From Phototrophicaceae bacterium (GTDB taxonomy: Bacteria > Chloroflexota > Anaerolineae > Aggregatilineales > Phototrophicaceae): 64,000 nt of DNA. Position 1 is the stretch's first letter, and the number at the start of each line of letters is the position of its first letter. The position numbers were made by a program, and so were the translations under genes. The notes beneath the pieces were generated by a model, which did no database searches, was not told the origin of the DNA, and saw nothing but the letters and a program-made list of their open reading frames with translations. The stretch covers positions 4,163,848 to 4,227,847 of the forward strand of contig OZ242316.1 of the NCBI GenBank assembly GCA_965207905.1, in the 5' to 3' direction. Shown here piece by piece: positions 1 to 64,000 of this stretch.

Positions 1-630
1 CGCAGGCAGGATGAGATGCGACAGGGCGTCGCCGAAGGTATTCCAATCGCCGTTCAACAGGGCGTCGATGGTGTACATGCCGGTGACGGTCGGCGGCGGA
101 CGCATAATGATTTTGAGCCGGCCCGGCCCCGCGGCGATTCCCAATTGGGCATAGAAGACATTCAAGAGTACCAAGCCAATCAAGAAGACCGGAAAGCTGA
201 TACCGATCAAGGCGATCACGCGCGCGATATAATCTGCCCAACTGTCCTTCCAAATGGCGGAGACCAGCCCCAAACCCACACCCAAAGCCACGCCATAGAT
301 GATGCCGAGCGTGGCCAGTTCAATGGTGGCGGGCAAGCGTTTGGCGATGTCTTCTGATACCGGCCTGCGCCACTTGATGGAAACGCCCATATCGCCTTGC
401 AGTAAATTGCCGAGATAGGTCAGGTATTGTTCGTGCAGCGGTTTATCCAAGCCCCATTTCTTGCGGAAGGCGGCGATGGTGTCCTCGTCGTTCAGCGCGT
501 TGGGCGGTAGATTGGCGTTGATAGGATCGGCCGGGATGGCGTTGGCAATGATGAAGGCGACCACGGTGATGCCCAGCAGAATAGGAATCACCAGAATCAA
601 GCGGCGGACGAAATAGCGAATGAAACTCAT
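1..630 (-). CDS. ABC transporter permease, Dpp/Opp (peptide/nickel) type, DppB-like; C-terminus lies beyond the window start
   Basis: Not in the ORF track because there is no stop in the window. My minus-strand translation from ATG (628-630) reads MSFIRYFVRRLILVIPILLGITVVAFIIANAIPADPINA...GNLLQGDMGISI...ATIELATLGII, a typical DppB/OppB N-terminus. It lies directly downstream of the family-5 binding-protein gene. Confidence 0.8.
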   Translation of the reverse strand, partial: MSFIRYFVRRLILVIPILLGITVVAFIIANAIPADPINANLPPNALNDEDTIAAFRKKWGLDKPLHEQYLTYLGNLLQGDMGVSIKWRRPVSEDIAKRLPATIELATLGIIYGVALGVGLGLVSAIWKDSWADYIARVIALIGISFPVFLIGLVLLNVFYAQLGIAAGPGRLKIIMRPPPTVTGMYTIDALLNGDWNTFGDALSHLILPA

Positions 631-770
631 GGGCATCCGGTCGAATCTTGGCGAACGAATCTTAGTTTAACACATCAAGGCTGGGACGATAAAACATGCG
701 GCTCAACTAAAGAGGGGCGAGCCACCGACCCGCCCCCATTCGCAATCAGACTTGAGTTAGCGCAGCGAAG

Positions 771-2360
771 CTACTCCGCGCGGCTCAAAATCCCGACGTC
801 CAAGAGCCAGTGCGGGTGCCAAATATAGCCCTCAATGTCAGCCCCGTAGGCGGTGGCAACATCCGGCACGTTAAAGGGCGCGAATGGTCCGTACTGCATG
901 GTGTATTCTTGCAGCGTGGTGAATAGCGCCAGGCGCTCGTCCGGGTCGCTAGCGACCTTGGCGGCCGCGATCATATCCTGGATCTCTTGCGGCAAACTCT
1001 CCAGCTGCCAGTTATTGCGCTCTGTCGCGACCTTGCCGGGCGGCATGAAGCTGAGGAAGTCCAGCGAGTCAAGGATATCCGGACCCCAGAGCCAATAGCC
1101 GATGCCGTGCAGGCCGCTGCGGTACTTGTCAAGCGCCACTTGCAACTCGCCCGGCTGCAACGTCACGTTGATGCCAACTTCGGCCAGATCGGCCTGAATC
1201 TTTTGCGCGTTGGTGTTGAAGTCGACGCCGCCGGCGCCAAAGTCGGGGTATTCCAGCAGCATATCAAGCCCATCGGGGTATCCGGCTTCCGCCAGCAGCT
1301 CGCGGGCTTTGTCCAAATCGCGCGAAAAAGCGGCCTCTTCGCCGAGGTTGCCGAAGAAACCGGCCGTCATATTCGTCGCCGGCTTAACGCCGCCCCACAG
1401 GGTCTTGTAGCCTTCGTAATCCAGCGCGTAACGCACAGCCAGCTGAACAGTCGGGTTGGCGAAGGGACCACTATATTGTTCATCAGTGTTCATGATGATG
1501 AAGTGCGTCAAGACGCCGGGTCCCCTAAAGATATTGATGTCTTCATTACCTTCCAGGGTCGCGACTTGGTCAGGGCTAAGGTCGAGCGCCAGATCAATAT
1601 CGCCGGCTTCCAAGGCGGCCTTTTGCGTGGCGCCTTCCGGCATGTGGATGAAGATTACGCGATCGAAGTAGGGCTGCTCACCCCAGAAGTTGTCGTTGCG
1701 GACCAGCTCAGTGCGATTCTGCGGCTCCCACAGATCCAGCACGTAGGGCCCGGAACCGGCCGATGTGCTGTCCAGATAAGCGCCGGCGTCATCAGTCTCG
1801 GCCGCGTCCATGGCGTCTGTGCCGCCATTTGCCCGTACCACATCGGCATTGGTGACGCTGAAGACACCGGTGGTGATCTCCGACAAGAAGGAAGGACGCG
1901 GATCAACCAAGGTGATAGCCACGGTGTCATCATCAAGCGCTTCCAGCGAATCAATCGGGTTCGCCATGAAAGAAGGATTGCCGTCGCGATACTTCAGGCG
2001 GTTGAACGAGAAAACGACATCGTCAGCCGTCACGTCATCGCCATTGGCGAAGACGGCGTCCGGATTCAACGAGAAGGTGTAGACCTTTCCATCATCGGAA
2101 ATCTCCCAACTTTCGGCGAGCACCGGCACAATCCGGCTGGCGTCTTCATCGGGGAAGGTGACCAACTGGCTGTAGGTCACGTGATTGACGATATGCGTCG
2201 AATGGGTGAAGCCATTGGCCGGGTCGTAGGCGTCTGTCTGTTCCTTCCAACCCACGATCAGCGTTTTCTCGTCCTGCGCCAGGCCCGTAAAGGCACTGAG
2301 GGCGAGCGCCAGCAGCACCAGCAGGACAAACAAATACTTAGAGCGGTTCATTTTGTACAC
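771..2360 (-). CDS. ABC transporter substrate-binding protein, family 5 (peptide/nickel/oligosaccharide type), secreted
   Basis: 529-aa ORF with an N-terminal signal peptide (KYLFVLLVLLALALSAFTGLAQ). Its length and layout are typical of SBP_bac_5, and a DppB-like permease follows it. Confidence 0.85.
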   Translation of the reverse strand: MYKMNRSKYLFVLLVLLALALSAFTGLAQDEKTLIVGWKEQTDAYDPANGFTHSTHIVNHVTYSQLVTFPDEDASRIVPVLAESWEISDDGKVYTFSLNPDAVFANGDDVTADDVVFSFNRLKYRDGNPSFMANPIDSLEALDDDTVAITLVDPRPSFLSEITTGVFSVTNADVVRANGGTDAMDAAETDDAGAYLDSTSAGSGPYVLDLWEPQNRTELVRNDNFWGEQPYFDRVIFIHMPEGATQKAALEAGDIDLALDLSPDQVATLEGNEDINIFRGPGVLTHFIIMNTDEQYSGPFANPTVQLAVRYALDYEGYKTLWGGVKPATNMTAGFFGNLGEEAAFSRDLDKARELLAEAGYPDGLDMLLEYPDFGAGGVDFNTNAQKIQADLAEVGINVTLQPGELQVALDKYRSGLHGIGYWLWGPDILDSLDFLSFMPPGKVATERNNWQLESLPQEIQDMIAAAKVASDPDERLALFTTLQEYTMQYGPFAPFNVPDVATAYGADIEGYIWHPHWLLDVGILSRAE

Positions 2361-2449
2361 TCCTTCTAGAGTTTATAGAACGATACTTTGTAGCAGGGGG
2401 AGTATAACGAATCGCGCTGACCTGCGCAATCAGGTGGAGTGAGATAAGC

Positions 2450-3340
2450 TCATCCCTTGACGCCGCTCAAGACAAAGCCCTGGATGAAGTAGCGCTGCGC
2501 CAGAAAGAAGACGATCATTGGCGGCGCAAGCGCCATGCCCGATGCCGCCATCATCAAGGCGAAGTCGGAGCGGTACTCGGAGATAAATGCCGAAATGCCG
2601 ACCGAAATGGGGAATTTGCTCTGATCCTGAATGTAGATCAAGGGCAGCAAGAATTCATTCCAGTAAAAGAAGAAAGCGAAGATGGCCACGGTCGCCAGCG
2701 CCGGGCGCGAAAGCGGCAGCATGATATTGAGGAAGATCTGCAGCCGATTGGCGCCGTCGATGCGCGCCGCGTCTTCCAGGTCTTGGGGCACGGTCATGAA
2801 GAACTGCCGCAAGAGGAAAGTGTAGAAGGGCTGGGCGAAGAAAGCCGGCACCAAAATCGGCAAATAAGAATTCAGCCAGCCGAACCAGCGGAACATCAAA
2901 AACGACGGGATCAGCGTCACCCAAATCGGCACCATCATCGTCGACAGCATCAGCAGGAAAAGCGCGTCTTTGCCCGGAAAGCGAAAACGGGCGAAACCGT
3001 AAGCCGCCAGCGAACTGCCGACCAAGGTGCCCACGACGCCGATCACGGTGATAACGGCGGTGTTAATGGTGTAAGTCAGGAAGGGGACCTGGTTGAAGAC
3101 CTCGCCATAATTGGACCACATCCAGGTATGGGGGATCCATTCGATGGGGTAGGTGAAGATCTGATCCTTGGGCTTCACGCTGGTGGAGAGCATCCAGAGC
3201 AAGGGATAAAGAAAGAGCAGTGCGCCCGGGATCAGTATCAAATAGGTCACCAGGTGGTTCTGCAAGTGCAGCCGTTTGCGGCGCGACCAGAAGCCGCCGC
3301 TCTTACTCTTGCTGGTTGCTGATGCTGTCGCCGTGGCCAT
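2450..3340 (-). CDS. Carbohydrate ABC transporter permease (CUT1, MalG-like)
   Basis: The ORF track gives 2450-3388. I prefer ATG at 3340 (MATATAS...), which removes the overlap with the upstream gene. It has multiple TM segments and the EAA loop LEDAARIDGANRLQIFLNIMLP. Confidence 0.85.
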   Translation of the reverse strand: MATATASATSKSKSGGFWSRRKRLHLQNHLVTYLILIPGALLFLYPLLWMLSTSVKPKDQIFTYPIEWIPHTWMWSNYGEVFNQVPFLTYTINTAVITVIGVVGTLVGSSLAAYGFARFRFPGKDALFLLMLSTMMVPIWVTLIPSFLMFRWFGWLNSYLPILVPAFFAQPFYTFLLRQFFMTVPQDLEDAARIDGANRLQIFLNIMLPLSRPALATVAIFAFFFYWNEFLLPLIYIQDQSKFPISVGISAFISEYRSDFALMMAASGMALAPPMIVFFLAQRYFIQGFVLSGVKG

Positions 3341-3348
3341 GACGCGTC

Positions 3349-4236
3349 CTACACCAACTCGTAATTGACGCGATAACGCGAGACCCACAAGATGCAGAGC
3401 GTGACGATGAAAATAATGACAAAAAGTACGCCGGCCTGGGCTGAGGCGTAACCCAGCCGCAGCTCGCGGAAGGTCGTCTGATAGAGATTAATCGAATAGA
3501 AATAAGTGGCGTAATTAGGGCCGCCGCGCGTCATGATATAAGCCTGCGTGAAGACCTGCATCGAATTGATAAAGCCGACTATGAGCACAAAGAATATCGT
3601 TGGCGACATCAGCGGGATGGTGATGCTCCAAAGGCGCCAGCGCCGGTTGGCGCCATCGACCTCGGCCGCCTCGTAGAGCTCGGGCGGGATGCCCTGCAAG
3701 CCCGCGAGGAAGATGATGATGGTGCTGCCGACGCGCCAAAGCTCCATGATGATGATAGAGGGCAGCGCCCAACTCTCGGAGACGATCCAGCCGATCCGCT
3801 TGATGCCGAAGAAGCCCAGCAGCCAGTTCAACGAGCCGAATTCGCGGTGGAAGAGGAAGGACCACAAAACCGCCACCGCCACGCCGGAGAGCACCGCCGG
3901 CAGATAATAGATGGTGCGGAAGAGCCGCATCCCGCGCACGGGCTGATTCATCACTATGGCCAGGGCGAAGCCGATGATGAGATTCAATATCAAGTAAAAG
4001 AAGGTGAAAACCAGCGTGACCTTCAGCGATTGCCAGAAGCGCGAATCTCGCGAAAGCTGAATATAATTCTCGAAGCCGATAAACTCGATGGCGGAGACGC
4101 CATTCCAGTCGGTGAAGCTGAAACCGAGCGCGGCGGTCAAGGGGCCGGCGGTGAAAACCAGGAAGCCGATGAACCAGGGCAATATGAAGAGATAGCCTTG
4201 TATCGCCTCGCGGCGGAGCAGGTCGCTGCGGAACAT
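3349..4236 (-). CDS. Carbohydrate ABC transporter permease (CUT1, MalF-like)
   Basis: The ORF track gives 3349-4296; the likely start is MFRSDLLRREAIQGYLFILPWF at 4236. The EAA loop is EAAEVDGANRRWRLWSITIPLMSP. Confidence 0.85.
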   Translation of the reverse strand: MFRSDLLRREAIQGYLFILPWFIGFLVFTAGPLTAALGFSFTDWNGVSAIEFIGFENYIQLSRDSRFWQSLKVTLVFTFFYLILNLIIGFALAIVMNQPVRGMRLFRTIYYLPAVLSGVAVAVLWSFLFHREFGSLNWLLGFFGIKRIGWIVSESWALPSIIIMELWRVGSTIIIFLAGLQGIPPELYEAAEVDGANRRWRLWSITIPLMSPTIFFVLIVGFINSMQVFTQAYIMTRGGPNYATYFYSINLYQTTFRELRLGYASAQAGVLFVIIFIVTLCILWVSRYRVNYELV

Positions 4237-4369
4237 GGGTTTAGATATTCGCTCGAATGATGTCTGCGTACAAGAATTAACGGCGCGCAAAACCACAACC
4301 CGGGGCGCCCAGCTCAGCCAAGCGCCCCGATGTTGTCAATTCAAACCGCCAGTCCAAACACCGGCGACG

Positions 4370-5698
4370 TTATTCATCCTCGGCGTAGCGCGCGGCCGCG
4401 GCATTGGCTTCTTCTTCAATCTGGGCCAGCGCTTCTTCCGGATCGTTGCCTTCAAAGACGCCGATGATGCGCGCGTTCCAGGCCGCGTCATACTCGCCCA
4501 TGAAGACGGGATAGGACCAATTTATGGCGTCATTCAGCATCTGTTCGGGGAAGACCTGCACGTACCTGCCCTTCCAGATATCCGTGCCCGCCACCTCTTC
4601 CCAGCGCGGCACAGAGGAAAGCCGCCCCGGCACGCTGCGCAGGTTATTCGATATCAGGATATTGGTCGATTCCGTATTGGTGATGTACTTGCAGAATTCC
4701 CAAGCCACATCGAGGTCTTCGGTGTTGGTGGCGATGCCCCAGGCGCCGCCGGCGGCCGAAACGCTGGTCAAGCCGGTGGAGCCGCGCGGCAGCTTAACGA
4801 TATCCCATTCAAAGGAATCGCCGATGCCGTCCAGCATGTAAAATGCCGCCCAGGATCCCTGCACCTCCATCGCGATATTGCCGGTCAGGAATGGATCCAG
4901 CCCGGCGGGCGTCATGCCGCGGTGCACCGCATTGCCGGCCGCGATCTCATCCTGGATCCGCTTCAAGGTAGCGACATTCTCGGGATTATTGACGATGCAG
5001 CTGCGGTTGTCTTCACTGAAGGTGGCGCCGCCGCCGGCATGCAGCAAGCCCATCATCATCCAGCCCCAGGTCCACAGTTCCACGCCCCAACGGGTTTGGT
5101 CGCCCGGCTCGCCGTCTTTGAAGGCGGACGCGATCTCAAAGCAGTCGTCCCAGGTCCAGTCGTTGGTGGGGTAGGGTACACCCACTTCATCAAACATGGT
5201 CTTGTTGTAATACATGGCCACGTTGGAGAAATCGTAGGGCAGGGTCATCAACTGACCCTCGTAGGAATTCTGCGCCACTTGCGCCGGCCAGAAGTCCGAA
5301 AAGTCCATACCATCGCGCTCCATCAGCTCGTTCAGCGGCGTGATCCAGCCGCGCGCGCCGAAGGGAGCAGCGTCAAAGGAGCGGACGTAAAAGAGATCGG
5401 GCAAGGTCCCGCCAACGCCTGCAGTGTTGATCTGCGTGTAATAAAGCGAAGCATCGCCGCTATTGATGAGATTGATAGCAACATCGGGATACTCTTCATT
5501 GAAATTCTCGATGACGATTTTGAAGTCATTCACGCTCAATGTGTTGTGGTTCGTATTCCACTGAAGCGCGCCTGACATATCGCTCTGCGCGAGTGATGCC
5601 AAGGGCAAGGCGCTCGATGCCGCGAGCCCGCCCGCCATTGCGCCCGCTGACTTCAAGAAGTCCCGCCTGCTTAAGCCGCCAGAATTTCTTCTATACAT
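4370..5698 (-). CDS. Extracellular solute-binding protein family 1 (sugar ABC transporter), Tat-exported
   Basis: 442 aa with a twin-arginine signal (SRRDFLKSAGAMAGGLAASSALPLASLAQ). It sits upstream of two CUT1 permeases. Confidence 0.85.
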   Translation of the reverse strand: MYRRNSGGLSRRDFLKSAGAMAGGLAASSALPLASLAQSDMSGALQWNTNHNTLSVNDFKIVIENFNEEYPDVAINLINSGDASLYYTQINTAGVGGTLPDLFYVRSFDAAPFGARGWITPLNELMERDGMDFSDFWPAQVAQNSYEGQLMTLPYDFSNVAMYYNKTMFDEVGVPYPTNDWTWDDCFEIASAFKDGEPGDQTRWGVELWTWGWMMMGLLHAGGGATFSEDNRSCIVNNPENVATLKRIQDEIAAGNAVHRGMTPAGLDPFLTGNIAMEVQGSWAAFYMLDGIGDSFEWDIVKLPRGSTGLTSVSAAGGAWGIATNTEDLDVAWEFCKYITNTESTNILISNNLRSVPGRLSSVPRWEEVAGTDIWKGRYVQVFPEQMLNDAINWSYPVFMGEYDAAWNARIIGVFEGNDPEEALAQIEEEANAAAARYAEDE

Positions 5699-5756
5699 TG
5701 TTGCCTCCTTATAACTTCAGCAAAACCTGCAAATGTACAAGTTACACTCGAAGAAA

Positions 5757-5785
5757 AGCATAGCGAAGCTAGCGGCGCTTGTCAA
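5757..5785 (-). promoter_or_regulatory. Candidate sigma70-type promoter for the sugar ABC operon
   Basis: The minus strand reads TTGACA (5785-5780), a 17-nt spacer, then TATGCT (5762-5757). It lies about 55 nt upstream of ATG 5698, and the SD AAGGAGG precedes the start. Confidence 0.45.
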
Positions 5786-5810
5786 AAACACGCGTCAAGG
5801 GCGGCTAGCG

Positions 5811-6845
5811 CTAGAGCTCTACGCGCCGCCCCTCGCGCGCTGACTGATAGGCGCCCAGGATCATCTCAATGCACACTTTGCCGTCTTCGGCGGTCGCCAG
5901 CGGCGGACCATCGCCCTTGATGAAGTCGACTACCGGGCGGGCGACGCCGTGGATGCGGCTGCCGTGTGGCACGAAGGGGAAGTCGAAGCGCTCCCAATCC
6001 TCTGCGCCGGCGCGGAAGAGCTTCAGCGGCGTGGCATCGGGCGGCGGTATGGTGGAAGGCGCGTCGCCGAAGTTCTGATGGATCGTGCCGGCATCGCCGT
6101 AGATCTCGGTAGTGGCTTCGGCCGCCAGTTGGGTCGAGCTGTTGAAGAGGATGCCCATTTCGCCCTTGCTGAAGCGATAGATGGCGACGCCGTTGTCATC
6201 GGGCGCGACATCGGTGACGATGTTGTCGATCTCGGCCATAACGCTGACCGGGCGCCCCAACATCCAGTAGAACCAGTCGGCGGCGTGCGAGGCGTCGTCC
6301 ATGAACATGCCCATGTTCTGGGCAGGATCCATATGCCAGTTGCCGGAATCGGCGAAGCTAGGCATGAGCAGGGCGGGAATGGCGTGGCGGCGGCGAATCG
6401 CCGCGATATTGCCGACCGCGCCCTCGTCGATCAGCGCTTTCATCTTCTGATTGATGGGGTCGCCGCGCATCTGATAACACATGCTGAATTTGACGCCCGT
6501 CCGTTCCACCACTTCAATGATGGCGTCGCAGTCTTCCAGAGTCAGCGCCATCGGCTTCTGCAGCAAGACGCCCTTGCCTGCTTCGGCGGCGGCGATGACG
6601 TGCTCGGCGTGTCTGTTGGTCGGGCTGGTGACGAAGACGGCGTCGATGTCGGCGCGCGCCAGCAACTGATCGAGATCAGGCATCCAGTCCAAGCCGAATT
6701 CGGCGGCCTGCGTCTGGCCGCGTTCGTGGTCGTCATCCCAGGCGGCGACTATGTCGGCATCGTCGTAGTCGGCGATGACCTGGCAATAACGGATTACGTG
6801 GCCATGGGCGAAGCTGATGACGCCGAGGCGAATGGGATCGGGCAT
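5811..6845 (-). CDS. Gfo/Idh/MocA family oxidoreductase
   Basis: 344 aa. The N-terminal Rossmann segment (IRLGVISFAHGHV...VTSPTNRHAEHVIAAAEAGKGVLLQKP) is typical of the family. Confidence 0.85.
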   Translation of the reverse strand: MPDPIRLGVISFAHGHVIRYCQVIADYDDADIVAAWDDDHERGQTQAAEFGLDWMPDLDQLLARADIDAVFVTSPTNRHAEHVIAAAEAGKGVLLQKPMALTLEDCDAIIEVVERTGVKFSMCYQMRGDPINQKMKALIDEGAVGNIAAIRRRHAIPALLMPSFADSGNWHMDPAQNMGMFMDDASHAADWFYWMLGRPVSVMAEIDNIVTDVAPDDNGVAIYRFSKGEMGILFNSSTQLAAEATTEIYGDAGTIHQNFGDAPSTIPPPDATPLKLFRAGAEDWERFDFPFVPHGSRIHGVARPVVDFIKGDGPPLATAEDGKVCIEMILGAYQSAREGRRVEL

Positions 6846-6850
6846 TCTGT

Positions 6851-7249
6851 TTATCCTTCCTGTATAAAGTCGCTGACATCAACATCGACGATGAGGTCCT
6901 CGCCGTCGACGATTATCGGGTAGGTCTTGACGCGCACCGCCGGATCGACCAGGCACTGGCCGCTGGCGATGTCAAATTGCCAGGCATGCCAGGGGCAGCG
7001 GATGATCTCGCCCTCGCGCTCGTAGCCGACAAAGCCGTCCGTCAGCGATGGCGGCGCTTCTGTGCTGCTGCGCCCGGCCACTTCGCCGGTGCAGAGTGGT
7101 CCGCGCTTATGCGGGCAGATATTGCGCAAGGCGTAGTAGGCGCCCTTCACGTTGAAGATGCCGATGCCGGCGCGCCCGCGGAAGGGCACGATGATTTTGC
7201 GCCCGCCGTCCGGGATTTCCGCGACGTTGCCGACCACGATGCCGCTCAC
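6851..7249 (-). CDS. Stand-alone Rieske [2Fe-2S] domain protein
   Basis: 132 aa with CPH...CPWH cluster ligands (NICPHKRGPLCTG ... IIRCPWHAWQF). It overlaps the upstream amidohydrolase gene stop by 4 nt. Confidence 0.8.
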   Translation of the reverse strand: MSGIVVGNVAEIPDGGRKIIVPFRGRAGIGIFNVKGAYYALRNICPHKRGPLCTGEVAGRSSTEAPPSLTDGFVGYEREGEIIRCPWHAWQFDIASGQCLVDPAVRVKTYPIIVDGEDLIVDVDVSDFIQEG

Positions 7250-8430
7250 GCCACGACCGCCTCGATCATGTCGTCCGTAATGCGCAGCATGTCCAGCGCG
7301 TTCTCGGCGAAGATGCGCCGGTGCATGCGCTCGTCCAGCTTGGGCAGCACGGTCACCGGGTCATTCCAATCGAAATGCGGGAAGTCGGTGCAGAATATCA
7401 GCGTCTCATCGGCGTGTAACATCTCCAGCATTTGGTAGACCTGCTCGGTCCGCGGCGGCTCGTGCATGGGCTGGGAGCCGATGCGGATATGCTCGCGGAA
7501 GTATTCGCTGGGCGGGCGCTTCAGCCAGGGCGTCTGGTCGCCGATGGCTTTCCAGTCCGTGTCCATGTGCCACATCAGCGGCACGGCCCACATTTGCTGC
7601 ACTTCGATCAGCGCGACTTTGAAGTTGGGGAACTTCTCGAAGACGCCCTCGACGATCAGCGAAGCCGCCTGCGCGCTGGCCACGCTGGGGCGGGTCATGC
7701 GGTTTTCCATGTAATAGCTGGGGAAGCCGACCGGCGTGAGCGTCGAACCCGGGCTGCCGCCGCCGATATGCGAGACCACGGGCAAATCGTGCTCGGCGCA
7801 GGCCTCCCAGATGGGATGGTACCTGCGCTTGCCGAAAAGGTCCGGCGTCTGCATCGGCATCATGACGGCGGCCGTGTCTTTGCGATGCGCCAGGCGGTGA
7901 ATCTCCTTGACCGCCAGCGCCGGGTCGTTGGGCGCGACCAGGATGGCGTTGACCACGCGCGGGTCTTTGTCCAGCCAGTGCTCGATCGTCCAGTCGTTGA
8001 ATGCCGTGCAGAGCGCCGCCGCCCAATCGGGATCGGGCAAGCCGGCCACGGCCAGGAAGACAGGCGGGCCCGTCAGCAGGGCGAAGTCGATATTCCAGCG
8101 GTCCAGCAGCTCTTTCTGCGTGAATTCCAGCGAGAAGTTGAAGTCCCGCTCTTGCAGCGCCGGGTCCTTGATATCGGGGCGCGTACGGCGGAAGGGCGTA
8201 TTGGCATAGCCGCTGCCCGGCAGGTGCAGCCCCTGATCGAGCAGGTGCTCCTGATAGAACTTGGGCAAATAGGGCAGCAGCTGATGCGGATCGTGGAAGT
8301 TGTGGTGGACGTCGCAATCGACCAGCTTGACGCGGTCGGCGGGTTTGCCTGTCCAGCCCGGTGCGGCGATGGGCGCGGCGCCTTTCTTGCCGATGTGGAT
8401 CTGTGCGAGTTTATCGGCGGTTTGAGTCAT
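7246..8430 (-). CDS. Amidohydrolase family 2 (ACMSD-like metal-dependent hydrolase/decarboxylase)
   Basis: The ORF track starts at a TTG at 8442. I prefer ATG 8430 (MTQTADKLAQIHIG), which is preceded by GGAGGGA. It has the VDCDVHHNF metal-binding motif and a family-typical length. Confidence 0.75.
   Translation of the reverse strand: MTQTADKLAQIHIGKKGAAPIAAPGWTGKPADRVKLVDCDVHHNFHDPHQLLPYLPKFYQEHLLDQGLHLPGSGYANTPFRRTRPDIKDPALQERDFNFSLEFTQKELLDRWNIDFALLTGPPVFLAVAGLPDPDWAAALCTAFNDWTIEHWLDKDPRVVNAILVAPNDPALAVKEIHRLAHRKDTAAVMMPMQTPDLFGKRRYHPIWEACAEHDLPVVSHIGGGSPGSTLTPVGFPSYYMENRMTRPSVASAQAASLIVEGVFEKFPNFKVALIEVQQMWAVPLMWHMDTDWKAIGDQTPWLKRPPSEYFREHIRIGSQPMHEPPRTEQVYQMLEMLHADETLIFCTDFPHFDWNDPVTVLPKLDERMHRRIFAENALDMLRITDDMIEAVVA
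8375..8430. repeat. Direct repeat copy 1: the first ~55 nt of the amidohydrolase CDS, duplicated at 9103-9152
   Basis: gcggcgcc...gccgatgtggatctgtgcgagtttatcgg...cat recurs at 9103-9152. The shared blocks are gcggcgcc, gccgatgtggat and gcgagttt, about 80% identical by eye. Confidence 0.75.
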
Positions 8431-8626
8431 ATCTCCCTCCAATGTCTCCCCGCAGCCTGAGAGCAGGAGAGAATACTTGAACCGTGGCCTATGCCGTAAT
8501 TCAAAACAACCCAGGCCATCAGGCGCAAATCAGATGCGAGAGGGCCCAACACAGAACTTGATGAGAGCATATGGTGCGGTTATGTTGCCCGCCTTTCTGA
8601 TGTTGGGTTACCAGTTGCCGTGCCCC

Positions 8627-8983
8627 TTAGGCCGCGGAGTCGGCTTCGCTTTGGGACGCAAATCGATCCTCGCGACCTTCAAACCTGCCTTCCAGCCGCG
8701 CCAGGCGTTGGTTGCTGTCGTCAACTTTTGTCTCGACAGTTTCGATTCTTTTCTCCAACCTCTGAATGTCGTTTTTGAGTTCCTGGCGAGTCTCGGCGAT
8801 GTCGTTTTTGAGTTCCTGGCGAGATTCGGCGATGTCCCCTTTCAGTTCCCGGCGCAAGTCAGAAATATCGCCTTCGAGCTTGTCGCGCACTTCGGCGATT
8901 TTTCCGTCCAGACGCCAAACGGCGCCAAAGATTACCAGAATTGTAATGACAACGTCCAACGATAGCGATGTGTCCAGGGTCAT
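8627..8983 (-). CDS. Small membrane-anchored coiled-coil protein with 11-aa tandem repeats (function unknown)
   Basis: 118 aa. An N-terminal TM helix (LSLDVVITILVIFGAVW) is followed by DISDLRRELKG / DIAESRQELKN / DIAETRQELKN / DIQRLEKRIE repeats. The opposite-strand ORF 8477-8965 looks like a shadow of it. Confidence 0.55.
   Translation of the reverse strand: MTLDTSLSLDVVITILVIFGAVWRLDGKIAEVRDKLEGDISDLRRELKGDIAESRQELKNDIAETRQELKNDIQRLEKRIETVETKVDDSNQRLARLEGRFEGREDRFASQSEADSAA
8768..8899. repeat. 4 x 33-bp in-frame tandem repeat inside the coiled-coil gene
   Basis: The units are 8768-8800, 8801-8833, 8834-8866 and 8867-8899. The first two differ at only 2 of 33 positions. Confidence 0.85.
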
Positions 8984-9053
8984 TGGAATCCCTCTCCTTC
9001 ACGTGCCGCTAGTCTACAGCATTTGCGGCGGGTTGGCAAAGTTATCGCGCGGA

Positions 9054-9152
9054 CTACGACAGACGGTTGCTTTGAGGCAGCCAGGCATCAAGGCGAACTG
9101 AAGCGGCGCCTCTCATGCCGATGTGGATTTGAGCGAGTTTGTCGGGTTGCAT
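9054..9152 (-). pseudogene. Orphan 5-prime fragment copy of the amidohydrolase gene (direct repeat copy 2)
   Basis: The minus strand from ATG 9152 reads MQPDKLAQIHIGMRGAA..., against MTQTADKLAQIHIGKKGAA in the intact gene at 8430. It stops after 32 codons. Confidence 0.6.
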
Positions 9153-9205
9153 GGTTTGCCCCAGATTGCGCTAGCAGTCTCCGGATTACGAAACGCTCGT
9201 GTCAC

Positions 9206-10555
9206 TTAGCGACCCATTTTGCGGATTTCTTCTAGTTGCTCTTCGCCAAGCTCAAACCACCTGCCTTTTCGGCGCTGCTGACGGTAGCGCTTGTGCAGGA
9301 AGCTTTTGAAGGACTGAGCATGTGCCGCTCGAACTACGCATTTGAATCTAATTGGCATTGAGGAAGCACGCAACTCACGTGGGCTGTTCAACTTACGCGC
9401 GCGCCAACTGTATCTGGTCCAACGCTTGGGCTGTCGACTACTCCAGATCTTCCTGCGCTCACCGCACTGTACGCCTTGTACGCCTTGTACGACACAAATA
9501 TAGCCAGCGTCACCCTCCAAGCGAGGGTATTCGCGGAAGCCCTCTGTCGGCAAGGTCTCAAGCCCAAAATGCGTCTTAGGACCCACGTAGAGGCTGCCGT
9601 GAACAAAAGCCCCTTTAGCCGACTGCTTAAATTCTCCGAGCTCTTCCTGTGTCAGTTCAACCCATTCGGTTCCATTCTTGCGTTCTGACGGCGACAGTAG
9701 CGATTCCACTGCCTTTTTGATTTTGTCTACCTTCAAGATCAAGACGATCTCTAGCGGAAAACGAAGCGACGTTTCCAGAAATGCCGCCTCAATGGAATCC
9801 ACGGGATGATCGTCAAAAAAGATCTTGCTCCGCCGGGCATCGTTGTCTCGAATGATGCAAATGTATCCAGACTTGCCCTTCGCCTTTGGTAGGTCGCGGT
9901 AATTCTTGTCCAGAACGCTTTCCCACTCCCAATCCAATTCGGGAATAGTCGAAAAGTCATCGAATTCGGATTCAGGTTCAACAGGATCATCTACTTCGTC
10001 AGCTTGCGTTTGTTTGGACTGCACGTTGACAAACATTGTCTTTGCCAACGCCTTTGCATGTTTGAACAGCTGTTTCCCTAACTCGAGGATTTCTTCGCCG
10101 ACTGGCGCCATTCCAAGAGAGTCTCCTGTAACGGCAATTACTAGCGCGGCGATAACAGATATCTCACGGCTCCTACGCTGATTTAGGGTGAACCACTGGC
10201 CTCTTCTAGTGCCCCTTGCGTAAGCTTTCCGCAGCTTTTTCTCCAAGGCACTTGCGTCCTTCGCCGGAATGATTAATACAAAATCCTGAGACTCTCCCAT
10301 ATGTGAGCGCAGTTGACTATCACGCCAGGGTGGTCTAGCGCGGTAGCCAGACTTGAATCGCTCGCCATTTGACTTATCTTTGATTACATAGACAAAACCT
10401 GCGTTGCCAGACTGTTCGGGCCTGTTGTTGCTGTCAGCATTTGCCAATGAACCATCAAATTGTCTTAGAATTTCAAGGATAAAGCGGATTGCTGGAAAGT
10501 GAATGCGCGCCTCGTTGGCGATTGCGACAGCTTGTAAGAATGCTCTCCAATTCAT
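9206..10555 (-). CDS. Hypothetical protein with three tandem GIY-YIG-superfamily (T5orf172/MUG113-like) modules
   Basis: 449 aa. Three segments each begin G[FY][VI][YC][VI][IV] and end in a basic stretch plus (Q/E/R)W(F/V)(T/E)L. They are aa 53-126 (GFVYVIKDK...RGQWFTL), 230-305 (GYICIIRDN...GTEWVEL) and 351-440 (GYICVVQGV...KGRWFEL). Confidence 0.45.
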   Translation of the reverse strand: MNWRAFLQAVAIANEARIHFPAIRFILEILRQFDGSLANADSNNRPEQSGNAGFVYVIKDKSNGERFKSGYRARPPWRDSQLRSHMGESQDFVLIIPAKDASALEKKLRKAYARGTRRGQWFTLNQRRSREISVIAALVIAVTGDSLGMAPVGEEILELGKQLFKHAKALAKTMFVNVQSKQTQADEVDDPVEPESEFDDFSTIPELDWEWESVLDKNYRDLPKAKGKSGYICIIRDNDARRSKIFFDDHPVDSIEAAFLETSLRFPLEIVLILKVDKIKKAVESLLSPSERKNGTEWVELTQEELGEFKQSAKGAFVHGSLYVGPKTHFGLETLPTEGFREYPRLEGDAGYICVVQGVQGVQCGERRKIWSSRQPKRWTRYSWRARKLNSPRELRASSMPIRFKCVVRAAHAQSFKSFLHKRYRQQRRKGRWFELGEEQLEEIRKMGR

Positions 10556-10622
10556 CAGCTCCCCTCAGCTTACGACCAATACGCGCCTTCGAAATATGTT
10601 ATGCACTGACTTGGTTCTGGGA

Positions 10623-11624
10623 TTACCCCGGCCGCAGCTCGCCCAGCGACCGCTCGCCTTGCTGAATGTAGCCCGCCACCGGGCTCTCAATGCGTCCGTA
10701 GGCATTCCAGATTTTGAAGCCCAGAAGCGCCAGCAAGTCGTCGTCCGCTTCCGCCACTACCTCGGGCGCGGTGGCCATGGTGAAGTTGACCTGTGTGCGG
10801 AATTGCGGCGCCACAAAAGTCGTCAGCACACCCAGCCGCTGCTGATCGCTGACGTTGGCGCCGGTGCCGTGCCAGATGCGCCCGTCGAAGAGCATGGCGC
10901 TGCCGGCCACGCCTTCTGCCGGAATGCTGACCACATCCTTGTCGCGCTCGGCATCGGGGCGGCGGCCGTAGAGGTGGCTGCGCGGCACGATGCGGGTGGC
11001 GCCGATTTTCTCCGTGAAGTCGTTGAGCATCCACATGACGTTGACGACCACAGGCGGCGCGATCATGGGCGGGTGGTCATCGACGCGGTTGCTTAGCTCG
11101 CGCGTCAGTGAGCCGGCCGGCACCGGATTGGGGTTGCGATGGATCGGCTCGGGCATCCACCACTGGTCGGTGTGCAGGTTCATGGCGATGCCGCCCGGCT
11201 TGGCAATGTTGGCGCCGTAGCTGGAGAGCAGATAATCCGCGCCTAATACGTGCCCGACGACCGCGCGCATGGTCTTCTGCGCCAGCAGTTCGCGCCAGAT
11301 CGCGCCCTTGTTGATCAGCATCCAGACGCGCTGGTTGACGCCGCCGGCTTTGGCGGAGAAAGCCTCGCGCCGGACGCGCCCCTCGTCGTCGGTGAATTGG
11401 CCCCACTGTTGTTTGGCGCCGCCGTCTTCAAAGGCGTTGCCGCCTTCAAGTTCCGCCTGCGCCTGTTCCATCAAGCGTTGCTTTGCCGCGGAAAGCTGGT
11501 CGGGGGTGATCGCGTTTTTCATCAGGCAGTAGCCGAATTCGTCGATGTTGGATTGCAAGGTGGCGACGTCGGTCGTCGGTTGTGGTAGTTCTTCGTGTGT
11601 CCAGTTGAACATAGAGTATTGCAC
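10623..11624 (-). CDS. Phytanoyl-CoA dioxygenase (PhyH) family Fe(II)/2-oxoglutarate oxygenase
   Basis: 333 aa with an HxD motif (NLHTDQWW) and a distal His (DGRIWHGTGAN). Confidence 0.8.
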   Translation of the reverse strand: MQYSMFNWTHEELPQPTTDVATLQSNIDEFGYCLMKNAITPDQLSAAKQRLMEQAQAELEGGNAFEDGGAKQQWGQFTDDEGRVRREAFSAKAGGVNQRVWMLINKGAIWRELLAQKTMRAVVGHVLGADYLLSSYGANIAKPGGIAMNLHTDQWWMPEPIHRNPNPVPAGSLTRELSNRVDDHPPMIAPPVVVNVMWMLNDFTEKIGATRIVPRSHLYGRRPDAERDKDVVSIPAEGVAGSAMLFDGRIWHGTGANVSDQQRLGVLTTFVAPQFRTQVNFTMATAPEVVAEADDDLLALLGFKIWNAYGRIESPVAGYIQQGERSLGELRPG

Positions 11625-11772
11625 CTCTCATGATGATATCTGTTGCAGAGTAGACATTTCGACGTATAGGCTGAGAGAATACTCTCTATCCGCTAGCGTC
11701 GCAATCACGCAAATGAGAAATGTAGAATCGGAATTAAGCGCGAGCCGCCGAGCGAGGACAATATTTGAAGAA

Positions 11773-12108
11773 TCAGCGCAAAATCGAACGAATCACTTTG
11801 AGCGCTTCAGTAACAACATCGTCAGGCGCATTCACTATAAACTCAATGTTGCGCGTTCTCCAATCAAGAGACTTAACCTGATGAGTTAGAATCACGCCCT
11901 TCACGCGCAAATCATCTGGCAATGGAATTTCAAATCGATATCGCTTGGCGCGGCTTGTGATTGGACATACCAGCGCCAATCCCATCCGGTGGTTGAACGA
12001 TGTGGGAGAGACAATTAGCGCTGGCCGATGCCCCGCTTGCTCGTGCCCGGATTGGGGATCAAAGTTCATCCAAGCGATATCACCGCGCTTGGGAATATAA
12101 TTCACCAC
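11773..12108 (-). CDS. mazF: Type II toxin MazF/PemK family endoribonuclease
   Basis: 111 aa. IPKRGDIAWMNFDPQSGHEQAGHRPALIVSP...LALVCPITS is the canonical MazF/PemK pattern. It overlaps the upstream antitoxin gene by 7 nt. Confidence 0.9.
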   Translation of the reverse strand: MVNYIPKRGDIAWMNFDPQSGHEQAGHRPALIVSPTSFNHRMGLALVCPITSRAKRYRFEIPLPDDLRVKGVILTHQVKSLDWRTRNIEFIVNAPDDVVTEALKVIRSILR

Positions 12109-12350
12109 CAGACCTCTTTACCGACGGCCGGTCCTACGTCCCATTCCTCCGGCTCATAGTCGTCCGGGACGCTTGCCAGGAGCTCGTCCAGGTCGTAATG
12201 GTCCTCTTCTACGGGAACAATCCGCAGTTCTCCATCCACGGACATAATTTCTACCTTTGTGCCCAATTCCAGTCCAACTTCTACAGCCAACGCCTTCGGT
12301 ATACGCACGGCTCGACTATTGCCCCATTTCTGTATCGTCGTTAACATCAT
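12102..12350 (-). CDS. mazE: Type II antitoxin MazE (AbrB/SpoVT fold)
   Basis: 82 aa with IQKWGNSRAVRIPKALAVEVGL and a C-terminal acidic tail ending GKEVWW. Confidence 0.9.
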   Translation of the reverse strand: MMLTTIQKWGNSRAVRIPKALAVEVGLELGTKVEIMSVDGELRIVPVEEDHYDLDELLASVPDDYEPEEWDVGPAVGKEVWW

Positions 12351-12436
12351 TCACACTCCGTGTCTAAAGCGAAGTTTAATTCTACAATTTGTCTGCCTTG
12401 CTTTTCTAGCTCATGACAGCCGACTTTGCTCAGCGA

Positions 12437-12682
12437 TCACCAAACCTCATTGCCGACAGGAGGACCGAGGCCCCAGTCTTCCGGCTCAAAATCATCCGGT
12501 ACACTCTCCAGCATTTTATCCAAATCATAGCGCTTTTGCTTACGAGCGCGCTTGATGCGGATTTCCCCGTCCACCAATTGCATATCCACCGCTTGCCCAA
12601 AGTCGAGCCCTGCTTCTTCAGCCAGGGCTTTTGGGATGCGCAACGCTCGGCTGTTGCCCCATTTAGTAACCTTGGTTAACAT
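12437..12682 (-). CDS. Orphan MazE-like AbrB-fold antitoxin (no adjacent toxin)
   Basis: The ORF track gives 12437-12721; the likely start is MLTKVTKWGNSRALRIPKALAEEAGL at 12682. It ends PPVGNEVW like the cognate MazE. Confidence 0.8.
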   Translation of the reverse strand: MLTKVTKWGNSRALRIPKALAEEAGLDFGQAVDMQLVDGEIRIKRARKQKRYDLDKMLESVPDDFEPEDWGLGPPVGNEVW

Positions 12683-12695
12683 GATAGCTTCCGTT

Positions 12696-12708
12696 TCTAC
12701 ATTGTAGA
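12696..12708. promoter_or_regulatory. 13-bp palindrome TCTACATTGTAGA upstream of orphan mazE copy 2 (putative operator overlapping a TACAAT -10)
   Basis: It has perfect 6-bp arms. The 21-bp box atgtatctacaatgKagaaac is shared with copy 3 (13076-13088 region), and a TTCTACAAT half-site also lies upstream of mazE at about 12380. Confidence 0.4.
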
Positions 12709-12789
12709 TACATACTAACACGGACAGATGTCATTTACAAATTTTGGCGTCTTTTGCCGACTGATAGATGATTGAACGTAGTTCGTGCA

Positions 12790-13059
12790 TTAAGGTTGTG
12801 ATCTGGTATATAGGCCACTACCAGACCTCGTTGCCAATAGGTGGACCCCAGTCAATTTTCCGTGCCGATTTTCCGGCGTAATTTGAGCGACCAGTTCCTC
12901 AAGCGTATAGTGAGGTTTATGCTGATGAACGACGTGCAAGCGCCCATCCTCTGCGCGAAGTTCAACCTCGATGCCGACTTCGAGCCCGGCTTCTTCCGCC
13001 AATGCCTTCGGGATACGCACTGCCAGGCTGCTTCCCCATTTCTGAACTTTAACTAGCAT
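12790..13059 (-). CDS. Third MazE-like antitoxin copy with a frameshifted C-terminus
   Basis: The likely start is MLVKVQKWGSSLAVRIPKALAEEAGL (13059). After ...ENRHG the frame reads KLTGVHLLATRSG..., while the neighbouring frame encodes KIDWGPPIGNEVW-stop (stop at 12828-12830). That second reading is the family-typical tail, so a 1-nt indel near 12855-12860 is implied. Confidence 0.6.
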   Translation of the reverse strand: MLVKVQKWGSSLAVRIPKALAEEAGLEVGIEVELRAEDGRLHVVHQHKPHYTLEELVAQITPENRHGKLTGVHLLATRSGSGLYTRSQP

Positions 13060-13075
13060 TTCAACCCTCGATGTT

Positions 13076-13088
13076 TCTCCATTGTAGA
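13076..13088. promoter_or_regulatory. Near-palindrome TCTCCATTGTAGA upstream of mazE copy 3 (same box as 12696-12708)
   Basis: It has one arm mismatch relative to the copy-2 palindrome and sits at the same distance from the start codon. Confidence 0.35.
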
Positions 13089-13221
13089 TACATGCTACCA
13101 TTGCTTTATCTTGCGCTGCAGAATAATGTGTCGCGCTCAGCGACAGTTGCTCGCGACCGGGCAATATATACGCTAAAATAGATTCATATTGTAAATACTT
13201 ATTGCTAGCGAGGCCCTAGAG

Positions 13222-14040
13222 ATGACCGTACCCGCCACAAGCAAATCCGAATTCGCCGAGCAAGGCTATACGCTCGCGCGTGGACTTTTCTCCTCACATG
13301 AGGTCGAGGCCCTGCGAGCGCATTTCCACCGCGTCAACCGCGACCATCATCGCGCTTCCGACAATATCACTGACGCCAGCGACCCGCTCGCGCGCTATCC
13401 GCGTGTCATGCAGCCGCACCGTTGGGACGAAACCAGCTTGAATTGGATGATCGATCCGCGGCTTAACCAATGGATGAGGGCAATCCTGGGCTGCGAACCC
13501 TACGCCGTCCAGACCATGTTCTATTTCAAGCCGCCCGGCGCGCGCGGACAAGCTCTGCATCAAGACCAGTTCTATCTGCGCGTCGACCCCGGCACCTGCG
13601 TCGCCGCCTGGCTGGCAATCGACCGCTGTGAAGAAGCCAACGGCTGTTTGCGCATCGTGCCCGGGACGCACGATATACCGGTGCTGTGTACGATGGATGC
13701 CGATACCGAAGTTAGCTTCACCGCCGATACGGTGGAACTGCCGCCCGGCTACGAACCGATTCCGCTGATTATGGAGCCGGGTGATGTGCTCTTCTTCAAC
13801 GGGCAGCTTGTACATGGCAGCTACCCCAACAGCACTGCCGACCGCTTCCGCCGCGCCATGATCGGCCACTACATCGTCGGAGAAGCCGAGGCGGTGGCCG
13901 AATGGTATCACCCGGTTCTGCGCATGGATGGCAGCGAAATTGACTTCGGCGTCAGCGAGCAGGGCGGGCCCTGTGGCGTCTGGGTCGAGCGCGATGGCGA
14001 GCAAGTCGCCGTCCTCGAAGGCCTGGAGACACGTCAATAG
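13222..14040 (+). CDS. Phytanoyl-CoA dioxygenase (PhyH) family oxygenase
   Basis: 272 aa with HQDQFY (HxD) and NGQLVHGSYPN motifs. Confidence 0.8.
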   Translation: MTVPATSKSEFAEQGYTLARGLFSSHEVEALRAHFHRVNRDHHRASDNITDASDPLARYPRVMQPHRWDETSLNWMIDPRLNQWMRAILGCEPYAVQTMFYFKPPGARGQALHQDQFYLRVDPGTCVAAWLAIDRCEEANGCLRIVPGTHDIPVLCTMDADTEVSFTADTVELPPGYEPIPLIMEPGDVLFFNGQLVHGSYPNSTADRFRRAMIGHYIVGEAEAVAEWYHPVLRMDGSEIDFGVSEQGGPCGVWVERDGEQVAVLEGLETRQ

Positions 14041-14219
14041 CACCGCTCCCGCCGACGCGCCAGAGCGATTGGCATCCCCAATACTACGACAATCGGCGCG
14101 CCTCTGATTGTCGGCGATTTTCTGCCCTCTAAATTGGATTAGCCTTTTGTCTTCGCATTGGATACAATCCCGCGCATTGTATTTTTGTACGCCTTTTACG
14201 AGACCTTAAGAGAGTTGAT

Positions 14220-15215
14220 ATGAGTACCAGAACTGCCTTGATCGGTGCGGGCGGCATGGCGCGTTACCATCTGCCTTTGATGGTCGAAACCGGCGCCGAT
14301 ATCCGCGTCATCTGCGAGCCTTCTTCGAACAACTACGAGCTGGCGCTGGCCTGGCTGGAGGAGCTGGGCGGGCCATCCCCACCTAACGAGCCGGTGCTGG
14401 CGGAACTGCTGGAAAAGCACGCCTCTGAGCTGGATGCCGCCTTCATCATCACGCCGCACAATCTGCATCACGACCATGCCAAGATGTGCATGGAGGCGGG
14501 CTTGGATGTGCTGCTGGAAAAGCCCATGGTGATGAACGCCGCCGAAGCGCTCAGCCTGATGGAAACGCGAGACCGCACTGGCCGTCATTTAGTAGTGGCC
14601 TTTCAAGGCGGCCTGTCGCCACAGATCCGCCATGCCGCGGAGTTGATCGCTTCCGGCGAACTGGGCGAATTGCAGACGGTGACCGGCATGGTCTGGCAGG
14701 GCTGGAAGGACCTGACCGGCGGCACCTGGCGGCAAATCCCCGAGACCGCGGGCGGCGGCTTCCTCTTCGATTCCGGCGCGCACATGATGAATACCGTCTG
14801 CACGCTCGTAGGCGAGGACTTCGCGAGCGTGGCCGCCTGGACGGACAATCGCGGTACGCCGGTTGATATCAATGGCGTGGTGATGGGCCGGCTGGGTTCG
14901 GGCGCGCTGGTCACGCTGAACGGCTGCGGCGATTGCATCCCCGGCCTGGAGAACGAGATATTCGTCAACTTGACCGGCGGCGTTATCCGTACCGGCATTT
15001 ACGGCGAGCGCTTGTTCGTCCGCCGCGCTGGCGAGGCCGAAGCGACAGAAGCCGAATTACCCAAGATGCGCGGCGCCTGGCAGCAGTTCACGCAGGTGCG
15101 CGCCGGCGAGATCGAGAATCCCTGCCCGCCGGAGGTGGGTTTGCGCATGGCCCGGCTCTGGGACGCCATCGTCCTATCGGCGAGCAAAGACGGGCAGCCG
15201 GTCAGCTGCGCATAG
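14220..15215 (+). CDS. Gfo/Idh/MocA family oxidoreductase
   Basis: 331 aa with TALIGAGGMARYH and ITPHNLHHDHAKMCMEAGLDVLLEKP. Confidence 0.85.
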   Translation: MSTRTALIGAGGMARYHLPLMVETGADIRVICEPSSNNYELALAWLEELGGPSPPNEPVLAELLEKHASELDAAFIITPHNLHHDHAKMCMEAGLDVLLEKPMVMNAAEALSLMETRDRTGRHLVVAFQGGLSPQIRHAAELIASGELGELQTVTGMVWQGWKDLTGGTWRQIPETAGGGFLFDSGAHMMNTVCTLVGEDFASVAAWTDNRGTPVDINGVVMGRLGSGALVTLNGCGDCIPGLENEIFVNLTGGVIRTGIYGERLFVRRAGEAEATEAELPKMRGAWQQFTQVRAGEIENPCPPEVGLRMARLWDAIVLSASKDGQPVSCA

Positions 15216-15295
15216 TCAAAACGAGCGCCGTGAGTAAAATGCTGGCGTAACAATCAACCATCACTTCAACTGTCATTCAACATAGGAGAGTACGC

Positions 15296-16165
15296 ATGAA
15301 GACTGCAACTGGCAATTTCCCGCTGGGCTGGCGGCGGCGCAACTTCGCCTGGGAGCAAGACCTGGACGGCATGATCGCCTGGGCGCTGGAAAACGACCTG
15401 GAAGTCATCGACTTGGGGCGGGATGCCGATGAGATCACCAAGACGGTGGCGGACGCCGGGCTGCGCGTCGGCTCGGCTGACTTGACCGTCTGGACTGAAA
15501 TGATGTCGCCCGACGCGGGCGCGCGCCGTGATGCCGTGGCGCGCAATGCCGAGTACATCCGCGATTGCGCGGCCGTCGGCGCCAAGACCTTCTTCATCTG
15601 CATGGTCCCGGAAGACCCGTCCCGCAGCCGCGCCGAGAACTTCGGTTACATGGTCGAAAGCTACAGCGCGCTGCGCTCAGCCTTTGAAGACAACGACGCC
15701 TATCTGGTGATCGAAGGCTGGCCGGGGCCGGGCTCCCTGGTCTGCACCCCGGAGACCTACCGCGCCTTCATCGAGCAGGTGGGCTCGCCCAATATGGGCG
15801 TCAACTACGACCCGTCTCATCTGGTGCGCATGGGCATCGACCCGATACGTTTTCTCAAGGAATTTGTCGGCCATGTCTTCCACGTCCACGGCAAGGACTG
15901 CATGATCATCGACGAAAACCTGTATCAATACGGCAACCTGCAAGAGGCGACCTTCGCCGCGCCCTACAAGTACGGCGGTATGAACTGGCGCTATACCATC
16001 CCGGGTCACGGCATTTCCGATTGGAAGATCATCCTCGGTATCCTGCAAGACAGCGGCTACGACGGCTGCGTCAGCATCGAGCTGGAAGATCACTACTATG
16101 ACGACACGGAATACGAGCAAAAACAGGGCATTTTGCAGGGCGTGAAATTCCTCGCCGGTTCATAA
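15296..16165 (+). CDS. Sugar phosphate isomerase/epimerase (xylose isomerase-like TIM barrel)
   Basis: 289 aa. YDPSHL, HVHGKD and SIELED are motifs typical of AP_endonuc_2 / TIM-barrel family proteins. Confidence 0.8.
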   Translation: MKTATGNFPLGWRRRNFAWEQDLDGMIAWALENDLEVIDLGRDADEITKTVADAGLRVGSADLTVWTEMMSPDAGARRDAVARNAEYIRDCAAVGAKTFFICMVPEDPSRSRAENFGYMVESYSALRSAFEDNDAYLVIEGWPGPGSLVCTPETYRAFIEQVGSPNMGVNYDPSHLVRMGIDPIRFLKEFVGHVFHVHGKDCMIIDENLYQYGNLQEATFAAPYKYGGMNWRYTIPGHGISDWKIILGILQDSGYDGCVSIELEDHYYDDTEYEQKQGILQGVKFLAGS

Positions 16166-16180
16166 TCCGGTCAAGTAATG

Positions 16181-16340
16181 CGTCGGGGCGAGCAGATGCT
16201 CGCCCGCAACCAACCCAAATAGTGTGTAAGGGCGAGCGGGAGGCTCAGCCACAACCAAGCCAAATAGTGCGAATGGGCGAGCAGGTGTCTCGCCCGCAAC
16301 CAAGCCAAATAGTGTGTAAGGGCGAGCCGGTGGCTCGCCC
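16181..16340. repeat. Array of four ~45-bp tandem units, each carrying a GGGCGAGC-loop-GCTCGCCC hairpin (REP-like)
   Basis: The hairpins are at 16186-16205, 16230-16250 (degenerate), 16275-16295 and 16320-16340. The inter-hairpin segment gcaaccaaSccaaatagtgNNNaWg is conserved while the loops differ. Solo hairpins of the same type lie at 17304-17324 and 49263-49282. Confidence 0.85.
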
Positions 16341-16364
16341 AAAGAAAAAAGAGGACTTCATACA

Positions 16365-17246
16365 ATGACCAAGGTAGCGGTAGTTGGTTTGGGAAATATG
16401 GGCTTGGGCATGGCGCGAAACTTGCTCAGCGCCGGGTTTGAAGTGACCGGCTTCGACCTGCGCCCTGAGCGCGCGCGGAAGCTGGCGGAACAGGGCGGCC
16501 AGGCGGCGGATTCGCTGGGCGACCTGGCGCATGCCGATGTCGTTTTCGTCATGGTCATGACCGGCGCGCAAGTCATGGATGTGGCGGGCGAATTGCGAGA
16601 TACGCTGCAAAGCGGCGCGACCGTCATCGTTACCGCCACCATCGAGCCGGCGGAGATGCGCGCGGTTGAAGCAGCGCTGACCGGGTCCGGGCTGCGCTTG
16701 ATCGACAGCCCGGTCAGCGGCGGCCAGTCCGGCGCTGAAGCCGGCACGTTGACGATGATGGTCGCGGCGCATGATGACGACTTCGCCGCCAATCAAGTTG
16801 CGCTCAATGCGGTCGGCGGGCAGATCTTCCACGTCGGCGACAGCATCGGCATGGGGCAGACGGTCAAGGCGGCCTTGCAAGCCTACATCGGCGTGACCTT
16901 CGTCGGCATCTTCGAATCGCTGGCGTTGGGCGCGGCCGCCGGCGTCAAAGGCGAGACGCTCTACAAGGTCTTCAGCAGCACGCACGTCGGCAATACGCCC
17001 TTCTTCAAGAGTTGCGCCGAGTTGATCATGGCGCGCAAGTTCGAGGACACCGGCAGTCACATCGCCACGATGGCCAAAGATCTGGGCATCAGCATGGCAA
17101 TGGCGCACGAGAAAGGCATGCCCCTCTTCGCCACCAGCGCCGCCAATGAGCTGTTCCAGGCCGGCATTTCACGCTTTCCCGAAGGCGACAACTGGGCCAT
17201 CGTCAAGCTGCTGGAAGGATTCTCCGGCGTGGAAGTGAAGTGGTAA
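16365..17246 (+). CDS. NAD(P)-dependent beta-hydroxyacid dehydrogenase (3-hydroxyisobutyrate dehydrogenase family)
   Basis: 293 aa with the N-terminal VAVVGLGNMGLGMARNLL dinucleotide fold. Confidence 0.85.
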   Translation: MTKVAVVGLGNMGLGMARNLLSAGFEVTGFDLRPERARKLAEQGGQAADSLGDLAHADVVFVMVMTGAQVMDVAGELRDTLQSGATVIVTATIEPAEMRAVEAALTGSGLRLIDSPVSGGQSGAEAGTLTMMVAAHDDDFAANQVALNAVGGQIFHVGDSIGMGQTVKAALQAYIGVTFVGIFESLALGAAAGVKGETLYKVFSSTHVGNTPFFKSCAELIMARKFEDTGSHIATMAKDLGISMAMAHEKGMPLFATSAANELFQAGISRFPEGDNWAIVKLLEGFSGVEVKW

Positions 17247-17303
17247 GGGGATTCAAAGGGCGCGCTACGTAGACTTCCGCTCTTCACACTCAACTAATCG
17301 TAG

Positions 17304-17330
17304 GGGCGACCCGGTGGGTCGCCCACTTTT
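17304..17330 (+). terminator. Candidate intrinsic terminator / REP-like hairpin
   Basis: A 9-bp GC stem gggcgaccc (17304-17312) pairs with gggtcgccc (17316-17324) across a 3-nt loop. ACTTTT follows, and it lies 58 nt after the stop at 17246. Confidence 0.45.
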
Positions 17331-17347
17331 CGAGGAACGGTCAAACT

Positions 17348-18214
17348 ATGGCAAAACTAGGCGTCATCACCGACGGCATCAGCCGCGAATTCGAGCATGC
17401 GCTGTCGGTGATGAACGAATTCGACCTGACGCAAGCCGAGCTGCAATTCCTCTGGGATAAAGAAGTCGGCGACCTTTCGGACGCGCAGCTGAACCGCGTG
17501 CAGCAGCTTGTACATGCTCACGAAGTTGAGGTCTCCTGCATCTCCCGGCATGTCTTCGGCGGGCTAGCGCTGAGCGATATTTCGCCGACCGCGCCCGCCT
17601 ACCTGGCGCATCTGGACGCGTTGGGCCGCTGCATTGATATGGCGCAGGCGCTGGATTGTGGCCTGGTTCGCATCATGAGCTTCAAGAAAGAGATGATCCT
17701 CTTCGGCAGCCACGGCGCGGAAGAATGGAATGTGGCGAGCGGCGCCTGGGACAAGGCGCGGGAATTGATCGCCGGCGCCGTGCAAATTGCTGAAGACCGC
17801 GGCATCACGCTGGTGGTCGAAACCGGCAACAACGCCATCACCAACTCCGCCTTCCTGGCATGCAAGCTGATTGATGAGTTGGGCTCCGAGCGGTTGAAGC
17901 TGCTCTGGGATCCGGCCAACGCGCTGTATTCTACGGAAGTCGCTTACCCCGACGGCTATAGCGCGCTGCGCGGCGGTTACCTGGGGCATGTTCATCTAAA
18001 AGATGTGGTGGTGGACATTGCCCGAGCGACTGTGACTTGCCGCCAACTGGGCAGCGGGCAGATGGCGCCCTACCTTACAGACTTGGCGACCGCCCTGGCC
18101 GCCGACGGCTATGAAGGATCTATTTCGCTGGAATCGGTATATCGTCCGCTGGGCGGCACATTCGAGGACGGCTTCCGCGCTTCGGTGGGGGTATTGAAGG
18201 AGTTGTTTGGCTAG
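17348..18214 (+). CDS. Sugar phosphate isomerase/epimerase (TIM barrel)
   Basis: 288 aa with VVETGN, WDPANA, HVHLKD and SLESVY motifs. Confidence 0.8.
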   Translation: MAKLGVITDGISREFEHALSVMNEFDLTQAELQFLWDKEVGDLSDAQLNRVQQLVHAHEVEVSCISRHVFGGLALSDISPTAPAYLAHLDALGRCIDMAQALDCGLVRIMSFKKEMILFGSHGAEEWNVASGAWDKARELIAGAVQIAEDRGITLVVETGNNAITNSAFLACKLIDELGSERLKLLWDPANALYSTEVAYPDGYSALRGGYLGHVHLKDVVVDIARATVTCRQLGSGQMAPYLTDLATALAADGYEGSISLESVYRPLGGTFEDGFRASVGVLKELFG

Positions 18215-18265
18215 TCTAGCTCGCCTCCATCTACTGCACATAGTCAAATCTTATATACTTAGCGT

Positions 18266-20521
18266 GTGAGCACCGAACAGAAATCGCGTATGCGCGCTTG
18301 GATTAGCCTGCGTTGGCGGCAGGGCCGCCTCCCCCTGCTGCTGTACCTGATCACTTTCATCGTGATGACCTACCCGTTATTCTTCCGTATGCACGACTCG
18401 CTGCCGATGGACAATCCCGACACTCATACGGCGCTCTGGCAGAATTGGTGGATTCGGGAATCGCTCCTGGAAGGCAAGGCCGTAAGCCATAGCGAGTTGC
18501 TCTTCCATCCATCGGGCTTGGACGTCAGCTTACAGCCGCGCCGCTGGACGACGTTTCCGCTTTGGACCGCGCTTTACTCGATATTTGGCGATCCGCTGGC
18601 TTTCAATCTGGTTGCGACGATTGGCATCTTGTTCAAAGCCTATGGCATGTACTTGTTCGGCTTGACGCTGTTCAAACGACGGATTCCCGCCTGGGTTTGC
18701 GGCGGATTCTATGCATTTGCCGCGCCGGCCTTAGCGCATGCCTTGCAGCAGCCGAACACTGGAGCGACCGAGTGGATTCCTTGGTTTATGCTGGCTTTTG
18801 CTTCGGGCTTGGCGCTCAGCAGAGAATCAGACAACCCTCGTCGATGCCTTGCAGTTATGGTGCTGGCAGGCCTGCTCTTTTCCCTTAATGCGTACAACAA
18901 TCGAAAGATAGGCATATTTGCAATGCTGCTTGGTGGCAGTTACCTCCTCTGCCAAGCAATCATATATCGGTTATGGCGGCGGCAACGGTTTTGGCTGTCA
19001 ACAGCGGCTTTTGCCGGGTCTGCAATCGTCTTTACTGCGCCGCTTCTGGTCAGCTCGCTGTCATCCGACGGGCTTCAACACGCTATTCAAATGAGTTTTC
19101 CCCAAAATGCATACAACAGCGTAGATCTCTTATCGTACGTCAAAGCGGACTACTCGAAACCTTTGCTTTACATGCAAAGCATAGCCAGTCTCGACGGCTC
19201 GCAGTTGCCTGTTGGAGTTGCGGCGAGGGATTTGTTGCACTTGGGCGTCGTCAGCATCGCCTTCGCGTTTTCGGGCGCACTGTACACCCTGAGAGTTTAC
19301 CGCAAAGCGATCACATGGCTGCTTATCGCCCTTGTGTTTTGGCTGCTGAGTTTTGGCACGCAGGTCTATCTCGCGGGCGAATTGCTTGAAGGCATCGGTT
19401 GGACGCCATTCCGCCTAGTGGAAAACATCGTGTTTTTCAGGGTGCTGCGCGAGCCCTGGCGCATGACATTTGTGTGGTTATTCGCCTATTCTGTGCTCAT
19501 CGGCTACGGACTGGACTGCAAACTGCGGTCAATTGAACTTGATCGCCAGCAGACAATATTGCTTGTTGTCTCCGTGCTTATTCTGTTCTACGGTACCAGC
19601 CTATTCCCAATTCCCGTTCGAGCAGCGCAGCGCCCACATTATGTTTCAGCGTTAGCCGGCTTGCCGGAAGGCGCAGTTATTGATGCGCCCTTGGGTCGCC
19701 AAGAGTCCAAATACTACATGTCCGTGCAGCGCTTCCATCGTCGGCCGATTGTCGAAGGCATGATTGCGCGTATGCCCCCCGACGCATACGACTACATCGA
19801 CTCGAATCTGCTGCTGACTAGCCTAAAAGATCCGTGGGGGCTATCGACCGCTTCTGTCTCAGGCGAGAAGTGGCGAGCTGCTATTGAGTCGCTAAAGCAA
19901 GACGGCTTCCGCTACCTGATACTGCATGAACGCGTCCCCGTATCGCACTCAATTCGCGCCAGCCTCCCCGACTCCATCGCCGATGACCTCGCCGCCTGGC
20001 CCGCCGTTTATCAAGACGAAGACGTCCGCATCTATGATCTCAGGCACTGGGACGGGGCAATTCCGGTAGCTTTCAGGGGCGGATTCACTCACCTGCCTGA
20101 CGATGGTGGCATCAGCATCAACATCGGCGAGAATTTTACCATGCACAGCTGGTTCTTGCTCGATTCCGTTGATGTGCGCCCTTGCCAAGCCGTAACGGTC
20201 GAAAGCTGGTGGTCAGTCGACGAAACTGACGCCGTCCCGCATTCGCTCCTGCTCATCCTGGCCGATTCGGACGGCGACGGCCAGCTGGCGCTCGTGGACA
20301 AAGCGCCGGCGGACCGGTTTACGACTGAGTGGCATGAAGGCGTCTACTACAGAGACCAAAGCGCCATCACGATTCCCTGCGCGATAGCCAATGGCAATTA
20401 TCCGCTGCTGCTGGGATTGAAGGAGTCAATGAGCGGTGCATCCTTGCCTATTCTTCATGCGGATGGCAGCCCAGGTGGCTCGCATTACTACCTCACCACT
20501 CTCAAGGTCGCCGGGGACTAG
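18266..20521 (+). CDS. Large polytopic membrane protein with a soluble C-terminal domain (possibly glycosyltransferase-C-like; function uncertain)
   Basis: 751 aa with a GTG start. There are more than 10 hydrophobic segments in the first ~470 aa, followed by a ~280-aa hydrophilic tail. I found no motif I can name. Confidence 0.6.
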
Positions 20522-20604
20522 TCCCACCGTTTGAGAAGCGGGTAGTCTTGAGTATACTTGTGCGGCAAGCGCAGTTCGGCAACTCAGTTCAGAAAGGTCT
20601 CACG

Positions 20605-21465
20605 ATGCCTATCCCCAAGAAAGCCTTTGGACGCACCGGCCACATGAGTACGCGTACGCTCTTCGGCGCGGCCGCCTTCGGCGATGTCACGCAGGACGAA
20701 GCCGACCGCACGATGGAGCTGCTGCTCGCCCACGGCGTCAATCACATCGATACCGCCGCCAGCTACGGCGATTCGGAAGTGCGCCTCGGCCCCTGGATGG
20801 AGACGCATCGCGACCAATTCTTCCTCGCCACCAAGACGGGCGAACGCACTTACGACGCCGCCAAACGCCAATTCGAGCGCTCGCTGCAACGCCTGCGCGT
20901 CAGCCAAATCGACCTGATCCAACTGCACTATCTCGTCGGCGAAGACGAGTGGGAAGTGGCGATGGGGCCCGGCGGCGTACTGGAATATCTGCAGGAAGCG
21001 CGCGAGCAGGGCTTGGTCAAATACATCGGCGTGACCGGCCACGATGTCGCCATCGCGCGCATGCACCAGCGCAGCCTGGAGCGCTTCGACTTCGACTCGG
21101 TGCTGCTGCCTTACAACTACCTGATGATGCAGAACCCGATTTATCGTGCCGGCTTTAATGAAGTGGTCGAGATCTGCAGAGCCCGCGACTGCGCGGTGCA
21201 GACGATCAAAGGCATCACCCGCCGGCCCTATCTGGGCGAGCAGCGCAGCCACGCCACCTGGTACGAGCCGCTCACCGACCAAGCCAGCATCGACAAAGCC
21301 GTGCACTGGATCCTGGGCAATGACGACGTCTTCCTGAATACCGTCGGCGATATCCACGTCTTGCCGCTGGTGCTGGACGCCGCCGAACGTTACCAGGAAC
21401 GCACGCCGGACGCTGTCATGCAGGAGATGGCGGCCGATTGGGAGATGGCGCCGCTGTTTGTGTAG
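20605..21465 (+). CDS. Aldo/keto reductase
   Basis: The ORF track starts at 20548. I prefer ATG 20605 ([16 protein letters not shown]), which has AAAGG 8 nt upstream. It has [12 protein letters not shown] and IDLIQLH motifs. Confidence 0.85.
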
Positions 21466-21485
21466 TAAGGGACACGGCTTTATGA

Positions 21486-21510
21486 GAGCGTCTCTAAAAA
21501 GTAGACGCTC
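21486..21510 (+). terminator. Weak candidate terminator hairpin after the aldo/keto reductase gene
   Basis: gagcgtct (21486-21493) pairs with agacgctc (21503-21510) across a 9-nt loop. The following T tract (cctttgcg) is poor. Confidence 0.3.
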
Positions 21511-21552
21511 CTTTGCGCGTTCATTCTATTTGCTCCGCGAGACCTCAAGTTA

Positions 21553-21993
21553 ATGACCGACGCTACCAATACATCGTTTGACTGGATAAAGGTAACTAGA
21601 TGGGTTGTCTTTTCTATCCTGCTGCCTCTTTTTCCGATGCTTTTGGCATTGCTAGTGTTGATAGGGCAGGGAAGATCGGTGCACTATGAGAGCCTATTGG
21701 GTGGTACGGAGATTTACATTTTGTCGGTGACAGTTCTGGCCTCTACGAAGAATGATCTAGATAATTCGGGAGCAAATTTCTCTCGATCCCGGATTTACTC
21801 GCTTCTAACGATTTTTTTGCTTCCATATGCTATCTTTATAAGTATGGTATTTGGGGTCGTTTACATCAACGAATACGTAAATGACTTCGGATTGGCTGAA
21901 TCATTTATCGCCAATGTAGGGATTCTATTGGGTATCATAGCCTCGGTAATCTGCGTTTCGCTCCAAATAATGCTTTCTGTTGCGGAAGGCTAG
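21553..21993 (+). CDS. Hypothetical integral membrane protein (about 4 TM)
   Basis: 146 aa, hydrophobic throughout, AT-rich coding sequence, no recognisable motif. Confidence 0.5.
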   Translation: MTDATNTSFDWIKVTRWVVFSILLPLFPMLLALLVLIGQGRSVHYESLLGGTEIYILSVTVLASTKNDLDNSGANFSRSRIYSLLTIFLLPYAIFISMVFGVVYINEYVNDFGLAESFIANVGILLGIIASVICVSLQIMLSVAEG

Positions 21994-22011
21994 TAGAGAA
22001 AGAACATAATC

Positions 22012-22203
22012 ATGGAAACACTGCTAATAGTTGCGCTTATTGTCTCGTTTATATATGCGGCTGCTCTCGTTTCGACTCTGGCCATTGATCTGGTCACTGG
22101 CCGCTTTGAACGTCTGAAGTCTCTGCGAAGAGATTTGGATGAGGCTCAAAGCGACCTCCAAGGTCGACGAAACCGAAGCGACAAATTCTGGGAGTCTGTG
22201 TAA
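22012..22203 (+). CDS. Hypothetical small single-pass membrane protein with a charged tail
   Basis: 63 aa. A TM helix (LLIVALIVSFIYAAALVSTLAI) is followed by RFERLKSLRRDLDEAQSDLQGRRNRSDKF. It starts 18 nt after the preceding gene. Confidence 0.4.
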   Translation: METLLIVALIVSFIYAAALVSTLAIDLVTGRFERLKSLRRDLDEAQSDLQGRRNRSDKFWESV

Positions 22204-22295
22204 GCAGGTATAAACATTTCAAATGCAGATTTCGAAGAATACCTGATGCTATCTTCTATTGCAGCAACGTGTATTGCTAATCCGCAAGCGAAATA

Positions 22296-23033
22296 TCACG
22301 ACGTCAACGCTGCGATGATCCCCCGTATCCGCTGCGCCGAGGCGTAACTCCGCGCATACTCCGAGTCTTGATCTCCCAGCCTCAGTCGCGGACTGCGATA
22401 TTCCATCGGGCCATCCACCATCTGCTTGCCCGAAAAGTGAAAGGTTTGCGCGCCGGTTGCCTCGGCGATGCGGCCGATATTGCCCGGATTGATGCCCGCG
22501 CCAGGCATGATCTCGATTTTGCCTGCCGCCCGCGCCACCAGCTCGGCGATCAAGGGGATGCCTTCCGCGGCAGTTTCCGCCTGACCCGATGTGAGCAGTG
22601 TATCCACGCCCATATCGATCAGCTGCGACAGCGCGGCGCGCGGATCACGGCACATGTCGAATGCGCGATGGAAGGTGACGCTCAGTGGACGCGCCGTCTC
22701 GACCAAAGTGCTCGTTCGCTCAATGTCTACTCCGCCGTCCGCCAGCAGAATGCCGAAGACGACGCCATGCGCGCCGGCCGATTTCACCAGCTCAATGTCG
22801 CGCCGCATCGCTTCAAATTCGGCGTCTGTATAGAGGAAGTCGCCTCGCCGCGGGCGGATCATTACATGGATCGGGATTTGCAGCCGCTCAAGGGCCAGTT
22901 GAACCGCGCCTAATGACGGCGTGATGCCGCCGCTGCCCAGGTCGGCACAGAATTCCACGCGGTCGGCGCCGCATTTCTGCGCGATCAACGCCGATTCCAG
23001 CGAGTCGACTGCGACTTCAAAGCGGTAGGCCAT
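22296..23033 (-). CDS. cutC: Copper homeostasis protein CutC family
   Basis: 245 aa. FEVAVDSLESALIAQKCGADRVEFCADLGSGGITPSLG is the typical CutC N-terminus. Confidence 0.85.
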   Translation of the reverse strand: MAYRFEVAVDSLESALIAQKCGADRVEFCADLGSGGITPSLGAVQLALERLQIPIHVMIRPRRGDFLYTDAEFEAMRRDIELVKSAGAHGVVFGILLADGGVDIERTSTLVETARPLSVTFHRAFDMCRDPRAALSQLIDMGVDTLLTSGQAETAAEGIPLIAELVARAAGKIEIMPGAGINPGNIGRIAEATGAQTFHFSGKQMVDGPMEYRSPRLRLGDQDSEYARSYASAQRIRGIIAALTS

Positions 23034-23968
23034 CAGTTGGGGTAGGGGATCAGCTCAACCTGCGGCAGGAAGCGCTGCATATCGGCGATGTCATAGGCCG
23101 CCGTGCCCGGTTGCAGGCACACCGCCGTCGCCGCCGCGACGCCCAGGCGCAGGCCCGCTTCCAGCGGCTGCTCGTGATGTATGGCGTGCGCCATTCCAGC
23201 CAGCACCGCATCACCGGCGCCCGCTGGGCTGCTGACCTCGACCGCTATCGGCGGGATGCGATAGCTGCGTTCCCGCAAGACTGCCAGCGCGCCGTCCTTG
23301 CCCATGGTGATGACCACCTGCGTGCCGTAGCGCTCCAATATTTCGCGCCCGGCCTCATACAGCTCGGCATCGCTCTTCAGCTTGCGGCCGACCAAGGCGG
23401 ACAGCTCGTGCTCGTTCGGCTTGATGAAGTCGGGGCGGGCGCGTAATCCGGCGTCGAGATTCGGCTCAGACGCATCAAAAATGACCGGCACATCGTGAGC
23501 GCGCGCCAGCTCAATCGCCTCAAAGTAGAAGTCGGGCCTCATGCCGGGCGGCAGCGAGCCACCCGTGATCACCACCGTGGCGCCATCCAGCGCCTCCAGG
23601 TAGCGCTCGCGCAGTAGGTAGAGGTGCGCGGGCCGCACCATCATCGACGCTGATGTGATGGTGGTGTGCTCGCCGCTGCTCTCGTCAATGATGACTGTAT
23701 TGATGCGCGTCTCGCCCTCGGCGGCCACAAATTCGGTTTGTACGCCAAAGTCTTCCAGCAGCGCCTTCACTTTCTCGCCGATAGCGCCGGCCGCCAATCC
23801 CAGCGCCAGGCTGCCCAGTCCCATGCGGCCCAGAATCCAGGCGGCGTCGGTCGGCTTGCCGCCCAAGCTGTAGACAGTACGCGTGGCGCGGATGGTGGTA
23901 TTGGTCTGCAGGCGGTCTACAAATACCGTGAGGTCAATGGTGGTATTCGGCGTCAGGGAGACGATCAT
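23033..23968 (-). CDS. PfkB-family hexose-phosphate kinase (1-phosphofructokinase / tagatose-6-phosphate kinase type)
   Basis: 311 aa. It has an N-terminus like IVSLTPNTTIDLTVFV and the C-terminal GAGDAVLAG anion-hole motif. Confidence 0.8.
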   Translation of the reverse strand: MIVSLTPNTTIDLTVFVDRLQTNTTIRATRTVYSLGGKPTDAAWILGRMGLGSLALGLAAGAIGEKVKALLEDFGVQTEFVAAEGETRINTVIIDESSGEHTTITSASMMVRPAHLYLLRERYLEALDGATVVITGGSLPPGMRPDFYFEAIELARAHDVPVIFDASEPNLDAGLRARPDFIKPNEHELSALVGRKLKSDAELYEAGREILERYGTQVVITMGKDGALAVLRERSYRIPPIAVEVSSPAGAGDAVLAGMAHAIHHEQPLEAGLRLGVAAATAVCLQPGTAAYDIADMQRFLPQVELIPYPN

Positions 23969-24672
23969 CGCGCTTCGGTGTGACTGAAGTCAGCGATGGC
24001 GGATTCCATGGCGGCGCTCTCGTCGCGCAGCAGCGGGCTGGCGCCCAACTGGCGCGACATCAAAATCACGTAGGCGTTGGTATCGAGGCGCTCGACCGCG
24101 TCCATGGCAGCCGGCAGGTTCTTGCCAATTAGAAACAGTCCGTGCCAGGGGGCGATTGTGCCGGCGGCGTGTTTGGCGATTATCGCTTCACGCCCGCGCA
24201 TGGTGGCGACGATGCGCTGGCCGAGTTTGGGGCTGTGCGCCGGCGCGTAGTCGATCACGGGCGTCGTGCCGAATTTGCGCGTGGCTTCCATCACCGGTGG
24301 CAGCGGCTGGTTGGCGCAAGCGAAGACCATCAGATTGCGCGGATGAGCGTGAATCACCGCAGTGCCGAATTCGCTGAAATTCTCATGCAGGCCGAAATGC
24401 ACCGAGATCTCGCGCGTCAGGCCGCCGTCGCCTGCCAGGATCTCGCCGCGGCCATCGACCACAAGTACATCCTCCGGCGTCAATTGCCACTGCTTGTTCT
24501 GCCCGGCCAGCGTAGGGGACATGCAGAAGACATCGCCGACGCGCAGGCTGATGTTGCCGCCGCCGGCATCGGTCAAGTGACGGTCGAACAAGAAGCGGCC
24601 GATACGCGCCACCTGCTCGCGCCCGGCTTGCACTTCATCCGTCAGCACCGATTCGATTTGCAGCATTGGCAT
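23965..24672 (-). CDS. Class II aldolase/adducin family protein
   Basis: 235 aa with GGGNISLR and VIHAHP motifs. It overlaps the kinase gene by 4 nt. Confidence 0.8.
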   Translation of the reverse strand: MPMLQIESVLTDEVQAGREQVARIGRFLFDRHLTDAGGGNISLRVGDVFCMSPTLAGQNKQWQLTPEDVLVVDGRGEILAGDGGLTREISVHFGLHENFSEFGTAVIHAHPRNLMVFACANQPLPPVMEATRKFGTTPVIDYAPAHSPKLGQRIVATMRGREAIIAKHAAGTIAPWHGLFLIGKNLPAAMDAVERLDTNAYVILMSRQLGASPLLRDESAAMESAIADFSHTEAR

Positions 24673-24760
24673 TTATCTCCTATTTTCGACATAATGCGAC
24701 AATACTGGCACAGTCCAGGATCGTATTCAAGGTTTGCGAATAATCGGCATGTATGAAGGT

Positions 24761-24792
24761 TTTTTACCACAGAGACACAGAGACACAGAGAA
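24761..24792. repeat. CACAGAG-family repeat, left-end type (TTTTTACCACAGAGACACAGAGACACAGAGAA)
   Basis: 24773-24792 is the exact reverse complement of 25201-25220. 24761-24774 is the exact reverse complement of 26737-26750. Confidence 0.9.
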
Positions 24793-24815
24793 TTGAGGGG
24801 AGTTCGCTTCAAGAA

Positions 24816-25196
24816 ATGAGCCCAACTGATACACGTGACCCATTAACATACAGAATTATCGGCGCCGCCATAGAAGTACATCAGATCTTGGGAGCAGGAC
24901 TACTTGAAAACATTTATGAGGACGCGCTGTGTATCGAATTGGCAGAGCGCGGGCTCAGTTTCGAGCGTCAGAAACACCTTGAAATCAATTACAAGGGCCA
25001 TGATATTGGTGATCTTTTTGTAGATATCATTGTCGAGGATCGAGTGATCGTAGAATTGAAGTCGGTAAGAGAACTGGCGCCGATCCATAAGGCTCAGTTG
25101 ATGACATACCTTCGTGTGTCGAACATGGGGTTGGGGCTGCTGATCAATTTCAATGTTCCAAACTTGACGCAAGGAATACAGAGAGTTGTGCTTTGA
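24816..25196 (+). CDS. GxxExxY protein (PD-(D/E)XK nuclease superfamily)
   Basis: The ORF track starts at 24753 inside the repeat (HRDTETQR). The likely start is MSPTDTRDPLTYRIIGAAIEVHQILGAGLLENIYEDAL; the GxxExxY motif is GLLENIY, followed by VELKSV. Confidence 0.85.
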   Translation: MSPTDTRDPLTYRIIGAAIEVHQILGAGLLENIYEDALCIELAERGLSFERQKHLEINYKGHDIGDLFVDIIVEDRVIVELKSVRELAPIHKAQLMTYLRVSNMGLGLLINFNVPNLTQGIQRVVL

Positions 25197-25200
25197 GCAT

Positions 25201-25238
25201 TTCTCTGTGTCTCTGTGTCTACTTTCACAACCCCTCAA
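25201..25238. repeat. CACAGAG-family repeat, inverted copy (TTCTCTGTGTCTCTGTGTCT ... CCCCTCAA)
   Basis: It forms a perfect 20-bp inverted repeat with 24773-24792. CCCCTCAA (25231-25238) is complementary to TTGAGGGG (24793-24800). Confidence 0.9.
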
Positions 25239-25447
25239 TGAATCAAAGCAGAAACTAGCACAACTTGCAGTTTTTTTGTAGAATTTTGGTGCGGTGCGCG
25301 ATCCCCGTGTGTCTTTGGCAGAAAGTATGCCCTACAGAGTTTGGGACGGAGGCGAACTGACGAGCCGCTTGGCACTTAATTGATGCCCAAAAGTAGAGTA
25401 GGTCTTAGAACCTCAAAGCGCCTCTGCACCGCGGTATTACTGGCTCA
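25239..25447 (+). ncRNA. Possible IS110 bridge-RNA-encoding non-coding end (hypothesis)
   Basis: A ~200-nt ORF-free segment lies directly upstream of the IS110 recombinase gene. That is where IS110-group elements are reported to encode a structured guide (bridge) RNA. I did not verify any structure here. Confidence 0.3.
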
Positions 25448-26677
25448 ATGGTACAACCTACGAAACATAACCGCGTTCGCATCTCGCAAGGCGATTTCGC
25501 TGTAGCGGGTCGCTATGATTGCACAGCAGGTTGCGATGTAGACGCAGACTATGTCGTTGTCTCGCTTTTGAACTTCAAATCACAGACAAACGAAATTCGG
25601 CAAATACCTCAGACTCAGGCAAAAGCGAATGCAGCTGCAAAGTGGCTCAAACAGAACAAAGTAGAGTTCATAGTTCTAGAATCGACCGCAAATTATCATT
25701 TGACTTTTTATCACGCTTGCCGAAAACTTGGTCTGAATGTACACATCATCAATCCCGCTCAAGTCACGGCGCTACTTCGAATAGAGGGCAAGTCGGATAA
25801 GGCGGATGCGACAAATCTAGCCATGCTAGCCGCTACTTTTCCCCTAAGAACTTCCAATGTTCCAGATGCCCAACAAATAGAGATTCGTAGCAACTTGCGG
25901 AATTATGACCGCGACAGAAAAGCATTAACTAAAGTTAAGCAACGGGTTCATCAAGAACTTGCGCAGTTTGGAATAAATATCTTCCGGGAAACTACGTTGA
26001 GAACCCAATCAGGCCGGGCGTTTCTGGAAGCGCTTTCTCAGACAGAGGACGCGGCGGAAATGATTGTTCAGAATCACTGGAAAGGTTCACCTAGCAGCCG
26101 CCCAAGATTGATAGAGGCAATGGGGAAGACGGAAGAACTCCCAACTTGGCTTCGTCAGGAACTTGAAGTGCTAAGAATTGACCTACTTGTTCAAGAGCAA
26201 AGAATTAGAAACCGAGAACAACAAGCGCTAAATCATATCGAACATTTTGAGCTAGCGCCTCAGATCGCTTGGATGTCCACGACACCAGGAGTAAACTGGC
26301 TCGTAGCTTTACGACTAATTGGTGAAATGGGATCGGACTTTTGGCAACGATATTCAACATCAAGAGCCTGGTGTAAGGCTTTAGGGGTCGCCCCGAACAC
26401 TCTTGTTTCTGCCGGGAAAGTCCTTAAAACCTCGAAAGCCTTAGGAAATAATCATGCCAAGCGACATCTCCTCATGCAAATGCGTAATTGGTTATTGCGA
26501 AACCATGAGCACCCATTGAAACAGTGGCAAGTACAATATAGAGCTAAAGCAGGCTTTCGCAAATCAGTATCCGCGTGCTGCAATAAAGCCATGACCAGTT
26601 TATATCATCAAGGCCGGCACGGCGGTTTACCGTATAATCCGAGTCGGATGAAGTTACGATTCCCTGAAACTATCTAG
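25448..26677 (+). CDS. IS110 family transposase (DEDD recombinase)
   Basis: 409 aa. VEFIVLESTANYHLTFYHACRKLGLNVHIINPAQV...KSDKADATNLA is the typical N-terminal DEDD_Tnp_IS110 region. The C-terminal Transposase_20-like region includes PGVNWLVALRLIGEMG. Confidence 0.9.
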   Translation: MVQPTKHNRVRISQGDFAVAGRYDCTAGCDVDADYVVVSLLNFKSQTNEIRQIPQTQAKANAAAKWLKQNKVEFIVLESTANYHLTFYHACRKLGLNVHIINPAQVTALLRIEGKSDKADATNLAMLAATFPLRTSNVPDAQQIEIRSNLRNYDRDRKALTKVKQRVHQELAQFGINIFRETTLRTQSGRAFLEALSQTEDAAEMIVQNHWKGSPSSRPRLIEAMGKTEELPTWLRQELEVLRIDLLVQEQRIRNREQQALNHIEHFELAPQIAWMSTTPGVNWLVALRLIGEMGSDFWQRYSTSRAWCKALGVAPNTLVSAGKVLKTSKALGNNHAKRHLLMQMRNWLLRNHEHPLKQWQVQYRAKAGFRKSVSACCNKAMTSLYHQGRHGGLPYNPSRMKLRFPETI

Positions 26678-26736
26678 ACGCACGCATTCGCGACATGGTT
26701 GTGTTTTTGTGGCTGCCCCGAATTACGGGCGAGCAA

Positions 26737-26750
26737 CTCTGTGGTAAAAA
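26737..26750. repeat. CACAGAG-family right-end motif CTCTGTGGTAAAAA
   Basis: It is the exact reverse complement of TTTTTACCACAGAG at 24761-24774. Together they bracket GxxExxY plus IS110. Confidence 0.8.
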
Positions 26751-26773
26751 TTCTTCAAAGTTAAGGAATCGCC

Positions 26774-27931
26774 ATGCAATTTGAATTCGCCACCGCAGCC
26801 CGCATTATCTTCGGCGATGGCAGCGCCGCGCAACTGCCGCAACTGGCCCATGAGCTAGGCAGCCACGCCTTGCTCGTCACCGACAGCTTTCAGCCCGAGC
26901 CCGTGACGCAGCTGATCGACGCCCTGCGCGACTCCGAGCTGAAGCTGACTCACTTTCCTGTCAGCGGCGAGCCTGCTGTCGAGGTGATCGACGAGGCGAA
27001 AGCAATCGCCACGGAAGCAGGCTGCGACCTGGTGATCAGCATCGGCGGCGGCAGCGTCATCGACAGCGGCAAGGCGGGCGCCGCCCTCATCCCAAACGAG
27101 GGCGCGGTGCTGGACTACCTGGAAGTCATCGGCGCGGGCAAGAAGCTTTCGGCTGATCCGCTGCCCTTCATCGCCATGCCCACCACAGCCGGCGCCGGCG
27201 CCGAAGTCTCCAAAAACGCCGTGCTCGGCTCGAAAGCGCATCGCGTCAAAGTCAGCCTGCGCGACAACCGCATGTTGGCCGATATCGCCCTGGTCGATCC
27301 GCTGCTGACCCACTCCGTGCCGCCTGCCGTCACCGCCAGCACTGGCATGGACGCGCTGACGCAAGTGCTCGAACCCTTCGTCTCGCACCAGGCCACGCCG
27401 CTAACCGACGGCATGTGCAGCGAGGGTTTGCGCCGGGCGGGGCGTTCCTTGCGCAGCGTCTACCAGCAGCCGGATGATGCCGCCGCCCGCTGCGATATGG
27501 CCCTGGTCAGCTTGCTGGGCGGCTTGGCGCTGGCCAATGCCAAGCTAGGTGCGGTGCACGGTTTCGCCAGCGTTCTGGGCGGCATGTACGGCGCGCCCCA
27601 CGGCGCCATCTGCGCTGCGTTGTTGCCACCCGTGATGGCCGCCAATATCAAAGCGCTGGCTGAACGCGAAAGCGAGAATCCCGCACTAAAGCGCTACGAG
27701 TACGCCGCGCAATTTTTGCTCTTCGACCGCTCGGCGACGGCGCAGGACGCAATGGACTGGATCGGCGATACCAGCCAGCAATTCGGCATTCCCGGGCTGG
27801 GCGCCTATGGCGTGCGCGCCGAGGACTTCGACGAAATCGTCGCCAAGTCCAGCGTCTCCAGCAGCATGAAAGGCAACCCGATTGTGCTTGGCGCTGACGA
27901 GTTGACCGCGATTCTTCAGGCGGCGCTCTGA
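26774..27931 (+). CDS. Iron-containing (group III) alcohol dehydrogenase
   Basis: 385 aa with GGGSVIDSGKA and conserved His-rich C-terminal half motifs (GAVHGFASVLGGMYGAPHG). Confidence 0.85.
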   Translation: MQFEFATAARIIFGDGSAAQLPQLAHELGSHALLVTDSFQPEPVTQLIDALRDSELKLTHFPVSGEPAVEVIDEAKAIATEAGCDLVISIGGGSVIDSGKAGAALIPNEGAVLDYLEVIGAGKKLSADPLPFIAMPTTAGAGAEVSKNAVLGSKAHRVKVSLRDNRMLADIALVDPLLTHSVPPAVTASTGMDALTQVLEPFVSHQATPLTDGMCSEGLRRAGRSLRSVYQQPDDAAARCDMALVSLLGGLALANAKLGAVHGFASVLGGMYGAPHGAICAALLPPVMAANIKALAERESENPALKRYEYAAQFLLFDRSATAQDAMDWIGDTSQQFGIPGLGAYGVRAEDFDEIVAKSSVSSSMKGNPIVLGADELTAILQAAL

Positions 27932-27948
27932 GCATAGGAGGGCAGGGC

Positions 27949-28935
27949 ATGATCAGCAGAGGGCGCTCCCGCCGGACGACCATCATCACCGTCTACGTTA
28001 TGGTGGTCGTCCTGCTCTTTCTCGGGCGGCAGTTGGCGGCGCCGATGGTCTCACCCGTCCGCGAAACGGTCAATGACGCGCTGATCTTCATCTCGGACAC
28101 CGACTCGATCGACGCCGGGCGCGACTCTAATTCGGTTTACCGCATCGGGCTGGACGGGCGCGGATTGAAACGCATCGCCGGCTCCATATCGCATGGCGAG
28201 GGCTACCTGCGCACAACAGACATCGATTGTCACCCGGCGTCGCAGCAGCTGGTTATCGCCAGCCATCGGCGCGATCTAAACGGCTTCCACCACGCCCTGC
28301 TCGATGGCTCCGGGCTGCATCTGGACAAGCCGGCTACCGGAGACATGCTGTCTGCTACGCGGCAAATCGCCATAGCACCGGACGGCAGGGGCATCGTCGT
28401 CTCGCGCCAATTCGAAGACTTTGAAGAACCGCGCTTCGGCCTGGTCGCCGGCGATCTGATTAACCGCGATTTCGACATTGTCAAAGCGCCAACCTTGGAT
28501 CAGTCGTATATCTCGCCGAGCTTTTCACCCTCTGGGCGCCTGCTCGCCTACATCGTCAAGCGCTATGATGCTGCTGCCAGCTGGACCTCCCGGCTGGTCA
28601 TCGCCGTTCCCGCCGGGCGTACGGAGTGGGTCATCGCCGAGACGCGCCTGCAGATAAGCGATATAGACTGGTCGCCGACGGGCGAGTGGCTGGCGCTGGT
28701 GGCGGATGGGCAAATCTACCGCATTCACGGCACAGGCGGAGAGTTCACGCGGCTGACCGACCACCTCGGCGGCGCGACCTCGCCGCGCTGGTCGCCGGAT
28801 GGCGGGCGGATCAGCTACGTGACGGCTTCGACCTTCCCCGGCGTTCAGCAGATCATGATCATGAATGCCGATGGCTCGGGCAAGCGCCAAGTGACCACAA
28901 TCCGCGGCGATGTGACGAATGGCTGCTGGGTGTGA
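27949..28935 (+). CDS. TolB-like PD40/WD40 beta-propeller repeat protein, membrane-anchored or secreted
   Basis: 328 aa. An N-terminal hydrophobic segment is followed by PD40-type repeats (SPSFSPSGRLLAYIV, DWSPTGEWLALV, SPRWSPDGGRISYV). It ends ...IRGDVTNGCWV. Confidence 0.75.
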   Translation: MISRGRSRRTTIITVYVMVVVLLFLGRQLAAPMVSPVRETVNDALIFISDTDSIDAGRDSNSVYRIGLDGRGLKRIAGSISHGEGYLRTTDIDCHPASQQLVIASHRRDLNGFHHALLDGSGLHLDKPATGDMLSATRQIAIAPDGRGIVVSRQFEDFEEPRFGLVAGDLINRDFDIVKAPTLDQSYISPSFSPSGRLLAYIVKRYDAAASWTSRLVIAVPAGRTEWVIAETRLQISDIDWSPTGEWLALVADGQIYRIHGTGGEFTRLTDHLGGATSPRWSPDGGRISYVTASTFPGVQQIMIMNADGSGKRQVTTIRGDVTNGCWV

Positions 28936-28936
28936 G
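28900..28936. repeat. 37-bp direct repeat DR1 (the 3-prime end of the PD40 gene)
   Basis: atccgcggcgatgtgacgaatggctgctgggtgtgag matches 30061-30097 at 34 of 37 positions. Confidence 0.9.
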
Positions 28937-28964
28937 ATTGTCGAGTCCCTTGCTTGGGCCCGCC

Positions 28965-29369
28965 TTATTCGACTTCCCAATCTTCGACGTTCAAGCCGGG
29001 AATCCGCTCAAACTCGCTGATGTTATGTGTAACTACGATTAATCCCCTGGCGCGAGCAATGGCGGCTATCAGCATGTCGTGTTTGCCAATAGGAGAGCCG
29101 CGCTTTTCCAGAAAAGCGCGAATGCCGCCATACTCTTCCGCGGCGTCGTCATCAAAGGGTATACTTTCGAATTGCCGCAGAAAGTCGTCTTGTTTGGCGC
29201 GCGAACGTTCCGGCGTCTGACTCTTGCTGGAACCATAATACATTTCGCCCTTCGTAATCGCGCTTATGACGATGTCTGAAGAGGACTTGCTGTTAACTTG
29301 ATCGCGAACGCGGGGTGCTCTGCCATTGATATAATTTATGCAAGCATTGGTATCAAGCAAGTATTTCAT
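28965..29369 (-). CDS. vapC: PIN-domain toxin VapC
   Basis: 134 aa with MKYLLDTNACINYI...ISAITKGEMYYG...HDMLIAAIARARGLIVVTHNISEF, which includes the PIN acidic residues. Confidence 0.9.
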   Translation of the reverse strand: MKYLLDTNACINYINGRAPRVRDQVNSKSSSDIVISAITKGEMYYGSSKSQTPERSRAKQDDFLRQFESIPFDDDAAEEYGGIRAFLEKRGSPIGKHDMLIAAIARARGLIVVTHNISEFERIPGLNVEDWEVE

Positions 29370-30043
29370 TCACGCCGATCTTCATTCTCTACATATTCCG
29401 GCGGATGCCATTCAATCGGGTCGTCAGCCAGGCTGCCATAAGTCCGCTCGACGAAATCCGCCCAAGACATCTCGTGATCGTCTGTCGCGCCTTCCCGTCC
29501 CGCAGCGGGAATTGCTTCATGGTCGGTGGCTTCGATCGCCCTCAGCGTTGCCGCGAACGCGGGATTCTGCGTATCCGTAAAGCGTTCAAGGCAAGCGTCG
29601 TCCCGAAATAGCGCCCCGTCGGGCAGGATGGCGCCTGCGAAATCAGCATCGACAACGTCTGCGTCAGCCAGCCGCGCTCCCAACAAGTTTGCCCGATGCA
29701 GATTCACATGAGTCAGATTCGCTCCCTCCAGGCAGGCAAAACGCAAGTCCGCCATACCCAAGTTTGCTCGGCGCAGGTCTGCGCTATTGAGACTTGCGCC
29801 ATACAGGCGCGCTTGCCTCAAATTTGCGCCTTGCAGGTCACTTTCGCGGAGATTTGCGCCATCAAGAACAGCTCCGGCCAAATTCGCCCGGCGCAGGCTG
29901 GCGCCCGCCAAGTTCGCGTCCCGCAAATCGGCGACCGGTGCATCCTCGTGGCGGTCACCAACCGCAATGGTCTGTTGCTGCGTGTTTATCACAATCAGTC
30001 TGCTCAGCGAATCTAGGCCATGTCGTTGAACTGAGTGTATCAC
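29366..30043 (-). CDS. Pentapeptide-repeat protein in the antitoxin position of the VapC module
   Basis: 225 aa with a GTG start. About 20 consecutive A(D/N)LxG-type pentapeptides are present (ANLAGASLRRANLAGAVLDGANLRESDLQGANLRQARLYGASL...). The C-terminal tail is MSWADFVERTYGSLADDPIEWHPPEYVENEDRRE. There is a 4-nt ATGA overlap with vapC. Confidence 0.75.
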   Translation of the reverse strand: MIHSVQRHGLDSLSRLIVINTQQQTIAVGDRHEDAPVADLRDANLAGASLRRANLAGAVLDGANLRESDLQGANLRQARLYGASLNSADLRRANLGMADLRFACLEGANLTHVNLHRANLLGARLADADVVDADFAGAILPDGALFRDDACLERFTDTQNPAFAATLRAIEATDHEAIPAAGREGATDDHEMSWADFVERTYGSLADDPIEWHPPEYVENEDRRE

Positions 30044-30060
30044 AGGTGGATTACGATTTC

Positions 30061-30097
30061 ATCCGCGGCGCAGTGACGAATGGCTGTTGGGTGTGAG
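30061..30097. repeat. 37-bp direct repeat DR2 (orphan copy of the PD40 gene 3-prime end)
   Basis: atccgcggcgcagtgacgaatggctgttgggtgtgag encodes IRGAVTNGCWV-stop, with no gene body in front of it. Confidence 0.9.
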
Positions 30098-30101
30098 TCG
30101 C

Positions 30102-31286
30102 CTAGCGCGTGGAGCGGCTCAGCTTGCGCGGCGCGAACAGGCCCCAGATGAGGACCGTGCCAGTCGCCAGTAGGGCGCTGAGCAAGAGCAGCGTTGAGGC
30201 ATAACCCAGCGCGGCTATCGCCAGGCCGCCCAGCACCGGGCCGGCCACCTTGCCGAAATTCTGCAGCATGCCGATCAAACCCATGCCCGCGCCCAGGTGC
30301 TCGGCGCTGATGCGATTCGACACCAGCGCTTTCGCCGCCGGGAAGATCAGCGCTTGAGCCAGGCCCATCAGCGCCGCCGGCAGCAGGAAGAGCGCTCCCT
30401 GATCCAGTAGGCGAACCAGGGGCAGCGATAGCGCCAGAATCAGCATGCCCAGGCTGATGCTCGACAGGTAGCCCCAGCGATCGCCCAGCCGGCCGCAAAA
30501 GGGCTTGCAGAGCACGTGCACGGCTTCGTTCAAGCTGAAGAAGAGGCCGATCAGCGCCACGCTGACGCCCGCCTCCAGCGCGAAGATGGGCAGGAAGGCT
30601 TTGAGCGTGTAGAGCGCGATAAAGGTGACGGCTTCCAAAGCGCCGGTCAGCCAGACGGCTGAGGTCCGCCCGCCATCGCGGATCGCGCTGATGATATGCT
30701 GCCAAACGGGCATGCGCTTGCGTTTTGTAACCGCTCGCGGTTCGGGCAAGCTCAATACCGGCAGGAATACGCCGCAGCTGATGACGCCGATGATGGTGAA
30801 GACCGTCGCTGGGTCAAAGGAGAGCAGCAGCCAGCCGGCCAGCAGAGGGCCAAATACATAGCCGCCGCTGCGCGCCATCTCGAACCAGCCGATGTCTTCG
30901 GCTACACTTTCGCCTTTGGCCAGCTCGGCGATAAAAGCCAGCGTCACCGGGCCGTAAATCGCTGTCGCCAAGCCGTGTGCCAGCCGGATGACGAGCAGCT
31001 GTTCCGGCGTCTGGATGAAGCGGTACAAGAAGGGCATGAAGGCGAAAAAGCAGGCGCCAATCAGCAGCCAGACGCGCCGCCCCCAGCGGTCGGACAAAAT
31101 GCCGAAGAGTGGCTTGAGGAAGAGCCCGGTAACGGTCGATACGGTGACGATCAAGCCCAGGAATGCGCCCGATGCCCCCAAAGCCGCGGCGAAAATGGGC
31201 AGCAGCGGCGTCTTGCCCATCTGATAGGCGGAGCGCGCGATGAAGTCCGCCAGCATGAGATTGAGGAAGGGTCTAGAGCGTTTCAT
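30102..31286 (-). CDS. MFS transporter
   Basis: 394 aa with about 12 TM segments and the loop motif GILSDRWGRR between TM2 and TM3. Confidence 0.85.
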   Translation of the reverse strand: MKRSRPFLNLMLADFIARSAYQMGKTPLLPIFAAALGASGAFLGLIVTVSTVTGLFLKPLFGILSDRWGRRVWLLIGACFFAFMPFLYRFIQTPEQLLVIRLAHGLATAIYGPVTLAFIAELAKGESVAEDIGWFEMARSGGYVFGPLLAGWLLLSFDPATVFTIIGVISCGVFLPVLSLPEPRAVTKRKRMPVWQHIISAIRDGGRTSAVWLTGALEAVTFIALYTLKAFLPIFALEAGVSVALIGLFFSLNEAVHVLCKPFCGRLGDRWGYLSSISLGMLILALSLPLVRLLDQGALFLLPAALMGLAQALIFPAAKALVSNRISAEHLGAGMGLIGMLQNFGKVAGPVLGGLAIAALGYASTLLLLSALLATGTVLIWGLFAPRKLSRSTR

Positions 31287-31304
31287 CGGGGTTGGCTGAC
31301 AAAT

Positions 31305-34300
31305 CTATTCCACCTTCAGCGCGACCACCCCGAAGCCGGCGTTGCTCAGCATGGTGTTGAACTCCGCCAGATTGCCATCGACGATGTCGCTGAACTTGTC
31401 GGCCACGCCGTCAATATCAGACGCGATTTCGGCCAAAGCCTCGTGTTCGTAGTCGGTCGGCTTGTAATCGCCCAGATTGACGTTGAAGCTCAAATTGCTG
31501 AGCTGAGCCGCCAGCCGGTCGCCGTGATTCATGGCATCGGGCCAGCCGGCGCGCGTTTCCGGGATCATCAGCTCTTTCTCGACTTCCAGCACCTGTTCTT
31601 CCAGCGCCTTAGCCCCGTCGATGATGCCGGCCGCCGATTCCAGTCCGGCCAGCCGTTCGCGCCAGCCTTTGAGCTGCGCCCGCACATCGCGCATCTGGTT
31701 GACAACCTTGTGCGTCGAAGAGACCTTGTCGCGGATGCTCAGCAGCAAGTCGAATTGCGCCTGTAAATCGGCTTGGCTGGCTGCGACGCCGGCTTCCTTA
31801 ACGATCTCCAGCGGTTGGCTGAGTTCTTCCTCGCCAACGGTCAGCGTGACGCGGTAGCTGCCCGGCACGGCATGCGGCCCCTTGATGAAGCCCTGCTGAT
31901 TGTCGTCGTGCGGCGCGACCTTGTGCGCGTCCGGGTATCGCATGTCCCAGACAAAGCGATTCCAGCCGGCGTTTGACGGGATGCGCAGCTCTTTGGGCGA
32001 GTCGTCCGTGCGCGTCCCCGCAGCCTTCTCTTCCTCATCGGCGTGCAGGCTCTTGAAAGTCTTGACCTCATTGCCGTCGGCGTCTTCAATGCGCAGCGTG
32101 ATGGTCGACTCCGGCGCTTCGAACAGATTGTAAGTGATGACCGCGCCTTTGGGTGGGTTCGTGCCGCTGTCGAGGTAGGTGTGCTTGACGCCGTGCTCGG
32201 GCGTCTCCTCCTTGACGTAAGCGGCCACCATGCCCAGCGTGCTCATATACTGTTTGCCGTCACCGCTGTCGAAGAGGCCTTCGAAGACCTTGGGCAAATG
32301 CCGTTCCACCGCGCCCGGCTTGAGCAGGTGGGCCGCTGTACCTACCCCATCCCCCGGCCCCTTCCCCGAATCATCAGGGAAGGGGAGCGTCGCGTCGCTC
32401 GAATCTGCCGCATCCATGCTGCTACCTTCCCCCCGTTGATACGGGGGGACCGAGGGGGGTAGACCCGCAACCTGGTGAAGCGCGCCGACGTCATCAAGCA
32501 CCCAGAATGAGCGCCCGTGCGTGGCCACGACCAGGTCCGCGCCCTTGAGCTTGAGATCGTAGATCGGCGATACGGGCAAGTTCAGCTGGAAGCGCTGCCA
32601 GTTGGCGCCGGCGTCGAAGGAGACGTACAAGCCGAACTCGGTACCCAAATAGAGCAGCCCCTCGCGCTTCGGATCCTCGCGCACGACGCGGCAGAAATGA
32701 TCTTCGGCGATGCCGGCGATGATGGCTGTCCAGCTGGCGCCGTAATCAGTCGTCTTGTAGGCGTAGGGCGCGTAGTCGTCGTTCTTGTAGCGCGTGGCCG
32801 TGACGTAGGCGGTCGCCGGGTCATGCGGCGAGGGCTCGATCATCGTGAACATGACCCCCACCCCAAACCCCTCCCCCATAAAGAGGGAGGGGCTTTTTGC
32901 TCCCCTTCCCTCCCCTGTGGGGGAAGGGGCCGGGGGATGGGGGGTAATATCGCTCCAGTTTTCGCCGCCGTCGCGCGTGATATGCAGCAAGCCGTCATCG
33001 GAGCCGGCCCAGATCACGCCCGGCTCATGCGGCGACTCGGCCAGCGTGTAAACCGTAGCGTAATGCTCGGCACCGACCGCATCGCGATTGATCGGCCCGC
33101 CCGACGGCTTCAGGGTCTCGGGATCGGCATTGGTCAAATCGGGGCTGATCTCCTGCCAGCTCTGCCCCTCGTCAGTCGTCTTGAGTATCTGACTGCCGCC
33201 GATGTAAATCGTGTCGGAGTCATGCGGCGAGAAGACGATGGGGTAGGTCCAGGCGAAGCGGTATTTGTCGGCCTGCGCGCCCAAGCCGGTCGAGCTGCGC
33301 GGCCAGGTGGCGATGAGGCGAATCTGCTGCGTGCGATGGTCGTAGCGCTGCAAGCTGTTGCCGCCGCCCGGCGAGCTGCCGATGGCGCCGACATATACGA
33401 TATCCGGATCATCCGGATCCACGGCGATATAGCCGCTTTCGCCCGAGCCGATGATGTCGCAGTCCTCCCAGGTGATCGAGGAGTAGCGGCTGCGGCTGGG
33501 CACGCGCAAGCTGGAGTTGTCCTGCTGCGTGCCATAGACGTAGTAGGGTTCGCGGCTGTCGAAATCGAGATGATAAATTTGCGCCGTCGGCTGATTGTAA
33601 ATGCTCGACCAGGACAGCCCGCCATTCAACGAGACGCAGGCGCCGCCGTCGTTGCCGTGCACCATGATCTGGTTGTTGCTCGGATGAATCCACACATCGT
33701 GGTCATCGCCGTGCGGCGTGGTGATTTCGGTGAAATTATGCCCGCCATCGGTCGATTTCCAGAAGTTGAGATTGTTGATGTAAACCGTGTTGGGGTCGAC
33801 CGGGTCGGCGGTCAGGTGCATATAATACCAGGCGCGCGAGATGAAGCGGTTGTCTTTGCTGCCGACCACCCAGGTCTCGCCGTAATCATCGCTGCGATAG
33901 ATGCCGCCATCGGGCTGATTCTCAATGATGGCCCAGACGCGCCCGGGCTGCGCGGGAGAGGCGGCCAAGCCGATCTTGCCCAGCAAACCCTTCGGCAAGC
34001 CTACCCCCCTCGTTCCCCCCGACGAGTCAGGCGGATGATTTGACAGCTCCTTGACGCCTGTCAGGCATTGCCAGGTGTCGCCGCCGTCCATGCTGCGCCA
34101 GATGCCGCTGTCCTCGCCGCCGGAGCTAATCTGCCAGAAATTGCGATAAGCCTGCCAAAATGAGGCGTAGATAATACGCGGATTGTTCTTGTCGATAGTC
34201 AGGTCAATGGCGCCGGCTTGGTCGCTGACATGCAGCACATTCTCCCAGGTCTCGCCGCCATCTTTCGAGCGATAAACGCCGCGCTCGGGGTTGGGCCCGA

Positions 34301-34727
34301 AGGCGTGCCCGAAGACCGCCGCATACACCAAATCGGCATTCTGCGGATGGGTACGGATCTTGGCGATCTGGCGCGTTTCTTTCATGCCCAGGTGCTTCCA
34401 ACTGCGCCCGGCATCGGTCGATTTGTAGATGCCGTCGCCGATGGAGACATCAATGCGAATTGTCGTCTCGCCCGTGCCGGCGTAGATGACGTTGGGGTCG
34501 GCCGGCGCCACTTCCAGCGCGCCCACTGACGAAGCCGTGAAGTAGCCGTCGCTGATGTTCTCCCAATATTGGCCGGCGTCAGTCGTCTTCCAGACGCCGC
34601 CACAGACGCCGCCGAAGTAGAAGGTGTTCGCGTCGCGCGGGTCGCCGGCGACAGCGACAACGCGCCCGCCGCGGAAGGGCCCGATGCAGCGGAATTCCGC
34701 CAGCCCGGCGAATTTGGAGTCGGTCAT
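31305..34727 (-). CDS. Large BNR/Asp-box (VPS10/sortilin-like) beta-propeller repeat protein
   Basis: 1140 aa with many S/TxDxGxTW Asp-boxes (TTDAGQYW, STDAGRSW, SKDGGETW, SMDGGDTW, SDDYGETW, STDGGHNF, TTDEGQSW, TRDGGENW, TTDYGASW). It carries three extra G/P-rich segments that coincide with palindromic DNA elements. Confidence 0.85.
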   Translation of the reverse strand: MTDSKFAGLAEFRCIGPFRGGRVVAVAGDPRDANTFYFGGVCGGVWKTTDAGQYWENISDGYFTASSVGALEVAPADPNVIYAGTGETTIRIDVSIGDGIYKSTDAGRSWKHLGMKETRQIAKIRTHPQNADLVYAAVFGHAFGPNPERGVYRSKDGGETWENVLHVSDQAGAIDLTIDKNNPRIIYASFWQAYRNFWQISSGGEDSGIWRSMDGGDTWQCLTGVKELSNHPPDSSGGTRGVGLPKGLLGKIGLAASPAQPGRVWAIIENQPDGGIYRSDDYGETWVVGSKDNRFISRAWYYMHLTADPVDPNTVYINNLNFWKSTDGGHNFTEITTPHGDDHDVWIHPSNNQIMVHGNDGGACVSLNGGLSWSSIYNQPTAQIYHLDFDSREPYYVYGTQQDNSSLRVPSRSRYSSITWEDCDIIGSGESGYIAVDPDDPDIVYVGAIGSSPGGGNSLQRYDHRTQQIRLIATWPRSSTGLGAQADKYRFAWTYPIVFSPHDSDTIYIGGSQILKTTDEGQSWQEISPDLTNADPETLKPSGGPINRDAVGAEHYATVYTLAESPHEPGVIWAGSDDGLLHITRDGGENWSDITPHPPAPSPTGEGRGAKSPSLFMGEGFGVGVMFTMIEPSPHDPATAYVTATRYKNDDYAPYAYKTTDYGASWTAIIAGIAEDHFCRVVREDPKREGLLYLGTEFGLYVSFDAGANWQRFQLNLPVSPIYDLKLKGADLVVATHGRSFWVLDDVGALHQVAGLPPSVPPYQRGEGSSMDAADSSDATLPFPDDSGKGPGDGVGTAAHLLKPGAVERHLPKVFEGLFDSGDGKQYMSTLGMVAAYVKEETPEHGVKHTYLDSGTNPPKGAVITYNLFEAPESTITLRIEDADGNEVKTFKSLHADEEEKAAGTRTDDSPKELRIPSNAGWNRFVWDMRYPDAHKVAPHDDNQQGFIKGPHAVPGSYRVTLTVGEEELSQPLEIVKEAGVAASQADLQAQFDLLLSIRDKVSSTHKVVNQMRDVRAQLKGWRERLAGLESAAGIIDGAKALEEQVLEVEKELMIPETRAGWPDAMNHGDRLAAQLSNLSFNVNLGDYKPTDYEHEALAEIASDIDGVADKFSDIVDGNLAEFNTMLSNAGFGVVALKVE
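32342..32462. repeat. G/C-rich nested-palindrome element inserted in frame in the BNR gene (copy 1)
   Basis: The stem pairs are 32358-32366/32377-32385 (ccccttccc/gggaagggg), 32429-32435/32442-32448 (ccccccg/cgggggg) and an outer pair ctacccc/ggggtag (32342-32348/32456-32462). The element encodes ...LPPSVPPYQRGEGSSMDAADSSDATLPFPDDSGKGPGDGVG... Confidence 0.75.
32855..32944. repeat. G/C-rich palindromic element inserted in frame in the BNR gene (copy 2)
   Basis: The stem pairs are 32868-32875/32885-32892 (cccctccc/gggagggg) and 32902-32910/32921-32929 (ccccttccc/gggaagggg). The element encodes HPPAPSPTGEGRGAKSPSLFMGEGFGVGV. Confidence 0.75.
34000..34034. repeat. Short G/C-rich element in frame in the BNR gene (copy 3, smaller)
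   Basis: cctacccccctcgttccccccgacgag contains the ctcgt/acgag stem (34009-34013/34022-34026). It encodes the extra segment HPPDSSGGTRGVG just before the conserved LPKGLLGKIG. Confidence 0.5.
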
Positions 34728-34782
34728 GGTGTGGTCCTTTGGTCGGTTAAGAGTGGCGAGTATTGTAGCGCGGGGGATGCGA

Positions 34783-34857
34783 TTTCACCACAGAGGGCGG
34801 AGGTCACGGAGGTTTTTTCACCACAAAGGGCACAAAGACACGAAGGTCACAAAGGGG
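34783..34857. repeat. CACAGAG-family repeat cluster, left-end orientation
   Basis: tttcaccacagagggcggaggtcacggagg is followed by ttttttcaccacaaagggcacaaagacacgaaggtcacaaag. 34813-34829 is an inverted repeat of 36623-36639 (16/17). Confidence 0.85.
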
Positions 34858-34896
34858 GTCGGCGGGGGGAACGATGCAGAAATCGACTAACCTTTT

Positions 34897-35871
34897 TTAC
34901 TGCATAGCGCGTTCTTTCCAGCGAACCGGCCCTAACTCTATCGGCAATGCACGAACAATTTCGTACAAACCGTCAAGATCATGCTGGATATCTTTCCAGA
35001 CGTACGGCTTAAGTAGGGCCGGTATCTCGGCCGATTCGGAAAACTTAAGCGCAATGATGGCGAACTTTTCTCCATACTCTCTCTTACGGCTCTTAGCATA
35101 GTTGATCTCGTCAGCCAAGATTCGTTCGTCTTTGAAGTCTTCTGTGATGAAGAAAACGACGGCACAACTTTCAGAGATTCCCCCGAAAATCCCTCTGTCG
35201 AGTTCCATTCCAGCATACATAGCGGGATCATCTAGCCACGGGTCGAAGCCCAATTGTTTGAGAACTTTGTGATATTTCTTTACTAGTTGTTTGTTTTCGG
35301 ATTTGTGACTTAGGAATATCCTTGTTTCATTCGTAGCCGGAATTCTTTCGATGGGAACAGCCTGCAATTCACGCGCTTCTTGAGATGGCATACCGATCGC
35401 TGCCTCCATTCTATCTCCCAAACTTAGGCAGAACGGCCTCACGACCAGCGAAAGAAAAAGTGACTTGCTTCCATCCATATCGCTCCAACGTGTGCGGCGA
35501 TCCTGCAAGTCTATGAAGTTCTGATCATGTTGGTTTGCATAGCCGTGGAGCAACTGGTATTGGAAGCTAAACTCTTCGTCCGGGTCGTCGGGAAATATCC
35601 AGATGCTACCGGTCTCCTTATCGAGTTTATCGTATTCGCTGTTCAGCCACGTTGTGAATCGGGCGGGTCCAGCATTTCTCATCAGAGGCGCTATAACTGA
35701 TTGCGCGACAGGATCTCGCTCCAAGAAGTTCAGCAGCGGGTGAAAATGATGGTCGAACTGCTCTATATCCTCGTTTATCAGTGCGTCTCGTCGCCTTTTG
35801 AATTGTCGTAACGTGTTGATCTGGGCGTCTCGTGTTATTTCGCTCACTTGGTGTACCTCATAGCAATACAT
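34897..35871 (-). CDS. TIR-domain protein with an uncharacterised N-terminal domain
   Basis: 324 aa. Residues ~183-305 (nt 34957-35325) read RIFLSHKSENKQLVKKYHKVLKQLGFDPWLDDPAMYAGMELDRGIFGGISESCAVVFFITEDFKDERILADEINYA, a bacterial TIR_2-like pattern. I recognise no motif in the N-terminal 180 aa. Confidence 0.75.
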   Translation of the reverse strand: MYCYEVHQVSEITRDAQINTLRQFKRRRDALINEDIEQFDHHFHPLLNFLERDPVAQSVIAPLMRNAGPARFTTWLNSEYDKLDKETGSIWIFPDDPDEEFSFQYQLLHGYANQHDQNFIDLQDRRTRWSDMDGSKSLFLSLVVRPFCLSLGDRMEAAIGMPSQEARELQAVPIERIPATNETRIFLSHKSENKQLVKKYHKVLKQLGFDPWLDDPAMYAGMELDRGIFGGISESCAVVFFITEDFKDERILADEINYAKSRKREYGEKFAIIALKFSESAEIPALLKPYVWKDIQHDLDGLYEIVRALPIELGPVRWKERAMQ

Positions 35872-36415
35872 TCTTTCTTGCGCAATATGGACAGTAGATC
35901 AAATCTAGCCAGCACGAAATGATTTTTATCGTCTCAGCACAGCACAGGAGTCGCACGACTTGCATATCGGGAAGCTCAGGTCCAGCTATCGGTTGCACCG
36001 AGATGGGCGATGATTCATGCGTAATCCGGATGAAGTCGTTTCTCCCGAATGAATTTGAAAGTCCATCAAACATGTTTCGAATTGACGGTTCTATGATGTG
36101 CCGAAACATCCACCTGTGCATGTATTCAGTAAACTCATCAGTATGCATATCTTGCTGAGCATCTGTATGTCCACAATAAGGACATGTCAATTCATCAAGT
36201 GTGTCTTCATTAACGTCTGAAGTTGATGAGACTAACGAATTTCCAGTGGTCTCGGCAAATATGGGTGCAAGCAACGTAGATAATTGTGATGGTTCGGTCA
36301 CGAGCTTGAAATGGAGTCCGCACGAGGCGCAGCCGCGTCGCATGTAACGGTCGCCGTCGAGCGAATACTCAATCTGAAATGTCCTAATGTCTGAATCGTG
36401 TTCGGACTCATTCAT
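35858..36415 (-). CDS. Hypothetical zinc-ribbon protein (Cys-knuckle pairs), partner of the TIR protein
   Basis: 185 aa with CASC (aa ~29-32), CPYC (aa ~78-81), CC (aa ~160) and a terminal CPYC. It overlaps the TIR gene by 14 nt. Confidence 0.6.
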   Translation of the reverse strand: MNESEHDSDIRTFQIEYSLDGDRYMRRGCASCGLHFKLVTEPSQLSTLLAPIFAETTGNSLVSSTSDVNEDTLDELTCPYCGHTDAQQDMHTDEFTEYMHRWMFRHIIEPSIRNMFDGLSNSFGRNDFIRITHESSPISVQPIAGPELPDMQVVRLLCCAETIKIISCWLDLIYCPYCARKNVLL

Positions 36416-36604
36416 ATCGCGTGGTAGCTCGGATACCTCATCGGACGTAGTAGGTCTTGAGAACGGGCAAATGCTATACTATCGACGCCATTATATCAAT
36501 AGAATAATAGTAACTGTTACAACACTGCAGTGGGCGAATTGGGTAAATTGATGACCATGTACTCTGGCCTGCATTCGGGCAACCCGCTGGCCCATCCAGA
36601 CACT

Positions 36605-36689
36605 TTCTTTGTGCCCTTTGTGCCTTTGTGGTCAAAAAAACCAATCCCCTAACTCGGTGCCCTCGGTGTACTCGGTGGTAAAGAAAAAA
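36605..36689. repeat. CACAGAG-family repeat cluster, right-end orientation (two units ending GTGGTCAAAAAAA and GTGGTAAAGAAAAAA)
   Basis: ttctttgtgccctttgtgcctttgtggtcaaaaaaa ... ctcggtgccctcggtgtactcggtggtaaagaaaaaac. Confidence 0.85.
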
Positions 36690-36716
36690 CCCGCTTCAAC
36701 TTCGCCGCCAATGCAA

Positions 36717-36725
36717 TGGTATAAT
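36717..36725 (+). promoter_or_regulatory. Extended -10 promoter element TGGTATAAT upstream of vapB-like gene
   Basis: TGnTATAAT lies 24 nt upstream of ATG 36749, and the SD GGAGGA sits at 36735-36740. Confidence 0.45.
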
Positions 36726-36748
36726 CAGCCCAAGTGGAGGACCGACCC

Positions 36749-37024
36749 ATGACCATCGATATCGCGGAAGACGTCGCGCTGCGCCTTGAAGCGCTCGCAA
36801 AAGCAAAAGACGCCGACATCAGCGACTTGCTGCGCGACATGATCGAGAGCTACGAGGACAAGGGCGACGCCAAACAGAAGCGCTGGGCGACAGGTGCGGA
36901 CTTTGCCAGAAACGCCAAAGCCGCAGGGCTGGCATCGCCCGAGCCGGTGGATACTTCAGCGCGCAGCCGCGAGATTCTTAGCACAGAGTTCGCAGACTAC
37001 TTGATACGCCGCGCCAACCGATGA
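36749..37024 (+). CDS. Ribbon-helix-helix (CopG/VapB-like) antitoxin
   Basis: The ORF track starts at 36734; ATG 36749 follows GGAGGA. MTIDIAEDVALRLEALAKAKDADISDLLRDMIE has the RHH pattern. It overlaps the PIN gene by 4 nt. Confidence 0.75.
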   Translation: MTIDIAEDVALRLEALAKAKDADISDLLRDMIESYEDKGDAKQKRWATGADFARNAKAAGLASPEPVDTSARSREILSTEFADYLIRRANR

Positions 37025-37434
37025 CCTTCATCGCGGACAGCAACTTTGTCTATGCGCTGTACAACGCCAATGATATCCATCATCAAGACGGGATGAGTTT
37101 GCTGTCTCAAAACTCGGAAGTTATGCTCGTGCCTGATGTGGTCCTGCCAGAAGTCGGTTATCTCATTGCGCGCGACATTGGCCACAGCGGAATGCCAACT
37201 TTCCTAGAGCACTTTATGCAGTTAGATGTTCGGCTTGAAGCGGTTGGCATGGAAGACTTGGCAAGAGTTCGCGATATTGTAAGCACCTATGCGGACGCCC
37301 GATTCGACATCGTAGACTGCTGTATCATGGCTATCGCTGAACGCCTGAACATCACGAGAGTCGCGACTTTCGACCGGCGTGACTTTAATATATTTCGCCC
37401 GCGCCACTGCGATTATCTTGAATTGTTGCCCTAG
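37021..37434 (+). CDS. vapC: PIN-domain toxin VapC
   Basis: 137 aa with FIADSNFVYAL...VLPEVGYL...DIVDCCIMAIAERLNITRVATFDRRDF. Confidence 0.85.
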   Translation: MTFIADSNFVYALYNANDIHHQDGMSLLSQNSEVMLVPDVVLPEVGYLIARDIGHSGMPTFLEHFMQLDVRLEAVGMEDLARVRDIVSTYADARFDIVDCCIMAIAERLNITRVATFDRRDFNIFRPRHCDYLELLP

Positions 37435-37447
37435 CTTCGCCTCTACG

Positions 37448-37571
37448 TTTCTTTGTGCCTTCGTGCCTTCGTGCCTTTGTGATCCAAAACATACCCTCTG
37501 TGCCCTCTCATTAACTCTGTGCCCTCGGTGGCAAAAGAAAAACACCTCTGTGTCTCTGTGCCTCTGTGGCC
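37448..37571. repeat. CACAGAG-family repeat cluster, right-end orientation (3-4 units)
   Basis: tttctttgtgccttcgtgccttcgtgcctttgtgatcc ... ctctgtgccctcggtggcaaaagaaaaa ... cctctgtgtctctgtgcctctgtggcc. Confidence 0.85.
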
Positions 37572-37583
37572 AACACTCAAATC

Positions 37584-37613
37584 TTGACAACCCCGCCCCC
37601 CATCCGTTCTAAT
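37584..37613 (+). promoter_or_regulatory. Candidate promoter giving a leaderless or near-leaderless transcript for the MoaD-like gene
   Basis: TTGACA (37584-37589), an 18-nt spacer, then TCTAAT (37608-37613). ATG at 37621 is only 7 nt downstream of the -10, and no SD is visible. Confidence 0.35.
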
Positions 37614-37620
37614 CTGCAGC

Positions 37621-37893
37621 ATGGCTCACGTTAAATTCACGCCCAACCTGCAGCGCTTCTTCCCCGACCTCTGCGAGTGCGCGATCGACGCCGCCACCGT
37701 CGCCGATATCATCCCGGCTGTCGATGACCGCTGGCGCGGGCTGGCCGACTACATCGTCGACGAGCAGGGCGCCCTGCGCAAACACGTCAACATCTTCGTC
37801 GGCGGCGAGCTCCTGCGCGACAAGCAGACCCTCTCCGACCGCGTCTCCGCCGATACCCAGATCTTCATCGTCCAAGCTCTGTCAGGAGGGTAA
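37621..37893 (+). CDS. MoaD/ThiS-family ubiquitin-like beta-grasp protein with a C-terminal Gly-Gly
   Basis: 90 aa ending ...FIVQALSGG-stop. The size and the terminal GG are typical of sulfur-carrier / small-modifier proteins. Confidence 0.7.
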   Translation: MAHVKFTPNLQRFFPDLCECAIDAATVADIIPAVDDRWRGLADYIVDEQGALRKHVNIFVGGELLRDKQTLSDRVSADTQIFIVQALSGG

Positions 37894-37896
37894 ACC

Positions 37897-38985
37897 TTGC
37901 CCAACAAACTCCTAGTCGGCACCCGCAAGGGCCTGCTGATCATGAGCCGGAACGGCGCGTCAGACTGGCAGGTCGAATCGGCGCACTTCGAAGCCATCCC
38001 GGTGGTCTACGCCTTTCGCGACCCGCGCACGGACACCATCTGGGTCAGCCTCGATCACGGGCATTGGGGCGGCAAGCTGCACCGTTCGCGCGATGGCGGC
38101 GTCAGCTGGCAAGAGGTCGAAGCGCCCAAATACCCCGAAGGCGATACCGTCCCGCCTGATTTCAGCGTACCGGCCAAGACCAACTACATCTGGCTGATCG
38201 AGCCCGGCGGCGCCGATGAGCCGAATCGCCTCTATGTCGGCACCGACCCGGGCGGCCTCTTCGTCAGCGATGACGGCGGCGATTCCTTTCAGTTGGTCGA
38301 GACGCTCTGGAAGCACCACAGCAACCCGCACTGGTTCGGCGCCGGGCGCGATCATCCCGGCACAGTCGCTATCCAGGTCGACCCGCGCGACAGCCGTCAC
38401 ATCACCGTCGGCATCAGCGTGGGCGGCGTCTACGTCAGCGCGGACGGCGGCGAAACCTGGACGGCGCGCAATCGCGGCCTCTTCGCCGATTACCTGCCCG
38501 ACCCCCACCACGAGCACGGCCACGACCCGCATATCATCCTCGCCAGCCCCAGCAATCCCGATGTGCTCTGGCAGCAGAACCATTGCGGCACGTACCGCAG
38601 CGAGAACGGCGGCTTGCAATGGCAGGACATCTCCGACAAGAGCGGCGGACCGGCCGGCTTCGGCTTCGCGCTGGCGGTGGACGCGCAGGATGAGCGCGTC
38701 GCCTGGGTGGCGCCGGCTGTCAGCGCCGAGTATCGCGTGCCGGTCGAGCGCGCGCTGGTCATCTGCCGCACGGAAGACGGCGGCGCAACCTGGCAGGACC
38801 TGCGCAGCGGCTTGCCGCAAGAGCACTGCTACGATCTCATATTCCGCCACGCGCTGGATAACAAGGGCGATACGCTGGCTTTCGGCACGACCGCCGGCAA
38901 CTTCTACGTCTCCGATGACCGCGGCGACAACTGGCGCTGCCTGATGCACAACCTGGCGGTGGTCTACTCCTTGCGGTTTATGTAA
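37897..38985 (+). CDS. BNR/Asp-box repeat (sialidase-fold) beta-propeller protein
   Basis: 362 aa with a TTG start 3 nt after the MoaD-like stop. It has six Asp-boxes (SRDGGVSW, SDDGGDSF, SADGGETW, SENGGLQW, TEDGGATW, SDDRGDNW). Confidence 0.8.
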   Translation: MPNKLLVGTRKGLLIMSRNGASDWQVESAHFEAIPVVYAFRDPRTDTIWVSLDHGHWGGKLHRSRDGGVSWQEVEAPKYPEGDTVPPDFSVPAKTNYIWLIEPGGADEPNRLYVGTDPGGLFVSDDGGDSFQLVETLWKHHSNPHWFGAGRDHPGTVAIQVDPRDSRHITVGISVGGVYVSADGGETWTARNRGLFADYLPDPHHEHGHDPHIILASPSNPDVLWQQNHCGTYRSENGGLQWQDISDKSGGPAGFGFALAVDAQDERVAWVAPAVSAEYRVPVERALVICRTEDGGATWQDLRSGLPQEHCYDLIFRHALDNKGDTLAFGTTAGNFYVSDDRGDNWRCLMHNLAVVYSLRFM

Positions 38986-39029
38986 CTGAATTTGCTTATT
39001 CATCGAATCAAATAGACAAGGAATGAACA

Positions 39030-40151
39030 GTGACTGATATCTTGCAGAAGAAAATCCAAGGCTGCCTCTACGGTGGCGCAATCGGCGATGCCATGGGCGC
39101 GCCGGCTGAATGGCGCATGCCTGATGAGATTCGGGCGCGCTACGGCTATATCACCGACCTGGTCGAAGCCTGGGACGATGCCGATACGCGCGGGCGCGGT
39201 CACGGTCGTTACACCGACGACACGCACATGGTGCAGCTGCTCTGCGAGTGTTACCTCGAGCGCGGCGACCACCTGGACGCCCACGAATTCTTCCGCCGCA
39301 TCGTGCCCAAGATAGCGCTGGAAGATCGCTGGATCCCTGAGCGCGGCCGCGAGATGCCACTGGTTGAGCGGCTCTTCTATCCCGAGAAGTGGCTCTACAA
39401 TCGCTGGCTGGCCAATGCTGATCCGCGCATCGCCGGCGTCGGCAATATGGTCAACTGCGGCGCCGCCATGTACGCCGCGCCGGTCGGCATCGTCAACGCC
39501 TGCGATCCCGCGCGCGCCTACGCCGAAGCGGTCGATGTCTTCAGCGCCCACCAATACAGCTTCGGGCTGGAAGCGGCTGCCGTCATGGCCGCCTGCGTGG
39601 CCGAAGCCTTCAAGCCCGACGCCTCGGTCGCGTCGATCATCGACGCCGCGCTCACCGTCGCCAAAGAGGGCACCGCCGATTGCATCGCCGCCATCGCCGA
39701 TAAAGCCAGCACGCTGACCGACTGGCGCAGCGCCATCGCTCCCCTGCGCGATGTCATGCGCGAATACGACACCTCGCCCGATGACGCCAAGTCGCAGCGC
39801 GGCAACGGCAGCAACGACTGGACGCCCAGCCGCTCGCACAGCATTGAAGAGGTGCCCATCGCGCTCGGCTTCCTGGTGGTCACCGGCGGCGACTTCGAAG
39901 GCACGATCATGGGCGGGACTAACTACGGCCGCGATAACGACTCCATCGCCGGCATGGGCGGGGCCATCGCCGGGGCGCTGCACGGCATCGACACTCTGCG
40001 CGCCGACTGGGTCGAGCAGATCAATTCCGCCAACCGCATCGACTTGATGCCGCTCGCCGCCGACATGGCCGATCTGACGCGCGCGCTGCAGGCTGAGCAG
40101 CTGGCGTCTGCGCAGGCTCGGCGGGAGGCGTTTGCGGAGTTGGGCGGCTAA
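39030..40151 (+). CDS. ADP-ribosylglycohydrolase family protein
   Basis: 373 aa with a GTG start. The N-terminal GCLYGGAIGDAMGAPAEW and C-terminal DNDSIAGMGGAIAGALHG motifs are typical of the family. Confidence 0.85.
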   Translation: MTDILQKKIQGCLYGGAIGDAMGAPAEWRMPDEIRARYGYITDLVEAWDDADTRGRGHGRYTDDTHMVQLLCECYLERGDHLDAHEFFRRIVPKIALEDRWIPERGREMPLVERLFYPEKWLYNRWLANADPRIAGVGNMVNCGAAMYAAPVGIVNACDPARAYAEAVDVFSAHQYSFGLEAAAVMAACVAEAFKPDASVASIIDAALTVAKEGTADCIAAIADKASTLTDWRSAIAPLRDVMREYDTSPDDAKSQRGNGSNDWTPSRSHSIEEVPIALGFLVVTGGDFEGTIMGGTNYGRDNDSIAGMGGAIAGALHGIDTLRADWVEQINSANRIDLMPLAADMADLTRALQAEQLASAQARREAFAELGG

Positions 40152-40152
40152 C

Positions 40153-40181
40153 TCACCACAGAGGCACGAAGGGCATCGAGG
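40153..40181. repeat. CACAGAG-family repeat, left-end orientation (TCACCACAGAGGCACGAAGG...)
   Basis: It starts 2 nt after the ARH stop. tcaccacagag is the reverse complement of ctctgtggtga at 42528-42538. Confidence 0.8.
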
Positions 40182-40225
40182 AAAATGTAGGGTCGACATA
40201 TCATGTTGCCCGTATTCGCTTCTAG

Positions 40226-40376
40226 GAACTAGACAAAAGCCTTAGGTTGCCGCGATTGAAGGCCGTACAGCGCGGCCTGCTCGACCAGTTGATTGAAGCC
40301 GGTGGATCGGGAGATTGATGGGTTGGTGTACGCGTTGTATGGGTTGAGCGAGGAGGAGGCGGGGGTTGTGTCTGGG
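40226..40376 (+). pseudogene. Relic of the C-terminal tail of an RM/BREX-type N6-adenine DNA methyltransferase (two frames, no gene body)
   Basis: The frame from 40293 reads ...REIDGLVYALYGLSEEEAGVV. This matches the conserved EIDxLVYxLYGL(T/S)EEEIxxV tail I recall from type IIG / type I-like methyltransferases and PglX. A neighbouring frame reads ...RGLLDQLIEAGG and stops at 40316-40318. No upstream ORF exists. Confidence 0.4.
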
Positions 40377-40400
40377 GGGTGGTGTTGGGTAATTGAGTGT

Positions 40401-41558
40401 TCAGGTCGTATAGACGACAATTTTGAAGTCTTTGGGATCAACAAGTTGCCAGATTGAACCTTTCATCTGTAACATTCCAGTTACTGAAACGGTCTCCCAT
40501 TTCATATGCGCCCTATCTGCCTCAAAATAGTCATGCTTGTTAAGACGCATGCTTACCTTTCGACTGCGCTTTCTGCCAACAGTCCAATCAACAATAATCG
40601 CCCGGTCCTCCACAGTCTCGCTCAACGGGTCACCTGACGAGCTTAAGGCGATCACTCGGCCCTTGATCGTAACTCTTTGCTGAGGAACGAATCTGAGATA
40701 TTCTATGGCACTTTCTAGATACTTGAGGTGTTCACGCCCAAGACGAACGCGGTCAAAGTCTCTAACATCTGATGATGGCGGAAGCGTCTGAGACCAAGTG
40801 ATTGATAGTTCGTAAGGCGAGCTCAAGATGTAAATCATGTCACGAATTGCTTCGCACATTCTGGAATTGAATCCTTGCCCGTATTCCTTCTTCAGAAGCT
40901 CTTCATCCCGACCACTGAGTGCCTTAGCAGTGGCCTGCAGTCCGCGCGCGATCCTCTCTAACACACGACGTTCTAATGGTAGAATCCGAAAGTCCTCCCC
41001 GGGCAATTGATGTTGCTCGCGCTTGCTAATGTAACGCTTCTCTTGCCCCACAAGAGATTCAATCAATAGGCCGAAACTCCCCTCAAAAGTCTGGCCAAAC
41101 CGGAAGTGCTGTATCATTTTCGAACCAGTCGATAGCGGTTGCTTGAAATGGGCTTTGGCGTTACGCTCGGAACTCGCGGAATACTGAATAAGTTTCTTCA
41201 CATACCTCACATACTTCGAAGCTACATCATAAGGCAATGACGCATTGCTAGCGTTCTCCATAATGCGAACACGAAGTAAGTCACGGTCATGATAGCGGAT
41301 ATCGTTCGCAGTTGATTCCATTGTCTTGCGCTGTAGGGAAGAAAGTATCCTTATGGCGTGCTGAACATGCACGCGATAGTCTTCTTCTACGACATCTTTT
41401 GGCAATGCGATTTCAAAGTGCTTGCCCGACTTGCTCATTCGACCGTGAAAGACACGCCAACGCTCATTGTCAACTACGCGTTTCCAGCCATTCACCTCTA
41501 GGTAGGATGTCATGCGAGGAATCGCAAGATCCAGTTCCGCGATTTCTTTGTCAACCAT
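40401..41558 (-). CDS. Hypothetical 385-aa protein (possible HEPN-like RNAKAH motif), partner of the DUF4365-like gene
   Basis: No family recognised. A single Rx4H motif sits in SSERNAKAHF (nt 41148-41165). It overlaps the upstream gene by 8 nt (ATGGTTGA). Confidence 0.6.
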   Translation of the reverse strand: MVDKEIAELDLAIPRMTSYLEVNGWKRVVDNERWRVFHGRMSKSGKHFEIALPKDVVEEDYRVHVQHAIRILSSLQRKTMESTANDIRYHDRDLLRVRIMENASNASLPYDVASKYVRYVKKLIQYSASSERNAKAHFKQPLSTGSKMIQHFRFGQTFEGSFGLLIESLVGQEKRYISKREQHQLPGEDFRILPLERRVLERIARGLQATAKALSGRDEELLKKEYGQGFNSRMCEAIRDMIYILSSPYELSITWSQTLPPSSDVRDFDRVRLGREHLKYLESAIEYLRFVPQQRVTIKGRVIALSSSGDPLSETVEDRAIIVDWTVGRKRSRKVSMRLNKHDYFEADRAHMKWETVSVTGMLQMKGSIWQLVDPKDFKIVVYTT

Positions 41559-42078
41559 TAGGTCTGTACTCCGCCGCTTCCTCGAGTATCTGGTTCACAG
41601 CTGCTTGGTCGAAGACATTGCTTATTGGTATGCATACGCGTTTCGTCTCCTTGTTTGGAGATTTTGCTCCCAGGAGGCGGGCCCAATAGCAGCAGTTTCT
41701 AAGACACATGCAATCTCTACTAATCAGCAACCACTCTTTCTGGTCCTTTGGCATCGCAAACAGTACAAAAGCAACATAAGAACGCTTCGGATGTACCAAC
41801 TTGTTATAGGCATCTACTTTCATATCAAACTTTACGTGTGTTGGATTCTCCGCGTTTGGATAGAAAATGCAATCGGTTGATGCCTTCAGTTGGCATCGAA
41901 CGGGAGGGCCCGAGTCAGTAAAGGTCCCATTGTCATCCATGATTGCGCTTAGTGTGACATCTGTCCCATAGTCACTCGTGCCATCTATCTGCGATAATGT
42001 GGCTCCCGCTTGCGCAACAACGGCTCGGACATACGATAACTGTAGGTCTTGCATGATGTGTGTAAGTGGTCTGGGCAT
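41551..42078 (-). CDS. DUF4365-like restriction-endonuclease-fold (PD-(D/E)xK) protein
   Basis: 175 aa. LQLSYVRAVVAQAGATLSQIDGTSDYGTDVTLSAI...PVRCQLKAST matches my recollection of the DUF4365 pattern (D-Y-G-x-D ... Q-x-K). Not verified by HMM. Confidence 0.5.
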   Translation of the reverse strand: MPRPLTHIMQDLQLSYVRAVVAQAGATLSQIDGTSDYGTDVTLSAIMDDNGTFTDSGPPVRCQLKASTDCIFYPNAENPTHVKFDMKVDAYNKLVHPKRSYVAFVLFAMPKDQKEWLLISRDCMCLRNCCYWARLLGAKSPNKETKRVCIPISNVFDQAAVNQILEEAAEYRPNG

Positions 42079-42194
42079 TACCTTCTAGTCCCGCAAGAGA
42101 TTGGACAAGTATTGTGACATTAATATCGATCGCCGAAATTAGGCAGATGAACGAGCGGAGATGCGACAGATGATCGGTTACGCCCTCCGCCACC

Positions 42195-42440
42195 TCACTC
42201 CTTGAGGAAACCCGCCGGCGGCTTATAGGGCACGTCCAGGTGCTTGATGATGGCATCCACCTTATCATTGAGTTCAGCGAATTGTCGCTGGGACCACTCA
42301 TGGTTCGCCGCGACCGTTTCATTCAGTCCCAAAAGCGCCGCTTCGTACGTGTCAATTCTGTCCAGAATGTCGTCCTGTCCGTCACGAACGCTTTGATATT
42401 CCTTTTCGATCCGCTTCAAGCATATGTCGGTTGTCGCCAT
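42195..42440 (-). CDS. Small coiled-coil protein, paralogue of 54040-54402
   Basis: 81 aa. MATTDICLKRIEKEYQSVRDGQDDILDRI...IIKHLDVPYKPPAGFLKE aligns with MLTDDIRLGRIEQEYQTVRGTQDQLMDRM...IMDHLQVPKRRTGFLKTDD. Confidence 0.55.
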   Translation of the reverse strand: MATTDICLKRIEKEYQSVRDGQDDILDRIDTYEAALLGLNETVAANHEWSQRQFAELNDKVDAIIKHLDVPYKPPAGFLKE

Positions 42441-42495
42441 GTCGCCTCCTCGTGTTCACGCCCAGTATAAGGGGACTGCGTCAGCCTGTCAAAAT

Positions 42496-42549
42496 GCCTC
42501 TGTGCCCTCTGAGTGTCCTCGGTGTACTCTGTGGTGAAAAAAGAAAAGG
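42496..42549. repeat. CACAGAG-family repeat, right-end orientation (…CTCTGTGGTGAAAAAAGAAAAGG)
   Basis: gcctctgtgccctctgagtgtcctcggtgtactctgtggtgaaaaaagaaaagg lies immediately upstream of ATG 42557. Confidence 0.85.
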
Positions 42550-42556
42550 CAAACCC

Positions 42557-44275
42557 ATGTCCCAAACCGCCAAACGCAGCCAAGATTTCTTCAGCGCCGA
42601 GGGCGTCAGCGGCCTCATCCGCCGCGCCTTCACCGCCGCCTCGGGCTACGAAAGCGACGACATGTCCCGCCCGCTCATCGGCATCTGCAACACCTACAGC
42701 GAGCTCAACCATTGCAACAGCCACCTGCGCGCCGTCAGCGAAGCGGTCAAACGCGGCGTGCTGCAGGCCGGCGGCTTCCCGCTCGAATTCCCCACTATCT
42801 CGCTGGGCGAGGTCTACCTCAGCCCGACCTCCATGCTCTGCCGCAACCTGGCCGCCATGGACACCGAGGAGATGATCCGCGGCAATCCGCTCAGCGGCGT
42901 CGTGCTGCTGACCAACTGCGACAAGACCACGCCCGCCGCGCTGATGGGGGCCGCCAGCGCCGACCTGCCGACCATCATGGTCAGCGGCGGGCCCATGCTC
43001 AACGGCCACTTCCAGGGCGAAATCCTGGGCGCTTGCACCGATTGCCGCCGCTACTCGGCCGAGTACCAGGCGGGTACGATCAGCGCCGAGACCTACCAGG
43101 GCGTCGAGAAGAATCTGGTGCGCAGCGCCGGTCACTGCATGGTGATGGGCACGGCATCGACAATGAACTCGCTGATGGAGGCGCTGGGCATGGCGCTGCC
43201 AGGCAATGGCGCCATTCCCGCGTCAGACTCGCGCCGTCTGCAATTGGCGCAGGCGGCCGGGCGGCAGATCGTCCGCCTGGTCGAGGCCGATATCCGCCCC
43301 TCGCAGATCCTGACCGCCGCTGCCTTCGACAATGCCATCACGCTGCTGAACGCGGTCGGCGGCAGCACCAACGCCATCGTGCACCTGCCCGCGATCGCCG
43401 GCCGGGCCGGCGTCGACCTGCCGCTCTCGCGCTTTGACGAGATCAGCCGCCGCACGCCGCTGATCGCCAATATGCGCCCGACGGGCGACTACCAAATGGA
43501 AGACCTCTTCTACGCCGGCGGCATCCCGGCCGTGCTGAAAGAGCTGCTGCCCCTGCTGCACGGCGACGCCCTGACCGTGACCGGCCGGACCATGGCCGAA
43601 AATGTCGCTGACGCCGACATCAGCAATAGCGATATCATCCGCTCGCTGGACAACCCGCTGCAGCCGGAGGGTGGCTTGAGCATCTTGCGCGGCAACCTGG
43701 CGCCCGATGGCGCGGTCATCAAACACGCCGCCGCCACGCCCGCGCTCTGCAATCATCGCGGCCCTGCCCTCGTCTTCAAAGATGCCGCTGATGTTGCGGC
43801 GCGCATTCACGATCCCGCCCTGGACGTCACGCCCGATCACGTGCTGGTGCTGCAGAACGCCGGGCCCATCGGCGGCCCGGGCATGCCCGAAATCGGCAAC
43901 CTGCCCATCCCACAGAAGCTGCTGGAAGCGGGCGTGCGCGATATGGTTCGCATCTCCGACGCCCGCATGAGCGGCACGTCATACGGCGCCATCGTCCTGC
44001 ATGTCGCGCCGGAAGCTGCGCTGGGCGGGCCGCTGGCGCTCGTGCGTGATGGCGATGAGATCGAGCTGAATGTGGCCGAGCGGCGTTTGCAGCTGCACGT
44101 CTCCGAGGCCGAGCTGGCGCAGCGCCGGGCCGAGTGGTCGCCGCCCCCGCCGGCCTACTCGCGCGGTTACGGCCAACTCTACTTGCGCAGCGTCAACCAG
44201 GCGCCGCAGGGCTGCGACTTCGATTTCCTGCGCGGCAGCGACCCGGCCGGCCCCGTCTGGCAGCCGAAGTTTTAG
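42557..44275 (+). CDS. IlvD/Edd family dehydratase (dihydroxy-acid or sugar-acid dehydratase)
   Basis: The ORF track starts at 42431 inside the repeat. The likely start is MSQTAKRSQDFFSAEGVSG (42557). It has CNSHL, TNCDKTTP and MVMGTASTMN motifs. Whether it is IlvD proper or a sugar-acid dehydratase cannot be told from the sequence alone. Confidence 0.85.
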   Translation: MSQTAKRSQDFFSAEGVSGLIRRAFTAASGYESDDMSRPLIGICNTYSELNHCNSHLRAVSEAVKRGVLQAGGFPLEFPTISLGEVYLSPTSMLCRNLAAMDTEEMIRGNPLSGVVLLTNCDKTTPAALMGAASADLPTIMVSGGPMLNGHFQGEILGACTDCRRYSAEYQAGTISAETYQGVEKNLVRSAGHCMVMGTASTMNSLMEALGMALPGNGAIPASDSRRLQLAQAAGRQIVRLVEADIRPSQILTAAAFDNAITLLNAVGGSTNAIVHLPAIAGRAGVDLPLSRFDEISRRTPLIANMRPTGDYQMEDLFYAGGIPAVLKELLPLLHGDALTVTGRTMAENVADADISNSDIIRSLDNPLQPEGGLSILRGNLAPDGAVIKHAAATPALCNHRGPALVFKDAADVAARIHDPALDVTPDHVLVLQNAGPIGGPGMPEIGNLPIPQKLLEAGVRDMVRISDARMSGTSYGAIVLHVAPEAALGGPLALVRDGDEIELNVAERRLQLHVSEAELAQRRAEWSPPPPAYSRGYGQLYLRSVNQAPQGCDFDFLRGSDPAGPVWQPKF

Positions 44276-44844
44276 CTGGGGAAGAGGCGCTGCAAGTCCA
44301 GCGTGAAACCGGGCAAGACGTTCTCGCCGCTCACGCTGCCGTCTTGCGCGACAAACTCGCTGACGGGCTGTCCTTCGGCGTCCGCGCGCCACACCTCGAC
44401 GCCCGCCCGCTCCGGCAAAACGAGCCACACCAGTTCGGTTCCGTTTGCCAGGTAGACCGCGGCTTTGCGGCGCTGTTCAGTCAGCGTGTTGCTTGGGGAT
44501 GAGATTTCGACCGCCAAGTCCGGCATGCGGGGGACGAACTTTTCGTGTTCGTCATGCGGCGCAGCCTGCTTTCGCAGAAAGGCGACATCGGGCGCAAGCA
44601 GTGTCTGGCGATCATCGGCGGGATAATAGGCGGATTCGACAGTGCCTTCGCCCAAGTCATGCGCTTCGGCGTAGTTCAAAAGAAAGCGGAAGATATGTCC
44701 TGCAAGTCGTCCATGTCTGTATCCCGGCGCCATATCCCAGAACAGCTCCCCATCAATGAGATAATAATGCTTGAGTTCATTTTCCGGCAGCTGCGCAAGC
44801 CGCCAGACGTCGTCAACTGTGTAGAGCCGCTCCTGAATCGCCAT
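44272..44844 (-). CDS. Uma2 family (DUF820) PD-(D/E)xK endonuclease, copy 1
   Basis: The likely start is MAIQERLYTVDDVWRL (44844). PDVAFL...PDLAVEISSPSN...K...Y is the Uma2 core. Its stop overlaps the convergent dehydratase stop (44272-44275). Confidence 0.85.
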   Translation of the reverse strand: MAIQERLYTVDDVWRLAQLPENELKHYYLIDGELFWDMAPGYRHGRLAGHIFRFLLNYAEAHDLGEGTVESAYYPADDRQTLLAPDVAFLRKQAAPHDEHEKFVPRMPDLAVEISSPSNTLTEQRRKAAVYLANGTELVWLVLPERAGVEVWRADAEGQPVSEFVAQDGSVSGENVLPGFTLDLQRLFPS

Positions 44845-44983
44845 GCTTGCCTCGCGACAATCTCTGAGTAAAGACAATTATAGCGCAATCCTCGCCCCGT
44901 CGGCAGAAGGGTCGGGTGCGCCAATGCGGCATTCATTTCCTGCGCGGGCGCGACCCGGCCGGCCCCGTCTGGCAGCCGAAGTC

Positions 44984-45556
44984 TTAGCTGGGGAAGAGGC
45001 GCTGCAAGTCCAGCGTGAAACCGGGCAAGACATTCTCGCCGCTCACGCTGCCGTCTTGCGCGACAAACTCGCTGACCGGCTGACCGTCGGCGTCCGCGCG
45101 CCACACTTCGACGCCTGCCCGCTCCGGCAAAACGAGCCACACCAGCTCGGTTCCGTTTGCCAAGTAGACCGCGGCTTTGCGACGCAGTTCAGTCAGCGTG
45201 TTGCTTGGGGATGAGATTTCGACTGCCAAATCCGGCATTCGGGGGACAAACTTCTCGTGTTCGTCAGGCGGCGCAGCCTGCTTGCGCAGAAAGGGGACAT
45301 CGGGCGCAAGCAGCGTCTGGCGATCATCAGCGGGATAATAGCCGACTTCGCCGGTGACTTCGCCCAAATCATGTTGTTCGGAGTAGATCAACAAGTAATG
45401 TCCGATGAGAATTTCGAGTCGTCCATGCCTGTATCCCGGCGCCATATCCCAGAACAGCTCCCCATCAATGAGATAATAATGCTTGAGTTCATTTTCTGGC
45501 AGCTGCGCAAGCCGCCAGACGTCGTCAACTGTGTAAAGCCGCTCCTGAATCGCCAT
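44984..45556 (-). CDS. Uma2 family (DUF820) endonuclease, copy 2
   Basis: It has the same N- and C-terminal sequence as copy 1. The patch RLEILIGHYLLIYSEQHDLGEVTGEVGY diverges from RLAGHIFRFLLNYAEAHDLGEGTVESAY in copy 1. Confidence 0.85.
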   Translation of the reverse strand: MAIQERLYTVDDVWRLAQLPENELKHYYLIDGELFWDMAPGYRHGRLEILIGHYLLIYSEQHDLGEVTGEVGYYPADDRQTLLAPDVPFLRKQAAPPDEHEKFVPRMPDLAVEISSPSNTLTELRRKAAVYLANGTELVWLVLPERAGVEVWRADADGQPVSEFVAQDGSVSGENVLPGFTLDLQRLFPS

Positions 45557-45646
45557 GCTTGCCTCGCGACAATCTCTGAGTAAAGACAATTATAGCGCAA
45601 TCCTCGCCCCGTCGGCAGAAGGGTCGGGTGCGCCAATGCGGCATTC

Positions 45647-45692
45647 ATATCCTGCGCGACAACGACCCGGCCAGCCTCTCTGGCAGCTGAAG
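45647..45692. repeat. Third, degenerate copy of the cassette boundary / dehydratase 3-prime end
   Basis: atatcctgcgcgacaacgacccggccagcctctctggcagctgaag compares with atttcctgcgcggcagcgacccggccggccccgtctggcagccgaag at 44223, about 75% identical by eye. Confidence 0.7.
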
Positions 45693-45697
45693 CACTC

Positions 45698-45767
45698 GCC
45701 ACAGACCGATTCAGCGCGATCGAGGGTTTTCTCTGTGCGCTCTGCGCCTCTGTGGTTTATCAAAAAA
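45698..45767. repeat. CACAGAG-family element without cargo (left GCCACAGAC, right TTCTCTGTGCGCTCTGCGCCTCTGTGGTTTATCAAAAAAG)
   Basis: Both end types lie within 70 bp. The element overlaps the last ~19 codons of the FAD oxidoreductase ORF. Confidence 0.75.
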
Positions 45768-46886
45768 GCGCCCATACCCAAACGGCGTCAGCAGCCCCGG
45801 CCGCTGCCCGCTGAGCGCCCACTCGGCCAGCAGCCGCGCCACCGCCGGCGCGATCGCCCAGCCATGCCCCGACCAGCCCACGCCCACCAGCATATTGTCC
45901 GCGCCGGGCAGCGCGTCGATGATAGGAATCCCGTCTATCGAGACCATCTCGGCGCGGTCGGTAGTGACCTCGTCCACCGCCAGGTCCGCCAGCGCCGGGT
46001 AGACCGCCACCGCTTCCAGCCGATTGCCCTCGACCTGTTCGGCGACCGGCTCGCCGCGCGCGGTCGTCTCGTCCCAGCGGCCGCGCCAGCCACCGGAGAC
46101 CATGACCCGCCCGTCCGGCAGCGGCTTGATCGCCAGCGTGCGATGCGCGTGCCCGATGAGGCGCCTCATCGGCGGCGGGATGTCCGCCCGCAGCGCCATC
46201 ACCTGCGGCAGCATGCGCCATATCGGCAGCTCTAGGCCCAGATACTCAGCGACAAAGGCGCCGACATGCGCGTTGGACAGCAAGATGAGCCGTTCGCCGA
46301 CCGGCACGTCAACCGTTTCGCCGTCAATTTCTACGCTGAGGCTGACGACGCGCTCTCCTCGCCGCGCCATGCCTGTGACGCGGGCATTCTCCTGTATGAA
46401 TGCGCCTTGCGCCTGCGCGGCCTTCGCCATTGAGCGCGTGGTGGCGCTGTGGTCGGCCACGCCATCGTTGGGGCAATATATCGCCGCGATGACGTCTTCG
46501 CTCAGTTGTGGCTCCAGTTCGCGGGTTTGGGCCGCGTCCAGGAGCTGCGATTCGATGCCCTGCTGATTCTGCAGCCAGACTTGCGCCGGCGCCCGCGCCA
46601 GGTCTTCTTCGCGCTCAATCAGGTCTAGATGACCCAAGCGCCGATAACCGGTGAAGCCGCCGATCTGCTCATGCAGGGTAGGCCAGATATCATAGGCCAG
46701 CCGCATCAGGGGCAGTTCGCGCAGATCGCGTCCGTTGGCGCGCACGCCGCGTTCGCCCAAGCCGCCGGATGCGCCGCTGGCGATGGTCTTCGCCTCCAGC
46801 AGCTGCACATCCGCGCCGCGTTTCGCCAGCTGCCAGGCGACCGCGCAACCGTAAATCCCGCCGCCGACGACGACAAATTCCGCCAT
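45711..46886 (-). CDS. FAD-dependent oxidoreductase (DAO / sarcosine-oxidase-beta-like)
   Basis: 391 aa with the N-terminal FVVVGGGIYGCAVAWQLAKRGADVQLLE dinucleotide-binding motif. The C-terminal tail ...FDKPQRRRAHRENPRSR is encoded by the CACAGAG repeat. Confidence 0.85.
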   Translation of the reverse strand: MAEFVVVGGGIYGCAVAWQLAKRGADVQLLEAKTIASGASGGLGERGVRANGRDLRELPLMRLAYDIWPTLHEQIGGFTGYRRLGHLDLIEREEDLARAPAQVWLQNQQGIESQLLDAAQTRELEPQLSEDVIAAIYCPNDGVADHSATTRSMAKAAQAQGAFIQENARVTGMARRGERVVSLSVEIDGETVDVPVGERLILLSNAHVGAFVAEYLGLELPIWRMLPQVMALRADIPPPMRRLIGHAHRTLAIKPLPDGRVMVSGGWRGRWDETTARGEPVAEQVEGNRLEAVAVYPALADLAVDEVTTDRAEMVSIDGIPIIDALPGADNMLVGVGWSGHGWAIAPAVARLLAEWALSGQRPGLLTPFGYGRFFDKPQRRRAHRENPRSR

Positions 46887-47048
46887 TGCTCAACTCGCTC
46901 TCATCTTTGTGCCGGGCTGATTATAGAAGAAGCGCCGGCGGCCGGGCAGGCTGTTTCCACGCCGCAATAGCCGGATTTGTCGGGATCGCCATGGAGTTGA
47001 CAGCGCTTGACAAACTCGCCCGCTTCGCCTGCGCATGCTGATATGGAC

Positions 47049-47077
47049 TTGCAACATTAGAATCTGGTTCTTATATA
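47049..47077 (+). promoter_or_regulatory. Candidate sigma70-type promoter for the SH3-domain protein gene
   Basis: TTGCAA (47049-47054), a 17-nt spacer, then TATATA (47072-47077). The SD GGAG lies ~8 nt before ATG 47140. Confidence 0.45.
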
Positions 47078-47139
47078 GGTAAATCATGGTACTCTGTACT
47101 TTGATTTTGCTATTACTTATCTATAACGGAGAATTAAGC

Positions 47140-48072
47140 ATGCGGAGAATCGTGTTCATACTTCTCGCTGCCGGCCTGTGCATATTATTTGTCCACGCGC
47201 TGCAGGCGCAGAGTCATGTCTGCGTCTCTTACGGGTCTGGTCGATACCTTTCGGTTAGACCCAATGCGTTGATGAAAGGAACCTTGGCAATCTTTGATGA
47301 TGCGGATTGCCTTACACAAACTGACTCGGTTGAGCCCGGGTCGCGCGGATGGGCCTACGCAAGTACCCAATCCAGGGCTAAGGCGATCTGCCGCTCAGAC
47401 GTCGCGCAGTTGAGCGGCGCCAATCCGTCACTATGGCGCTGCATCGCGCGCAAAAGAGGCAAACTGAGCAGCAACCTTCTCCGACCCGCGCGGCCCACTG
47501 GCGAGACCATCAATAAAGAAACCCTGCTGCGCCTGTATGCCGACAACGGAATGGAAAGCGGGATTCAATTTCAACGGGTGCGCGAAATGGGCATCGGGCA
47601 GCCGGCGATCATCAATCTGGGCTGGCTGGACGCCGTTAATGTCTGGGGCAATGTCGGCGCTGGATACAAAGTCTGCTTCCCGCAGGCCGGACGACCAATC
47701 TTCCTGGACGCCGCCTACCCGCCGCGCATGCCACGGGAGGCGCCCTTTGAGATGGACGACGGCTATACCTGCGTGGCGCTGGACACGGCCGGAACGATCG
47801 TTCTGGTTGCGGATCCCGCCGCCAATACCGACAAGAGCCAAGCGATACCACTGGCAGGCTGTAGCGTCACTACTTTGAAGAATCTTTACTTGCGCGACCG
47901 ACCGGAGGGGACTGTACAGACTCGACAAATCCCGGGCGCGACGCGCTTGCCAAGCTGGTCACGTACAGCCGGCTGGTTCGCTATCCAGTATGATGGCCAT
48001 TACGGCTGGGTCGCCGAACGCTTTGTCACTGCGGAAGGAAATTGCGAATATTTCTCTCCCGCACAGGCGTGA
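47140..48072 (+). CDS. Secreted protein with a C-terminal bacterial SH3 domain
   Basis: The ORF track starts at 47086. The likely start is MRRIVFILLAAGLCILFVHALQAQ (signal peptide). The C-terminal LYLRDRPEGTVQTRQIPGATRLPSWSRTAGWFAIQYDGHYGWVAERFV is SH3_3-like. Confidence 0.65.
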   Translation: MRRIVFILLAAGLCILFVHALQAQSHVCVSYGSGRYLSVRPNALMKGTLAIFDDADCLTQTDSVEPGSRGWAYASTQSRAKAICRSDVAQLSGANPSLWRCIARKRGKLSSNLLRPARPTGETINKETLLRLYADNGMESGIQFQRVREMGIGQPAIINLGWLDAVNVWGNVGAGYKVCFPQAGRPIFLDAAYPPRMPREAPFEMDDGYTCVALDTAGTIVLVADPAANTDKSQAIPLAGCSVTTLKNLYLRDRPEGTVQTRQIPGATRLPSWSRTAGWFAIQYDGHYGWVAERFVTAEGNCEYFSPAQA

Positions 48073-48099
48073 TCAGGGGAGCGCGACAGGGGCGGATTG

Positions 48100-49197
48100 C
48101 TACGCGTCCAGTTCGCCGTCGGGCAGCCCGGCTGGCAGCGCCGCCGGCTGATCGACTGCGCTTCTGAGCGTGACATGCTGGCCCAGCGCCGCCGATTCTT
48201 CCAGCGACAGCATGATATCCAGCACATGGAAGGCCAGGTCGCCGCTGGCGCGATGCGGCCGCCCGGACTGGATGGCGTAAGCCATATCGGCCACGCCCGA
48301 CCCACGACCGATCGAGCTGGAATGCGCCTTGGCGACATCCGCCCAATCGCGCGACCCGCCTTGGACCACGCGCACGACGCCGTCAAAGTTATTGGGGTCG
48401 GGCACGCTGAGCGAGCCGTCCTCGCCGTGAATTTCGATCCAGGGCAAGTGATGCCCCCAGACGTCAAAGCTGGTGATGACGCTGGCGATGGCGCCGCTTT
48501 CGAATTCCAGCGTGCCGGCGATATGCGTGTTGACTTCGACCGGCAGGACTTGGCCCATCAGCGCCTCGCTGGTGGCGATGCGTTCCGGGAAGGTCCTGCG
48601 GGCCGAGGCGGCGACCCGCGCCACCGGCCCCATCAGAGTCACCAGCGCGGTTAAATAATAGGGCCCCATGTCGAATAGCGGTCCGGCGCCCTCCAGGTAG
48701 AAGATGCCCGGGTTGGGATGCCAACTTTCCGGGCCGTGCGCCATGAAGAAAGCGGTCGCGGCCACCGGCTTGCCGATGACGCCGTCGTCTATGGATTTAC
48801 GCGCGGTCTGCAATCCGCCGCCGAGGAAGGTATCCGGCGCGCAGCCCAGACGCAAGCCCGCCGCCGCCGCGGCCCGAAGGACGCTTTCGCCATCCGCGCG
48901 GTTGATCGCCAGCGGCTTTTCGCTATAGGCATGTTTGCCCGCGTCGATGATTTTGAGCGAGATCTCGGCGTGCGCCGCCGGGATGGTCAGGTTGACCACG
49001 ATGTCGATATCAGCGCGCGCCAGCAGGTCGTCCACGCTATAAGCGGCGATGCCGTGCTCGGCAGCGAAGGCCTGGGCGCGGTCAGCCAATATATCGGCGC
49101 AGGCGACGATCTTGATTACGTCAAATGGCGCGCAGCCGCGGATATATGCCGGCGCGATATTGCCGACGCCGATGATTCCAACATTTAGTGTCTGCAC
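48100..49197 (-). CDS. Gfo/Idh/MocA family oxidoreductase (tandem paralogue A)
   Basis: The ORF track extends to 49410 through a REP hairpin. A GTG at 49197 gives VQTLNVGIIGVGNIAPAYIRG and 365 aa, the same length and start as the paralogue 49310-50407. Confidence 0.85.
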   Translation of the reverse strand: MQTLNVGIIGVGNIAPAYIRGCAPFDVIKIVACADILADRAQAFAAEHGIAAYSVDDLLARADIDIVVNLTIPAAHAEISLKIIDAGKHAYSEKPLAINRADGESVLRAAAAAGLRLGCAPDTFLGGGLQTARKSIDDGVIGKPVAATAFFMAHGPESWHPNPGIFYLEGAGPLFDMGPYYLTALVTLMGPVARVAASARRTFPERIATSEALMGQVLPVEVNTHIAGTLEFESGAIASVITSFDVWGHHLPWIEIHGEDGSLSVPDPNNFDGVVRVVQGGSRDWADVAKAHSSSIGRGSGVADMAYAIQSGRPHRASGDLAFHVLDIMLSLEESAALGQHVTLRSAVDQPAALPAGLPDGELDA

Positions 49198-49262
49198 GGT
49201 AGCTCCTTTGGTCAGCTGCTGCTTGGCAACGGGCGACTCCCTACGGTTTCCGTCATCCATGT

Positions 49263-49282
49263 GGGCGAGCCAAGGCTCGCCC
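49263..49282. repeat. REP-like hairpin GGGCGAGCC-AA-GGCTCGCCC followed by CTACG
   Basis: It has the same stem family as the 16181-16340 array and 17304-17324. It lies between the two tandem Gfo/Idh/MocA genes. Confidence 0.8.
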
Positions 49283-49309
49283 CTACGAAATCTCCAATAG
49301 GCTATTCGT

Positions 49310-50407
49310 CTAAGTATCCAGCACGCCGTCAGCCATGCCGGCAGGCAGCGCAGCAGGCTGATCAAGCGTGCTTTTGATTTCGATATGCCGCCCTTGTTCC
49401 GCCGATTCATCCAGCGCGCTCATGATATCCAGCACATGGAAAGCCAAGTCGCCGCTGGCGCGATGCGGGCGGCCCGACTGAATCGCATAAGCCATATCGG
49501 CTACGCCGGCCCCGCGCCCGATATTGGTGGAATGCGTCAACGGAATGTCGAGCCAGTCGCTGGCGCCGCCCTCGAGCAGCCGCACGTCGCCGTCGAAGCG
49601 ATTGGGATCCGGCACGCTTAGCGAACCCTTTTCACCGTGAATCTCGATTTCGGGCAAGTTATTGCCCCAGATATCGAAACTCAATATGACCGTGGCGATG
49701 GCGCCGCTCTCAAATTCGAGCGTGCCGGCGACATGAGTGTTGACCTCGACCGGCAAGACCTGTCCCAACAGCGCTTCGCTGGTGGCGATTCGCTCTGGGA
49801 AAGTCCGCTGCGCCGAACTGGACACCCGCGCCACTGGTCCCATCAAATTGACGAGGGCGGTCAAATAGTAAGGTCCCATATCGAAGTGAGGTCCGCCGCC
49901 CTTGAGATAGTAGAAGCCGGCGTTGGGGTGCCAGCGCTCGTGGCCGCGGCTCAGCCAGAACGCCGTGGCCGCCACCGGTTTGCCGATCAGGCCATCGTCG
50001 ATGACTTTGCGCGCGGTCTGGCCGCCGCCGCCCAGGAAGGTATCAGGAGCGCAGCCGATGCGTAGTCCAGCCGCCCGGGCCTCGCTGACGACTCGCGCGC
50101 CGTCGTCGCGGTCGACGGCCAAGGGCTTTTCGCAATATACATGCTTGCCGGCTTCGATGACCTGCAGTGAGACATCGGCATGAGCGAGCGGGATGGTTAA
50201 GTTGATGACGATGTCGATATCGTCGCGCGCCAACAGGTCGTCCACACTATAGGCGGCGAGGCCGTGCTCGGCGGCGAAGGCCCCGGCGCGGTCGGTCAGG
50301 ATGTCCGCGCAGGCAGAGAGCTCGATCACGTCGAAGGGCGCGCAGCCGCGAATATACGCCGGCGCGATATTACCGGTTCCGATGATGCCGACATTTAGCG
50401 TTTGCAT
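49310..50407 (-). CDS. Gfo/Idh/MocA family oxidoreductase (tandem paralogue B)
   Basis: 365 aa starting MQTLNVGIIGTGNIAPAYIRG. It is roughly three-quarters identical to paralogue A by eye. Confidence 0.9.
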   Translation of the reverse strand: MQTLNVGIIGTGNIAPAYIRGCAPFDVIELSACADILTDRAGAFAAEHGLAAYSVDDLLARDDIDIVINLTIPLAHADVSLQVIEAGKHVYCEKPLAVDRDDGARVVSEARAAGLRIGCAPDTFLGGGGQTARKVIDDGLIGKPVAATAFWLSRGHERWHPNAGFYYLKGGGPHFDMGPYYLTALVNLMGPVARVSSSAQRTFPERIATSEALLGQVLPVEVNTHVAGTLEFESGAIATVILSFDIWGNNLPEIEIHGEKGSLSVPDPNRFDGDVRLLEGGASDWLDIPLTHSTNIGRGAGVADMAYAIQSGRPHRASGDLAFHVLDIMSALDESAEQGRHIEIKSTLDQPAALPAGMADGVLDT

Positions 50408-50427
50408 TTGACATCCTTTGTATTATC

Positions 50428-50486
50428 CCACCCCCGGCCCCTCTCGCCATCTCTATGGCGAGCATCCGAAGAATCAGGGAGGGGTG
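50428..50486. repeat. Intergenic copy of the G/C-rich palindromic element family seen inside the BNR gene
   Basis: cccacccccggcccctctcgccatctctatggcgagcatccgaagaatcagggaggggtg shares cccccggcccct and gaa(tc/ga)atcaggga(a)gggg with 32351-32386. It has an inner hairpin ctcgccat/atggcgag. Confidence 0.7.
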
Positions 50487-50538
50487 ATGCGATGTATACG
50501 GCCAGCGATGCTCTCGGTTTGGCGCCTGTGAGATGCAT

Positions 50539-51255
<717 letters not shown>

Positions 51256-51402
51256 CGTATTCCTCTCGCAACCAGTCGATTTCAACAGCCCCGAATTATG
51301 CCCCGCTGGCAAACGATTTACAATTGAAATCTGCTGATGTAGTGGATGTGATTTCGTACAGCCGTGGAGTTACGCGGCTCAGTTCGCGTGCGCGATCTCG
51401 CC

Positions 51403-52002
51403 TTAGGCTATTTCATCCGGCTCAAACTGCACTTTGCTGTAGATGAAATCGAGCGGAATTTCGTCGTCGAGGGAGGCGATGCGCAGGCTGGATTCCAGCC
51501 CGGTGCATGTGCTGTAAGCCCATTCGTCGCCCGAGCGCGTATAGGCTTCGATCAGAGGCTTGTCCTGTGAAACCAGGAAATACCCCTCTAGAGAAGGAAT
51601 TTTCAAGTATTGCTCAAGCTTGCGCGTGCGGTCGATCTTTTCTGTGGAAGGCGACGAGACTTCAAACAGCAGCGTGGGATTCTCCAAGGGACCTGCCTTG
51701 GCGCCGCCGTGGAATACGGGCTCAGCGCATACAACCGTGACATCGGGGTAGGTATATGTGGCGAGGGCGTCGACCATTACCTGCATCCCGGCATACACGT
51801 CGCCATCTCGGTCCATTAGCGCAAAGTAAAACCAACTGACAAGCGCGGCAATTATAATTTCGTGTGTACGACTGCCACCTGCCATGGGGTATATCCTGTT
51901 GTCTATGAGCTCATTTTTATAAGGCTGCTCGCTTTCCCAGAGCAGGAACTCTTCCGCGCTCATCAGGCGTTCCGCTGTTTCCGTCGCCATCATTTGCTCC
52001 AA
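51403..52002 (-). CDS. Uma2 family (DUF820) endonuclease
   Basis: 199 aa with YKNELIDNRIYPMAGGSRTHE...PDVTVV...LLFEVSSPSTEKIDRTRKLEQY. Confidence 0.85.
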   Translation of the reverse strand: MEQMMATETAERLMSAEEFLLWESEQPYKNELIDNRIYPMAGGSRTHEIIIAALVSWFYFALMDRDGDVYAGMQVMVDALATYTYPDVTVVCAEPVFHGGAKAGPLENPTLLFEVSSPSTEKIDRTRKLEQYLKIPSLEGYFLVSQDKPLIEAYTRSGDEWAYSTCTGLESSLRIASLDDEIPLDFIYSKVQFEPDEIA

Positions 52003-52060
52003 AGGCTTTGTCTATACCTCAATAGAGTAACACATCCGAGCAAGGATTTGCCGTAATCGC

Positions 52061-52648
52061 CTAAGCCTGCGCGAAGCTTACGCGACGATAGATCTCGCTG
52101 AGCGGAATCTCGCAGTCGAGCGCCGGGATGACCAAATCGGCTTCAAGCCCGGCGAACGATTCGCATAGCCACTCGTCGCCGGTGCGCTGGTGAGCTTCAA
52201 TCAGCGGTTTGTCTTGCGCGACGAGGTAGTAAGCGCTTACAGACGGGATTTGCAGGTACAGCTCACGCTTGCGATTGCGGTCGATCGATTCCGTCGATGG
52301 CGAGTAGATTTCGATAATGTGGGTCGGGTTGTCGAATGTATGCTGATTGAAGCGGCAACTCATATTCGGCTCGCCGCGAACGATGGTCATGTCCGGATAG
52401 ACGAAGGTTGAATTGCGGTCAACTTCAAGGCACATCCGGCTGCCGAGCAGCTCATAGCCTTGTTCTTCAACCAGGGGATGCAAGGCTAACATCAAGTTGA
52501 CGCTGATTTGATTGTGTCGAGCGTTCGCGCCGCACATGATCCAGACGCGATTGTCTATGAGTTCATTCTTGTATTCTTGCTGGCTCTCCCAGGCAAGATA
52601 CTCGTCCGCGTTCCATAGTCTATCGGGCGAATAAGGTTTCACCAGCAT
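52061..52648 (-). CDS. Uma2 family (DUF820) endonuclease
   Basis: 195 aa with YKNELIDNRVWIMCGANARHN...PDMTIV...HIIEIYSPSTESIDRNRKRELY. Confidence 0.85.
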   Translation of the reverse strand: MLVKPYSPDRLWNADEYLAWESQQEYKNELIDNRVWIMCGANARHNQISVNLMLALHPLVEEQGYELLGSRMCLEVDRNSTFVYPDMTIVRGEPNMSCRFNQHTFDNPTHIIEIYSPSTESIDRNRKRELYLQIPSVSAYYLVAQDKPLIEAHQRTGDEWLCESFAGLEADLVIPALDCEIPLSEIYRRVSFAQA

Positions 52649-52716
52649 ACTGAGGCGCCTCCAACCCTTGAGGTGACAGAAGCATCGTCCATTCTATTCG
52701 TTCCCAGCCTGTCCCA

Positions 52717-53607
52717 CTACATCCGCGCTTCTATGCCCGCTATTGCTTCCAGCGCCTTGATAATGCTGTGATTGCCATCGCCGCCCATGCCCTGCGCTTG
52801 CAGTGTGCGATAGAGATTGAAGCAGAGCGCGGTGGCGATCACCGGGATGCCCATTTCATCAGCCGCGCCCAGCACCAGGCGCAGATCCTTCTGCTGCAAA
52901 TCGATGGAGAAACCTGGCTCCCAGTAATCGTTGATGACCTGTGGTCCGCGGTTGGCCAGCATCCAGCTGCCGGCCGCGCCGCCGGTCACCGCTTGCAGCA
53001 TCTTGTCCAGGTCGACGCCGCCCGCCTGCGCGAAAAGCAGCGCTTCGCTGGCCGCCAGCATATTCACGACGCAAAGAATCTGATTCGACAGTTTGACCGT
53101 TTGGCCGGCGCCACTCTCGCCGACATGCGTGATGGTGCTGCCCATCGCTTCGAAGCAGGGCGTCGCGCGCTGCACATCGTCCGCGCCCCCGCCGATCATG
53201 ATGCTGAGCGTGCCATTGGCCGCGCCCTCGCTGCCGCCGCTGATAGGCGCGTCCAGCATGGCCACGCCCTTGGCCTTGAGCTGCGCCGCCATCTCGACCG
53301 TGTTGACCGGATTGATCGTGCTCATGTCGATGACCAGGTCGCCCGCCGAGGCGCCGTGGATGACGCCCTCATCGCCCAGGATGACGGCTTCGACATCGGG
53401 CGTGTCGCTGACGCAGATGATGATGATGTCGCTGTTCTCGGCGACGGCGCGGGGTGAATCGGCGGCCGTTGCGCCCCTGGCCACGAAGGGCGCCATGCGG
53501 CTGGCAGTGCGGTTCCAGACGGTCAGGTCGAAGCCGGCTTTCATGAGATTGTCGACCATGCCGCGGCCCATGATGCCCAGCCCGATGAATCCGATTTTCT
53601 CGCTCAT
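52717..53607 (-). CDS. NAD(P)-dependent beta-hydroxyacid dehydrogenase (3-hydroxyisobutyrate / tartronate semialdehyde reductase family)
   Basis: 296 aa with IGFIGLGIMGRGMVDNLMKAGFDLTVWNRT. Confidence 0.85.
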   Translation of the reverse strand: MSEKIGFIGLGIMGRGMVDNLMKAGFDLTVWNRTASRMAPFVARGATAADSPRAVAENSDIIIICVSDTPDVEAVILGDEGVIHGASAGDLVIDMSTINPVNTVEMAAQLKAKGVAMLDAPISGGSEGAANGTLSIMIGGGADDVQRATPCFEAMGSTITHVGESGAGQTVKLSNQILCVVNMLAASEALLFAQAGGVDLDKMLQAVTGGAAGSWMLANRGPQVINDYWEPGFSIDLQQKDLRLVLGAADEMGIPVIATALCFNLYRTLQAQGMGGDGNHSIIKALEAIAGIEARM

Positions 53608-53789
53608 TTTGAGTTGTCCTCGCTTATGCAGTAATAGGTATTAGCGCAATGGTAACGTGAAAGGATGGTGGGGTACAGATGGAGCGGGCTGGAGCGAAGG
53701 CACTATTAGCATCGCCAGAGCGATTGACTGCTTAGAATCACAAGTTATGTTACTATCACGGAACTGAAGTTAGTTTGCGGAGGCGGATT

Positions 53790-53969
53790 ATGGCCAGTTT
53801 GGGAGGCCCAGAACTCTTACTCATCGTCATATACCTGATTTTCTTGCTTATTCCGCTGGCTGTGCTGTACTTGATTATACGCCAGGCAGTGCTATCCGCC
53901 TTGCGGAAGTTTTATCGCGAGCTTGATGACCCGGGGAAGAAGAAAATTCAGGCGCATGGCAATCTTTGA
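53790..53969 (+). CDS. Hypothetical small single-pass membrane protein
   Basis: ATG 53790 lies 6 nt after GGAGG. The product is 59 aa: a TM helix (LLLIVIYLIFLLIPLAVLYLII) then a charged tail. Coding status is uncertain. Confidence 0.35.
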   Translation: MASLGGPELLLIVIYLIFLLIPLAVLYLIIRQAVLSALRKFYRELDDPGKKKIQAHGNL

Positions 53970-54039
53970 TCTTGCGCAACGGTCTATCGTGGAGCCCGTG
54001 ATATAATCGACGCTACACAGACAAGCAGGAGCTAGAGAG

Positions 54040-54402
54040 ATGTTGACGGACGACATTCGGCTCGGGCGGATTGAACAAGAATACCAAACCGTGCGTGGCA
54101 CACAAGATCAGCTGATGGATCGCATGAACGGGACAGGCGATGTTTTGCAGAGCCTGTTCGATCAAGTGGCCGCCAACGCGAGGTTGATAGAAGCGAATCG
54201 AGACGCCAGCCGGCAAGCGACAGAAGCGAACCGCAAAGCGATAGAAGCGAACCGAAAGGCGATAGAAGCGAACCGAGAAGAGATCGTGCTCCTTCGCCAA
54301 GCGGTTGCGGAAAACAGCCAAATGCTTATGGATATCATGGATCACTTGCAAGTGCCTAAGAGACGGACAGGTTTCTTGAAGACTGATGACAGCCCGAGCT
54401 AA
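54040..54402 (+). CDS. Small coiled-coil protein with IEANRKA heptad repeats, paralogue of 42195-42440
   Basis: 120 aa. 21-bp tandem units lie at 54187-54207 (degenerate), 54220-54240, 54241-54261 and 54262-54282. The N- and C-termini match the 81-aa paralogue. Confidence 0.55.
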   Translation: MLTDDIRLGRIEQEYQTVRGTQDQLMDRMNGTGDVLQSLFDQVAANARLIEANRDASRQATEANRKAIEANRKAIEANREEIVLLRQAVAENSQMLMDIMDHLQVPKRRTGFLKTDDSPS

Positions 54403-54410
54403 TCGCCAAA

Positions 54411-57400
54411 CTACGAAAACCCCAGCCCCCGCACTCTCTCCCAAAACCGCTCCACATTACCCAGCTTGACCTCGTCGTAGCCGCGGATCATATCCGGCAG
54501 TTGCGCCAGTTCTACCGCCTGCTCGTAGTTGTCCGCGCTGAGGTCCTCAATCGCCGCGAAGACCAGCCGGCGGTACTGCGCGATGAGGTCGCGCTCGACG
54601 CGCCGCACGCGATCGTAGCCGAAGGGGTCAAAGGCCGTCCCGCGCAAGAATCGCATTTGCCGCAGCGCGCGGTAGACGACATCAAACCAGCGACCGACCT
54701 GTAGCTTGCGTTTCAAGCCCAGCGCTTTGAGCAGCGGCGGCTGCAAGTGATACTGGACCCGCGCCCGCGCCCCAAATTGCGCGCTGAGCGTCTCGCGCGC
54801 TTCCGGCTTCAGGCTCAGCCGCGCGACTTCGTACTCGTCTTTGTAAGCCATCAGCTTGAAGAGGTAGCGAGCGACGGCTTGGCTCAAGTCGGTCTGGCCG
54901 GGGCAAGCGGCCTGCTCCGTGGCGTATACGCGTTGGACATCGTCGACGTATCGGCGCGCATAGGCTTGGTTTTGATAGGCGATCAATTCCGGCACGCGAA
55001 CTTCGATCAGCCGCTTCAATTCGCCCTCGGCCGGCAGCGAGTCAATCAAGGCTTGCGCTGCTGCCGAGCGCTCGACCTGCGGCTCTACCTCGCCGACGCG
55101 CTTGACATCCAGCCCCGCCAGCCAGTCGCGGTCGGCCACGGCCAATCTGCCCGCGCGAAAGGCGTGCTGATTGTCTTCGACCTTGACGCCGTTCAATTCG
55201 ATGGCGCGCTCGATGGCGTCGGCGGACATGGGCAGGGTACCGGCTTGGTAGGCGGCGCCGATGACGATGAAATTCGCCATCATGTGGTCGCCAAAGAGCG
55301 TCTCCGCCAGTCCCAGCGCGTCGAAGAAGACGTTGTCGCCGGCTCTGGTCGCCCGGTTGATGATCTCCAGCAGATGATCGGCTTGGGGATATTCGACGGT
55401 GGTATCGCGCACCATAGCGCCGGTCGGCACTTTGCTGGTGCTGACGATGGCGACGCTGCGCTGCGGATTGGCGCGCGCCAGATTCTTGCTCGCGGTCGCC
55501 GTCAGCACGTCAAATGCCAGGAAGGCGTCGGTCGCGCTGGCGCCGATCTTGGGCGCGATGTCGATAGGCTCCGCCGTGATCTTGAGATTGGAGACGACCG
55601 GCCCGCCTTTCTGGCTGAGCCCGGTCTGGTCCAGCGAACGGACGTGATAGCCATCCAGCGCCGCGGCTGTGCCCAGCACCTGATTGGCGGTGACGACACC
55701 CGTACCGCCGATGCCCATCATCAAGATATTCGCCGTGCCGTTTACCCGTTGCCGCGGCGCCGCAATCGCCTGCTCGACGCGATAGCTCGGCTTGGCTTGC
55801 CGCTGCGGCAGCTCGGATGGGATAACGCTCATGAATGCCGGGCAGTTGCCCTCGAGGCAGCTGTAGTCCTTGTTGCAAGACGATTGATGAATCTGGGTTT
55901 TGCGGCCGAACTCGGTCTCGACCGGCTGCACACTGAGGCAATTGGAGACGGCGCCGCAATCGCCACAGCCTTCGCAGACCGCCTCGTTGATGACGATGCG
56001 CAGCGTGGGGTCGGCCGCCAGGCCGCGCCGCCGCTTGCGCCGCAAGTTGGCCGCGCATTCCTGGTCGTAGATCAAGGCGGTCACGCCGGGCGTATCGCGC
56101 AGGAGCAGCTGCGCCTCTTCCATGCGCTCGCGCTCCCAGACTTCGGCGCCCGGCGCCCAATGCGCATCCGGCGCGAACTTGCCCGGATCGTCCGAGATGA
56201 CGATGGTCTTCTTCACCCCTTCGGCGTAAAGCAGGTGGGTCATCTCCGGCACGGGCATCAAGCCATCGGCCGCTTGCCCGCCGGTCATGGCCACGGCCGA
56301 ATTGTAGAGGATCTTGTAAGTCACTTTCGTTCCGGCGGCGACCGCCTGACGCACGGAGAGCGAGCCGCTATGGGCGAAGGTGCCGTCGCCGATATTCTGG
56401 AAAATGTGGTCGATATTGGTGAAGGTTTCCGCGCCGACCCAATTGGCGCCCTCGCCGCCCATCTGCGTGACGCCGGCGGTATTGCGATCCATCATGATCG
56501 CCAGGGTGTGGCAGCCGATGCCCGCCCCGGCCATCGAACCGTCGGGCACCTTGGTGGAGCGATTATGCGGGCAGCCGGAGCAGAAATAGGGCGAGCGCGC
56601 GGCGATGGGAATCACGCCCAGGTCGGGCTGGCGTTTGATCGCGCGCAAGCGGCGCTCCAGCAGGGGCGCGTCTACCCGCCCGTTCAGACGCCGCGCCAGC
56701 ACCAGCGTGATCTCGTCGGCGTCCAGCTCGTTGTCGGCTTTGACCAGCTTGGCCCCCGTCTCGTCTTTCTTGCCGACGATTAGCGGAGTATGCGCGCTGC
56801 CGTAGAGCGCTTCCTTGCAGAAGATTTCGATGAAAGCGCGCTTCTCTTCAATCACGAGGATTTCGTCCAGGCCGGCGGCGAATTCGCTTAAGATTTCGCG
56901 CTCGAGCGGGAAGATCATGCCCAGCTTGAGCAGGCGGATGCCGGCGCGTTGCAGCGCTTCGTCGTCCAGGCCGATGTCGTTGAGCGCCCCGCGCAAGTCG
57001 TACCAGGTCTTGCCGGCGGCGATAATGCCCAGCCAGGCATCTTCCGTCGGCACGGCAATTTCGTTGATGTGATTGGCGCGCGCGAAAGCCAGGGCCGCGT
57101 CAAGCCGCTCGTCGTGAATTTCTTTCTCCTGCTGCAAGCTGTAAGGCGAGAGCAGGGCGGTATTCTGCCTTGGGCGCCAGGGCTGCCCGTTCAGCTGGAA
57201 ATCCGGCTCGCTGATGCTGACCCGCCCTGTGCCGACCTCGACGCTGCTGTATTCATCGGCGACATCGGTGACGATTTTGAAGCCGACCCAAAGCCCGCTG
57301 AAGCGCGACAAGCTGAAACCGAGCAATCCCATATCGAGGATTTCCTGCGCGCTGCCCGGGTAGAGGATGGGCATCAGCGCATCATAGAGCGCGACTTCGG

Positions 57401-57917
57401 AGTGCGACGGGATGGTCGAGGACTTGCATGAGGGGTCATCGCCGGCCAGGGCCAGCACGCCGCCGTATTGCCCTACGCCGGCCAGGTTGGCATGTTTGAA
57501 GGCATCGCCGCTGCGATCGACGCCGGGCCCTTTGCCGTACCAGATGCCGCAGACGCCGTCGAACTTCGGGTCGGGCAGCAGATTGACCGTTTGGCTGCCC
57601 ATGATGGCGGTAGCGGCCAAGTCTTCGTTCACGGCCGGGATGAAGCGGATATGATGCTCCTCCAGCAGATGCGGGATGCCTTCCAGCACGAAATCTAGCA
57701 CACCGATGGGCGAGCCGCGATAACCGGTGATCAAGCCGGCGGTATGCAGCCCGCGCGCTAGATCCGCTCGGTGCTGGTCCAGCGGCAGGCGCGCCAGCGC
57801 TTGAATGCCGCTCATGATGACCCGGCCGTCTTCGGCGGTATAACGGTCTTCCAGCGTGAAAGTCTTGATGTCGCGTGGCTCGGCGATAGCTGCGGGCGGC
57901 GCTTTGATCTTGAGCAT
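54411..57917 (-). CDS. Indolepyruvate ferredoxin oxidoreductase family protein (fused alpha/beta, 2-oxoacid:ferredoxin oxidoreductase)
   Basis: 1168 aa. The N-terminus reads TLEDRYTAEDGRVIMSGIQALARLPLDQHRADLARGLHTAGLITGYRGSPIG. It has a TPP region and a CxxCxxC...C ferredoxin-like cluster (CEGCGDCGAVSNC). Confidence 0.9.
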   Translation of the reverse strand: MLKIKAPPAAIAEPRDIKTFTLEDRYTAEDGRVIMSGIQALARLPLDQHRADLARGLHTAGLITGYRGSPIGVLDFVLEGIPHLLEEHHIRFIPAVNEDLAATAIMGSQTVNLLPDPKFDGVCGIWYGKGPGVDRSGDAFKHANLAGVGQYGGVLALAGDDPSCKSSTIPSHSEVALYDALMPILYPGSAQEILDMGLLGFSLSRFSGLWVGFKIVTDVADEYSSVEVGTGRVSISEPDFQLNGQPWRPRQNTALLSPYSLQQEKEIHDERLDAALAFARANHINEIAVPTEDAWLGIIAAGKTWYDLRGALNDIGLDDEALQRAGIRLLKLGMIFPLEREILSEFAAGLDEILVIEEKRAFIEIFCKEALYGSAHTPLIVGKKDETGAKLVKADNELDADEITLVLARRLNGRVDAPLLERRLRAIKRQPDLGVIPIAARSPYFCSGCPHNRSTKVPDGSMAGAGIGCHTLAIMMDRNTAGVTQMGGEGANWVGAETFTNIDHIFQNIGDGTFAHSGSLSVRQAVAAGTKVTYKILYNSAVAMTGGQAADGLMPVPEMTHLLYAEGVKKTIVISDDPGKFAPDAHWAPGAEVWERERMEEAQLLLRDTPGVTALIYDQECAANLRRKRRRGLAADPTLRIVINEAVCEGCGDCGAVSNCLSVQPVETEFGRKTQIHQSSCNKDYSCLEGNCPAFMSVIPSELPQRQAKPSYRVEQAIAAPRQRVNGTANILMMGIGGTGVVTANQVLGTAAALDGYHVRSLDQTGLSQKGGPVVSNLKITAEPIDIAPKIGASATDAFLAFDVLTATASKNLARANPQRSVAIVSTSKVPTGAMVRDTTVEYPQADHLLEIINRATRAGDNVFFDALGLAETLFGDHMMANFIVIGAAYQAGTLPMSADAIERAIELNGVKVEDNQHAFRAGRLAVADRDWLAGLDVKRVGEVEPQVERSAAAQALIDSLPAEGELKRLIEVRVPELIAYQNQAYARRYVDDVQRVYATEQAACPGQTDLSQAVARYLFKLMAYKDEYEVARLSLKPEARETLSAQFGARARVQYHLQPPLLKALGLKRKLQVGRWFDVVYRALRQMRFLRGTAFDPFGYDRVRRVERDLIAQYRRLVFAAIEDLSADNYEQAVELAQLPDMIRGYDEVKLGNVERFWERVRGLGFS

Positions 57918-58030
57918 AATCGACCTAATCTCTACTTGGCCTCACCTTCATTTATAACAGATTACGCCTGCGATAGCACCCGGCGCGGGGCGTACGACAG
58001 AGCAATCGCTTCAAATAAGTTTCAACAAAG

Positions 58031-58197
58031 AGAGCGCAGAGGGCACAGAGTTCGTAGGAGTTTAGACGACTATTCTACTAAATCTGCGGCCTGGGTTAGG
58101 CAACAGTCACTAGCGAAACGTGAACCACAAATCACAGTTCAAATAAGACATGAACACATATTCTTTGTTTTTCTCTGTGTTCTCTGCGCCCTCTGTA
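58031..58197. repeat. CACAGAG-family element without protein cargo (~165 bp between inverted ends)
   Basis: The left end is agagcgcagagggcacagag (58031-58050) and the right end is ttctctgtgttctctgcgccctctgtag (58171-58197). They are imperfect inverted repeats sharing the gcgcagag and cacagag blocks. Confidence 0.7.
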
Positions 58198-58308
58198 GTT
58201 GATTTTCAGTTTAGATTCCCACCTTTTCAGCCGCTATCGTTTTGATGCAATTGCCCAGGGCGGCTAATCTGATAGTCTGCTTCTTCGAAGTTAGGCAGTT
58301 GCGCCAAT

Positions 58309-58815
58309 CTATATGGCGGTCAGCCAGGCGCTTGTCGCCAGAATTGAAACAGCGAGAAGCGCGATCAAGAGGGTAAGCCGTCTCTCTCGTCCCCGCAGCC
58401 GGCGCCACTCATCTGTATCGCCCTGGCCCCGCTCCAGCAGCAAGCTGGTCCGCTCCAGCGCCGGCGCCACGGCAATTTGAAGCAACAGGCCGGCTGCCGC
58501 CATGACGATGAGCAGCAAGTGCTTGAGCAGCAGCACTTGGCTCCAGCGATTGCTGAAGCTGAGCAAGCCTTCGTAATTGGGGTCGGTCGACATCTGCAGC
58601 AGACCGGTGACGATGAGCGCGGCCAGCGATAGATTGCCCAGGGGCGTGAAGCGCTTGCGCAGGCGGCGCAGCAATTTATGGAGCGTGGGCTGGTCCGCCA
58701 GGGCGCGGTTCAACTCGGGAACGACCAGGAAGGTCACCAGCAGGATGCCGCCGATCCAGATGACAGTCGCCCCGATATGCAAGAACAGGCTGAGCGCCAG
58801 CGCCGCTTCGGACAT
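58309..58815 (-). CDS. CopD-like integral membrane protein (4 TM)
   Basis: 168 aa. The N-terminal LFLHIGATVIWIGGILLVTFLV resembles CopD/DUF-type copper-resistance membrane domains. The assignment is tentative. Confidence 0.45.
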   Translation of the reverse strand: MSEAALALSLFLHIGATVIWIGGILLVTFLVVPELNRALADQPTLHKLLRRLRKRFTPLGNLSLAALIVTGLLQMSTDPNYEGLLSFSNRWSQVLLLKHLLLIVMAAAGLLLQIAVAPALERTSLLLERGQGDTDEWRRLRGRERRLTLLIALLAVSILATSAWLTAI

Positions 58816-58819
58816 GAGT

Positions 58820-59557
58820 CTACGACTGCTCGCGCAGCCAGGCCTCGTATTCCTCCTGCGCCTCGGCGTTCAGGGGATAGTATTTCTCCAGCGGCTCGCC
58901 TTCCTCCAGTTTCATGCGCGAGAAGACTTCCCAGGCGGCTTTCTCGGTCGCAAGCTGGGCGATTTCAGCAGCCAGCGCGATGGGCACAAGGACCGCGCCA
59001 TCGTCATCGGCCACGATCACATCGCCGGGTATTACGAATACGCCGGCGCAGGCGATGGGCGCGTTGACTGCGTGCGGGAAAATATCCGTCTGCGTATGGA
59101 AATTGGGCGTCACGCCGCGCAACCACAAGCCGAGGTCGATCTGCTGCACTTCGGGAAAGTCGCGGATGCAGCCGTCGATGACCACGCCCTGGCCGCCGCG
59201 CGCCTTAAAAGACGTCAGCATCATCTCGCCGAAGACGCCGCTGGACAGGCTGCCGCGCGCGTCGACCACCACGATATCACCCGGCTCGCAAGCGATGATG
59301 GCTTTGCGATGCAGTTCACGCTCGGGCGAGGCAGCGTATTCATCGCCCCAGTGCAGGTCTTCGCGCTTGGGCATGAATTGCAGCGTGACCGCCTGGCCGG
59401 CGACTGACTTTCCCGGATTAAAAGGCGTCAAGCCTGCCATGTGCGGATTGCGGATGCCTTTTTTCGCCAGCGTCCCGGCGATGTTGGCTGTGCCGATTTC
59501 GCGCAGGCGCTCAATCAGTCCCTGATCAATGCGTTCGAAAGTTGGAATCTCAGTCAT
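58820..59557 (-). CDS. RraA family protein (RraA / 4-hydroxy-4-methyl-2-oxoglutarate aldolase-like)
   Basis: 245 aa with GDIVVVDARG...GEMM...GVVIDGCIRD motifs typical of RraA-like proteins. Confidence 0.75.
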   Translation of the reverse strand: MTEIPTFERIDQGLIERLREIGTANIAGTLAKKGIRNPHMAGLTPFNPGKSVAGQAVTLQFMPKREDLHWGDEYAASPERELHRKAIIACEPGDIVVVDARGSLSSGVFGEMMLTSFKARGGQGVVIDGCIRDFPEVQQIDLGLWLRGVTPNFHTQTDIFPHAVNAPIACAGVFVIPGDVIVADDDGAVLVPIALAAEIAQLATEKAAWEVFSRMKLEEGEPLEKYYPLNAEAQEEYEAWLREQS

Positions 59558-59702
59558 ATCGTCAATTCGTATAGTGTAGGTAGTCCATTGGGATAGATTA
59601 TATCACTAGCGCCGCGGGCGACAGGGCGGCTGAAATTGGACCTGTGGTAAGATAATTTTATCGCCGTTGCATCGCCGCTCCGGTAGGAGTCGAGGAGGCG
59701 CC

Positions 59703-61958
59703 ATGCAAGACGTTTCGCCTTTTGCCTCTCCCGATTTAGGCTTCCGCGAGGCAATCAGAATCGCGCTGCGGCCTTCGTCGCTATTGAGGAGCGTATTCAC
59801 GAGCGCTATTATTTGGCTGCTGATAGCCAGCGCCGTGCCGTCATACGCCAAGTTGATTTTCCACGGCAAAATGGCGGACTACTTCGCCGCCGGCTTGGGC
59901 ATCACCCTGGTAAGCCAAATCGTCATGCTTGCGGTCACTTCCTTGACGAGTTCCGACCATGCGACGATTGTCATCCCGCAGAGCCCGACAGCGGTCATCC
60001 AAGGCTTTATCGCCAGCAGCGCGGTTGCGGCGGCGCCGGCCGATATGTCGCCTGAGGCGCTGTTTCCGATGGTGTACTGGATAATCGTGCTGTCGTCGGT
60101 CCTTACCGGGTGCTTCATTATGCTGCTGGGCATCACGCGCGCCGGGGACGTGGTGCGATACATCCCCTATCCCATTGTCGGCGGTTTCCTGGCGGGTTTG
60201 GGTTGGCTGATCTTCAACGCCGGATTCGCCTTTGTCGTTGACCATCGGGTCGCGGCAGAGACTTTGCCCATTCTCATGGCGGGCGATGTCTTCGCGCGCT
60301 GGCTGCCAGCGCTGATTTTTGCGGTCTGCGTGCTCGTGCTGCAGGAGCGCATGAGAAACGTGATGATCATGCCGGCCATGATTATTGTGGCTGTTGTATT
60401 GTTCTATGCTTGGGCCTACCTTGTCATTGGGGACGTGGACGCCGTGGCGGAAGCCGGCTGGTTCCTGCCCAAAGTGCCGGAGTCGATCGTCTGGCCCCCG
60501 CTTGATCTGGCTGCTATCGCTCGGATTGATCCTGCCATGATCGGCGCGAGCGCGGGCGGCATCCTGACCTTGATAATCGTTTGCACGCTCAACGTGTTCT
60601 TCAGAGCCAGCGCGCAGGAGCTGGTCAGCAGCCGTGAGCTGGACTTCAACCGTGAATGCACGGTCAACGGCGCGGCAAACATCGCCTCTGGCATAGCGGG
60701 CGGGGGTGTCCTGGGTTATCACGGCCCGGCCTCGACCGCGCTGGTTGAACTGATGGGGGTTTACGGTCGGCTGGTGGGCATCATTCTCGCGCTGATGTTC
60801 TGGCTGACGCTGATGTTCGGCAGCGCGCTGTTTTCGCTGATCCCGCGCTTTCTGCCGGCCGGATTGCTGATGTATTTTGGTCTGCAATTCATGAAAGAGT
60901 GGCTGCTGGAAAGCTGGTTCAAGCTGCCAAGACAGGACTACGTTATTGTGGTAGTCATAGCGCTCGCTACCGCGCTGTTTGGGCTGCTAACCGGCATCGG
61001 CCTGGGGCTGGTGCTGGCGATGTCGTTCTTCGTCCTGGAATACAGCCGGATGAATGTGATCAAACACGAGTTGTCGGCTGATGTGCATGGCAGCAATCTC
61101 GATCGTTCCTTTGCCGAAAATCAGTTCCTGCAGCAAGAGGGCGAGAAGATCTTGATCTTTCGCTTGCAGGGCTATCTGTTTTTCGGCACAGCCTATCGAT
61201 TCTACGAACATGTCAAGCGCGTCGTTTCCGCTGAGGCGGACATTCAATTCAGGTATATCGTCCTCGATTTCAAAGCTGTTAGCGGCTTTGATGTGTCGAC
61301 GATCAACGACTTTAGAAAGCTGAAGCAATTGCTTGACAGGTATGGAATCGAGTTGCTGTTCTCCAGCGTCTTGCCGCATTTGCAGCCGCTTTTGGCAGAT
61401 GGCGGCATTGTGGGGCGCATTTCCGGCGGGCCTCAGTTTTTCGACGATCTCGATCATGCGCTGGAATGGTGTGAGAACGCGCTGCTGGCGGGCGCAGACT
61501 TGCATACGCAGCGTCAAGTCACGGTCGAAGAGCAGCTTTCGCAGCATGCGATGATCGACAGTCGCGATGCGAGCGCCCTGCAAAGATATCTCGACCGGGT
61601 CGAGACCAAGGCGGGGGATATGGTTGTCCGCCAAGGCGACGTATCGGATGCGATGTATTTCATTGAGTCCGGCCGCGTTGATGTCTTGCTGCAGGGAGAG
61701 GGGCCGGAAGTCCTGCGATTGCGCAGTATGACCGCCGGAACGGTGATTGGCGAGGTGGGTTTTTACCTCAAGAAAGCTCGCACAGCTTCAATTGTCGTTA
61801 CCGAGCCCGGCGTCTTGCAGCGCTTGAGCCTGGAGGCGCTGCAGCAAATGGAAGCCTCGGACCCGCGCACGGCCTCGGCATTACACATGTTTATTACCTG
61901 CGCGCTGTCGGATCGGCTGTCGACCACCAATCGGGTAATACAAGAATTGATGGACTGA
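59703..61958 (+). CDS. SulP-family anion transporter with C-terminal STAS and cyclic-nucleotide-binding domains
   Basis: The ORF track starts at a TTG at 59667. ATG 59703 follows GGAGG. A ~450-aa polytopic region is followed by a STAS-like segment (ILIFRLQGYLFFGTA...IVLDFKAVSGFDVS). A cNMP-binding segment then follows (GDMVVRQGDVSDAMYFIESGRVDVLL...GTVIGEVGF...RTASIVV). Confidence 0.8.
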   Translation: MQDVSPFASPDLGFREAIRIALRPSSLLRSVFTSAIIWLLIASAVPSYAKLIFHGKMADYFAAGLGITLVSQIVMLAVTSLTSSDHATIVIPQSPTAVIQGFIASSAVAAAPADMSPEALFPMVYWIIVLSSVLTGCFIMLLGITRAGDVVRYIPYPIVGGFLAGLGWLIFNAGFAFVVDHRVAAETLPILMAGDVFARWLPALIFAVCVLVLQERMRNVMIMPAMIIVAVVLFYAWAYLVIGDVDAVAEAGWFLPKVPESIVWPPLDLAAIARIDPAMIGASAGGILTLIIVCTLNVFFRASAQELVSSRELDFNRECTVNGAANIASGIAGGGVLGYHGPASTALVELMGVYGRLVGIILALMFWLTLMFGSALFSLIPRFLPAGLLMYFGLQFMKEWLLESWFKLPRQDYVIVVVIALATALFGLLTGIGLGLVLAMSFFVLEYSRMNVIKHELSADVHGSNLDRSFAENQFLQQEGEKILIFRLQGYLFFGTAYRFYEHVKRVVSAEADIQFRYIVLDFKAVSGFDVSTINDFRKLKQLLDRYGIELLFSSVLPHLQPLLADGGIVGRISGGPQFFDDLDHALEWCENALLAGADLHTQRQVTVEEQLSQHAMIDSRDASALQRYLDRVETKAGDMVVRQGDVSDAMYFIESGRVDVLLQGEGPEVLRLRSMTAGTVIGEVGFYLKKARTASIVVTEPGVLQRLSLEALQQMEASDPRTASALHMFITCALSDRLSTTNRVIQELMD

Positions 61959-62017
61959 GGCTGCGGATTCCCTCGTGTCGATTAGCGGAACGGACCCGAA
62001 ACGAGACGCCCTGATCG

Positions 62018-63040
62018 CTAGTTTGGTATGTGATCTATCGTTTCGCCGCGCCGGTGGGCCAGGGCCGTCTCCACCATCTTGTCGAACGTAAATTGCGGAT
62101 TGTATCCCAGCATTGAACGCGCCTTTTCATTTGAGACATGCGGGCCCCAGTAGAAGGGCATCTTGACGTCGATGTAGGGCCGCGCGGTGTTATCGGCGAT
62201 CAGACGAGCAGCGGCGGTATACGCGACCGGTACGGGCCCTACCATGTTGAAGGCTTCGCCGATCGCCGTATCGCTCTCCAGCGCCAGCAGCGTGCCCGCC
62301 ACCACATCGCGTACATCGGTGAATGCCAGGGCCCATGATTTCCCATTCGCATCCGTCACGGCGCAGACGGCATCCGGCGTCTGCAGCAAGTCCGCGATGA
62401 TCGCCTGGGCTTCATCCACATGCTCCGCGCCGAACCAGGGGACGCGATTCTTGGCCACGGCGAGTTCGACAAAGTAATTCAGCCAGATCGGGTTGAGCAC
62501 GCCGAGTACCTCGTTGGCTGCCAGGATTGAACTGTAACGCAAGATCGTCACCGGCAGGCCGTACTCGGCCATGTAGGCGCGGCAGACATTTTCGGAAAGC
62601 AGCTTGGTCAGCGCGTAAATGTCGGCGGGCTGCTGTGGCGAGTGTTCAGTAAAAGTGACCTGATGGGTGACGAAGGGATTGTAAGTCTGGTCTGTGCTGG
62701 CGAGCAGGAAGCGTTTGACCGGCGTACTGGATGCCAGCGCGCCTTCCAGCAGACTGATGGTGGACTGCGTATTGATTTCGAGCATGCGCTCTGACGGATA
62801 AATGCCTTCCAGAATCTGCGCCGCCTGATGAATCACGATGTCGACGCCGTCGGCCGCGGCCCGCACGCGCTCAGCATCGGCAATATCCGCCTCTACGATC
62901 TCCACGCCTAAATTCACCGCCTTGTCTGTTTTGGGGTCGCCGGGCATCACCAGCCCGCGGATTGCATAACCGCGACCCATTAGCAGCTGCGCCAGATTCG
63001 ACCCGACGCGTCCCGTGACGCCGGAAATTAGTGCCTTCAT
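62018..63040 (-). CDS. NAD-dependent epimerase/dehydratase (extended SDR)
   Basis: 340 aa with MKALISGVTGRVGSNL (GxxGxxG) and YxxxK (YALTK). Confidence 0.85.
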   Translation of the reverse strand: MKALISGVTGRVGSNLAQLLMGRGYAIRGLVMPGDPKTDKAVNLGVEIVEADIADAERVRAAADGVDIVIHQAAQILEGIYPSERMLEINTQSTISLLEGALASSTPVKRFLLASTDQTYNPFVTHQVTFTEHSPQQPADIYALTKLLSENVCRAYMAEYGLPVTILRYSSILAANEVLGVLNPIWLNYFVELAVAKNRVPWFGAEHVDEAQAIIADLLQTPDAVCAVTDANGKSWALAFTDVRDVVAGTLLALESDTAIGEAFNMVGPVPVAYTAAARLIADNTARPYIDVKMPFYWGPHVSNEKARSMLGYNPQFTFDKMVETALAHRRGETIDHIPN

Positions 63041-63090
63041 GATTTGTCGCTCCCTACGAGTAATTTGCTAAGCCGTTCCTTGCCCTGCTG

Positions 63091-63948
63091 TTACTTGCCA
63101 GCGCCACGCGGGCGCGTCGTTGGATCGATGACATCACGCAAGCCGTCGCCCAGAACGTTCAATGAGAACACGGCGAGGAATATCGCCATGCCGGGAAACA
63201 CCGTGAACCACCAGAATCCGGTGAAGACATAATCGCGTCCGGCGCTGAGGATACCGCCCCATGTCGGCGTCGGCGGTCGCACCCCGATGCCCAGAAAGCT
63301 CAGCGACGCCTCGATGAGAATGGCGTCGGCTAGCAGCACGGTGACTTGCACCGCCAGCGGCGGAAAGGCGTTGACCAGCAGGTGCCGGCGTAGCACCGCC
63401 GCAGTCGACGAGCCCATCGCCCGGGCGGCCAGCACATAATCCTGGTTGCGTTCGCTGATGGCGACGCTGCGCGCGATGCGCGTGAATTGCGGAATGGTAA
63501 CCAGCGCGACCACGATGACTACATTAAGCAAGCTCGGTCCCAATGTCGCCATCAAGAATATCGCCAGCACAATCGGCGGAAAGGCGAAGAAGATGTCGAT
63601 CACCCGCATGATGATCTCATCGACGCGACCGCCGATATAACCGGCCGCCAAGCCGATTGTGGTGCCAACGGTGACTGCCAGGATCACCGCCAGCGAACCC
63701 AGGCCGAGAGAAATCTGCGTACCGTGGATGACTCGGCTTAGAATGTCGCGCCCGAATTGATCGGTGCCGAAACGGTAGATCTCGTTAGGTGGTTTCAGGG
63801 TGTCAGACAGATGCTGCGCAGTAGGATCAAAGGGCGAGATTTGGCCGGCGAATACCGCGCTGACGGACAGGATGAGCAGGACGATCAGCCCGATCATAGC
63901 CAGCGGGTCGTTCCTCAGCCACCACAATCTATCTACTGCGCGCTTCAT
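63091..63948 (-). CDS. ABC transporter permease, Dpp/Opp type (DppC-like)
   Basis: 285 aa. It has N-terminal RLWWLRNDPLAMIGLIVLLILS, then FGTDQFGRDILSRVIHG, and an EAA-like loop AARAMGSSTAAVLRRHLLVNA. Confidence 0.85.
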   Translation of the reverse strand: MKRAVDRLWWLRNDPLAMIGLIVLLILSVSAVFAGQISPFDPTAQHLSDTLKPPNEIYRFGTDQFGRDILSRVIHGTQISLGLGSLAVILAVTVGTTIGLAAGYIGGRVDEIIMRVIDIFFAFPPIVLAIFLMATLGPSLLNVVIVVALVTIPQFTRIARSVAISERNQDYVLAARAMGSSTAAVLRRHLLVNAFPPLAVQVTVLLADAILIEASLSFLGIGVRPPTPTWGGILSAGRDYVFTGFWWFTVFPGMAIFLAVFSLNVLGDGLRDVIDPTTRPRGAGK

Positions 63949-64000
63949 GGCTGGGTATCCCGAATGCGTGGGTCGATCAGTGTATAAAGAAAATCAATCG
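63945..64000 (-). CDS. C-terminal end of a DppB-like ABC permease (gene body beyond the window end)
   Basis: My minus-strand translation reads ...DFLYTLIDPRIRDTQP-stop, the conserved DppB/OppB tail. The stop overlaps the downstream ATG (ATGA). Confidence 0.7.
   Translation of the reverse strand, partial: IDFLYTLIDPRIRDTQP

Follow-up and report, generated by a model that had tools for sequence, protein, structure and literature searches.

Insertion with long target duplication was reportedly described by Nobusato et al. in 2000. Long target duplications around restriction-modification (R-M) genes have been described since that year, and we know of no accepted mechanism for them. Homology-facilitated illegitimate recombination was reportedly demonstrated by de Vries and Wackernagel and by Prudhomme et al., both in 2002, in experiments with Acinetobacter, Pseudomonas stutzeri, and pneumococcus; such events usually delete recipient DNA. 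Replacement-type flexible genomic islands are exchanged by recombination in conserved flanking genes, and integrase-borne islands rebuild a tRNA or gene end (att sites). The criteria used by Furuta, Abe and Kobayashi (Nucleic Acids Res 2010; PMC2853133) for insertion with long target duplication were (i) repeats of more than 30 bp, (ii) an insert of less than 20 kb, (iii) the absence of mobility genes, (iv) a single copy of the repeat in an insert-free relative, and (v) R-M cargo. This group suspected double-strand breakage by R-M enzymes and left the mechanism open (PMC2853133).

We have analyzed a locus that belongs to this known class. It is found in the window, a stretch of 64,000 nucleotides from a sponge-associated Phototrophicaceae bacterium, between a gene for a PhyH-family dioxygenase and an amidohydrolase gene whose start is present in two copies. 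Genomes of the same genus probably reveal how this known, mechanistically unexplained kind of insertion happens. On balance, and by analogy with further events at this position in other genomes of the genus, we lean toward reading the stranded ("orphan") gene start as the scar of a one-ended homologous recombination, that is, of homology-facilitated illegitimate recombination at this locus.

Structure of the locus

All genes of the locus are on the minus strand (Table 1), in the order PhyH, T5orf172, orphan start, a 48-nt stretch, promoter and 118-amino-acid gene, 196-nt spacer, and amidohydrolase. The amidohydrolase gene heads a Rieske/GFO-IDH-MocA/ABC-transporter operon, has a GC3 of 0.86, which is typical of core genes, and has an orthologue in 55 of the 68 genomes of the genus.

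Table 1. Positions (in the window) of the features discussed in the text
Feature	Position	Strand	Remarks
Intact amidohydrolase gene (Amidohydro_2, 394 aa)	7246..8430	-	Pfam PF04909, E=2.5e-26
Gene-proximal repeat copy, the working amidohydrolase 5' end, MTQTADKLAQIHIGKKGAA	8375..8430	-	
196-nt spacer, coiled-coil gene to amidohydrolase	8431..8626	-	RBS GGAGGG
TM/coiled-coil gene, 118 aa (cargo)	8627..8983	-	
Promoter-like site TTGCCA-17-TAGACT, 5' of the coiled-coil gene	9011..9039	-	Consensus match only; conserved with G071
48-nt stretch after the joint, TTCAGTTCGCC...TCGTAG	9054..9102	-	Closes the orphan reading frame
Orphan amidohydrolase 5' end, MQPDKLAQIHIGMRGAA	9103..9152	-	At the original start position, behind T5orf172
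53-nt spacer, T5orf172 to orphan	9153..9205	-	Collinear with the T5orf172-to-amidohydrolase spacer in G004 and G080
T5orf172-domain protein, 449 aa, three repeated modules	9206..10555	-	Pfam PF10544, E=4.2e-7; GIY-YIG-like superfamily
PhyH-family dioxygenase, conserved left border of the hotspot	10623..11624	-	Pfam PF05721
Second case: 37-nt repeat (92%), 3' end of a PD40/WD40 gene, around a PIN and pentapeptide-repeat pair	28900-28936 / 30061-30097		
Third case: last ~55 nt of an IlvD/Edd gene, three times, around two tandem Uma2 genes, 712-bp unit	44213..45695 (44222-44275 / 44934-44987 / 45646-45695)		

A first-pass annotation, made from the letters of the window, had claimed that the start of the amidohydrolase gene recurs at 9103-9152, and formal alignment with MAFFT and blastn proves it right: positions 8375-8417 and 9103-9145 are identical at 38 of 43 bases and are thus direct repeats of more than 30 bp around an insert. 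When a 6-nt indel is allowed for, the match extends to both ATG codons (8428-8430 and 9150-9152); both copies are directly behind an ATG and amount to ~50 nt with the indel and the ATG counted. A search of the 4.46-Mb genome with an 81-nt query from the amidohydrolase start retrieved only the second copy (E = 4e-6), with nothing better than 16-mers of E = 0.06 after it, and the pair was retrieved with E = 7.7e-4 even in a whole-genome self-comparison. These two values rule out chance similarity of the copies. An assembly artifact is ruled out as well, since the identical structure is present in the assemblies of two other species (G002 and G075), three species in all.

The insert between the copies comprises 672 nt (8431-9102), and the coiled-coil open reading frame (ORF) is the only plausible gene in it, in agreement with the claim that the copies bracket a single gene. 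No transposase, integrase, or other mobility gene and no terminal inverted repeats were found in the insert, and this absence argues against a transposon or integron cassette. There are no restriction or modification genes in this insert, their presence in the cargo being a survey criterion of Furuta et al. (2010) and not one of mechanism. The orphan frame was also correctly said to run for 32 codons to a stop (9054-9152); in annotation, this ORF should be treated as a scar instead of a gene.

The 118-amino-acid protein is composed of an N-terminal transmembrane (TM) helix and a coiled coil, the latter encoded by 33-nt tandem repeats at 8766-8854 (TRF: period of 33, 2.7 copies). Searches of Pfam, NCBIfam, PADLOC, and PHROGs with this protein retrieved generic coiled-coil matches only, all of them under the curated cut-offs. 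Its gene has a GC3 of 0.62, compared to 0.82 to 0.86 for core genes and 0.53 to 0.62 for cargo genes, and homologues with 75 to 89% amino acid identity were detected among the loci of the genus in G002, G075, and G071 only.

A hotspot between PhyH and amidohydrolase across the genus

The comparison set consisted of 68 genomes of this genus of sponge-associated Phototrophicaceae (Chloroflexota), and the gap between PhyH and amidohydrolase was surveyed in about 50 of them. The gap measures about 20 to 80 bp in 12 "empty" genomes and up to 5.4 kb elsewhere. Its cargo is varied and unrelated, including ABC substrate-binding, SH3, trypsin-SH3, and T5orf172 proteins as well as small proteins without known family. 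In relatives, an IS3 element and an ~150-bp insert with an 11- to 12-nt direct repeat have also landed in this region; the IS3 insertion of G002 hit the equivalent of the 196-nt spacer.

In 9 genomes, the gene directly upstream of the amidohydrolase start or of an orphan copy is T5orf172. Its alleles are 31 to 75% identical and do not track host relatedness, as judged by PhyH identity (rho = -0.21), so that T5orf172 in these 9 genomes displays the features of a homing locus, namely, a fixed site by a conserved gene, sporadic occurrence, and host-incongruent alleles. The T5orf172 gene of the window came to this hotspot earlier or separately. Its 3' end, the 53-nt spacer, and the orphan (ATGCAA...) have collinear counterparts in G004 and G080, in which the ORF runs on as a full-length amidohydrolase, and the orphan therefore marks the original start position. 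In G004 and G080 the start is thus single copy, without the insert and with conserved flanks, and the search for empty sites in related genomes that the first-pass annotation had recommended identified 12 genomes in which PhyH adjoins the amidohydrolase gene. This collinearity and the empty genomes uphold the central idea of that annotation, namely, that an insertion had restored a complete gene start at one end, with a decaying copy remaining at the other. The gene-proximal copy would then have come in with the insert; the amidohydrolase start of the MTQTADKL type is common to the genome of the window, G002, G075, and G068. The first 30 codons of the amidohydrolase gene have no excess synonymous conservation (difference fraction of 0.29 to 0.34 versus 0.32 for the whole gene), by which a special DNA element in the gene start, such as an operator or a recognition site, is ruled out.

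Orphan starts and their joints

Orphan starts were detected in 8 genomes and correspond to five separate events, with breaks at +47, +56, +56, +71, and +108. Every orphan begins at the start codon, behind whichever gene precedes it. In three events, the sequence directly after the orphan consists of the terminal 35 to 60 nt of a gene, namely, the one located ahead of the cargo at this locus in a different species. (i) The insert of G009 shares 91% identity over 1,124 nt with G010, from 50 nt before the stop codon of the ABC-binding gene; the joint has an 8-nt microhomology, CATCGCCG, and the G010-like segment continues into the amidohydrolase gene. (ii) G018 and G060 contain the last ~35 nt of PhyH and the cargo that follows PhyH in G082, with a 3-nt AGC microhomology. 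(iii) G019 contains an ~60-nt PhyH tail and, as cargo, a G083-like T5orf172 gene, with a microhomology of 0 to 3 nt. Joint microhomology in the sister events thus spans 0 to 8 nt. The T5orf172 gene is not involved in three of the five events (G009, G012, and G018/G060). The donor tails and the microhomology therefore argue for one homologous crossover in the amidohydrolase gene and one illegitimate joint just inside its start.

The first-pass annotation had proposed a site-specific or homology-guided insertion of a cassette. Homology guidance is retained, whereas site specificity is contradicted by the differing break positions of the five events (+47 to +108) and their microhomology joints; likewise, there was an insertion, but the term cassette, with its sense of a discrete unit complete in itself, suits the inserted DNA less well than a description as part of the orthologous locus from a different lineage. 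All five breaks fall in the first ~110 nt of the gene. Only joints inside the gene leave a detectable duplicate, and ascertainment is therefore biased; we infer that only short duplications survive and that long ones recombine out. Alternatively, a break-prone site may be the cause.

As to the event of the window, its genome, G002, and G075 have the same joint, GCCGC followed by TTCAGTTCGCC, and the same sequence after it, and the amidohydrolase homology ends at +56 in each of them; their upstream neighbors and the 5' parts of their orphans differ. Judged from the sequences, this joint is one event inherited by three species. Because the homology ends at the same joint in all three carriers, the orphan is not part of a longer decayed paralogue, an objection that the first-pass annotation had raised against its own reading. 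The insert merges unbroken into the amidohydrolase gene, which thus qualifies as the homologous anchor. The orphan was apparently reused later as a short homology arm, since the upstream neighbor differs among the three species. A variant at codon 9 is common to the orphan and the intact copy within each genome, which fits later gene conversion but also duplication of resident sequence. Blastn-short and translated searches identified no source of the 48-nt stretch in the same genome or in 52 loci, and pattern scans of metagenome contigs for this stretch and for the promoter/5' region of the coiled-coil gene returned 0 matches each.

Similar sites in the window and the genome

The same architecture had been noted at 28900-30097 and 44223-45692, and this recurrence is genuine: the repeats bracket a PIN/pentapeptide pair and Uma2 genes, respectively. 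The former site has a single-copy empty counterpart in at least nine relatives. At the latter, boundary alignment yielded the order gene end, Uma2, copy, Uma2, and degenerate copy, instead of a plain tandem duplication (44213-45676). A whole-genome search for other orphan gene ends, which had also been suggested, was carried out and produced a dozen or more further candidates of this architecture, including some with R-M and toxin-antitoxin cargo. A TdeIII endonuclease and methylase pair elsewhere in the genome is flanked likewise, and its empty site is contiguous in at least 11 relatives. The genome-wide empty-site test covered five sites and was uninformative for three of them, because the left flank is itself accessory DNA or because relatives also contain an insert.

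Proposed mechanism and alternatives

According to the mechanism that we favor, the cell would have received DNA of this locus from a related lineage, by transformation or another route; this DNA would have carried the accessory TM/coiled-coil gene with its own promoter ahead of the donor amidohydrolase gene. On its right side, a homologous crossover would have taken place somewhere inside the amidohydrolase gene, whereas the left end, with too little homology for a second crossover, would have become attached by an illegitimate joint to the recipient chromosome, at a point ~56 nt into the amidohydrolase gene already present there. The start of that resident gene would thereby have been stranded upstream, the incoming start would now serve the gene, and the outcome would be what the Kobayashi group termed insertion with long target duplication. 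The event of the window is assigned by analogy with the sister events at the same site, because no gene end or genome was identified as the source of the 48 nt after its joint; it presumably took the same route. ComEC and DprA genes are present in the genome, but they are common in bacteria generally and offer weak, nondiscriminating support for DNA uptake.

Four other explanations were weighed. A circle containing the cargo and one start copy might be excised via the repeats and later enter a related chromosome through one RecA crossover within the ~50-nt homology, in a Campbell-type cycle in which the repeat is the homology segment itself. Such a life cycle has been proposed by the Kobayashi group (PMC2853133). 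Repeats of this size are recombinogenic here, as the tandem amplification of the Uma2 unit between ~55-nt gene-end copies illustrates; the PIN and R-M units have clean single-copy empty sites, and the apparent reuse of the orphan as a homology arm is of the same kind. We nevertheless consider this cycle doubtful: it leaves the origin of the first flanked unit unexplained, and the five events do not represent one cassette with constant ends, because they differ in their repeat ends and carry tails of the neighbor gene of the orthologous locus. That T5orf172, as a free-standing homing endonuclease, cuts near the amidohydrolase start and that sloppy repair from a cargo-bearing allele leaves partial duplications appears unlikely to us. 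The position of this gene in the 9 genomes and its divergent, host-incongruent alleles are those expected of a site-bound selfish gene, and in the G019 event it is itself the cargo. However, it is missing from three of the five orphan events and from other loci with the same architecture, the first codons of the amidohydrolase gene show no excess of synonymous conservation such as a recognition site would cause, and the nuclease activity of the family is only putative.

The orphan could also stem from a second, upstream amidohydrolase gene that lost its body by deletion or replacement, leaving the first 56 nt. Tandem amidohydrolase pairs are indeed present in at least seven genomes; in G047 and G057 an 83% identical copy is upstream of a closer one (86 to 93%), the upstream copy of G057 follows T5orf172, and the upstream copy of G047 shares the Lys-to-Met codon of the orphan of the window. 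This origin is still quite improbable, as it requires two illegitimate joints instead of one, is at odds with the lack of paralogue sequence beyond +56 in the genome of the window, G002, and G075, and does not account for G009, G018/G060, and G019, where the orphan is followed by a PhyH or ABC-binding tail. Integration at an attachment site in the gene start by a trans-acting recombinase of the tyrosine or serine type, or a transposase target duplication, we regard as very improbable. Direct repeats of gene ends are typical of integrase-borne islands, and the IS3 element and the ~150-bp insert demonstrate landings in this region, but the breakpoints vary from +47 to +108 without a constant att core, neither the insert nor the DNA adjoining it contains a recombinase, transposase, or inverted repeat, and the copies are only 88% identical with an indel. 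The first-pass annotation had itself dismissed a transposase target duplication, with good reason, since 43 to 56 nt is far beyond the target duplications of insertion sequences.

Implications and comparison with known systems

Within a genus of 68 species, several independent events have occurred at one site, with both parental arrangements surviving in other species. The joints can therefore be read as a natural experiment, with a donor-locus tail, a microhomology joint, and a homologous core-gene crossover. If the mechanism is general, this class of insertion would be a by-product of ordinary interstrain recombination and not of an activity of the cargo, and orphan gene ends could provide the number and the order of earlier gene captures in uncultured bacteria. 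A more speculative extension, which we put forward with low confidence, is that conserved gene termini act as integrase-free attachment sites in these sponge-symbiont Chloroflexota: R-M, toxin-antitoxin, T5orf172, and small membrane genes would enter by one-ended recombination and gain gene-end flanks of 30 to 200 nt, and RecA would then amplify, lose, swap, or stack them, giving rise to polar arrays in which each orphan end records one past capture, like an integron without an integrase.

The locus shares features with each of the systems introduced above. As in integrase-borne islands, the acquired DNA is bordered by a second copy of a gene end and the gene itself is intact, but here there is no integrase and no constant core, and the breakpoints are variable. 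The fixed slot between PhyH and amidohydrolase, filled with different accessory genes in different species, resembles replacement-type flexible islands; clean double crossovers are scarless, in contrast, whereas the orphan starts would be the scars of one illegitimate crossover. With homology-facilitated illegitimate recombination the locus has in common a single homologous anchor, and in sister events the illegitimate joint lies near this anchor at a short microhomology, as it does at G+C-rich ones in that process. It differs in that the process is deduced from genomes instead of being observed and in that the outcome is a duplication and not a deletion; a short duplication results here because the joint falls inside the anchor gene. 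The likeness to insertion with long target duplication includes an insert of less than 20 kb without mobility genes, repeats that exceed 30 bp and frequently overlap with the end of a gene, a repeat that is single copy without the insert and varies in length from case to case, and R-M cargo elsewhere in the genome. The cargo at this locus is a small membrane coiled-coil gene instead of an R-M system, and the host is an uncultured sponge-associated member of the Chloroflexota. The sister events described here display donor-locus tails and microhomology, which suggest a mechanism that the papers on that class had left open.

Results

Duplicated gene start

All genes at the site lie on the minus strand, and the features are listed in the table below. 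The first-pass annotation had proposed that the start of the amidohydrolase gene is duplicated, and the two copies were confirmed at 8375-8430 (the working start) and 9103-9152 (a stranded copy, here termed the orphan), with 38 of 43 bases identical without gaps and a 6-nt indel extending the match to both ATG codons. A search of the whole 4.46-Mb genome retrieved the orphan as the sole second copy of this gene start (E = 4e-6), the runners-up being 16-mers (E = 0.06). The homology stops after GGCGCCGC, and the 48 nt that follow had no match in the own genome or in the loci of the genus. The GC3 of the cargo genes was 0.53 to 0.62, versus 0.82 to 0.86 for the core genes. Searches of Pfam, NCBIfam, PADLOC, and PHROGs with the coiled-coil protein returned generic coiled-coil matches only. 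Its gene contains 33-nt tandem repeats (window 8766-8854; 8540-8660 of L042, the G075 locus) whose copy number varies between species, resulting in proteins of 107, 118, 129, and ~139 amino acids.

Features around the duplicated gene start (window coordinates)
Feature	Position	Strand	Remarks
MazE-like antitoxin gene	12790-13164		101-nt repeat family D4
MazE-like antitoxin gene	12437-12721		101-nt repeat family D4
MazE-like antitoxin gene	12102-12350		101-nt repeat family D4
PhyH-family dioxygenase	10623-11624	minus	First in transcription direction
T5orf172-domain protein, 449 aa	9206-10555	minus	Next after PhyH
32-codon ORF	9054-9152	minus	First 50 nt match amidohydrolase start
118-aa protein, N-terminal TM helix and coiled coil	8627-8983	minus	Between 32-codon ORF and amidohydrolase
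Amidohydro_2 gene	7246-8430	minus	Then Rieske, GFO/IDH/MocA, and ABC-transporter genes

A slot between two core genes

The window is part of a complete genome, and the genus comprises 68 species genomes (G handles; L numbers designate loci from other genomes). The relatives are labeled as MAGs of Phototrophicaceae or Aggregatilineales (Chloroflexota), and, judging by isolate names, many of the MAGs of the genus probably originate from marine sponges. We compared the regions 5' of the amidohydrolase ortholog in 51 other genomes and mapped the neighboring genes. The gap between PhyH and amidohydrolase measures ~20 to 80 bp in 12 genomes (G003, G005, G015, G017, G020, G043, G048, G053, G069, G074, G076, and G077) and up to 5.4 kb in the remaining ones, with unrelated contents: an ABC substrate-binding protein, secreted SH3-domain proteins, a trypsin-SH3 protein, T5orf172 proteins, small unknown proteins, and, in G002, an IS3 element. 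The gap is a slot whose contents vary from species to species.

A number of additional observations were made. (i) In G001 and G068, the slot holds small TM and coiled-coil genes from other families, and a gene of this kind also borders a further repeat-bounded insert, at genome position 3525253. (ii) T5orf172 genes lie directly upstream of the amidohydrolase start or of an orphan copy in nine genomes (window; L016, L019, L043, L045, L048, L061, L070, and L072). They form three allele groups (own/G004/G080/G050, G044/G054, and G019/G057/G083), and their identity of 31 to 75% is uncorrelated with that of PhyH (76 to 94%; rho = -0.21), a pattern like that of a selfish or diversifying gene tied to its site. 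(iii) One MazF toxin gene in the window is preceded by the three consecutive MazE-like genes (11773-13164), which number one to three in different species of the genus. (iv) Amidohydrolase homologs with 69 to 75% amino acid identity are found in MAGs labeled Caldilineaceae, Poribacteria, Latescibacterota, Acidobacteriota, and Opitutales (L118-L153). These MAGs presumably derive from samples of the same type, and identity this high between phyla suggests that co-resident symbionts share genes.

The orphan marks the original gene start

The 3' end of the own T5orf172 gene, a 53-nt spacer, and the orphan (ATGCAA...) align collinearly with G004 and G080, where the same arrangement runs on as a full-length amidohydrolase; the orphan is thus the former start, still at its original position. 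All of the DNA from 9102 down to the present amidohydrolase start was inserted behind it. The joint, GCCGC|TTCAGTTCGCC..., is shared by G002 and G075, as is the coiled-coil gene (89 and 79% amino acid identity, respectively), and the insertion event is thus shared and old. In the equally close relative G068, a different coiled-coil gene, also small, extends right to the ATG, and the locus contains no orphan.

The gene 5' of the orphan is T5orf172 in the own genome, an ABC-binding gene in G002, and PhyH directly in G075, and the 5' part of the orphan varies in step with this neighbor. In G002, the orphan lacks 12 nt and its start codon, and the IS3 element lies 47 bp before the amidohydrolase ATG. 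Only G075 carries, between orphan and coiled-coil gene, an A+T-rich insert of ~150 bp (L042 8158-8312) bounded by an 11- to 12-nt direct repeat, GTCCGCGCG(G/A)TA, which may be a miniature mobile element. Since one joint is common to three species with unlike upstream neighbors, the ~50-nt orphan, or else its surroundings, appears to have taken part in later exchanges. Codon 9 of orphan and working start reads GCT/GCA (Ala) in the own genome, GAA/GAA in G075, and GAG/GAG in G002, which hints at gene conversion between copies ~0.7 to 2 kb apart.

Sister events at the same site

A profile of the amidohydrolase gene start identified orphans in eight genomes, all beginning at the start codon behind a varying upstream gene. 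Grouped by joint, they represent five events, with breaks, counted from the amidohydrolase start, at +56 (own, G002, and G075), +47 (G012), +56 (G019), +71 (G009), and about +108 (G018 and G060). The sequence behind the break was traceable in three of the five. (i) That of G009 is 91% identical to G010 over 1,124 nt, from 50 nt before the stop of the G010 ABC-binding gene, via a 155-aa gene, into the amidohydrolase; the joint has 8 nt of microhomology (CATCGCCG). (ii) In G018 and G060, the last ~35 nt of PhyH precede the cargo found behind PhyH in G082 (3 nt, AGC). (iii) In G019, a PhyH tail of ~60 nt precedes a T5orf172 gene closest to that of G083, where PhyH, T5orf172, and amidohydrolase are adjacent (0 to 3 nt). 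Each traced insert is thus a piece of another lineage's orthologous locus, truncated on the left a few dozen bases into the preceding gene and continuous on the right with the amidohydrolase.

The same architecture elsewhere in the genome

The proposal that this architecture recurs at two further sites in the window held for both. A 37-nt PD40/WD40 gene end is duplicated around a PIN and pentapeptide pair, with a single-copy empty site in at least nine relatives, and two tandem Uma2 genes are interspersed with three copies of the terminal ~55 nt of an IlvD/Edd gene, an array that looks like amplification through the repeats. Whole-genome self-comparison yielded 31 isolated same-strand repeat pairs of 28 to 220 nt, at most 15 kb apart; some dozen or more of them overlap or adjoin the end of a core gene and enclose ORFs mostly of lower GC3, including a TdeIII endonuclease and methylase, a DUF433/DUF5615 pair, a methylase-HNH fusion, and a NotI-family endonuclease. 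Empty-site models were tested at five sites, three of which were uninformative owing to an accessory left flank or to relatives also carrying an insert. The TdeIII-type restriction endonuclease and N6/N4 methylase pair (C1:760350-762831 in own-genome coordinates; GC3, 0.44 to 0.46) is flanked by a 51-nt direct repeat (98%) overlapping a core gene 3' end; at least 11 relatives have the reconstructed empty site as a contiguous sequence, whereas G002 and G003 share the insert. Two small toxin-antitoxin-like units of two genes each, one DUF433 with DUF5615/PIN-like and the other an unassigned pair (C1:3231449-3232299 and 3118898-3119620), are each flanked by a 45- to 59-nt copy of a core gene 3' end, the outer copy lying between two accessory stretches, as if insertions were stacked.

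Discussion

The orphan is a real scar of gene capture. Most simply, it is read as the outcome of a single homologous crossover within the amidohydrolase combined with one microhomology-guided illegitimate joint: incoming DNA would recombine on its right side within the gene, while its short left end would be joined illegitimately to the resident chromosome a short way into the start of that gene. Given general minimal homology lengths, tails of 35 to 60 nt would have been too short to support another homologous crossover. A joint 5' of the start leaves no duplicate, and joints deep in the gene would produce long repeats lost again by recombination, which may account for the observation of short orphans only. 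By analogy, the own event probably followed the same route. ComEC and DprA genes are present, which does not discriminate between readings. An insertion that rebuilt an intact gene end and left a decaying copy, as initially suggested, is borne out by the collinearity with the T5orf172, spacer, and full-length amidohydrolase of G004 and G080; as for its being site specific or homology guided, the microhomology at the traced joints favors the latter, and the varying breakpoints speak against the former.

Site-specific integration, by a transposase or recombinase, is indeed highly improbable, as breakpoints differ from event to event, the insert has neither a mobility gene nor a terminal inverted repeat, and synonymous conservation is not elevated at the gene start. 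Cycling of the Campbell type, in which a circle carries one repeat copy, would account for amplification and clean losses but fits neither the first origin of the unit nor the variable repeat ends, and we regard it as unlikely, if the strongest of the alternatives. Breaks induced by the neighboring T5orf172 protein as a homing-type endonuclease would agree with its fixed position beside the gene start in nine genomes and with alleles 31 to 75% identical irrespective of host distance; three of the five events, however, have no T5orf172 gene, making this role improbable. Slightly less probable still is that the orphan is a decayed upstream paralog: tandem amidohydrolase pairs do exist, but no paralog remnant was seen past +56, and the PhyH and ABC-binding gene tails would be left unexplained.

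Homology-facilitated illegitimate recombination has been described in transformable bacteria, and the junctions here resemble it. With the exception of R-M cargo, the site has the features of insertion with long target duplication as defined by Furuta, Abe and Kobayashi (PMC2853133), who did not settle on a mechanism but suspected double-strand breaks. The own insertion belongs to this known class, for which the sister events at its site are unusually informative.

Follow-up and report, generated by a model that had tools for sequence, protein, structure and literature searches.

How do solitary toxin-antitoxin, Uma2 and small defence genes, of which there are hundreds in Chloroflexota, cyanobacteria and similar bacteria, arrive at their positions between housekeeping genes? 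The routes are poorly understood, and a 64,000-nucleotide stretch of DNA from a bacterium of the Phototrophicaceae (Aggregatilineales, Chloroflexota), hereafter the window, raises this question three times over. The original prediction was that three cassettes in it are each flanked by a duplicated terminus of the adjacent gene. Sequence comparison, local BLAST and a self-BLAST of the window bear out all three repeat sets at the predicted positions. In the self-BLAST, they are the strongest short direct repeats with a spacing of 150-6000 nt, except for three intragenic sets that rank above them (paralogues at 48.1k/49.3k, a second Uma2 pair and internal repeats at 12.1-13.1k). The cassettes are thus bounded by direct repeats that are copies of the target-gene terminus. 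The copy proximal to the host gene always completes its open reading frame (ORF) with a start or stop codon, so that the target gene stays intact. As predicted, a Pfam analysis of the cargo ORFs detected no recombinase in any of the three cassettes. None adjoins a cassette either, and the only such gene among the other tested ORFs of the window is that of an IS110-type transposase (25448-26677).

The first case concerns the 5′ end of an amidohydrolase gene (Amidohydro_2 in Pfam; 7246-8430, minus strand). Its ORF reaches 8442, but orthologues, which begin MxQxxDKLEQIHIGKKGAAP, place the true start at the ATG of 8430-8428. The functional 5′ end, consisting of the ATG and about 18 codons, occupies 8375-8430 (minus strand), and the orphan copy of it, which has an ATG of its own (MQPDKLAQIHIGMRGAA...), lies at 9103-9152 (minus strand). 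The two copies are 88% identical over 43 nt (8375-8417 versus 9103-9145, local BLAST E-value 1e-8). On the minus strand each continues to an ATG codon (8430-8428 and 9152-9150, respectively), and a 6-nt indel follows this codon. With codons re-framed by hand, they differ by three synonymous and two non-synonymous codons and the two-codon indel. Between them lies a gene for a 118-amino-acid coiled-coil protein with internal 33-nt repeats (8627-8983, minus strand; ORF, repeat and Pfam analysis). A second accessory gene, of low G+C content and with a T5orf172 domain (9206-10555, minus strand; Pfam and composition), is located between the orphan 5′ end and a PhyH gene, and we found no repeat copy beyond it. 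In the related locus L090 (related loci are designated by L numbers), the site is empty: the PhyH stop codon is followed by 21 nt and then by the amidohydrolase ATG.

In the second case, the host is a gene for a PD40/Tricorn-like beta-propeller protein (27949-28935, plus strand; Pfam), and its repeat copies, each corresponding to the last 11 PD40 codons and the TGA stop, are 92% identical over 37 nt (E-value 5e-10). They enclose a segment (28937-30060, minus strand) with genes for a VapC-like PIN protein (28965-29369, minus strand) and a pentapeptide-repeat protein (29366-30043, minus strand), both assigned by Pfam. In relatives, the site is empty, with a single copy, in L081, L082 and L084; L085 carries the identical cassette type (PIN and pentapeptide) with a 38-nt copy, and L083 carries other cargo. 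Both PD40 flanks in the window are mostly 94-100% identical to those of the empty site in L084 in 100-nt windows near the site. The distal copy (30061-30097, plus strand; encoding IRGAVTNGCWV-stop) runs on into the native spacer and an MFS gene, and together with the MFS flank it matches the L084 empty-site allele at all but 1 of 91 nt. On the other hand, the proximal, functional copy (28900-28936, plus strand; IRGDVTNGCWV-stop) bears the cassette-type variants GAT and TGC, of which TGC is shared with the cassette-bearing L085. Judged by these sequence comparisons, the distal copy is the native allele, and it is the functional copy that was imported. Only the proximal copy and the cassette contain foreign variants; the foreign segment thus comprises the 1161 nt of these two, and the crossover lies within the identical 10-nt block ATCCGCGGCG.

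The third case shows that such sites can hold more than one cassette. An IlvD/Edd-family dehydratase gene (ILVD_EDD in Pfam; 42431/42557-44275, plus strand; hereafter ilvD) is followed by two Uma2 endonuclease genes (Pfam) and accompanied by three copies of its 3′ end, identified by repeat comparison. The functional end, R1 (44224-44275, plus strand), has a stop codon that overlaps by 4 nt that of Uma2 copy A (44272-44844/44877, minus strand; central segment type A). R2 (44936-44987, plus strand), to the left of which a weaker, degenerate similarity continues for about 25 nt, precedes Uma2 copy B (44984-45556/45589, minus strand; central segment type B). R3 (45647-45692, plus strand) is a partial copy with 85% identity, a 1-nt deletion and a lost stop codon. 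A 712-bp unit is present twice (44223-44981 versus 44935-45692, 92% over 760 nt).

Arrays of the same form, in which ilvD with its repeat is followed by cassette, repeat, cassette and repeat, occur in relatives. The ilvD site is empty in L051 and L034, has one Uma2 cassette and two copies in L092, L094 and L004, and two cassettes and three copies in the window, L002, L006 and L007. Furthermore, other cargo lies between ilvD-end copies in relatives: L040 has a RelE-like toxin-antitoxin pair, L004 an fn3 protein, and L019, from Sphaerobacteraceae, a HigB-like pair, with further different cargo in L008. In the proximal copies the sequence is TTTTAGCTG, in which the stop codons of ilvD and Uma2 overlap. 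The native ilvD end of L001 (TTTTGATGC) equals the outermost copy in L002, and R3 shares its CAGCTGAAG variant with this distal copy of L002, which runs into the native TTTTGATGC of L001. R3 is the outermost and oldest ilvD-end copy in the window's array. The prediction that the distal copy is slightly degenerate applies only to the old outer copies of arrays; it fails at PD40, where the distal copy is the native end.

The Uma2 clade at 75% identity or more always adjoins ilvD, and its divergence roughly parallels that of ilvD, so that much of the ilvD pattern could reflect vertical descent and unequal exchange rather than repeated insertion. The original prediction had named ordinary local tandem duplication as the explanation that would undermine it. 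In the third case, the two 712-bp units can indeed be explained by ordinary unequal exchange between repeat copies, and whole units are repeated head to tail both here and in L095. However, the cargo is single between two copies in the first and second cases, as it is in the single-cassette loci L092, L094 and L085, and there the explanation does not apply.

Beyond the window, at least six further cases involve other genes or other Chloroflexota orders. The 3′ ends of an 818-amino-acid methylase-like gene and of a 276-amino-acid gene are used in L051, the 3′ end of a 507-amino-acid gene in L013 (with antitoxin and PIN cargo), and the 5′ end, including the ATG, of an 845-amino-acid gene in the Caldilineaceae locus L020 (with PIN cargo). 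Gene-end copies therefore occur at 5′ and 3′ ends alike and in three Chloroflexota orders. In the window genome and its relatives, housekeeping-gene ends hold small toxin, nuclease and other accessory cassettes; like an integrating prophage, each cassette is paired with its own replacement copy of the host-gene end, but it lacks an integrase of its own. At one and the same site, some relatives have no cassette, others have the same cassette, and others again have different cargo that still lies between copies of that gene end. The prediction had called for empty and occupied sites to be sought in relatives, and both were found at PD40 and ilvD, along with the empty amidohydrolase site. Each empty site has a single copy, which matches the junction between orphan copy and native flank. 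Thus, the recurrence that had been proposed from three cases in one window, as going beyond coincidence, holds across relatives with the same or different cargo, in the ilvD arrays, at other gene ends and in three orders. Insertions with and without a repeat copy both occur at the same hot spots. Low-G+C islands of other kinds also occupy the same intergenic positions.

What sort of element leaves such a pattern? The copies are 24-135 nt long, varying even at a single site, and every unit that we examined is 0.3-2.1 kb in size, with one or two intact genes and no pseudogene debris. We searched for a motif common to the inner copy boundaries and found none across at least nine families. It follows that one sequence-specific enzyme cannot serve all sites. 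A classic transposon or insertion sequence is rejected as the source of the repeats, in agreement with the prediction, because copy length varies, terminal inverted repeats are absent from the three window cases, divergence between copies is of the coding type (see below) and the cassettes contain no transposase. The window also contains no tRNA or tmRNA gene, and has no Rfam matches; as had been predicted, the targets differ from those of tRNA-targeting islands and tycheposons in being the ends of protein-coding genes.

An integron would be a natural source of arrays of small cassettes, often toxin-antitoxin pairs, between similar repeats, as in chromosomal integron arrays, with the repeats being attC sites recombined by the integron integrase. 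The repeats are, however, coding ends of conserved genes that are single at empty sites, they fold no better than shuffled sequences (z-scores of -0.3 to +1.5, single-stranded, both strands), no integrase was found in the window, and a housekeeping gene heads each array. We consider this explanation, which the prediction too had set aside, extremely improbable and reject it. It is also improbable, though not to that extreme, that the cassettes are what deletions have left of larger islands or prophages that had an integrase and integrated at these gene ends; they would then be CIME-like units between attL and attR. Such elements characteristically duplicate a gene end in the manner of an att site and restore the reading frame with the copy that they carry, and the other low-G+C islands at these positions would fit. 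The units are nevertheless compact and free of debris. Gene calls or inspection of about 30 related loci revealed no integrase at these sites, and about 450 kb of related loci yielded no integrase-bearing ICE or island with that att specificity. Moreover, the at least nine different target sequences would need equally many integrase specificities.

We classified the differences between the two copies in eight independent pairs, in the frame of the host gene. The counts of synonymous and non-synonymous differences are 11:1 in L013, 14:7 in L008, 8:3 in L019, 5:2 in L040, 5:1 in L006, 5:1 in L007, 3:1 in L051 and 6:3 in L020, or 57:19 when pooled by hand. Random substitution would make about 25% of differences synonymous; in 2000 simulations, each of the eight pairs deviates at P <= 0.043, and seven of the eight at P <= 0.01. 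The three window pairs alone give 5:5 in a hand count, a weak signal. The predominance of synonymous differences indicates that both copies evolved as coding ends of functional alleles, and that they are not a decayed target-site duplication.

These counts bear directly on duplication in situ, whether by a long target-site duplication, template switching during replication or local tandem duplication, after which the copy without a function would decay. The 712-bp units of the third case and the 75-nt copy of L095, which is 100% identical, do resemble tandem duplication or unequal exchange, and in L040 both copies bear host-specific hypervariable codons. Against this, 57:19 far exceeds the approximately 40% synonymous fraction that we calculated for a pair of one constrained and one decaying copy, and the single cargo of the first two cases is impossible from tandem duplication. 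At PD40, it is the orphan copy that matches the empty-site allele and the functional copy that diverges. The variation in copy length and the absence of terminal inverted repeats argue in the same direction, and we regard duplication in situ as highly improbable, more so than the remnants discussed above.

We give about even credence to the interpretation that the cassettes insert in the manner described by Campbell and bring a replacement gene terminus with them, as e14 does in icd. A discrete imported segment, carrying the last (or first) 11-45 codons of a gene beside its cargo, would join the chromosome inside the terminal coding region of the resident gene, by a conservative crossover at a short block of identity. 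The host gene would then read through the imported, functional terminus, and the displaced native terminus would become an orphan beyond the cargo. Fresh insertions at the gene-proximal copy would push older cassettes outward, unequal exchange between copies could amplify one cassette with two copies to two cassettes with three, and reciprocal exchange could delete a cassette precisely and restore the empty site. This proposal would start from a ready-made cassette joined to a gene-end copy at each site. Since the cassettes encode no recombinase, the crossover function would have to act in trans, from elsewhere in the cell; this supply, a circular intermediate and the order of events are what we infer. 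The original prediction had suggested mobilization in trans or priming by homology. The latter seems unlikely, since identical blocks are only 10-14 nt long in the second case and copies diverge by 18-25% in L013, L008 and L019.

Homology could, however, play a different part. In homology-facilitated illegitimate recombination, known from work in Acinetobacter and pneumococcus, one-sided homologous recombination during DNA uptake is combined with an illegitimate join. Here, homology within the gene body would anchor a linear donor with the 3′ part of the gene and the cargo, the donor's non-homologous end would join at microhomology in the recipient's terminal codons, and the recipient terminus would persist downstream as an orphan. 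No recombinase would be needed, and the model accounts for inner boundaries that are variable and lack a motif, for an outer boundary at the stop or start codon, for a donor-type functional end beside a native orphan, and for the 18-25% divergence between copies. It would also lead one to expect that, at the same hot spots, some insertions have a repeat copy and others have none, as is observed. At PD40, however, no donor tract is visible: over the 100 nt that directly precede the proximal copy, identity to L084 is 99%, and the two differences just outside the repeat are present in the empty-site L081 too. In addition, L085 has the same inner boundary there as the window, which means that such events are not frequent at PD40, and duplication rather than deletion requires pairing with two sister duplexes. 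We thus judge this explanation unlikely.

A wider possibility presents itself, which we put forward as tentative and rather doubtful. Chloroflexota may have a general cassette-exchange system that uses coding termini as attachment sites and no cassette-borne integrase, in which toxin-antitoxin, nuclease and defence cassettes circulate as a gene-end mimic plus cargo, and are inserted and excised by a host or unlinked function that recognizes this mimic and not a fixed motif. A guide-dependent or annealing-dependent recombinase would be a candidate for such a function. Such a system would create integron-like arrays at many loci and would explain the scattering of solitary toxin-antitoxin and Uma2 genes; any trans-acting function of this kind would move DNA into many chosen sites while leaving the target gene undisrupted. 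The imported replacement end and the orphan native end form a readable insertion footprint, with which insertions can be dated and ordered, donor alleles traced and precise losses spotted. Annotation should take into account that a host gene may owe its functional end to foreign DNA, and that the short orphan ORFs beside cassettes are fossils of the native end.

Among known systems, homology-facilitated illegitimate recombination is similar in placing foreign DNA beside a homologous anchor, with no element enzyme and a motif-less second junction. Its usual outcome is deletion of recipient DNA and not duplication, and the PD40 proximal copy, without an upstream donor tract, differs from what it would leave. 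Integron cassettes are similar in forming arrays of small, often promoter-bearing toxin-antitoxin cassettes between related repeats, but here the repeats are coding gene ends instead of attC hairpins, there is no IntI, and the repeat belongs to the functional housekeeping gene with which the array begins. CIMEs have no recombinase of their own and lie between att sites, and the cassettes likewise are flanked by att-like copies and lack recombination genes. Tandem accretion of ICEs and CIMEs, like that of tycheposons, proceeds by successive integration at one site and leaves partial target-gene copies between elements; here the targets are protein-coding gene ends, the units have one or two genes, and no integrase-carrying partner was seen. 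In the tycheposon and tRNA-island arrays of Prochlorococcus, successive insertions push older elements outward, with partial target copies in between (bioRxiv 10.1101/2020.12.28.424599).

The closest parallel is provided by e14 and phage 21 in the Escherichia coli icd gene, so that the logic of the loci is not outside the known kinds. The e14 prophage is flanked by icd, which extends into it, and by icdC, a C-terminal pseudogene, and its excision alters icd mainly at synonymous sites (PMC13626634). As in our loci, a gene terminus forms the direct repeat, the imported copy keeps the frame, the native end is orphaned on the far side (as icdC), the copies differ mainly synonymously (PMC13626634), and excision restores a single copy, as it would here. 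However, e14 is 15 kb in size with its own integrase and excision functions, while the cassettes are 0.3-2.1 kb and have none; they also use both 5′ and 3′ ends of many genes, and form arrays of unrelated cargo punctuated by copies of the same end. Relative to the e14 kind, the novelty is thus that the units are minimal in size and have no integrase, that so many different genes are targeted, and that arrays are formed.

Sequence comparison and a self-BLAST of the window recovered, at the positions originally predicted, three sets of direct repeats in which the end of a gene recurs on the far side of accessory DNA. The first involves the 5′ end of an amidohydrolase gene: 8375-8417 matches 9103-9145 (43 nt, 88% match; local BLAST E-value 1e-8), both copies reach the ATG on the minus strand (8430-8428 and 9152-9150), and the encoded peptides are MTQTADKLAQIHIGKKGAA and MQPDKLAQIHIGMRGAA. 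In the second, 28900-28936 and 30061-30097 (37 nt, 92% match; local BLAST E-value 5e-10) each encode the last 11 codons and TGA stop of a PD40 gene. The third consists of a 712-bp unit present twice at the 3′ end of ilvD, with a partial third ilvD-end copy at 45647-45692. Among short direct repeats of the window at 150-6000 nt spacing, only three intragenic sets score higher, namely two paralogue pairs and one internal repeat. Pfam agrees with the identities of the host genes and of the cargo enclosed by the copies, which is a coiled-coil ORF in the first set, PIN and pentapeptide-repeat proteins in the second, and a pair of Uma2 nucleases in the third. No recombinase domain was matched by Pfam in any window cassette, as had been predicted, and Rfam and tRNA scans of the window gave no match.

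Two of these cargoes have features of their own. In the PIN and pentapeptide pair (28965-30043), the gene ahead of the PIN toxin gene encodes a 207-225-aa pentapeptide-repeat protein in place of the usual VapB antitoxin, its stop codon overlapping the PIN start codon, and the pairing is kept in the related locus L085. Paired Uma2 genes (44272-44844 and 44984-45556 in the window, and also in L002, L006 and L007) are near-identical within each genome except for a central segment of ~35 aa. This segment is of type A (RLAGHIFRFLLNYAE..) or type B (RLEILIGHYLLIYSE..), with a third type in L006; the window has the two arranged A-B, L002 and L007 have them B-A. The pattern suggests that the segment determines specificity and is kept different while the remainder of the gene is homogenised. 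A second, older tandem Uma2 pair (51403-52002 and 52061-52648, minus strand; ~68% DNA identity) adjoins a dehydrogenase gene, carries no gene-end copies, and is also found in L003 and L051.

Relatives were collected by a scan with the ilvD protein, taking one genome per species. The closest are Aggregatilineales/Phototrophicaceae MAGs of the Chloroflexota with 96-98% ilvD identity (L001, OY760398; L002, OZ220689; L003, OZ243937), and more distant Chloroflexota were also returned. The same intergenic positions hold differing accessory genes in these genomes, and the comparison of empty and occupied sites proposed with the original prediction yielded both states at all three genes. At the ilvD 3′ end, L051 and L034 are empty, L092, L094 and L004 have one Uma2 gene between two copies, and the window, L002, L006 and L007 have two Uma2 genes and three copies. 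Other cargo lies between ilvD-end copies elsewhere: a RelE-like toxin-antitoxin pair in L040 (copies of 69 nt, 90%), a 325-nt insert in L008 (copies of ~130 nt), and a HigB-like cassette in L019 (Sphaerobacteraceae). In L004, a 334-aa fn3 protein is followed by a third copy; in L001, an older partial copy lies past the FAD oxidoreductase gene; and in L095, a 75-nt copy 100% identical to the functional end is evidence of a recent exchange or duplication. On its outer side, the ilvD repeat invariably ends at the stop codon or no more than ~15 nt past it; its inner limit ranges between 24 and 135 nt. The PD40 3′ end is empty in L081, L082 and L084, where the PD40 stop lies 5 nt from the MFS stop; L085 has the same cassette of PIN and pentapeptide genes with a 38-nt copy, and L083 has different cargo and no gene-end copy. 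In L090, 21 nt separate the PhyH stop from the amidohydrolase ATG; between these two genes the window has a T5orf172 gene, the orphan 5′ end and the coiled-coil gene. Uma2 was found at a single locus (L092) in a metagenome scan, and viral-contig scans with the ilvD-end repeat and with Uma2 gave no match and no sign of a phage vector.

The FAD oxidoreductase gene of the window has a 16-codon C-terminal extension (45711-45761) that reads through an intergenic heptamer motif described below, and an exact-sequence look-up of the oxidoreductase returned nothing on record. In L006 (11580-11623), an internal segment from the C-terminal part of this gene (VARLMAEWALSG) is copied just past the stop, fused to a small ORF, and may be the relic of a similar event at that 3′ end.

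The PD40 site indicates which copy is foreign. On both sides near this site, the window is mostly 94-100% identical per 100-nt window to the empty-site locus L084, and 99% identical in the 100 nt directly before the repeat, while two differences directly upstream of the repeat also occur in the empty-site genome L081. The distal copy with its MFS flank differs from L084 at 1/91 nt. The proximal copy reads GAT and TGC against native GCA and TGT, and its TGC variant is common to L085. By this comparison, the foreign DNA amounts to 1161 nt, the proximal copy plus the cassette, and the crossover falls inside ATCCGCGGCG, a block of 10 identical nt at the inner edge. Distal copies had been described as slightly degenerate; here the relation is reversed, the distal copy being near-native and the proximal one carrying the foreign variants. 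ilvD shows this polarity too, with a native-type outer copy: the sequence is TTTTGATGC both at the native end of L001 and in the outermost L002 copy, and TTTTAGCTG in proximal copies, in which the ilvD stop codon overlaps that of Uma2. Motif-free boundaries would be explained by homologous recombination on one side combined with an illegitimate join on the other, and comparing the inner boundaries of at least nine repeat families by eye revealed no shared motif. This rival predicts a tract of donor sequence upstream of the proximal copy; the PD40 site shows no such tract. In ilvD, the nearest relative did not clearly switch in a sliding-window scan for mosaic donor tracts. Literature searches on homology-facilitated illegitimate recombination, and on Uma2/DUF820, returned nothing specific.

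We scored differences between proximal and distal copies in the reading frame of the host gene and compared them with 2000 random-substitution simulations per pair. Synonymous and non-synonymous differences number 11 and 1 in L013, 14 and 7 in L008, 8 and 3 in L019, 5 and 2 in L040, 5 and 1 in both L006 and L007, 3 and 1 in L051, and 6 and 3 in L020. The synonymous excess has P ≤ 0.043 in all eight pairs and P ≤ 0.01 in seven of them; the pooled ratio, summed by hand, is 57:19. (The three window pairs alone give 5:5, too small for testing.) By our calculation, duplication in situ with a freely decaying orphan would give a synonymous share of ~40%, and random change ~25%. With 75% observed, both copies must have diverged as termini of functional alleles. 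This excess speaks against in-situ duplication, as do the single-copy cargo and the native-type orphan copy.

A self-BLAST over all fetched loci (repeats of 28-250 nt, spacing 250-4000 nt) gave 39 direct and 6 inverted repeats in 388 kb of Phototrophicaceae-like DNA versus 18 direct and 10 inverted in 890 kb from other taxa, a comparison biased because loci were picked around known sites. Inspection turned up further cases with this anatomy. In L051, they involve the 3′ ends of an 818-aa methylase-like gene (321-aa cargo) and a 276-aa gene (coiled-coil cargo); in L013, a 507-aa gene is affected at its 3′ end (antitoxin and PIN cargo), and in L020 (Caldilineaceae) an 845-aa gene at its 5′ end, ATG included (PIN cargo). 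DNA divergence among the coiled-coil cassettes of different sites is too great for element ends to be defined.

The best-supported explanation is that a unit comprising a gene-end mimic and its cargo enters by Campbell-type insertion. Crossover would take place at a short core within the host coding region, and unequal exchange between copies would then account for the empty site, the single cassette with its two copies (L092) and the pair of cassettes with three (window). Single-cassette loci would be expected to yield a circle junction joining the cassette right end, one repeat copy and the cassette left end, which for PD40 would read ...GGATTACGATTTC-ATCCGCGGCG..GGGTGTGAG-ATTGTCGAGTCC.... 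That the cassettes are decayed remnants of larger integrase-bearing islands is unlikely, as the units are compact and intact and none of the relatives' loci that were inspected has an integrase at these sites. For ilvD, the Uma2 clade at ≥ 75% identity always adjoins ilvD and diverges roughly in step with it, so the pattern there may largely reflect vertical descent with unequal exchange as opposed to repeated insertion.

The prediction had offered two routes, mobilisation in trans or priming by homology. For the second, RecA-type recombination is unlikely because identical blocks are only 10-14 nt at PD40 and copies differ by 18-25% in L013, L008 and L019. For the first, the search of the window yielded neither a tyrosine nor a serine recombinase, only an IS110-type transposase (25448-26677); we considered it as a programmable trans-acting recombinase and found no link to the cassettes. 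Gene-end copies do not fold like attC, and attC-like sites were rejected. A resemblance between the PD40-site cassette flank (GATTACGATTTCATCCGCGGCG) and the ilvD end (GACTTCGATTTCCTGCGCGGC) was too weak to use.

The transposase (DEDD_Tnp_IS110, Transposase_20) belongs to a low-G+C island (24753-26677) with a PDDEXK_3 nuclease gene (24753-25196); the 250-nt non-coding gap between the genes has no Rfam match, and the heptamer YTYKGTG lies on the flanks. The window overall is a mosaic of core genes (~0.62-0.68 G+C) and many such low-G+C accessory islands. Accessory islands encoding a TIR-domain protein and partner ORF (34897-36415), a DUF4365 protein and 385-aa partner (40401-42078), and a protein with T5orf172 domains (9206-10555) are probably defence genes; equivalent positions in relatives hold restriction-modification systems or ParE toxins. 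The heptamer forms an intergenic motif of 3-4 tandem YTYKGTG(YC) units, e.g. CTCTGTGTCTCTGTGCCTCTGTGG, followed by an A-run, at 24768-24790(-), 34822-34854(-), 36607-36677(+), 37451-37568(+), ~42505-42545(+) and ~45720-45760, and in L003 (2989-3065/3447-3521), L040 (7480-7510/7945-7975) and L051 (9711-9760). It occurs at low-G+C island borders and also in native spacers, inverted around the TIR island (34.9-36.4k) and direct around a VapB/PIN pair (36734-37434) and small cassettes in relatives. Candidate roles are a REP-like element, a terminator, and a target for recombination or an IS. Tandem 45-nt repeats between two genes at 16161-16341, each with a GCTCGCCC...GGGCGAGC hairpin, resemble units flanking solute-binding-protein genes in L090 (7650-7682 and 9217-9249) and are probably a REP-like family.

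The footprint of gene end and orphan is clear and testable. It has precedents: insertion of prophage e14 at icd leaves an icdC fragment, and its excision alters icd mainly at synonymous sites (PMC13626634). At icd, e14 and phage 21 both supply a replacement gene end and leave the native one as an orphan, which is the logic of our cassettes too, and tRNA islands and tycheposons form arrays split by partial target copies (bioRxiv 10.1101/2020.12.28.424599), as in the ilvD arrays. New here are how minimal the units are (one or two genes in 0.3-2.1 kb), the absence of an integrase from the cassettes, the targeting of many different protein genes at both 5′ and 3′ ends, the arrays with mixed cargo, and the spread across at least three Chloroflexota orders.

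Follow-up and report, generated by a model that had tools for sequence, protein, structure and literature searches.

Octamer-array palindromes, probably a MITE-like element family, and their relation to defence islets in a Phototrophicaceae genome

The stretch analysed here (the window) comprises 64,000 nucleotides of the genome of a Phototrophicaceae bacterium and carries accessory islets, here A, B and C, together with dispersed short repeats (Table 1). Comparison of the repeat copies revealed several characteristic features: (i) the unit is 8-9 nt long and consists of a 7-nt core, C-R-C-N-R-A-G, and a spacer of 1-2 purines, rather than being heptamer-like, as an earlier interpretation of this DNA (the sequence-only reading) had it, (ii) the outermost unit of an array is ACCACAGAG, (iii) the core positions are conserved and the spacer differs between the two arms in 48%, and (iv) the consensus unit lacks T on one strand and A on the other. 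Within the 64-kb window, ACCACAGAG occurs 6 times (0.37 expected), arrays of at least two units 14 times (3.7 expected), and arrays of at least three units 7 times (0.04 expected). All ten intervals listed in the sequence-only reading contain units in the orientation it gave, and the end matches it quoted were recovered (14/14, about 16/17 and 11/11 in islets A, B and C, respectively). An ending in GTGGT followed by an A-run applies to about 8 of the 14 window ends and is not general elsewhere. The repeats indeed bleed into ORFs, because the consensus unit, lacking T or A depending on the strand, cannot give rise to a stop codon in any reading frame of either strand.

Table 1. Arrays, genes and insertions at the repeat-associated loci of the window
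Feature	Position	Strand	Remarks
Left arm of the GxxExxY unit, T5-ACCACAGAG-(ACACAGAG)2-A	24761..24791		Perfect inverted repeat with the reconstructed right arm
GxxExxY PD-(D/E)XK nuclease gene, 126 aa	24816..25196	+	In the element 'loop'; TIGR04256, PF13366
Right arm, inner part (TTCTCTGTGTCTCTGTGTCT)	25201..25220		Ends in the CT insertion core; break point of relatives at 25220
IS110-family insertion sequence	25221..26736	+	In the right arm, CT on both sides; NF033542
Bridge-RNA-like internal loop in the IS leader	25303..25346	+	Predicted fold
Putative guide GUGUGUCU	25307-25314		Beside a small hairpin
Putative guide CUACAGAG	25332-25339		Beside a small hairpin
Transposase CDS of the IS110	25448-26677		
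Right arm, outer part (CT-CTGTGGTAAAAA)	26737..26750		
Two nested left-type arrays	34783..34857		Outer CACAGAG/CACGGAG, inner CACAAAG; break point versus L006 at 34794
Islet B cargo: TIR-domain gene (34897-35871) and Zn-ribbon gene (35858-36415)	34897..36415	-	Candidate defence pair PDC-M14
Two nested right-type arrays	36605..36689		Inner CTTTGTG, outer CTCGGTG; kept in L006; break point 36606
VapBC toxin-antitoxin pair	36734..37434	+	RHH and PIN domains
Three right-type arrays without left partner	37448..37571		Upstream of a conserved thiS-like promoter
Left-type array	40153..40181		Directly after the stop codon of an ADP-ribosylglycohydrolase gene
MmeI-like restriction-modification gene, 3' remnant	40229..40380	+	
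Islet C cargo: genes B (40401-41558) and A (DUF4365, 41551-42078)	40401..42078	-	Candidate defence system PDC-M02
Right-type array	42496..42549		8 nt upstream of the ilvD start codon
Solo right-type array	45731..45767		Overlaps the 3' end of a FAD-oxidoreductase ORF
Compact element: left array (58031-58050), loop of ~122 nt, right array (58173-58197)	58031..58197		

The arrays are not always in inverted pairs, as had been claimed. Nine arrays of the window are right-type and four are left-type, and none of the five right-type arrays around VapBC is paired with a left-type one. The copy at 45698-45767, previously taken for a cargo-less version, is one-armed and forms no significant hairpin, its fold being like that of shuffled sequences (z = 0.08). 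The other proposed cargo-less copy, at 58 kb, does form a true compact palindrome (fold z = -4.4); its neighbours are the POR gene and a CopD-like gene. The majority of arrays in relatives are single-armed and right-type only; in L328, L329 and L330 nearly all arrays are right-type.

The GxxExxY protein of islet A scores 152 bits with TIGR04256 (cutoff 35) and 148 bits with PF13366 (cutoff 22), and it is 100% identical to P0001. Its AF2 model (pLDDT 93.7) gave weak matches to the Cas4 and lambda-exonuclease folds. Taking out the IS110 (25221-26736) together with one CT copy leaves arms that make up a perfect block of 33 nt, with a 31-bp inverted repeat as its core. This 0.45-kb GxxExxY gene between perfect 31-bp arms is the sole truly repeat-bounded unit in the window. 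Arrays were found on both sides of the gene in all seven unrelated GxxExxY loci examined, with matched arms in six of them, two of which lie inside operons; in L162 the gene has a complete compact element on each side. The 7/7 loci support the view that the gene and its arms behave as a discrete unit.

The insertion sequence had been read as part of the same repeat-bounded cargo. The perfect ends are real and bound the GxxExxY gene alone; the IS110 is not cargo. Its DEDD transposase is recognized by NF033542 (148.7 bits, cutoff 140) and by PF01548 and PF02371. The element is missing at the orthologous loci of three relatives (L001, L003 and L004), with break points at 25220 and 26738, and further copies occupy identical array sequence in L331 and L332. 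The CT on either side, the empty site in relatives and the target shared by L331 and L332 show that this IS110 specifically targets array sequence. It is a later insertion into the right arm at CT, that is, a parasite of the array and neither its cargo nor its mobiliser. Target choice may involve a bridge RNA: the first predicted guide agrees with the left flank and core of the target in 7/8 positions, and the second agrees, also in 7/8, with the complement of core and right flank; the overall fold of the leader is no better than that of shuffled sequences.

Islets B and C carry candidate defence genes, the islet B TIR protein matching PF13676 and PADLOC assigning PDC-M14A (E = 1e-21) in islet B and both PDC-M02 genes (E = 1.5e-85 and 3.7e-41) in islet C. 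The MmeI-like gene beside islet C is intact in L007, L328, L329 and L330. Two supposed associates of the islets belong instead to the conserved frame: VapBC, which is common to the aligned relatives L006, L328 and L329, and the gene for an 81-aa 'coiled-coil' protein that had been assigned to the islet C cargo.

The sequence-only reading proposed that the repeats delimit, and perhaps mobilise, defence and toxin-antitoxin cargo. Such a reading amounts to a cassette or docking-site system, in which inverted arrays are recombination sites and DNA from a left to a right array is exchanged as a unit, as in integron cassettes and pdif modules. Several synteny break points versus relatives do fall exactly on array edges (34794, 36606 and 42497). 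The nested arms of islet B have equivalents in L006 that enclose unrelated cargo, the pattern that a docking site would produce, and PDC-M02B shares only 36% identity with the corresponding L006 protein, between flanks that are ~92% identical. In the wider data, left-right pairs 150-720 bp apart are enriched and enclose single small genes (GxxExxY, GNAT, DUF6335 and DUF6527), and the arrays on both sides of GxxExxY in 7/7 loci fit the same scheme. Against it, the defence and toxin-antitoxin islets show no movement as array-bounded units. The relatives with the left arm of islet C are not the same set as those with the right arm, the right array being kept in 5/6 (missing in L329) and the left one present only in the window and L006; likewise, the arrays at 37448..37571 are confined to the window and L006 and missing in L328 and L329. 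Arrays were gained and lost independently among relatives, most of whose arrays are single-armed, and cargo changes while arrays persist. Four of the nine variable slots have no arrays, and in L249 a restriction-modification system occupies the aldolase/Fe-ADH slot without any array. In the wider data, left-right pairs with a spacing above 1 kb are no more enriched than right-left pairs, and they enclose ordinary phage structural or housekeeping genes. There is no recombinase nearby, and attC core sites are absent. We consider a cassette system rather unlikely.

The arrays are thus probably landmarks of the defence islets rather than mobile ends of islets B and C. We suggest that arrays and defence or toxin-antitoxin islets co-localise because both collect in a small, shared set of permissive intergenic spacers that separate core genes; arrays would therefore mark variable slots and sometimes form exact junctions. 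The loops or hairpins of the elements may additionally favour insertion.

The copies and fragments in the window appear, on balance, to be members of a single family of palindromic, MITE-like DNA elements with arms made of tandem units, in line with the MITE-like behaviour suggested earlier. An arm is an array of 2-4 units of 8-9 nt each, the two arms are mutually inverted, and they enclose anything from a few bases to an entire small gene. The compact left arm-loop-right arm form dominates: 162 of 215 adjacent left-then-right pairs lie within 150 bp, and the arms of these copies have a median length of 28 bp and 90% identity, as in the terminal inverted repeats of MITEs. Seven contigs, that of L162 among them, contain dispersed whole-element paralogues whose loops are homologous, whose flanks are unrelated and which end sharply at ACCAC...GTGGT; related phage contigs differ by the presence or absence of one element. 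The family therefore spreads within genomes as a whole element with sharp ends. In the window, one copy bears a gene (GxxExxY) and one, at 58 kb, is compact; besides these there are several nested or solo arrays.

The octamer-array family is apparently widespread and uncatalogued. The same ends were found in more than 10 phyla, the bacterial hosts including Acidobacteriota, Planctomycetota, Verrucomicrobiota, Chloroflexota, Cyanobacteria, several proteobacterial classes, Bacteroidota and Spirochaetes, in a single archaeon, and in phage contigs with portal, capsid and tail genes. The sequence is nearly identical across many bacterial phyla and phages. Such conservation is unusual for a MITE or REP element and counts against the MITE-like reading. 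No target-site duplication is visible in the element alignments, in which few insertions were inspected, and no transposase with these ends was found, so that transposition in the manner of a MITE is putative.

The paired arms could instead act in RNA as host cis-regulatory hairpins, i.e. terminators, mRNA stabilisers, RNase III sites or insulators of acquired genes. The arms can pair, as the 58-kb copy illustrates; those of GxxExxY would close the mRNA as a 31-bp stem, and some ribosome-binding sites, those of ilvD and Fe-ADH among them, directly follow an array. However, no RNA-strand signature or terminator feature was found. Wobble-type mismatches are symmetric (175 versus 165 by strand, 65 sense versus 68 antisense), and complementarity of the spacers between arms is not kept. 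The arrays are not concentrated at gene 3' ends (66 contexts are tandem, 19 convergent and 17 divergent) and can be dispensed with, since close relatives lack them and still have the conserved promoters. No array gave a terminator-like match with a U-tract; window arms have a T-run before and an A-run after them. No Rfam family matched in the window, and compact copies gave only sub-threshold matches to miRNA-like hairpins. A regulatory role of this kind is improbable.

A second alternative is that the units are Chi-like, polar recombination signals, G/T-rich 8-mers ending in GTGG that point inward around cargo and attenuate nucleases of the RecBCD/AddAB type, creating hot spots. The unit CTCGGTGG resembles the E. 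coli Chi sequence, GCTGGTGG, and both the excess of right-type arrays described above and the high density of the repeats in phage contigs would suit such a role. Chi is, however, lineage-specific, whereas this unit is identical in phyla that differ in their end-resection enzymes, and also in one archaeon; moreover, whole elements are copied, loops included. We regard a Chi-like function as very improbable.

For the MITE-like family, we propose that the elements would move at the DNA level by means of a trans-acting enzyme recognising the repeated 7-nt cores. The only recurrent candidate for such a spreading enzyme is the GxxExxY nuclease, which is carried by gene-bearing copies (7/7 loci); other short pairs carry unrelated small genes.

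Several known systems share features with these elements. REPs are palindromes of 20-40 bp tagged by GTAG or CGTC (PMC3733652). Like REP, BIME and REPIN sequences, which are mobilised by RAYTs, octamer-array elements are abundant extragenic palindromes that serve as IS110-family insertion targets, and true GTAG-type REPs adjoin arrays in relatives. They differ in that their ends, (T/A)(C)ACCACAGAG, lack a GTAG or CGTC tag (PMC3733652), their arms are 20-35 bp of repeated units, and they neither prefer gene 3' ends nor are species-specific. No RAYT-type gene was found near the arrays among the annotations of the 64-kb window.

Integron attC sites, cassettes and pdif modules are likewise imperfect palindromes with a variable central part, or bound small promoterless or accessory genes, including toxin-antitoxin, GNAT-type and small genes of no known function. 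Unlike attC (RYYYAAC...GTTRRRY), the window elements end in ACCAC...GTGGT(A/G)AAA; there are no R''/R' core sites, no unidirectional array and no Xer-type half sites, and no integrase is among the annotated window ORFs. In cassettes the gene lies between palindromes, whereas here it lies inside one. PeSLs were reportedly described by Arbiol et al. in 2010 as mobile regulatory cassettes of T4-type phages, in which intergenic stem-loop repeats flank small accessory ORFs in plastic parts of phage genomes. They may promote shuffling through recombination. Octamer-array elements are also repeated stem-loops flanking small accessory ORFs; unlike the promoter-containing, phage-lineage-specific PeSLs, they have no promoter or terminator features and are common to hosts and phages.

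The window IS110 resembles bridge-RNA elements of the IS621 type in its DEDD transposase, the absence of inverted repeats, the CT core on either side, recurrent insertion at one particular sequence within a dispersed repeat, and a 5' leader with a predicted internal loop whose two sides match the target. It differs in that its target is an octamer array rather than a REP and its RNA guide is a prediction only.

Compared with MITEs with hairpin terminal inverted repeats, such as the Correia elements of Neisseria and the cyanobacterial Nezha, octamer-array elements have arms of tandem 8-9-nt units rather than a unique inverted repeat, no visible target-site duplication or transposase-bearing parent, nearly the same end in more than 10 phyla and phages, and a loop that can hold a whole gene. 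Like these MITEs, they are small, non-coding and palindromic, occur as many dispersed, sharp-ended copies with unrelated flanks, occupy intergenic sites including promoter and leader regions, and show nested insertions.

The octamer-array family is real and more than a local curiosity. A search of the window with the tandem-unit pattern C[TC][CT][TGC]G[TC]G (spacers of 0-3 nt) revealed 14 arrays with at least two units (3.7 expected) and 7 with at least three (0.04 expected), and ACCACAGAG occurs in six copies (0.37 expected). The arrays fall in the intervals, and have the orientations, assigned to them by the sequence-only reading; the sole match outside these intervals, at 8.8 kb, is chance-like. 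Periods of 8-9 nt at the array positions were also detected by Tandem Repeats Finder. The gene calls of that reading (GxxExxY, IS110, TIR protein, Zn-ribbon protein, VapBC, and DUF4365, with housekeeping genes on either side) proved right, and the cargoes of islets B (TIR and Zn-ribbon) and C (with DUF4365) match the candidate defence systems PDC-M14 and PDC-M02, respectively. The 45.7-kb copy, previously regarded as an empty version, is a solo array. A second family, of classical GTAG-tagged REP-like palindromes (GTAGGGGCGACC....GGTCGCCCCTAC), shares the same intergenic spacers in relatives (see the table).

Features of the window and of related loci (L numbers denote loci other than the window)
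Feature	Locus	Position	Remarks
IS110 segment, excised together with one CT	window	25221-26736	
Islet A break points against three orthologous loci	window	25220, 26738	
Predicted internal loop in IS110 leader	window	25303-25346	
Break points against L006	window	34794, 36606, 42497	on array edges
End of variable DNA of islet C against L007, L328, and L330	window	~42194-42298	~200-300 bp short of array
Solo array	window	45731-45767	
MmeI/Eco57I-type restriction-modification 3' remnant (...LVYALYGLSEEE...)	window	40229-40380	gene intact here in L007, L328, L329, and L330; trace of a deletion within this defence slot
PIN-domain and pentapeptide-repeat genes	window	28965-30043	1.1-kb segment; in L003, not in L001 or L249; no octamer arrays at edges
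Uma2-family (PD-(D/E)XK) genes beside ilvD	window	44272-45589	0, 1, or 2 copies in relatives; variable slot without arrays
Slot beside ThuA	window	51.3-52.7 kb	Uma2 or OLD-like nuclease among relatives; variable slot without arrays
FAD oxidoreductase and 328-aa protein without Pfam match	window	45610-48101	~345-aa gene or almost nothing in relatives
GTAG-tagged REP-like palindromes	window	40186-40215	degenerate
GTAG-tagged REP-like sites	L006	7810-7835	
GTAG-tagged REP-like sites	L007	1250-1600, 2790-3060, 13680-13750	
GTAG-tagged REP-like sites	L328-L330		downstream of ADP-ribosylglycohydrolase gene
45-bp unit with GC-rich palindrome GGGCGAGCGGAGGCTCGCCC	window	16186-16340	3.5 tandem copies; perhaps clustered copies of a different REP-like element
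In-gene tandem repeat	window	8766-8854	33 bp x 2.7; unrelated to octamer family
In-gene tandem repeat	window	54215-54284	21 bp x 3.3; unrelated to octamer family

The anatomy of the unit was derived from 183 non-redundant compact elements (left arm, loop, right arm) of other genomes. Each arm is a tandem array of a 7-nt core, C-R-C-N-R-A-G, most commonly CACAGAG, and the cores are separated by spacers of 1-2 nt that are almost always purines on that strand. The two arms mismatch at 0.2-19% per core position, whereas the spacers differ between arms 48% of the time. Thus, the arms are alike because both are arrays of one consensus in opposite orientation, and base pairing per se is not maintained. 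The consensus lacks T on one strand and A on the other, and therefore no stop codon can be encoded in any of the six frames. This explains why, as had been observed, the repeats run into ORFs: the HRDTETQR extension of GxxExxY, the upstream extension of ilvD, and the tail of the oxidoreductase. The same cause accounts for the HRDTE, TEDTE, and HRGHR N-termini of GxxExxY homologs in public data. Such N-terminal extensions and C-terminal tails are thereby accounted for as recurrent annotation artefacts.

On the question of whether the element acts as DNA or as an RNA signal, several observations speak against RNA: (i) transition mismatches in the stems are symmetric, with 175 of the G.U type on one strand and 165 on the other, and show no transcribed-strand bias (65 versus 68); (ii) compact elements lie in tandem, convergent, and divergent intergenic regions in a ratio of 66:19:17, without preference for 3' ends; (iii) a consensus scan found no terminator-like patterns coinciding with arrays; (iv) relatives without arrays keep the adjacent promoters intact, for example TTGACA...TTCTAAT upstream of the thiS-like gene; and (v) no Rfam family matched the window at gathering thresholds or five element-rich loci at permissive thresholds. 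The wobble symmetry and the non-complementary spacers led us to reject an RNA-structure role, and the position statistics, the consensus scan, and the conserved promoters outside arrays led us to reject a terminator or promoter role. Thus, we treat the element as DNA-level, either selfish or neutral. The sequence CAGTATAAT upstream of ilvD was rejected as the ilvD promoter, the strong match in the scan being the minus-strand promoter of a conserved 81-aa gene; hence no array is claimed within a mapped ilvD 5' UTR.

The exact 16-base pattern CTCTGTGNCTCTGTGGT was found in at least 120 stretches in IMG/VR and at least 120 in the GTDB species genomes. Among the matches listed, the carriers are Acidobacteriota, Planctomycetota, Verrucomicrobiota/Lentisphaerae, Chloroflexota, Cyanobacteria (Nostoc, Anabaena, Microcystis), Alpha-, Beta-, and Delta-type proteobacteria (Magnetospirillum, Sulfuritalea, Sorangium, Syntrophobacter), Bacteroidota, Spirochaetes, and one Methanotrichaceae MAG. 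Cultured carriers include Nostoc NIES-4103, Sorangium cellulosum So0157-2, and Magnetospirillum sulfuroxidans. A plus-strand match very often comes no more than 150 bp after a minus-strand one, and 162 of 215 adjacent left-then-right pairs stay within this distance. The compact palindrome has the form TCACCACAGAG(NCACAGAG)2-3, loop, (CTCTGTGN)2-3CTCTGTGGTGA. Copies within one contig have homologous loops and unrelated flanks, with homology bounded exactly by ACCAC...GTGGT, which is the hallmark of copy-and-paste spread. Of two related phage contigs, one has a compact element that the other lacks. No target-site duplications were seen in the aligned copies or in this presence-absence pair. In five Pyrinomonadaceae loci (L203, L133, L143, L173, and L191) the arrays are mostly reversed, a right-type array being followed after ~20-27 nt by a left-type one, so that the GTGGT/ACCAC ends face one another between co-directional genes; these are either two abutting elements or an alternative palindrome form. 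The searchable literature on the repeat sequence, GxxExxY/PF13366, and the 23S-IVS protein family contained no description of these repeats. If they are as widespread as the scans suggest, they constitute a major unannotated intergenic DNA of Acidobacteriota, Planctomycetota, Chloroflexota, and Cyanobacteria and of their phages.

In islet A, an IS110 was inserted secondarily into a GxxExxY unit. Excision of the IS110 segment with one CT leaves the 126-aa GxxExxY gene between inverted repeats of 31 bp that match perfectly, and three orthologous loci from related MAGs (~85% DNA identity) contain the aldolase gene, left arm, GxxExxY, right arm, and Fe-ADH gene without an IS. The same array target, ...CTCTGTGTCT^IS^CTCTGTGG..., is used by an identical second IS110 copy on a different contig and by a relative with 87% identity; three independent insertions have it in common. 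In the IS110 leader, an internal loop is predicted in which both 8-nt sides fit the array target around the CT core (also in the insertions L331 and L332): GUGUGUCU, on the 5' side, corresponds to the left flank and the core, and CUACAGAG, on the 3' side, is the complement of the core and the right flank. IS110 bridge RNAs have this same layout. The predicted loop resembles a bridge RNA whose target is a dispersed repeat other than REP, and this IS110, with its predicted guide, provides a natural case of such programming. These observations indicate that the IS110 is a specialized parasite of the array, neither the cargo of islet A that it had been taken for nor the mobilizer.

Arrays flank the GxxExxY gene on both sides at every locus inspected, namely the window, its orthologs, L162, L227, L242, L333, L335, and L336. 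At six GxxExxY loci the arms are matched, with one unit variant per locus; at L162 a complete compact element stands on each side, and two loci lie within operons, between oppA and oppB and between chorismate-binding (menF-like) and TPP-enzyme (menD-like) genes. Unlike typical compact copies, the GxxExxY arms agree also at spacer positions, which suggests younger or homogenized units. DNA selected for arrays, 1.9 Mb in all, has only three GxxExxY genes, a ratio compatible with an autonomous versus non-autonomous relationship. Short pairs also surround unrelated small genes (GNAT, DUF6335, DUF6527). GxxExxY genes were not found in phage contigs, nor was a solved structure related to them by sequence. 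The predicted fold gave weak matches only, with Cas4 and lambda exonuclease nearest; from this fold, GxxExxY is predicted to be a minimal PD-(D/E)XK nuclease. It is a candidate mobilizer of the element. A broader scheme appears to us rather unlikely: the arms and this nuclease would form an undescribed autonomous mobile-element class with gene-less compact derivatives across more than 10 bacterial phyla and phages, the loops would capture small genes, nuclease-driven cassettes would seed and border defence hot spots, and IS110 guide RNAs would target them. The uncharacterized and very large GxxExxY family gains a concrete genomic context.

The proposal that inverted pairs delimit and mobilize defence and toxin-antitoxin cargo was assessed by comparing the window with eight related loci. 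An Fe-ADH-anchored metagenome scan yielded two close relatives only, L249 being the informative one. Array-delimited islets are favored by the break points on array edges, by unrelated cargo inside the same nested arms in the window and the relative L006, and by PDC-M02B proteins that are 36% identical against ~92% in the flanks. However, five of six genomes have the right array that precedes ilvD, whereas the left array downstream of the ADP-ribosylglycohydrolase gene and the three arrays in front of the thiS-like gene occur in the window and L006 only; therefore the two ends of islet C have different histories. The 81-aa gene, with its strong promoter, is part of the conserved frame, and the variable DNA of islet C therefore stops short of the array. 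All relatives have a defence hot spot in the ADP-ribosylglycohydrolase/ilvD slot, with or without arrays; its content is an MmeI-like restriction-modification gene, SduA_C, Dcm with an ATPase, or PDC-M02. Between 21 and 57 kb, four of nine variable slots are array-free, among them that of the PIN and pentapeptide insertion at 28.9-30.1 kb, and L249 has a restriction-modification system between the aldolase and Fe-ADH genes without arrays. In the broad data, orphan left-right pairs are enriched at 150-720 bp only; those exceeding 1 kb are no commoner than right-left pairs and surround portal, capsid, tail, or housekeeping genes. Thus, the proposal holds for the small GxxExxY unit only; at the defence islets, the arrays share insertion-prone spacers with the cargo and occasionally form the junctions there. 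For work on defence islands they can usefully mark slots prone to insertion, but they should not be taken for the ends of mobile islands.

Compared by eye, DnaA boxes, CRP sites, KOPS, and attC cores do not fit the unit, and the family as a whole falls outside the definitions of REP and attC. The MITE-like nature proposed from the sequence is retained: the family has most, although not all, of the characteristic features of MITEs, including sharp ends and unrelated flanks.
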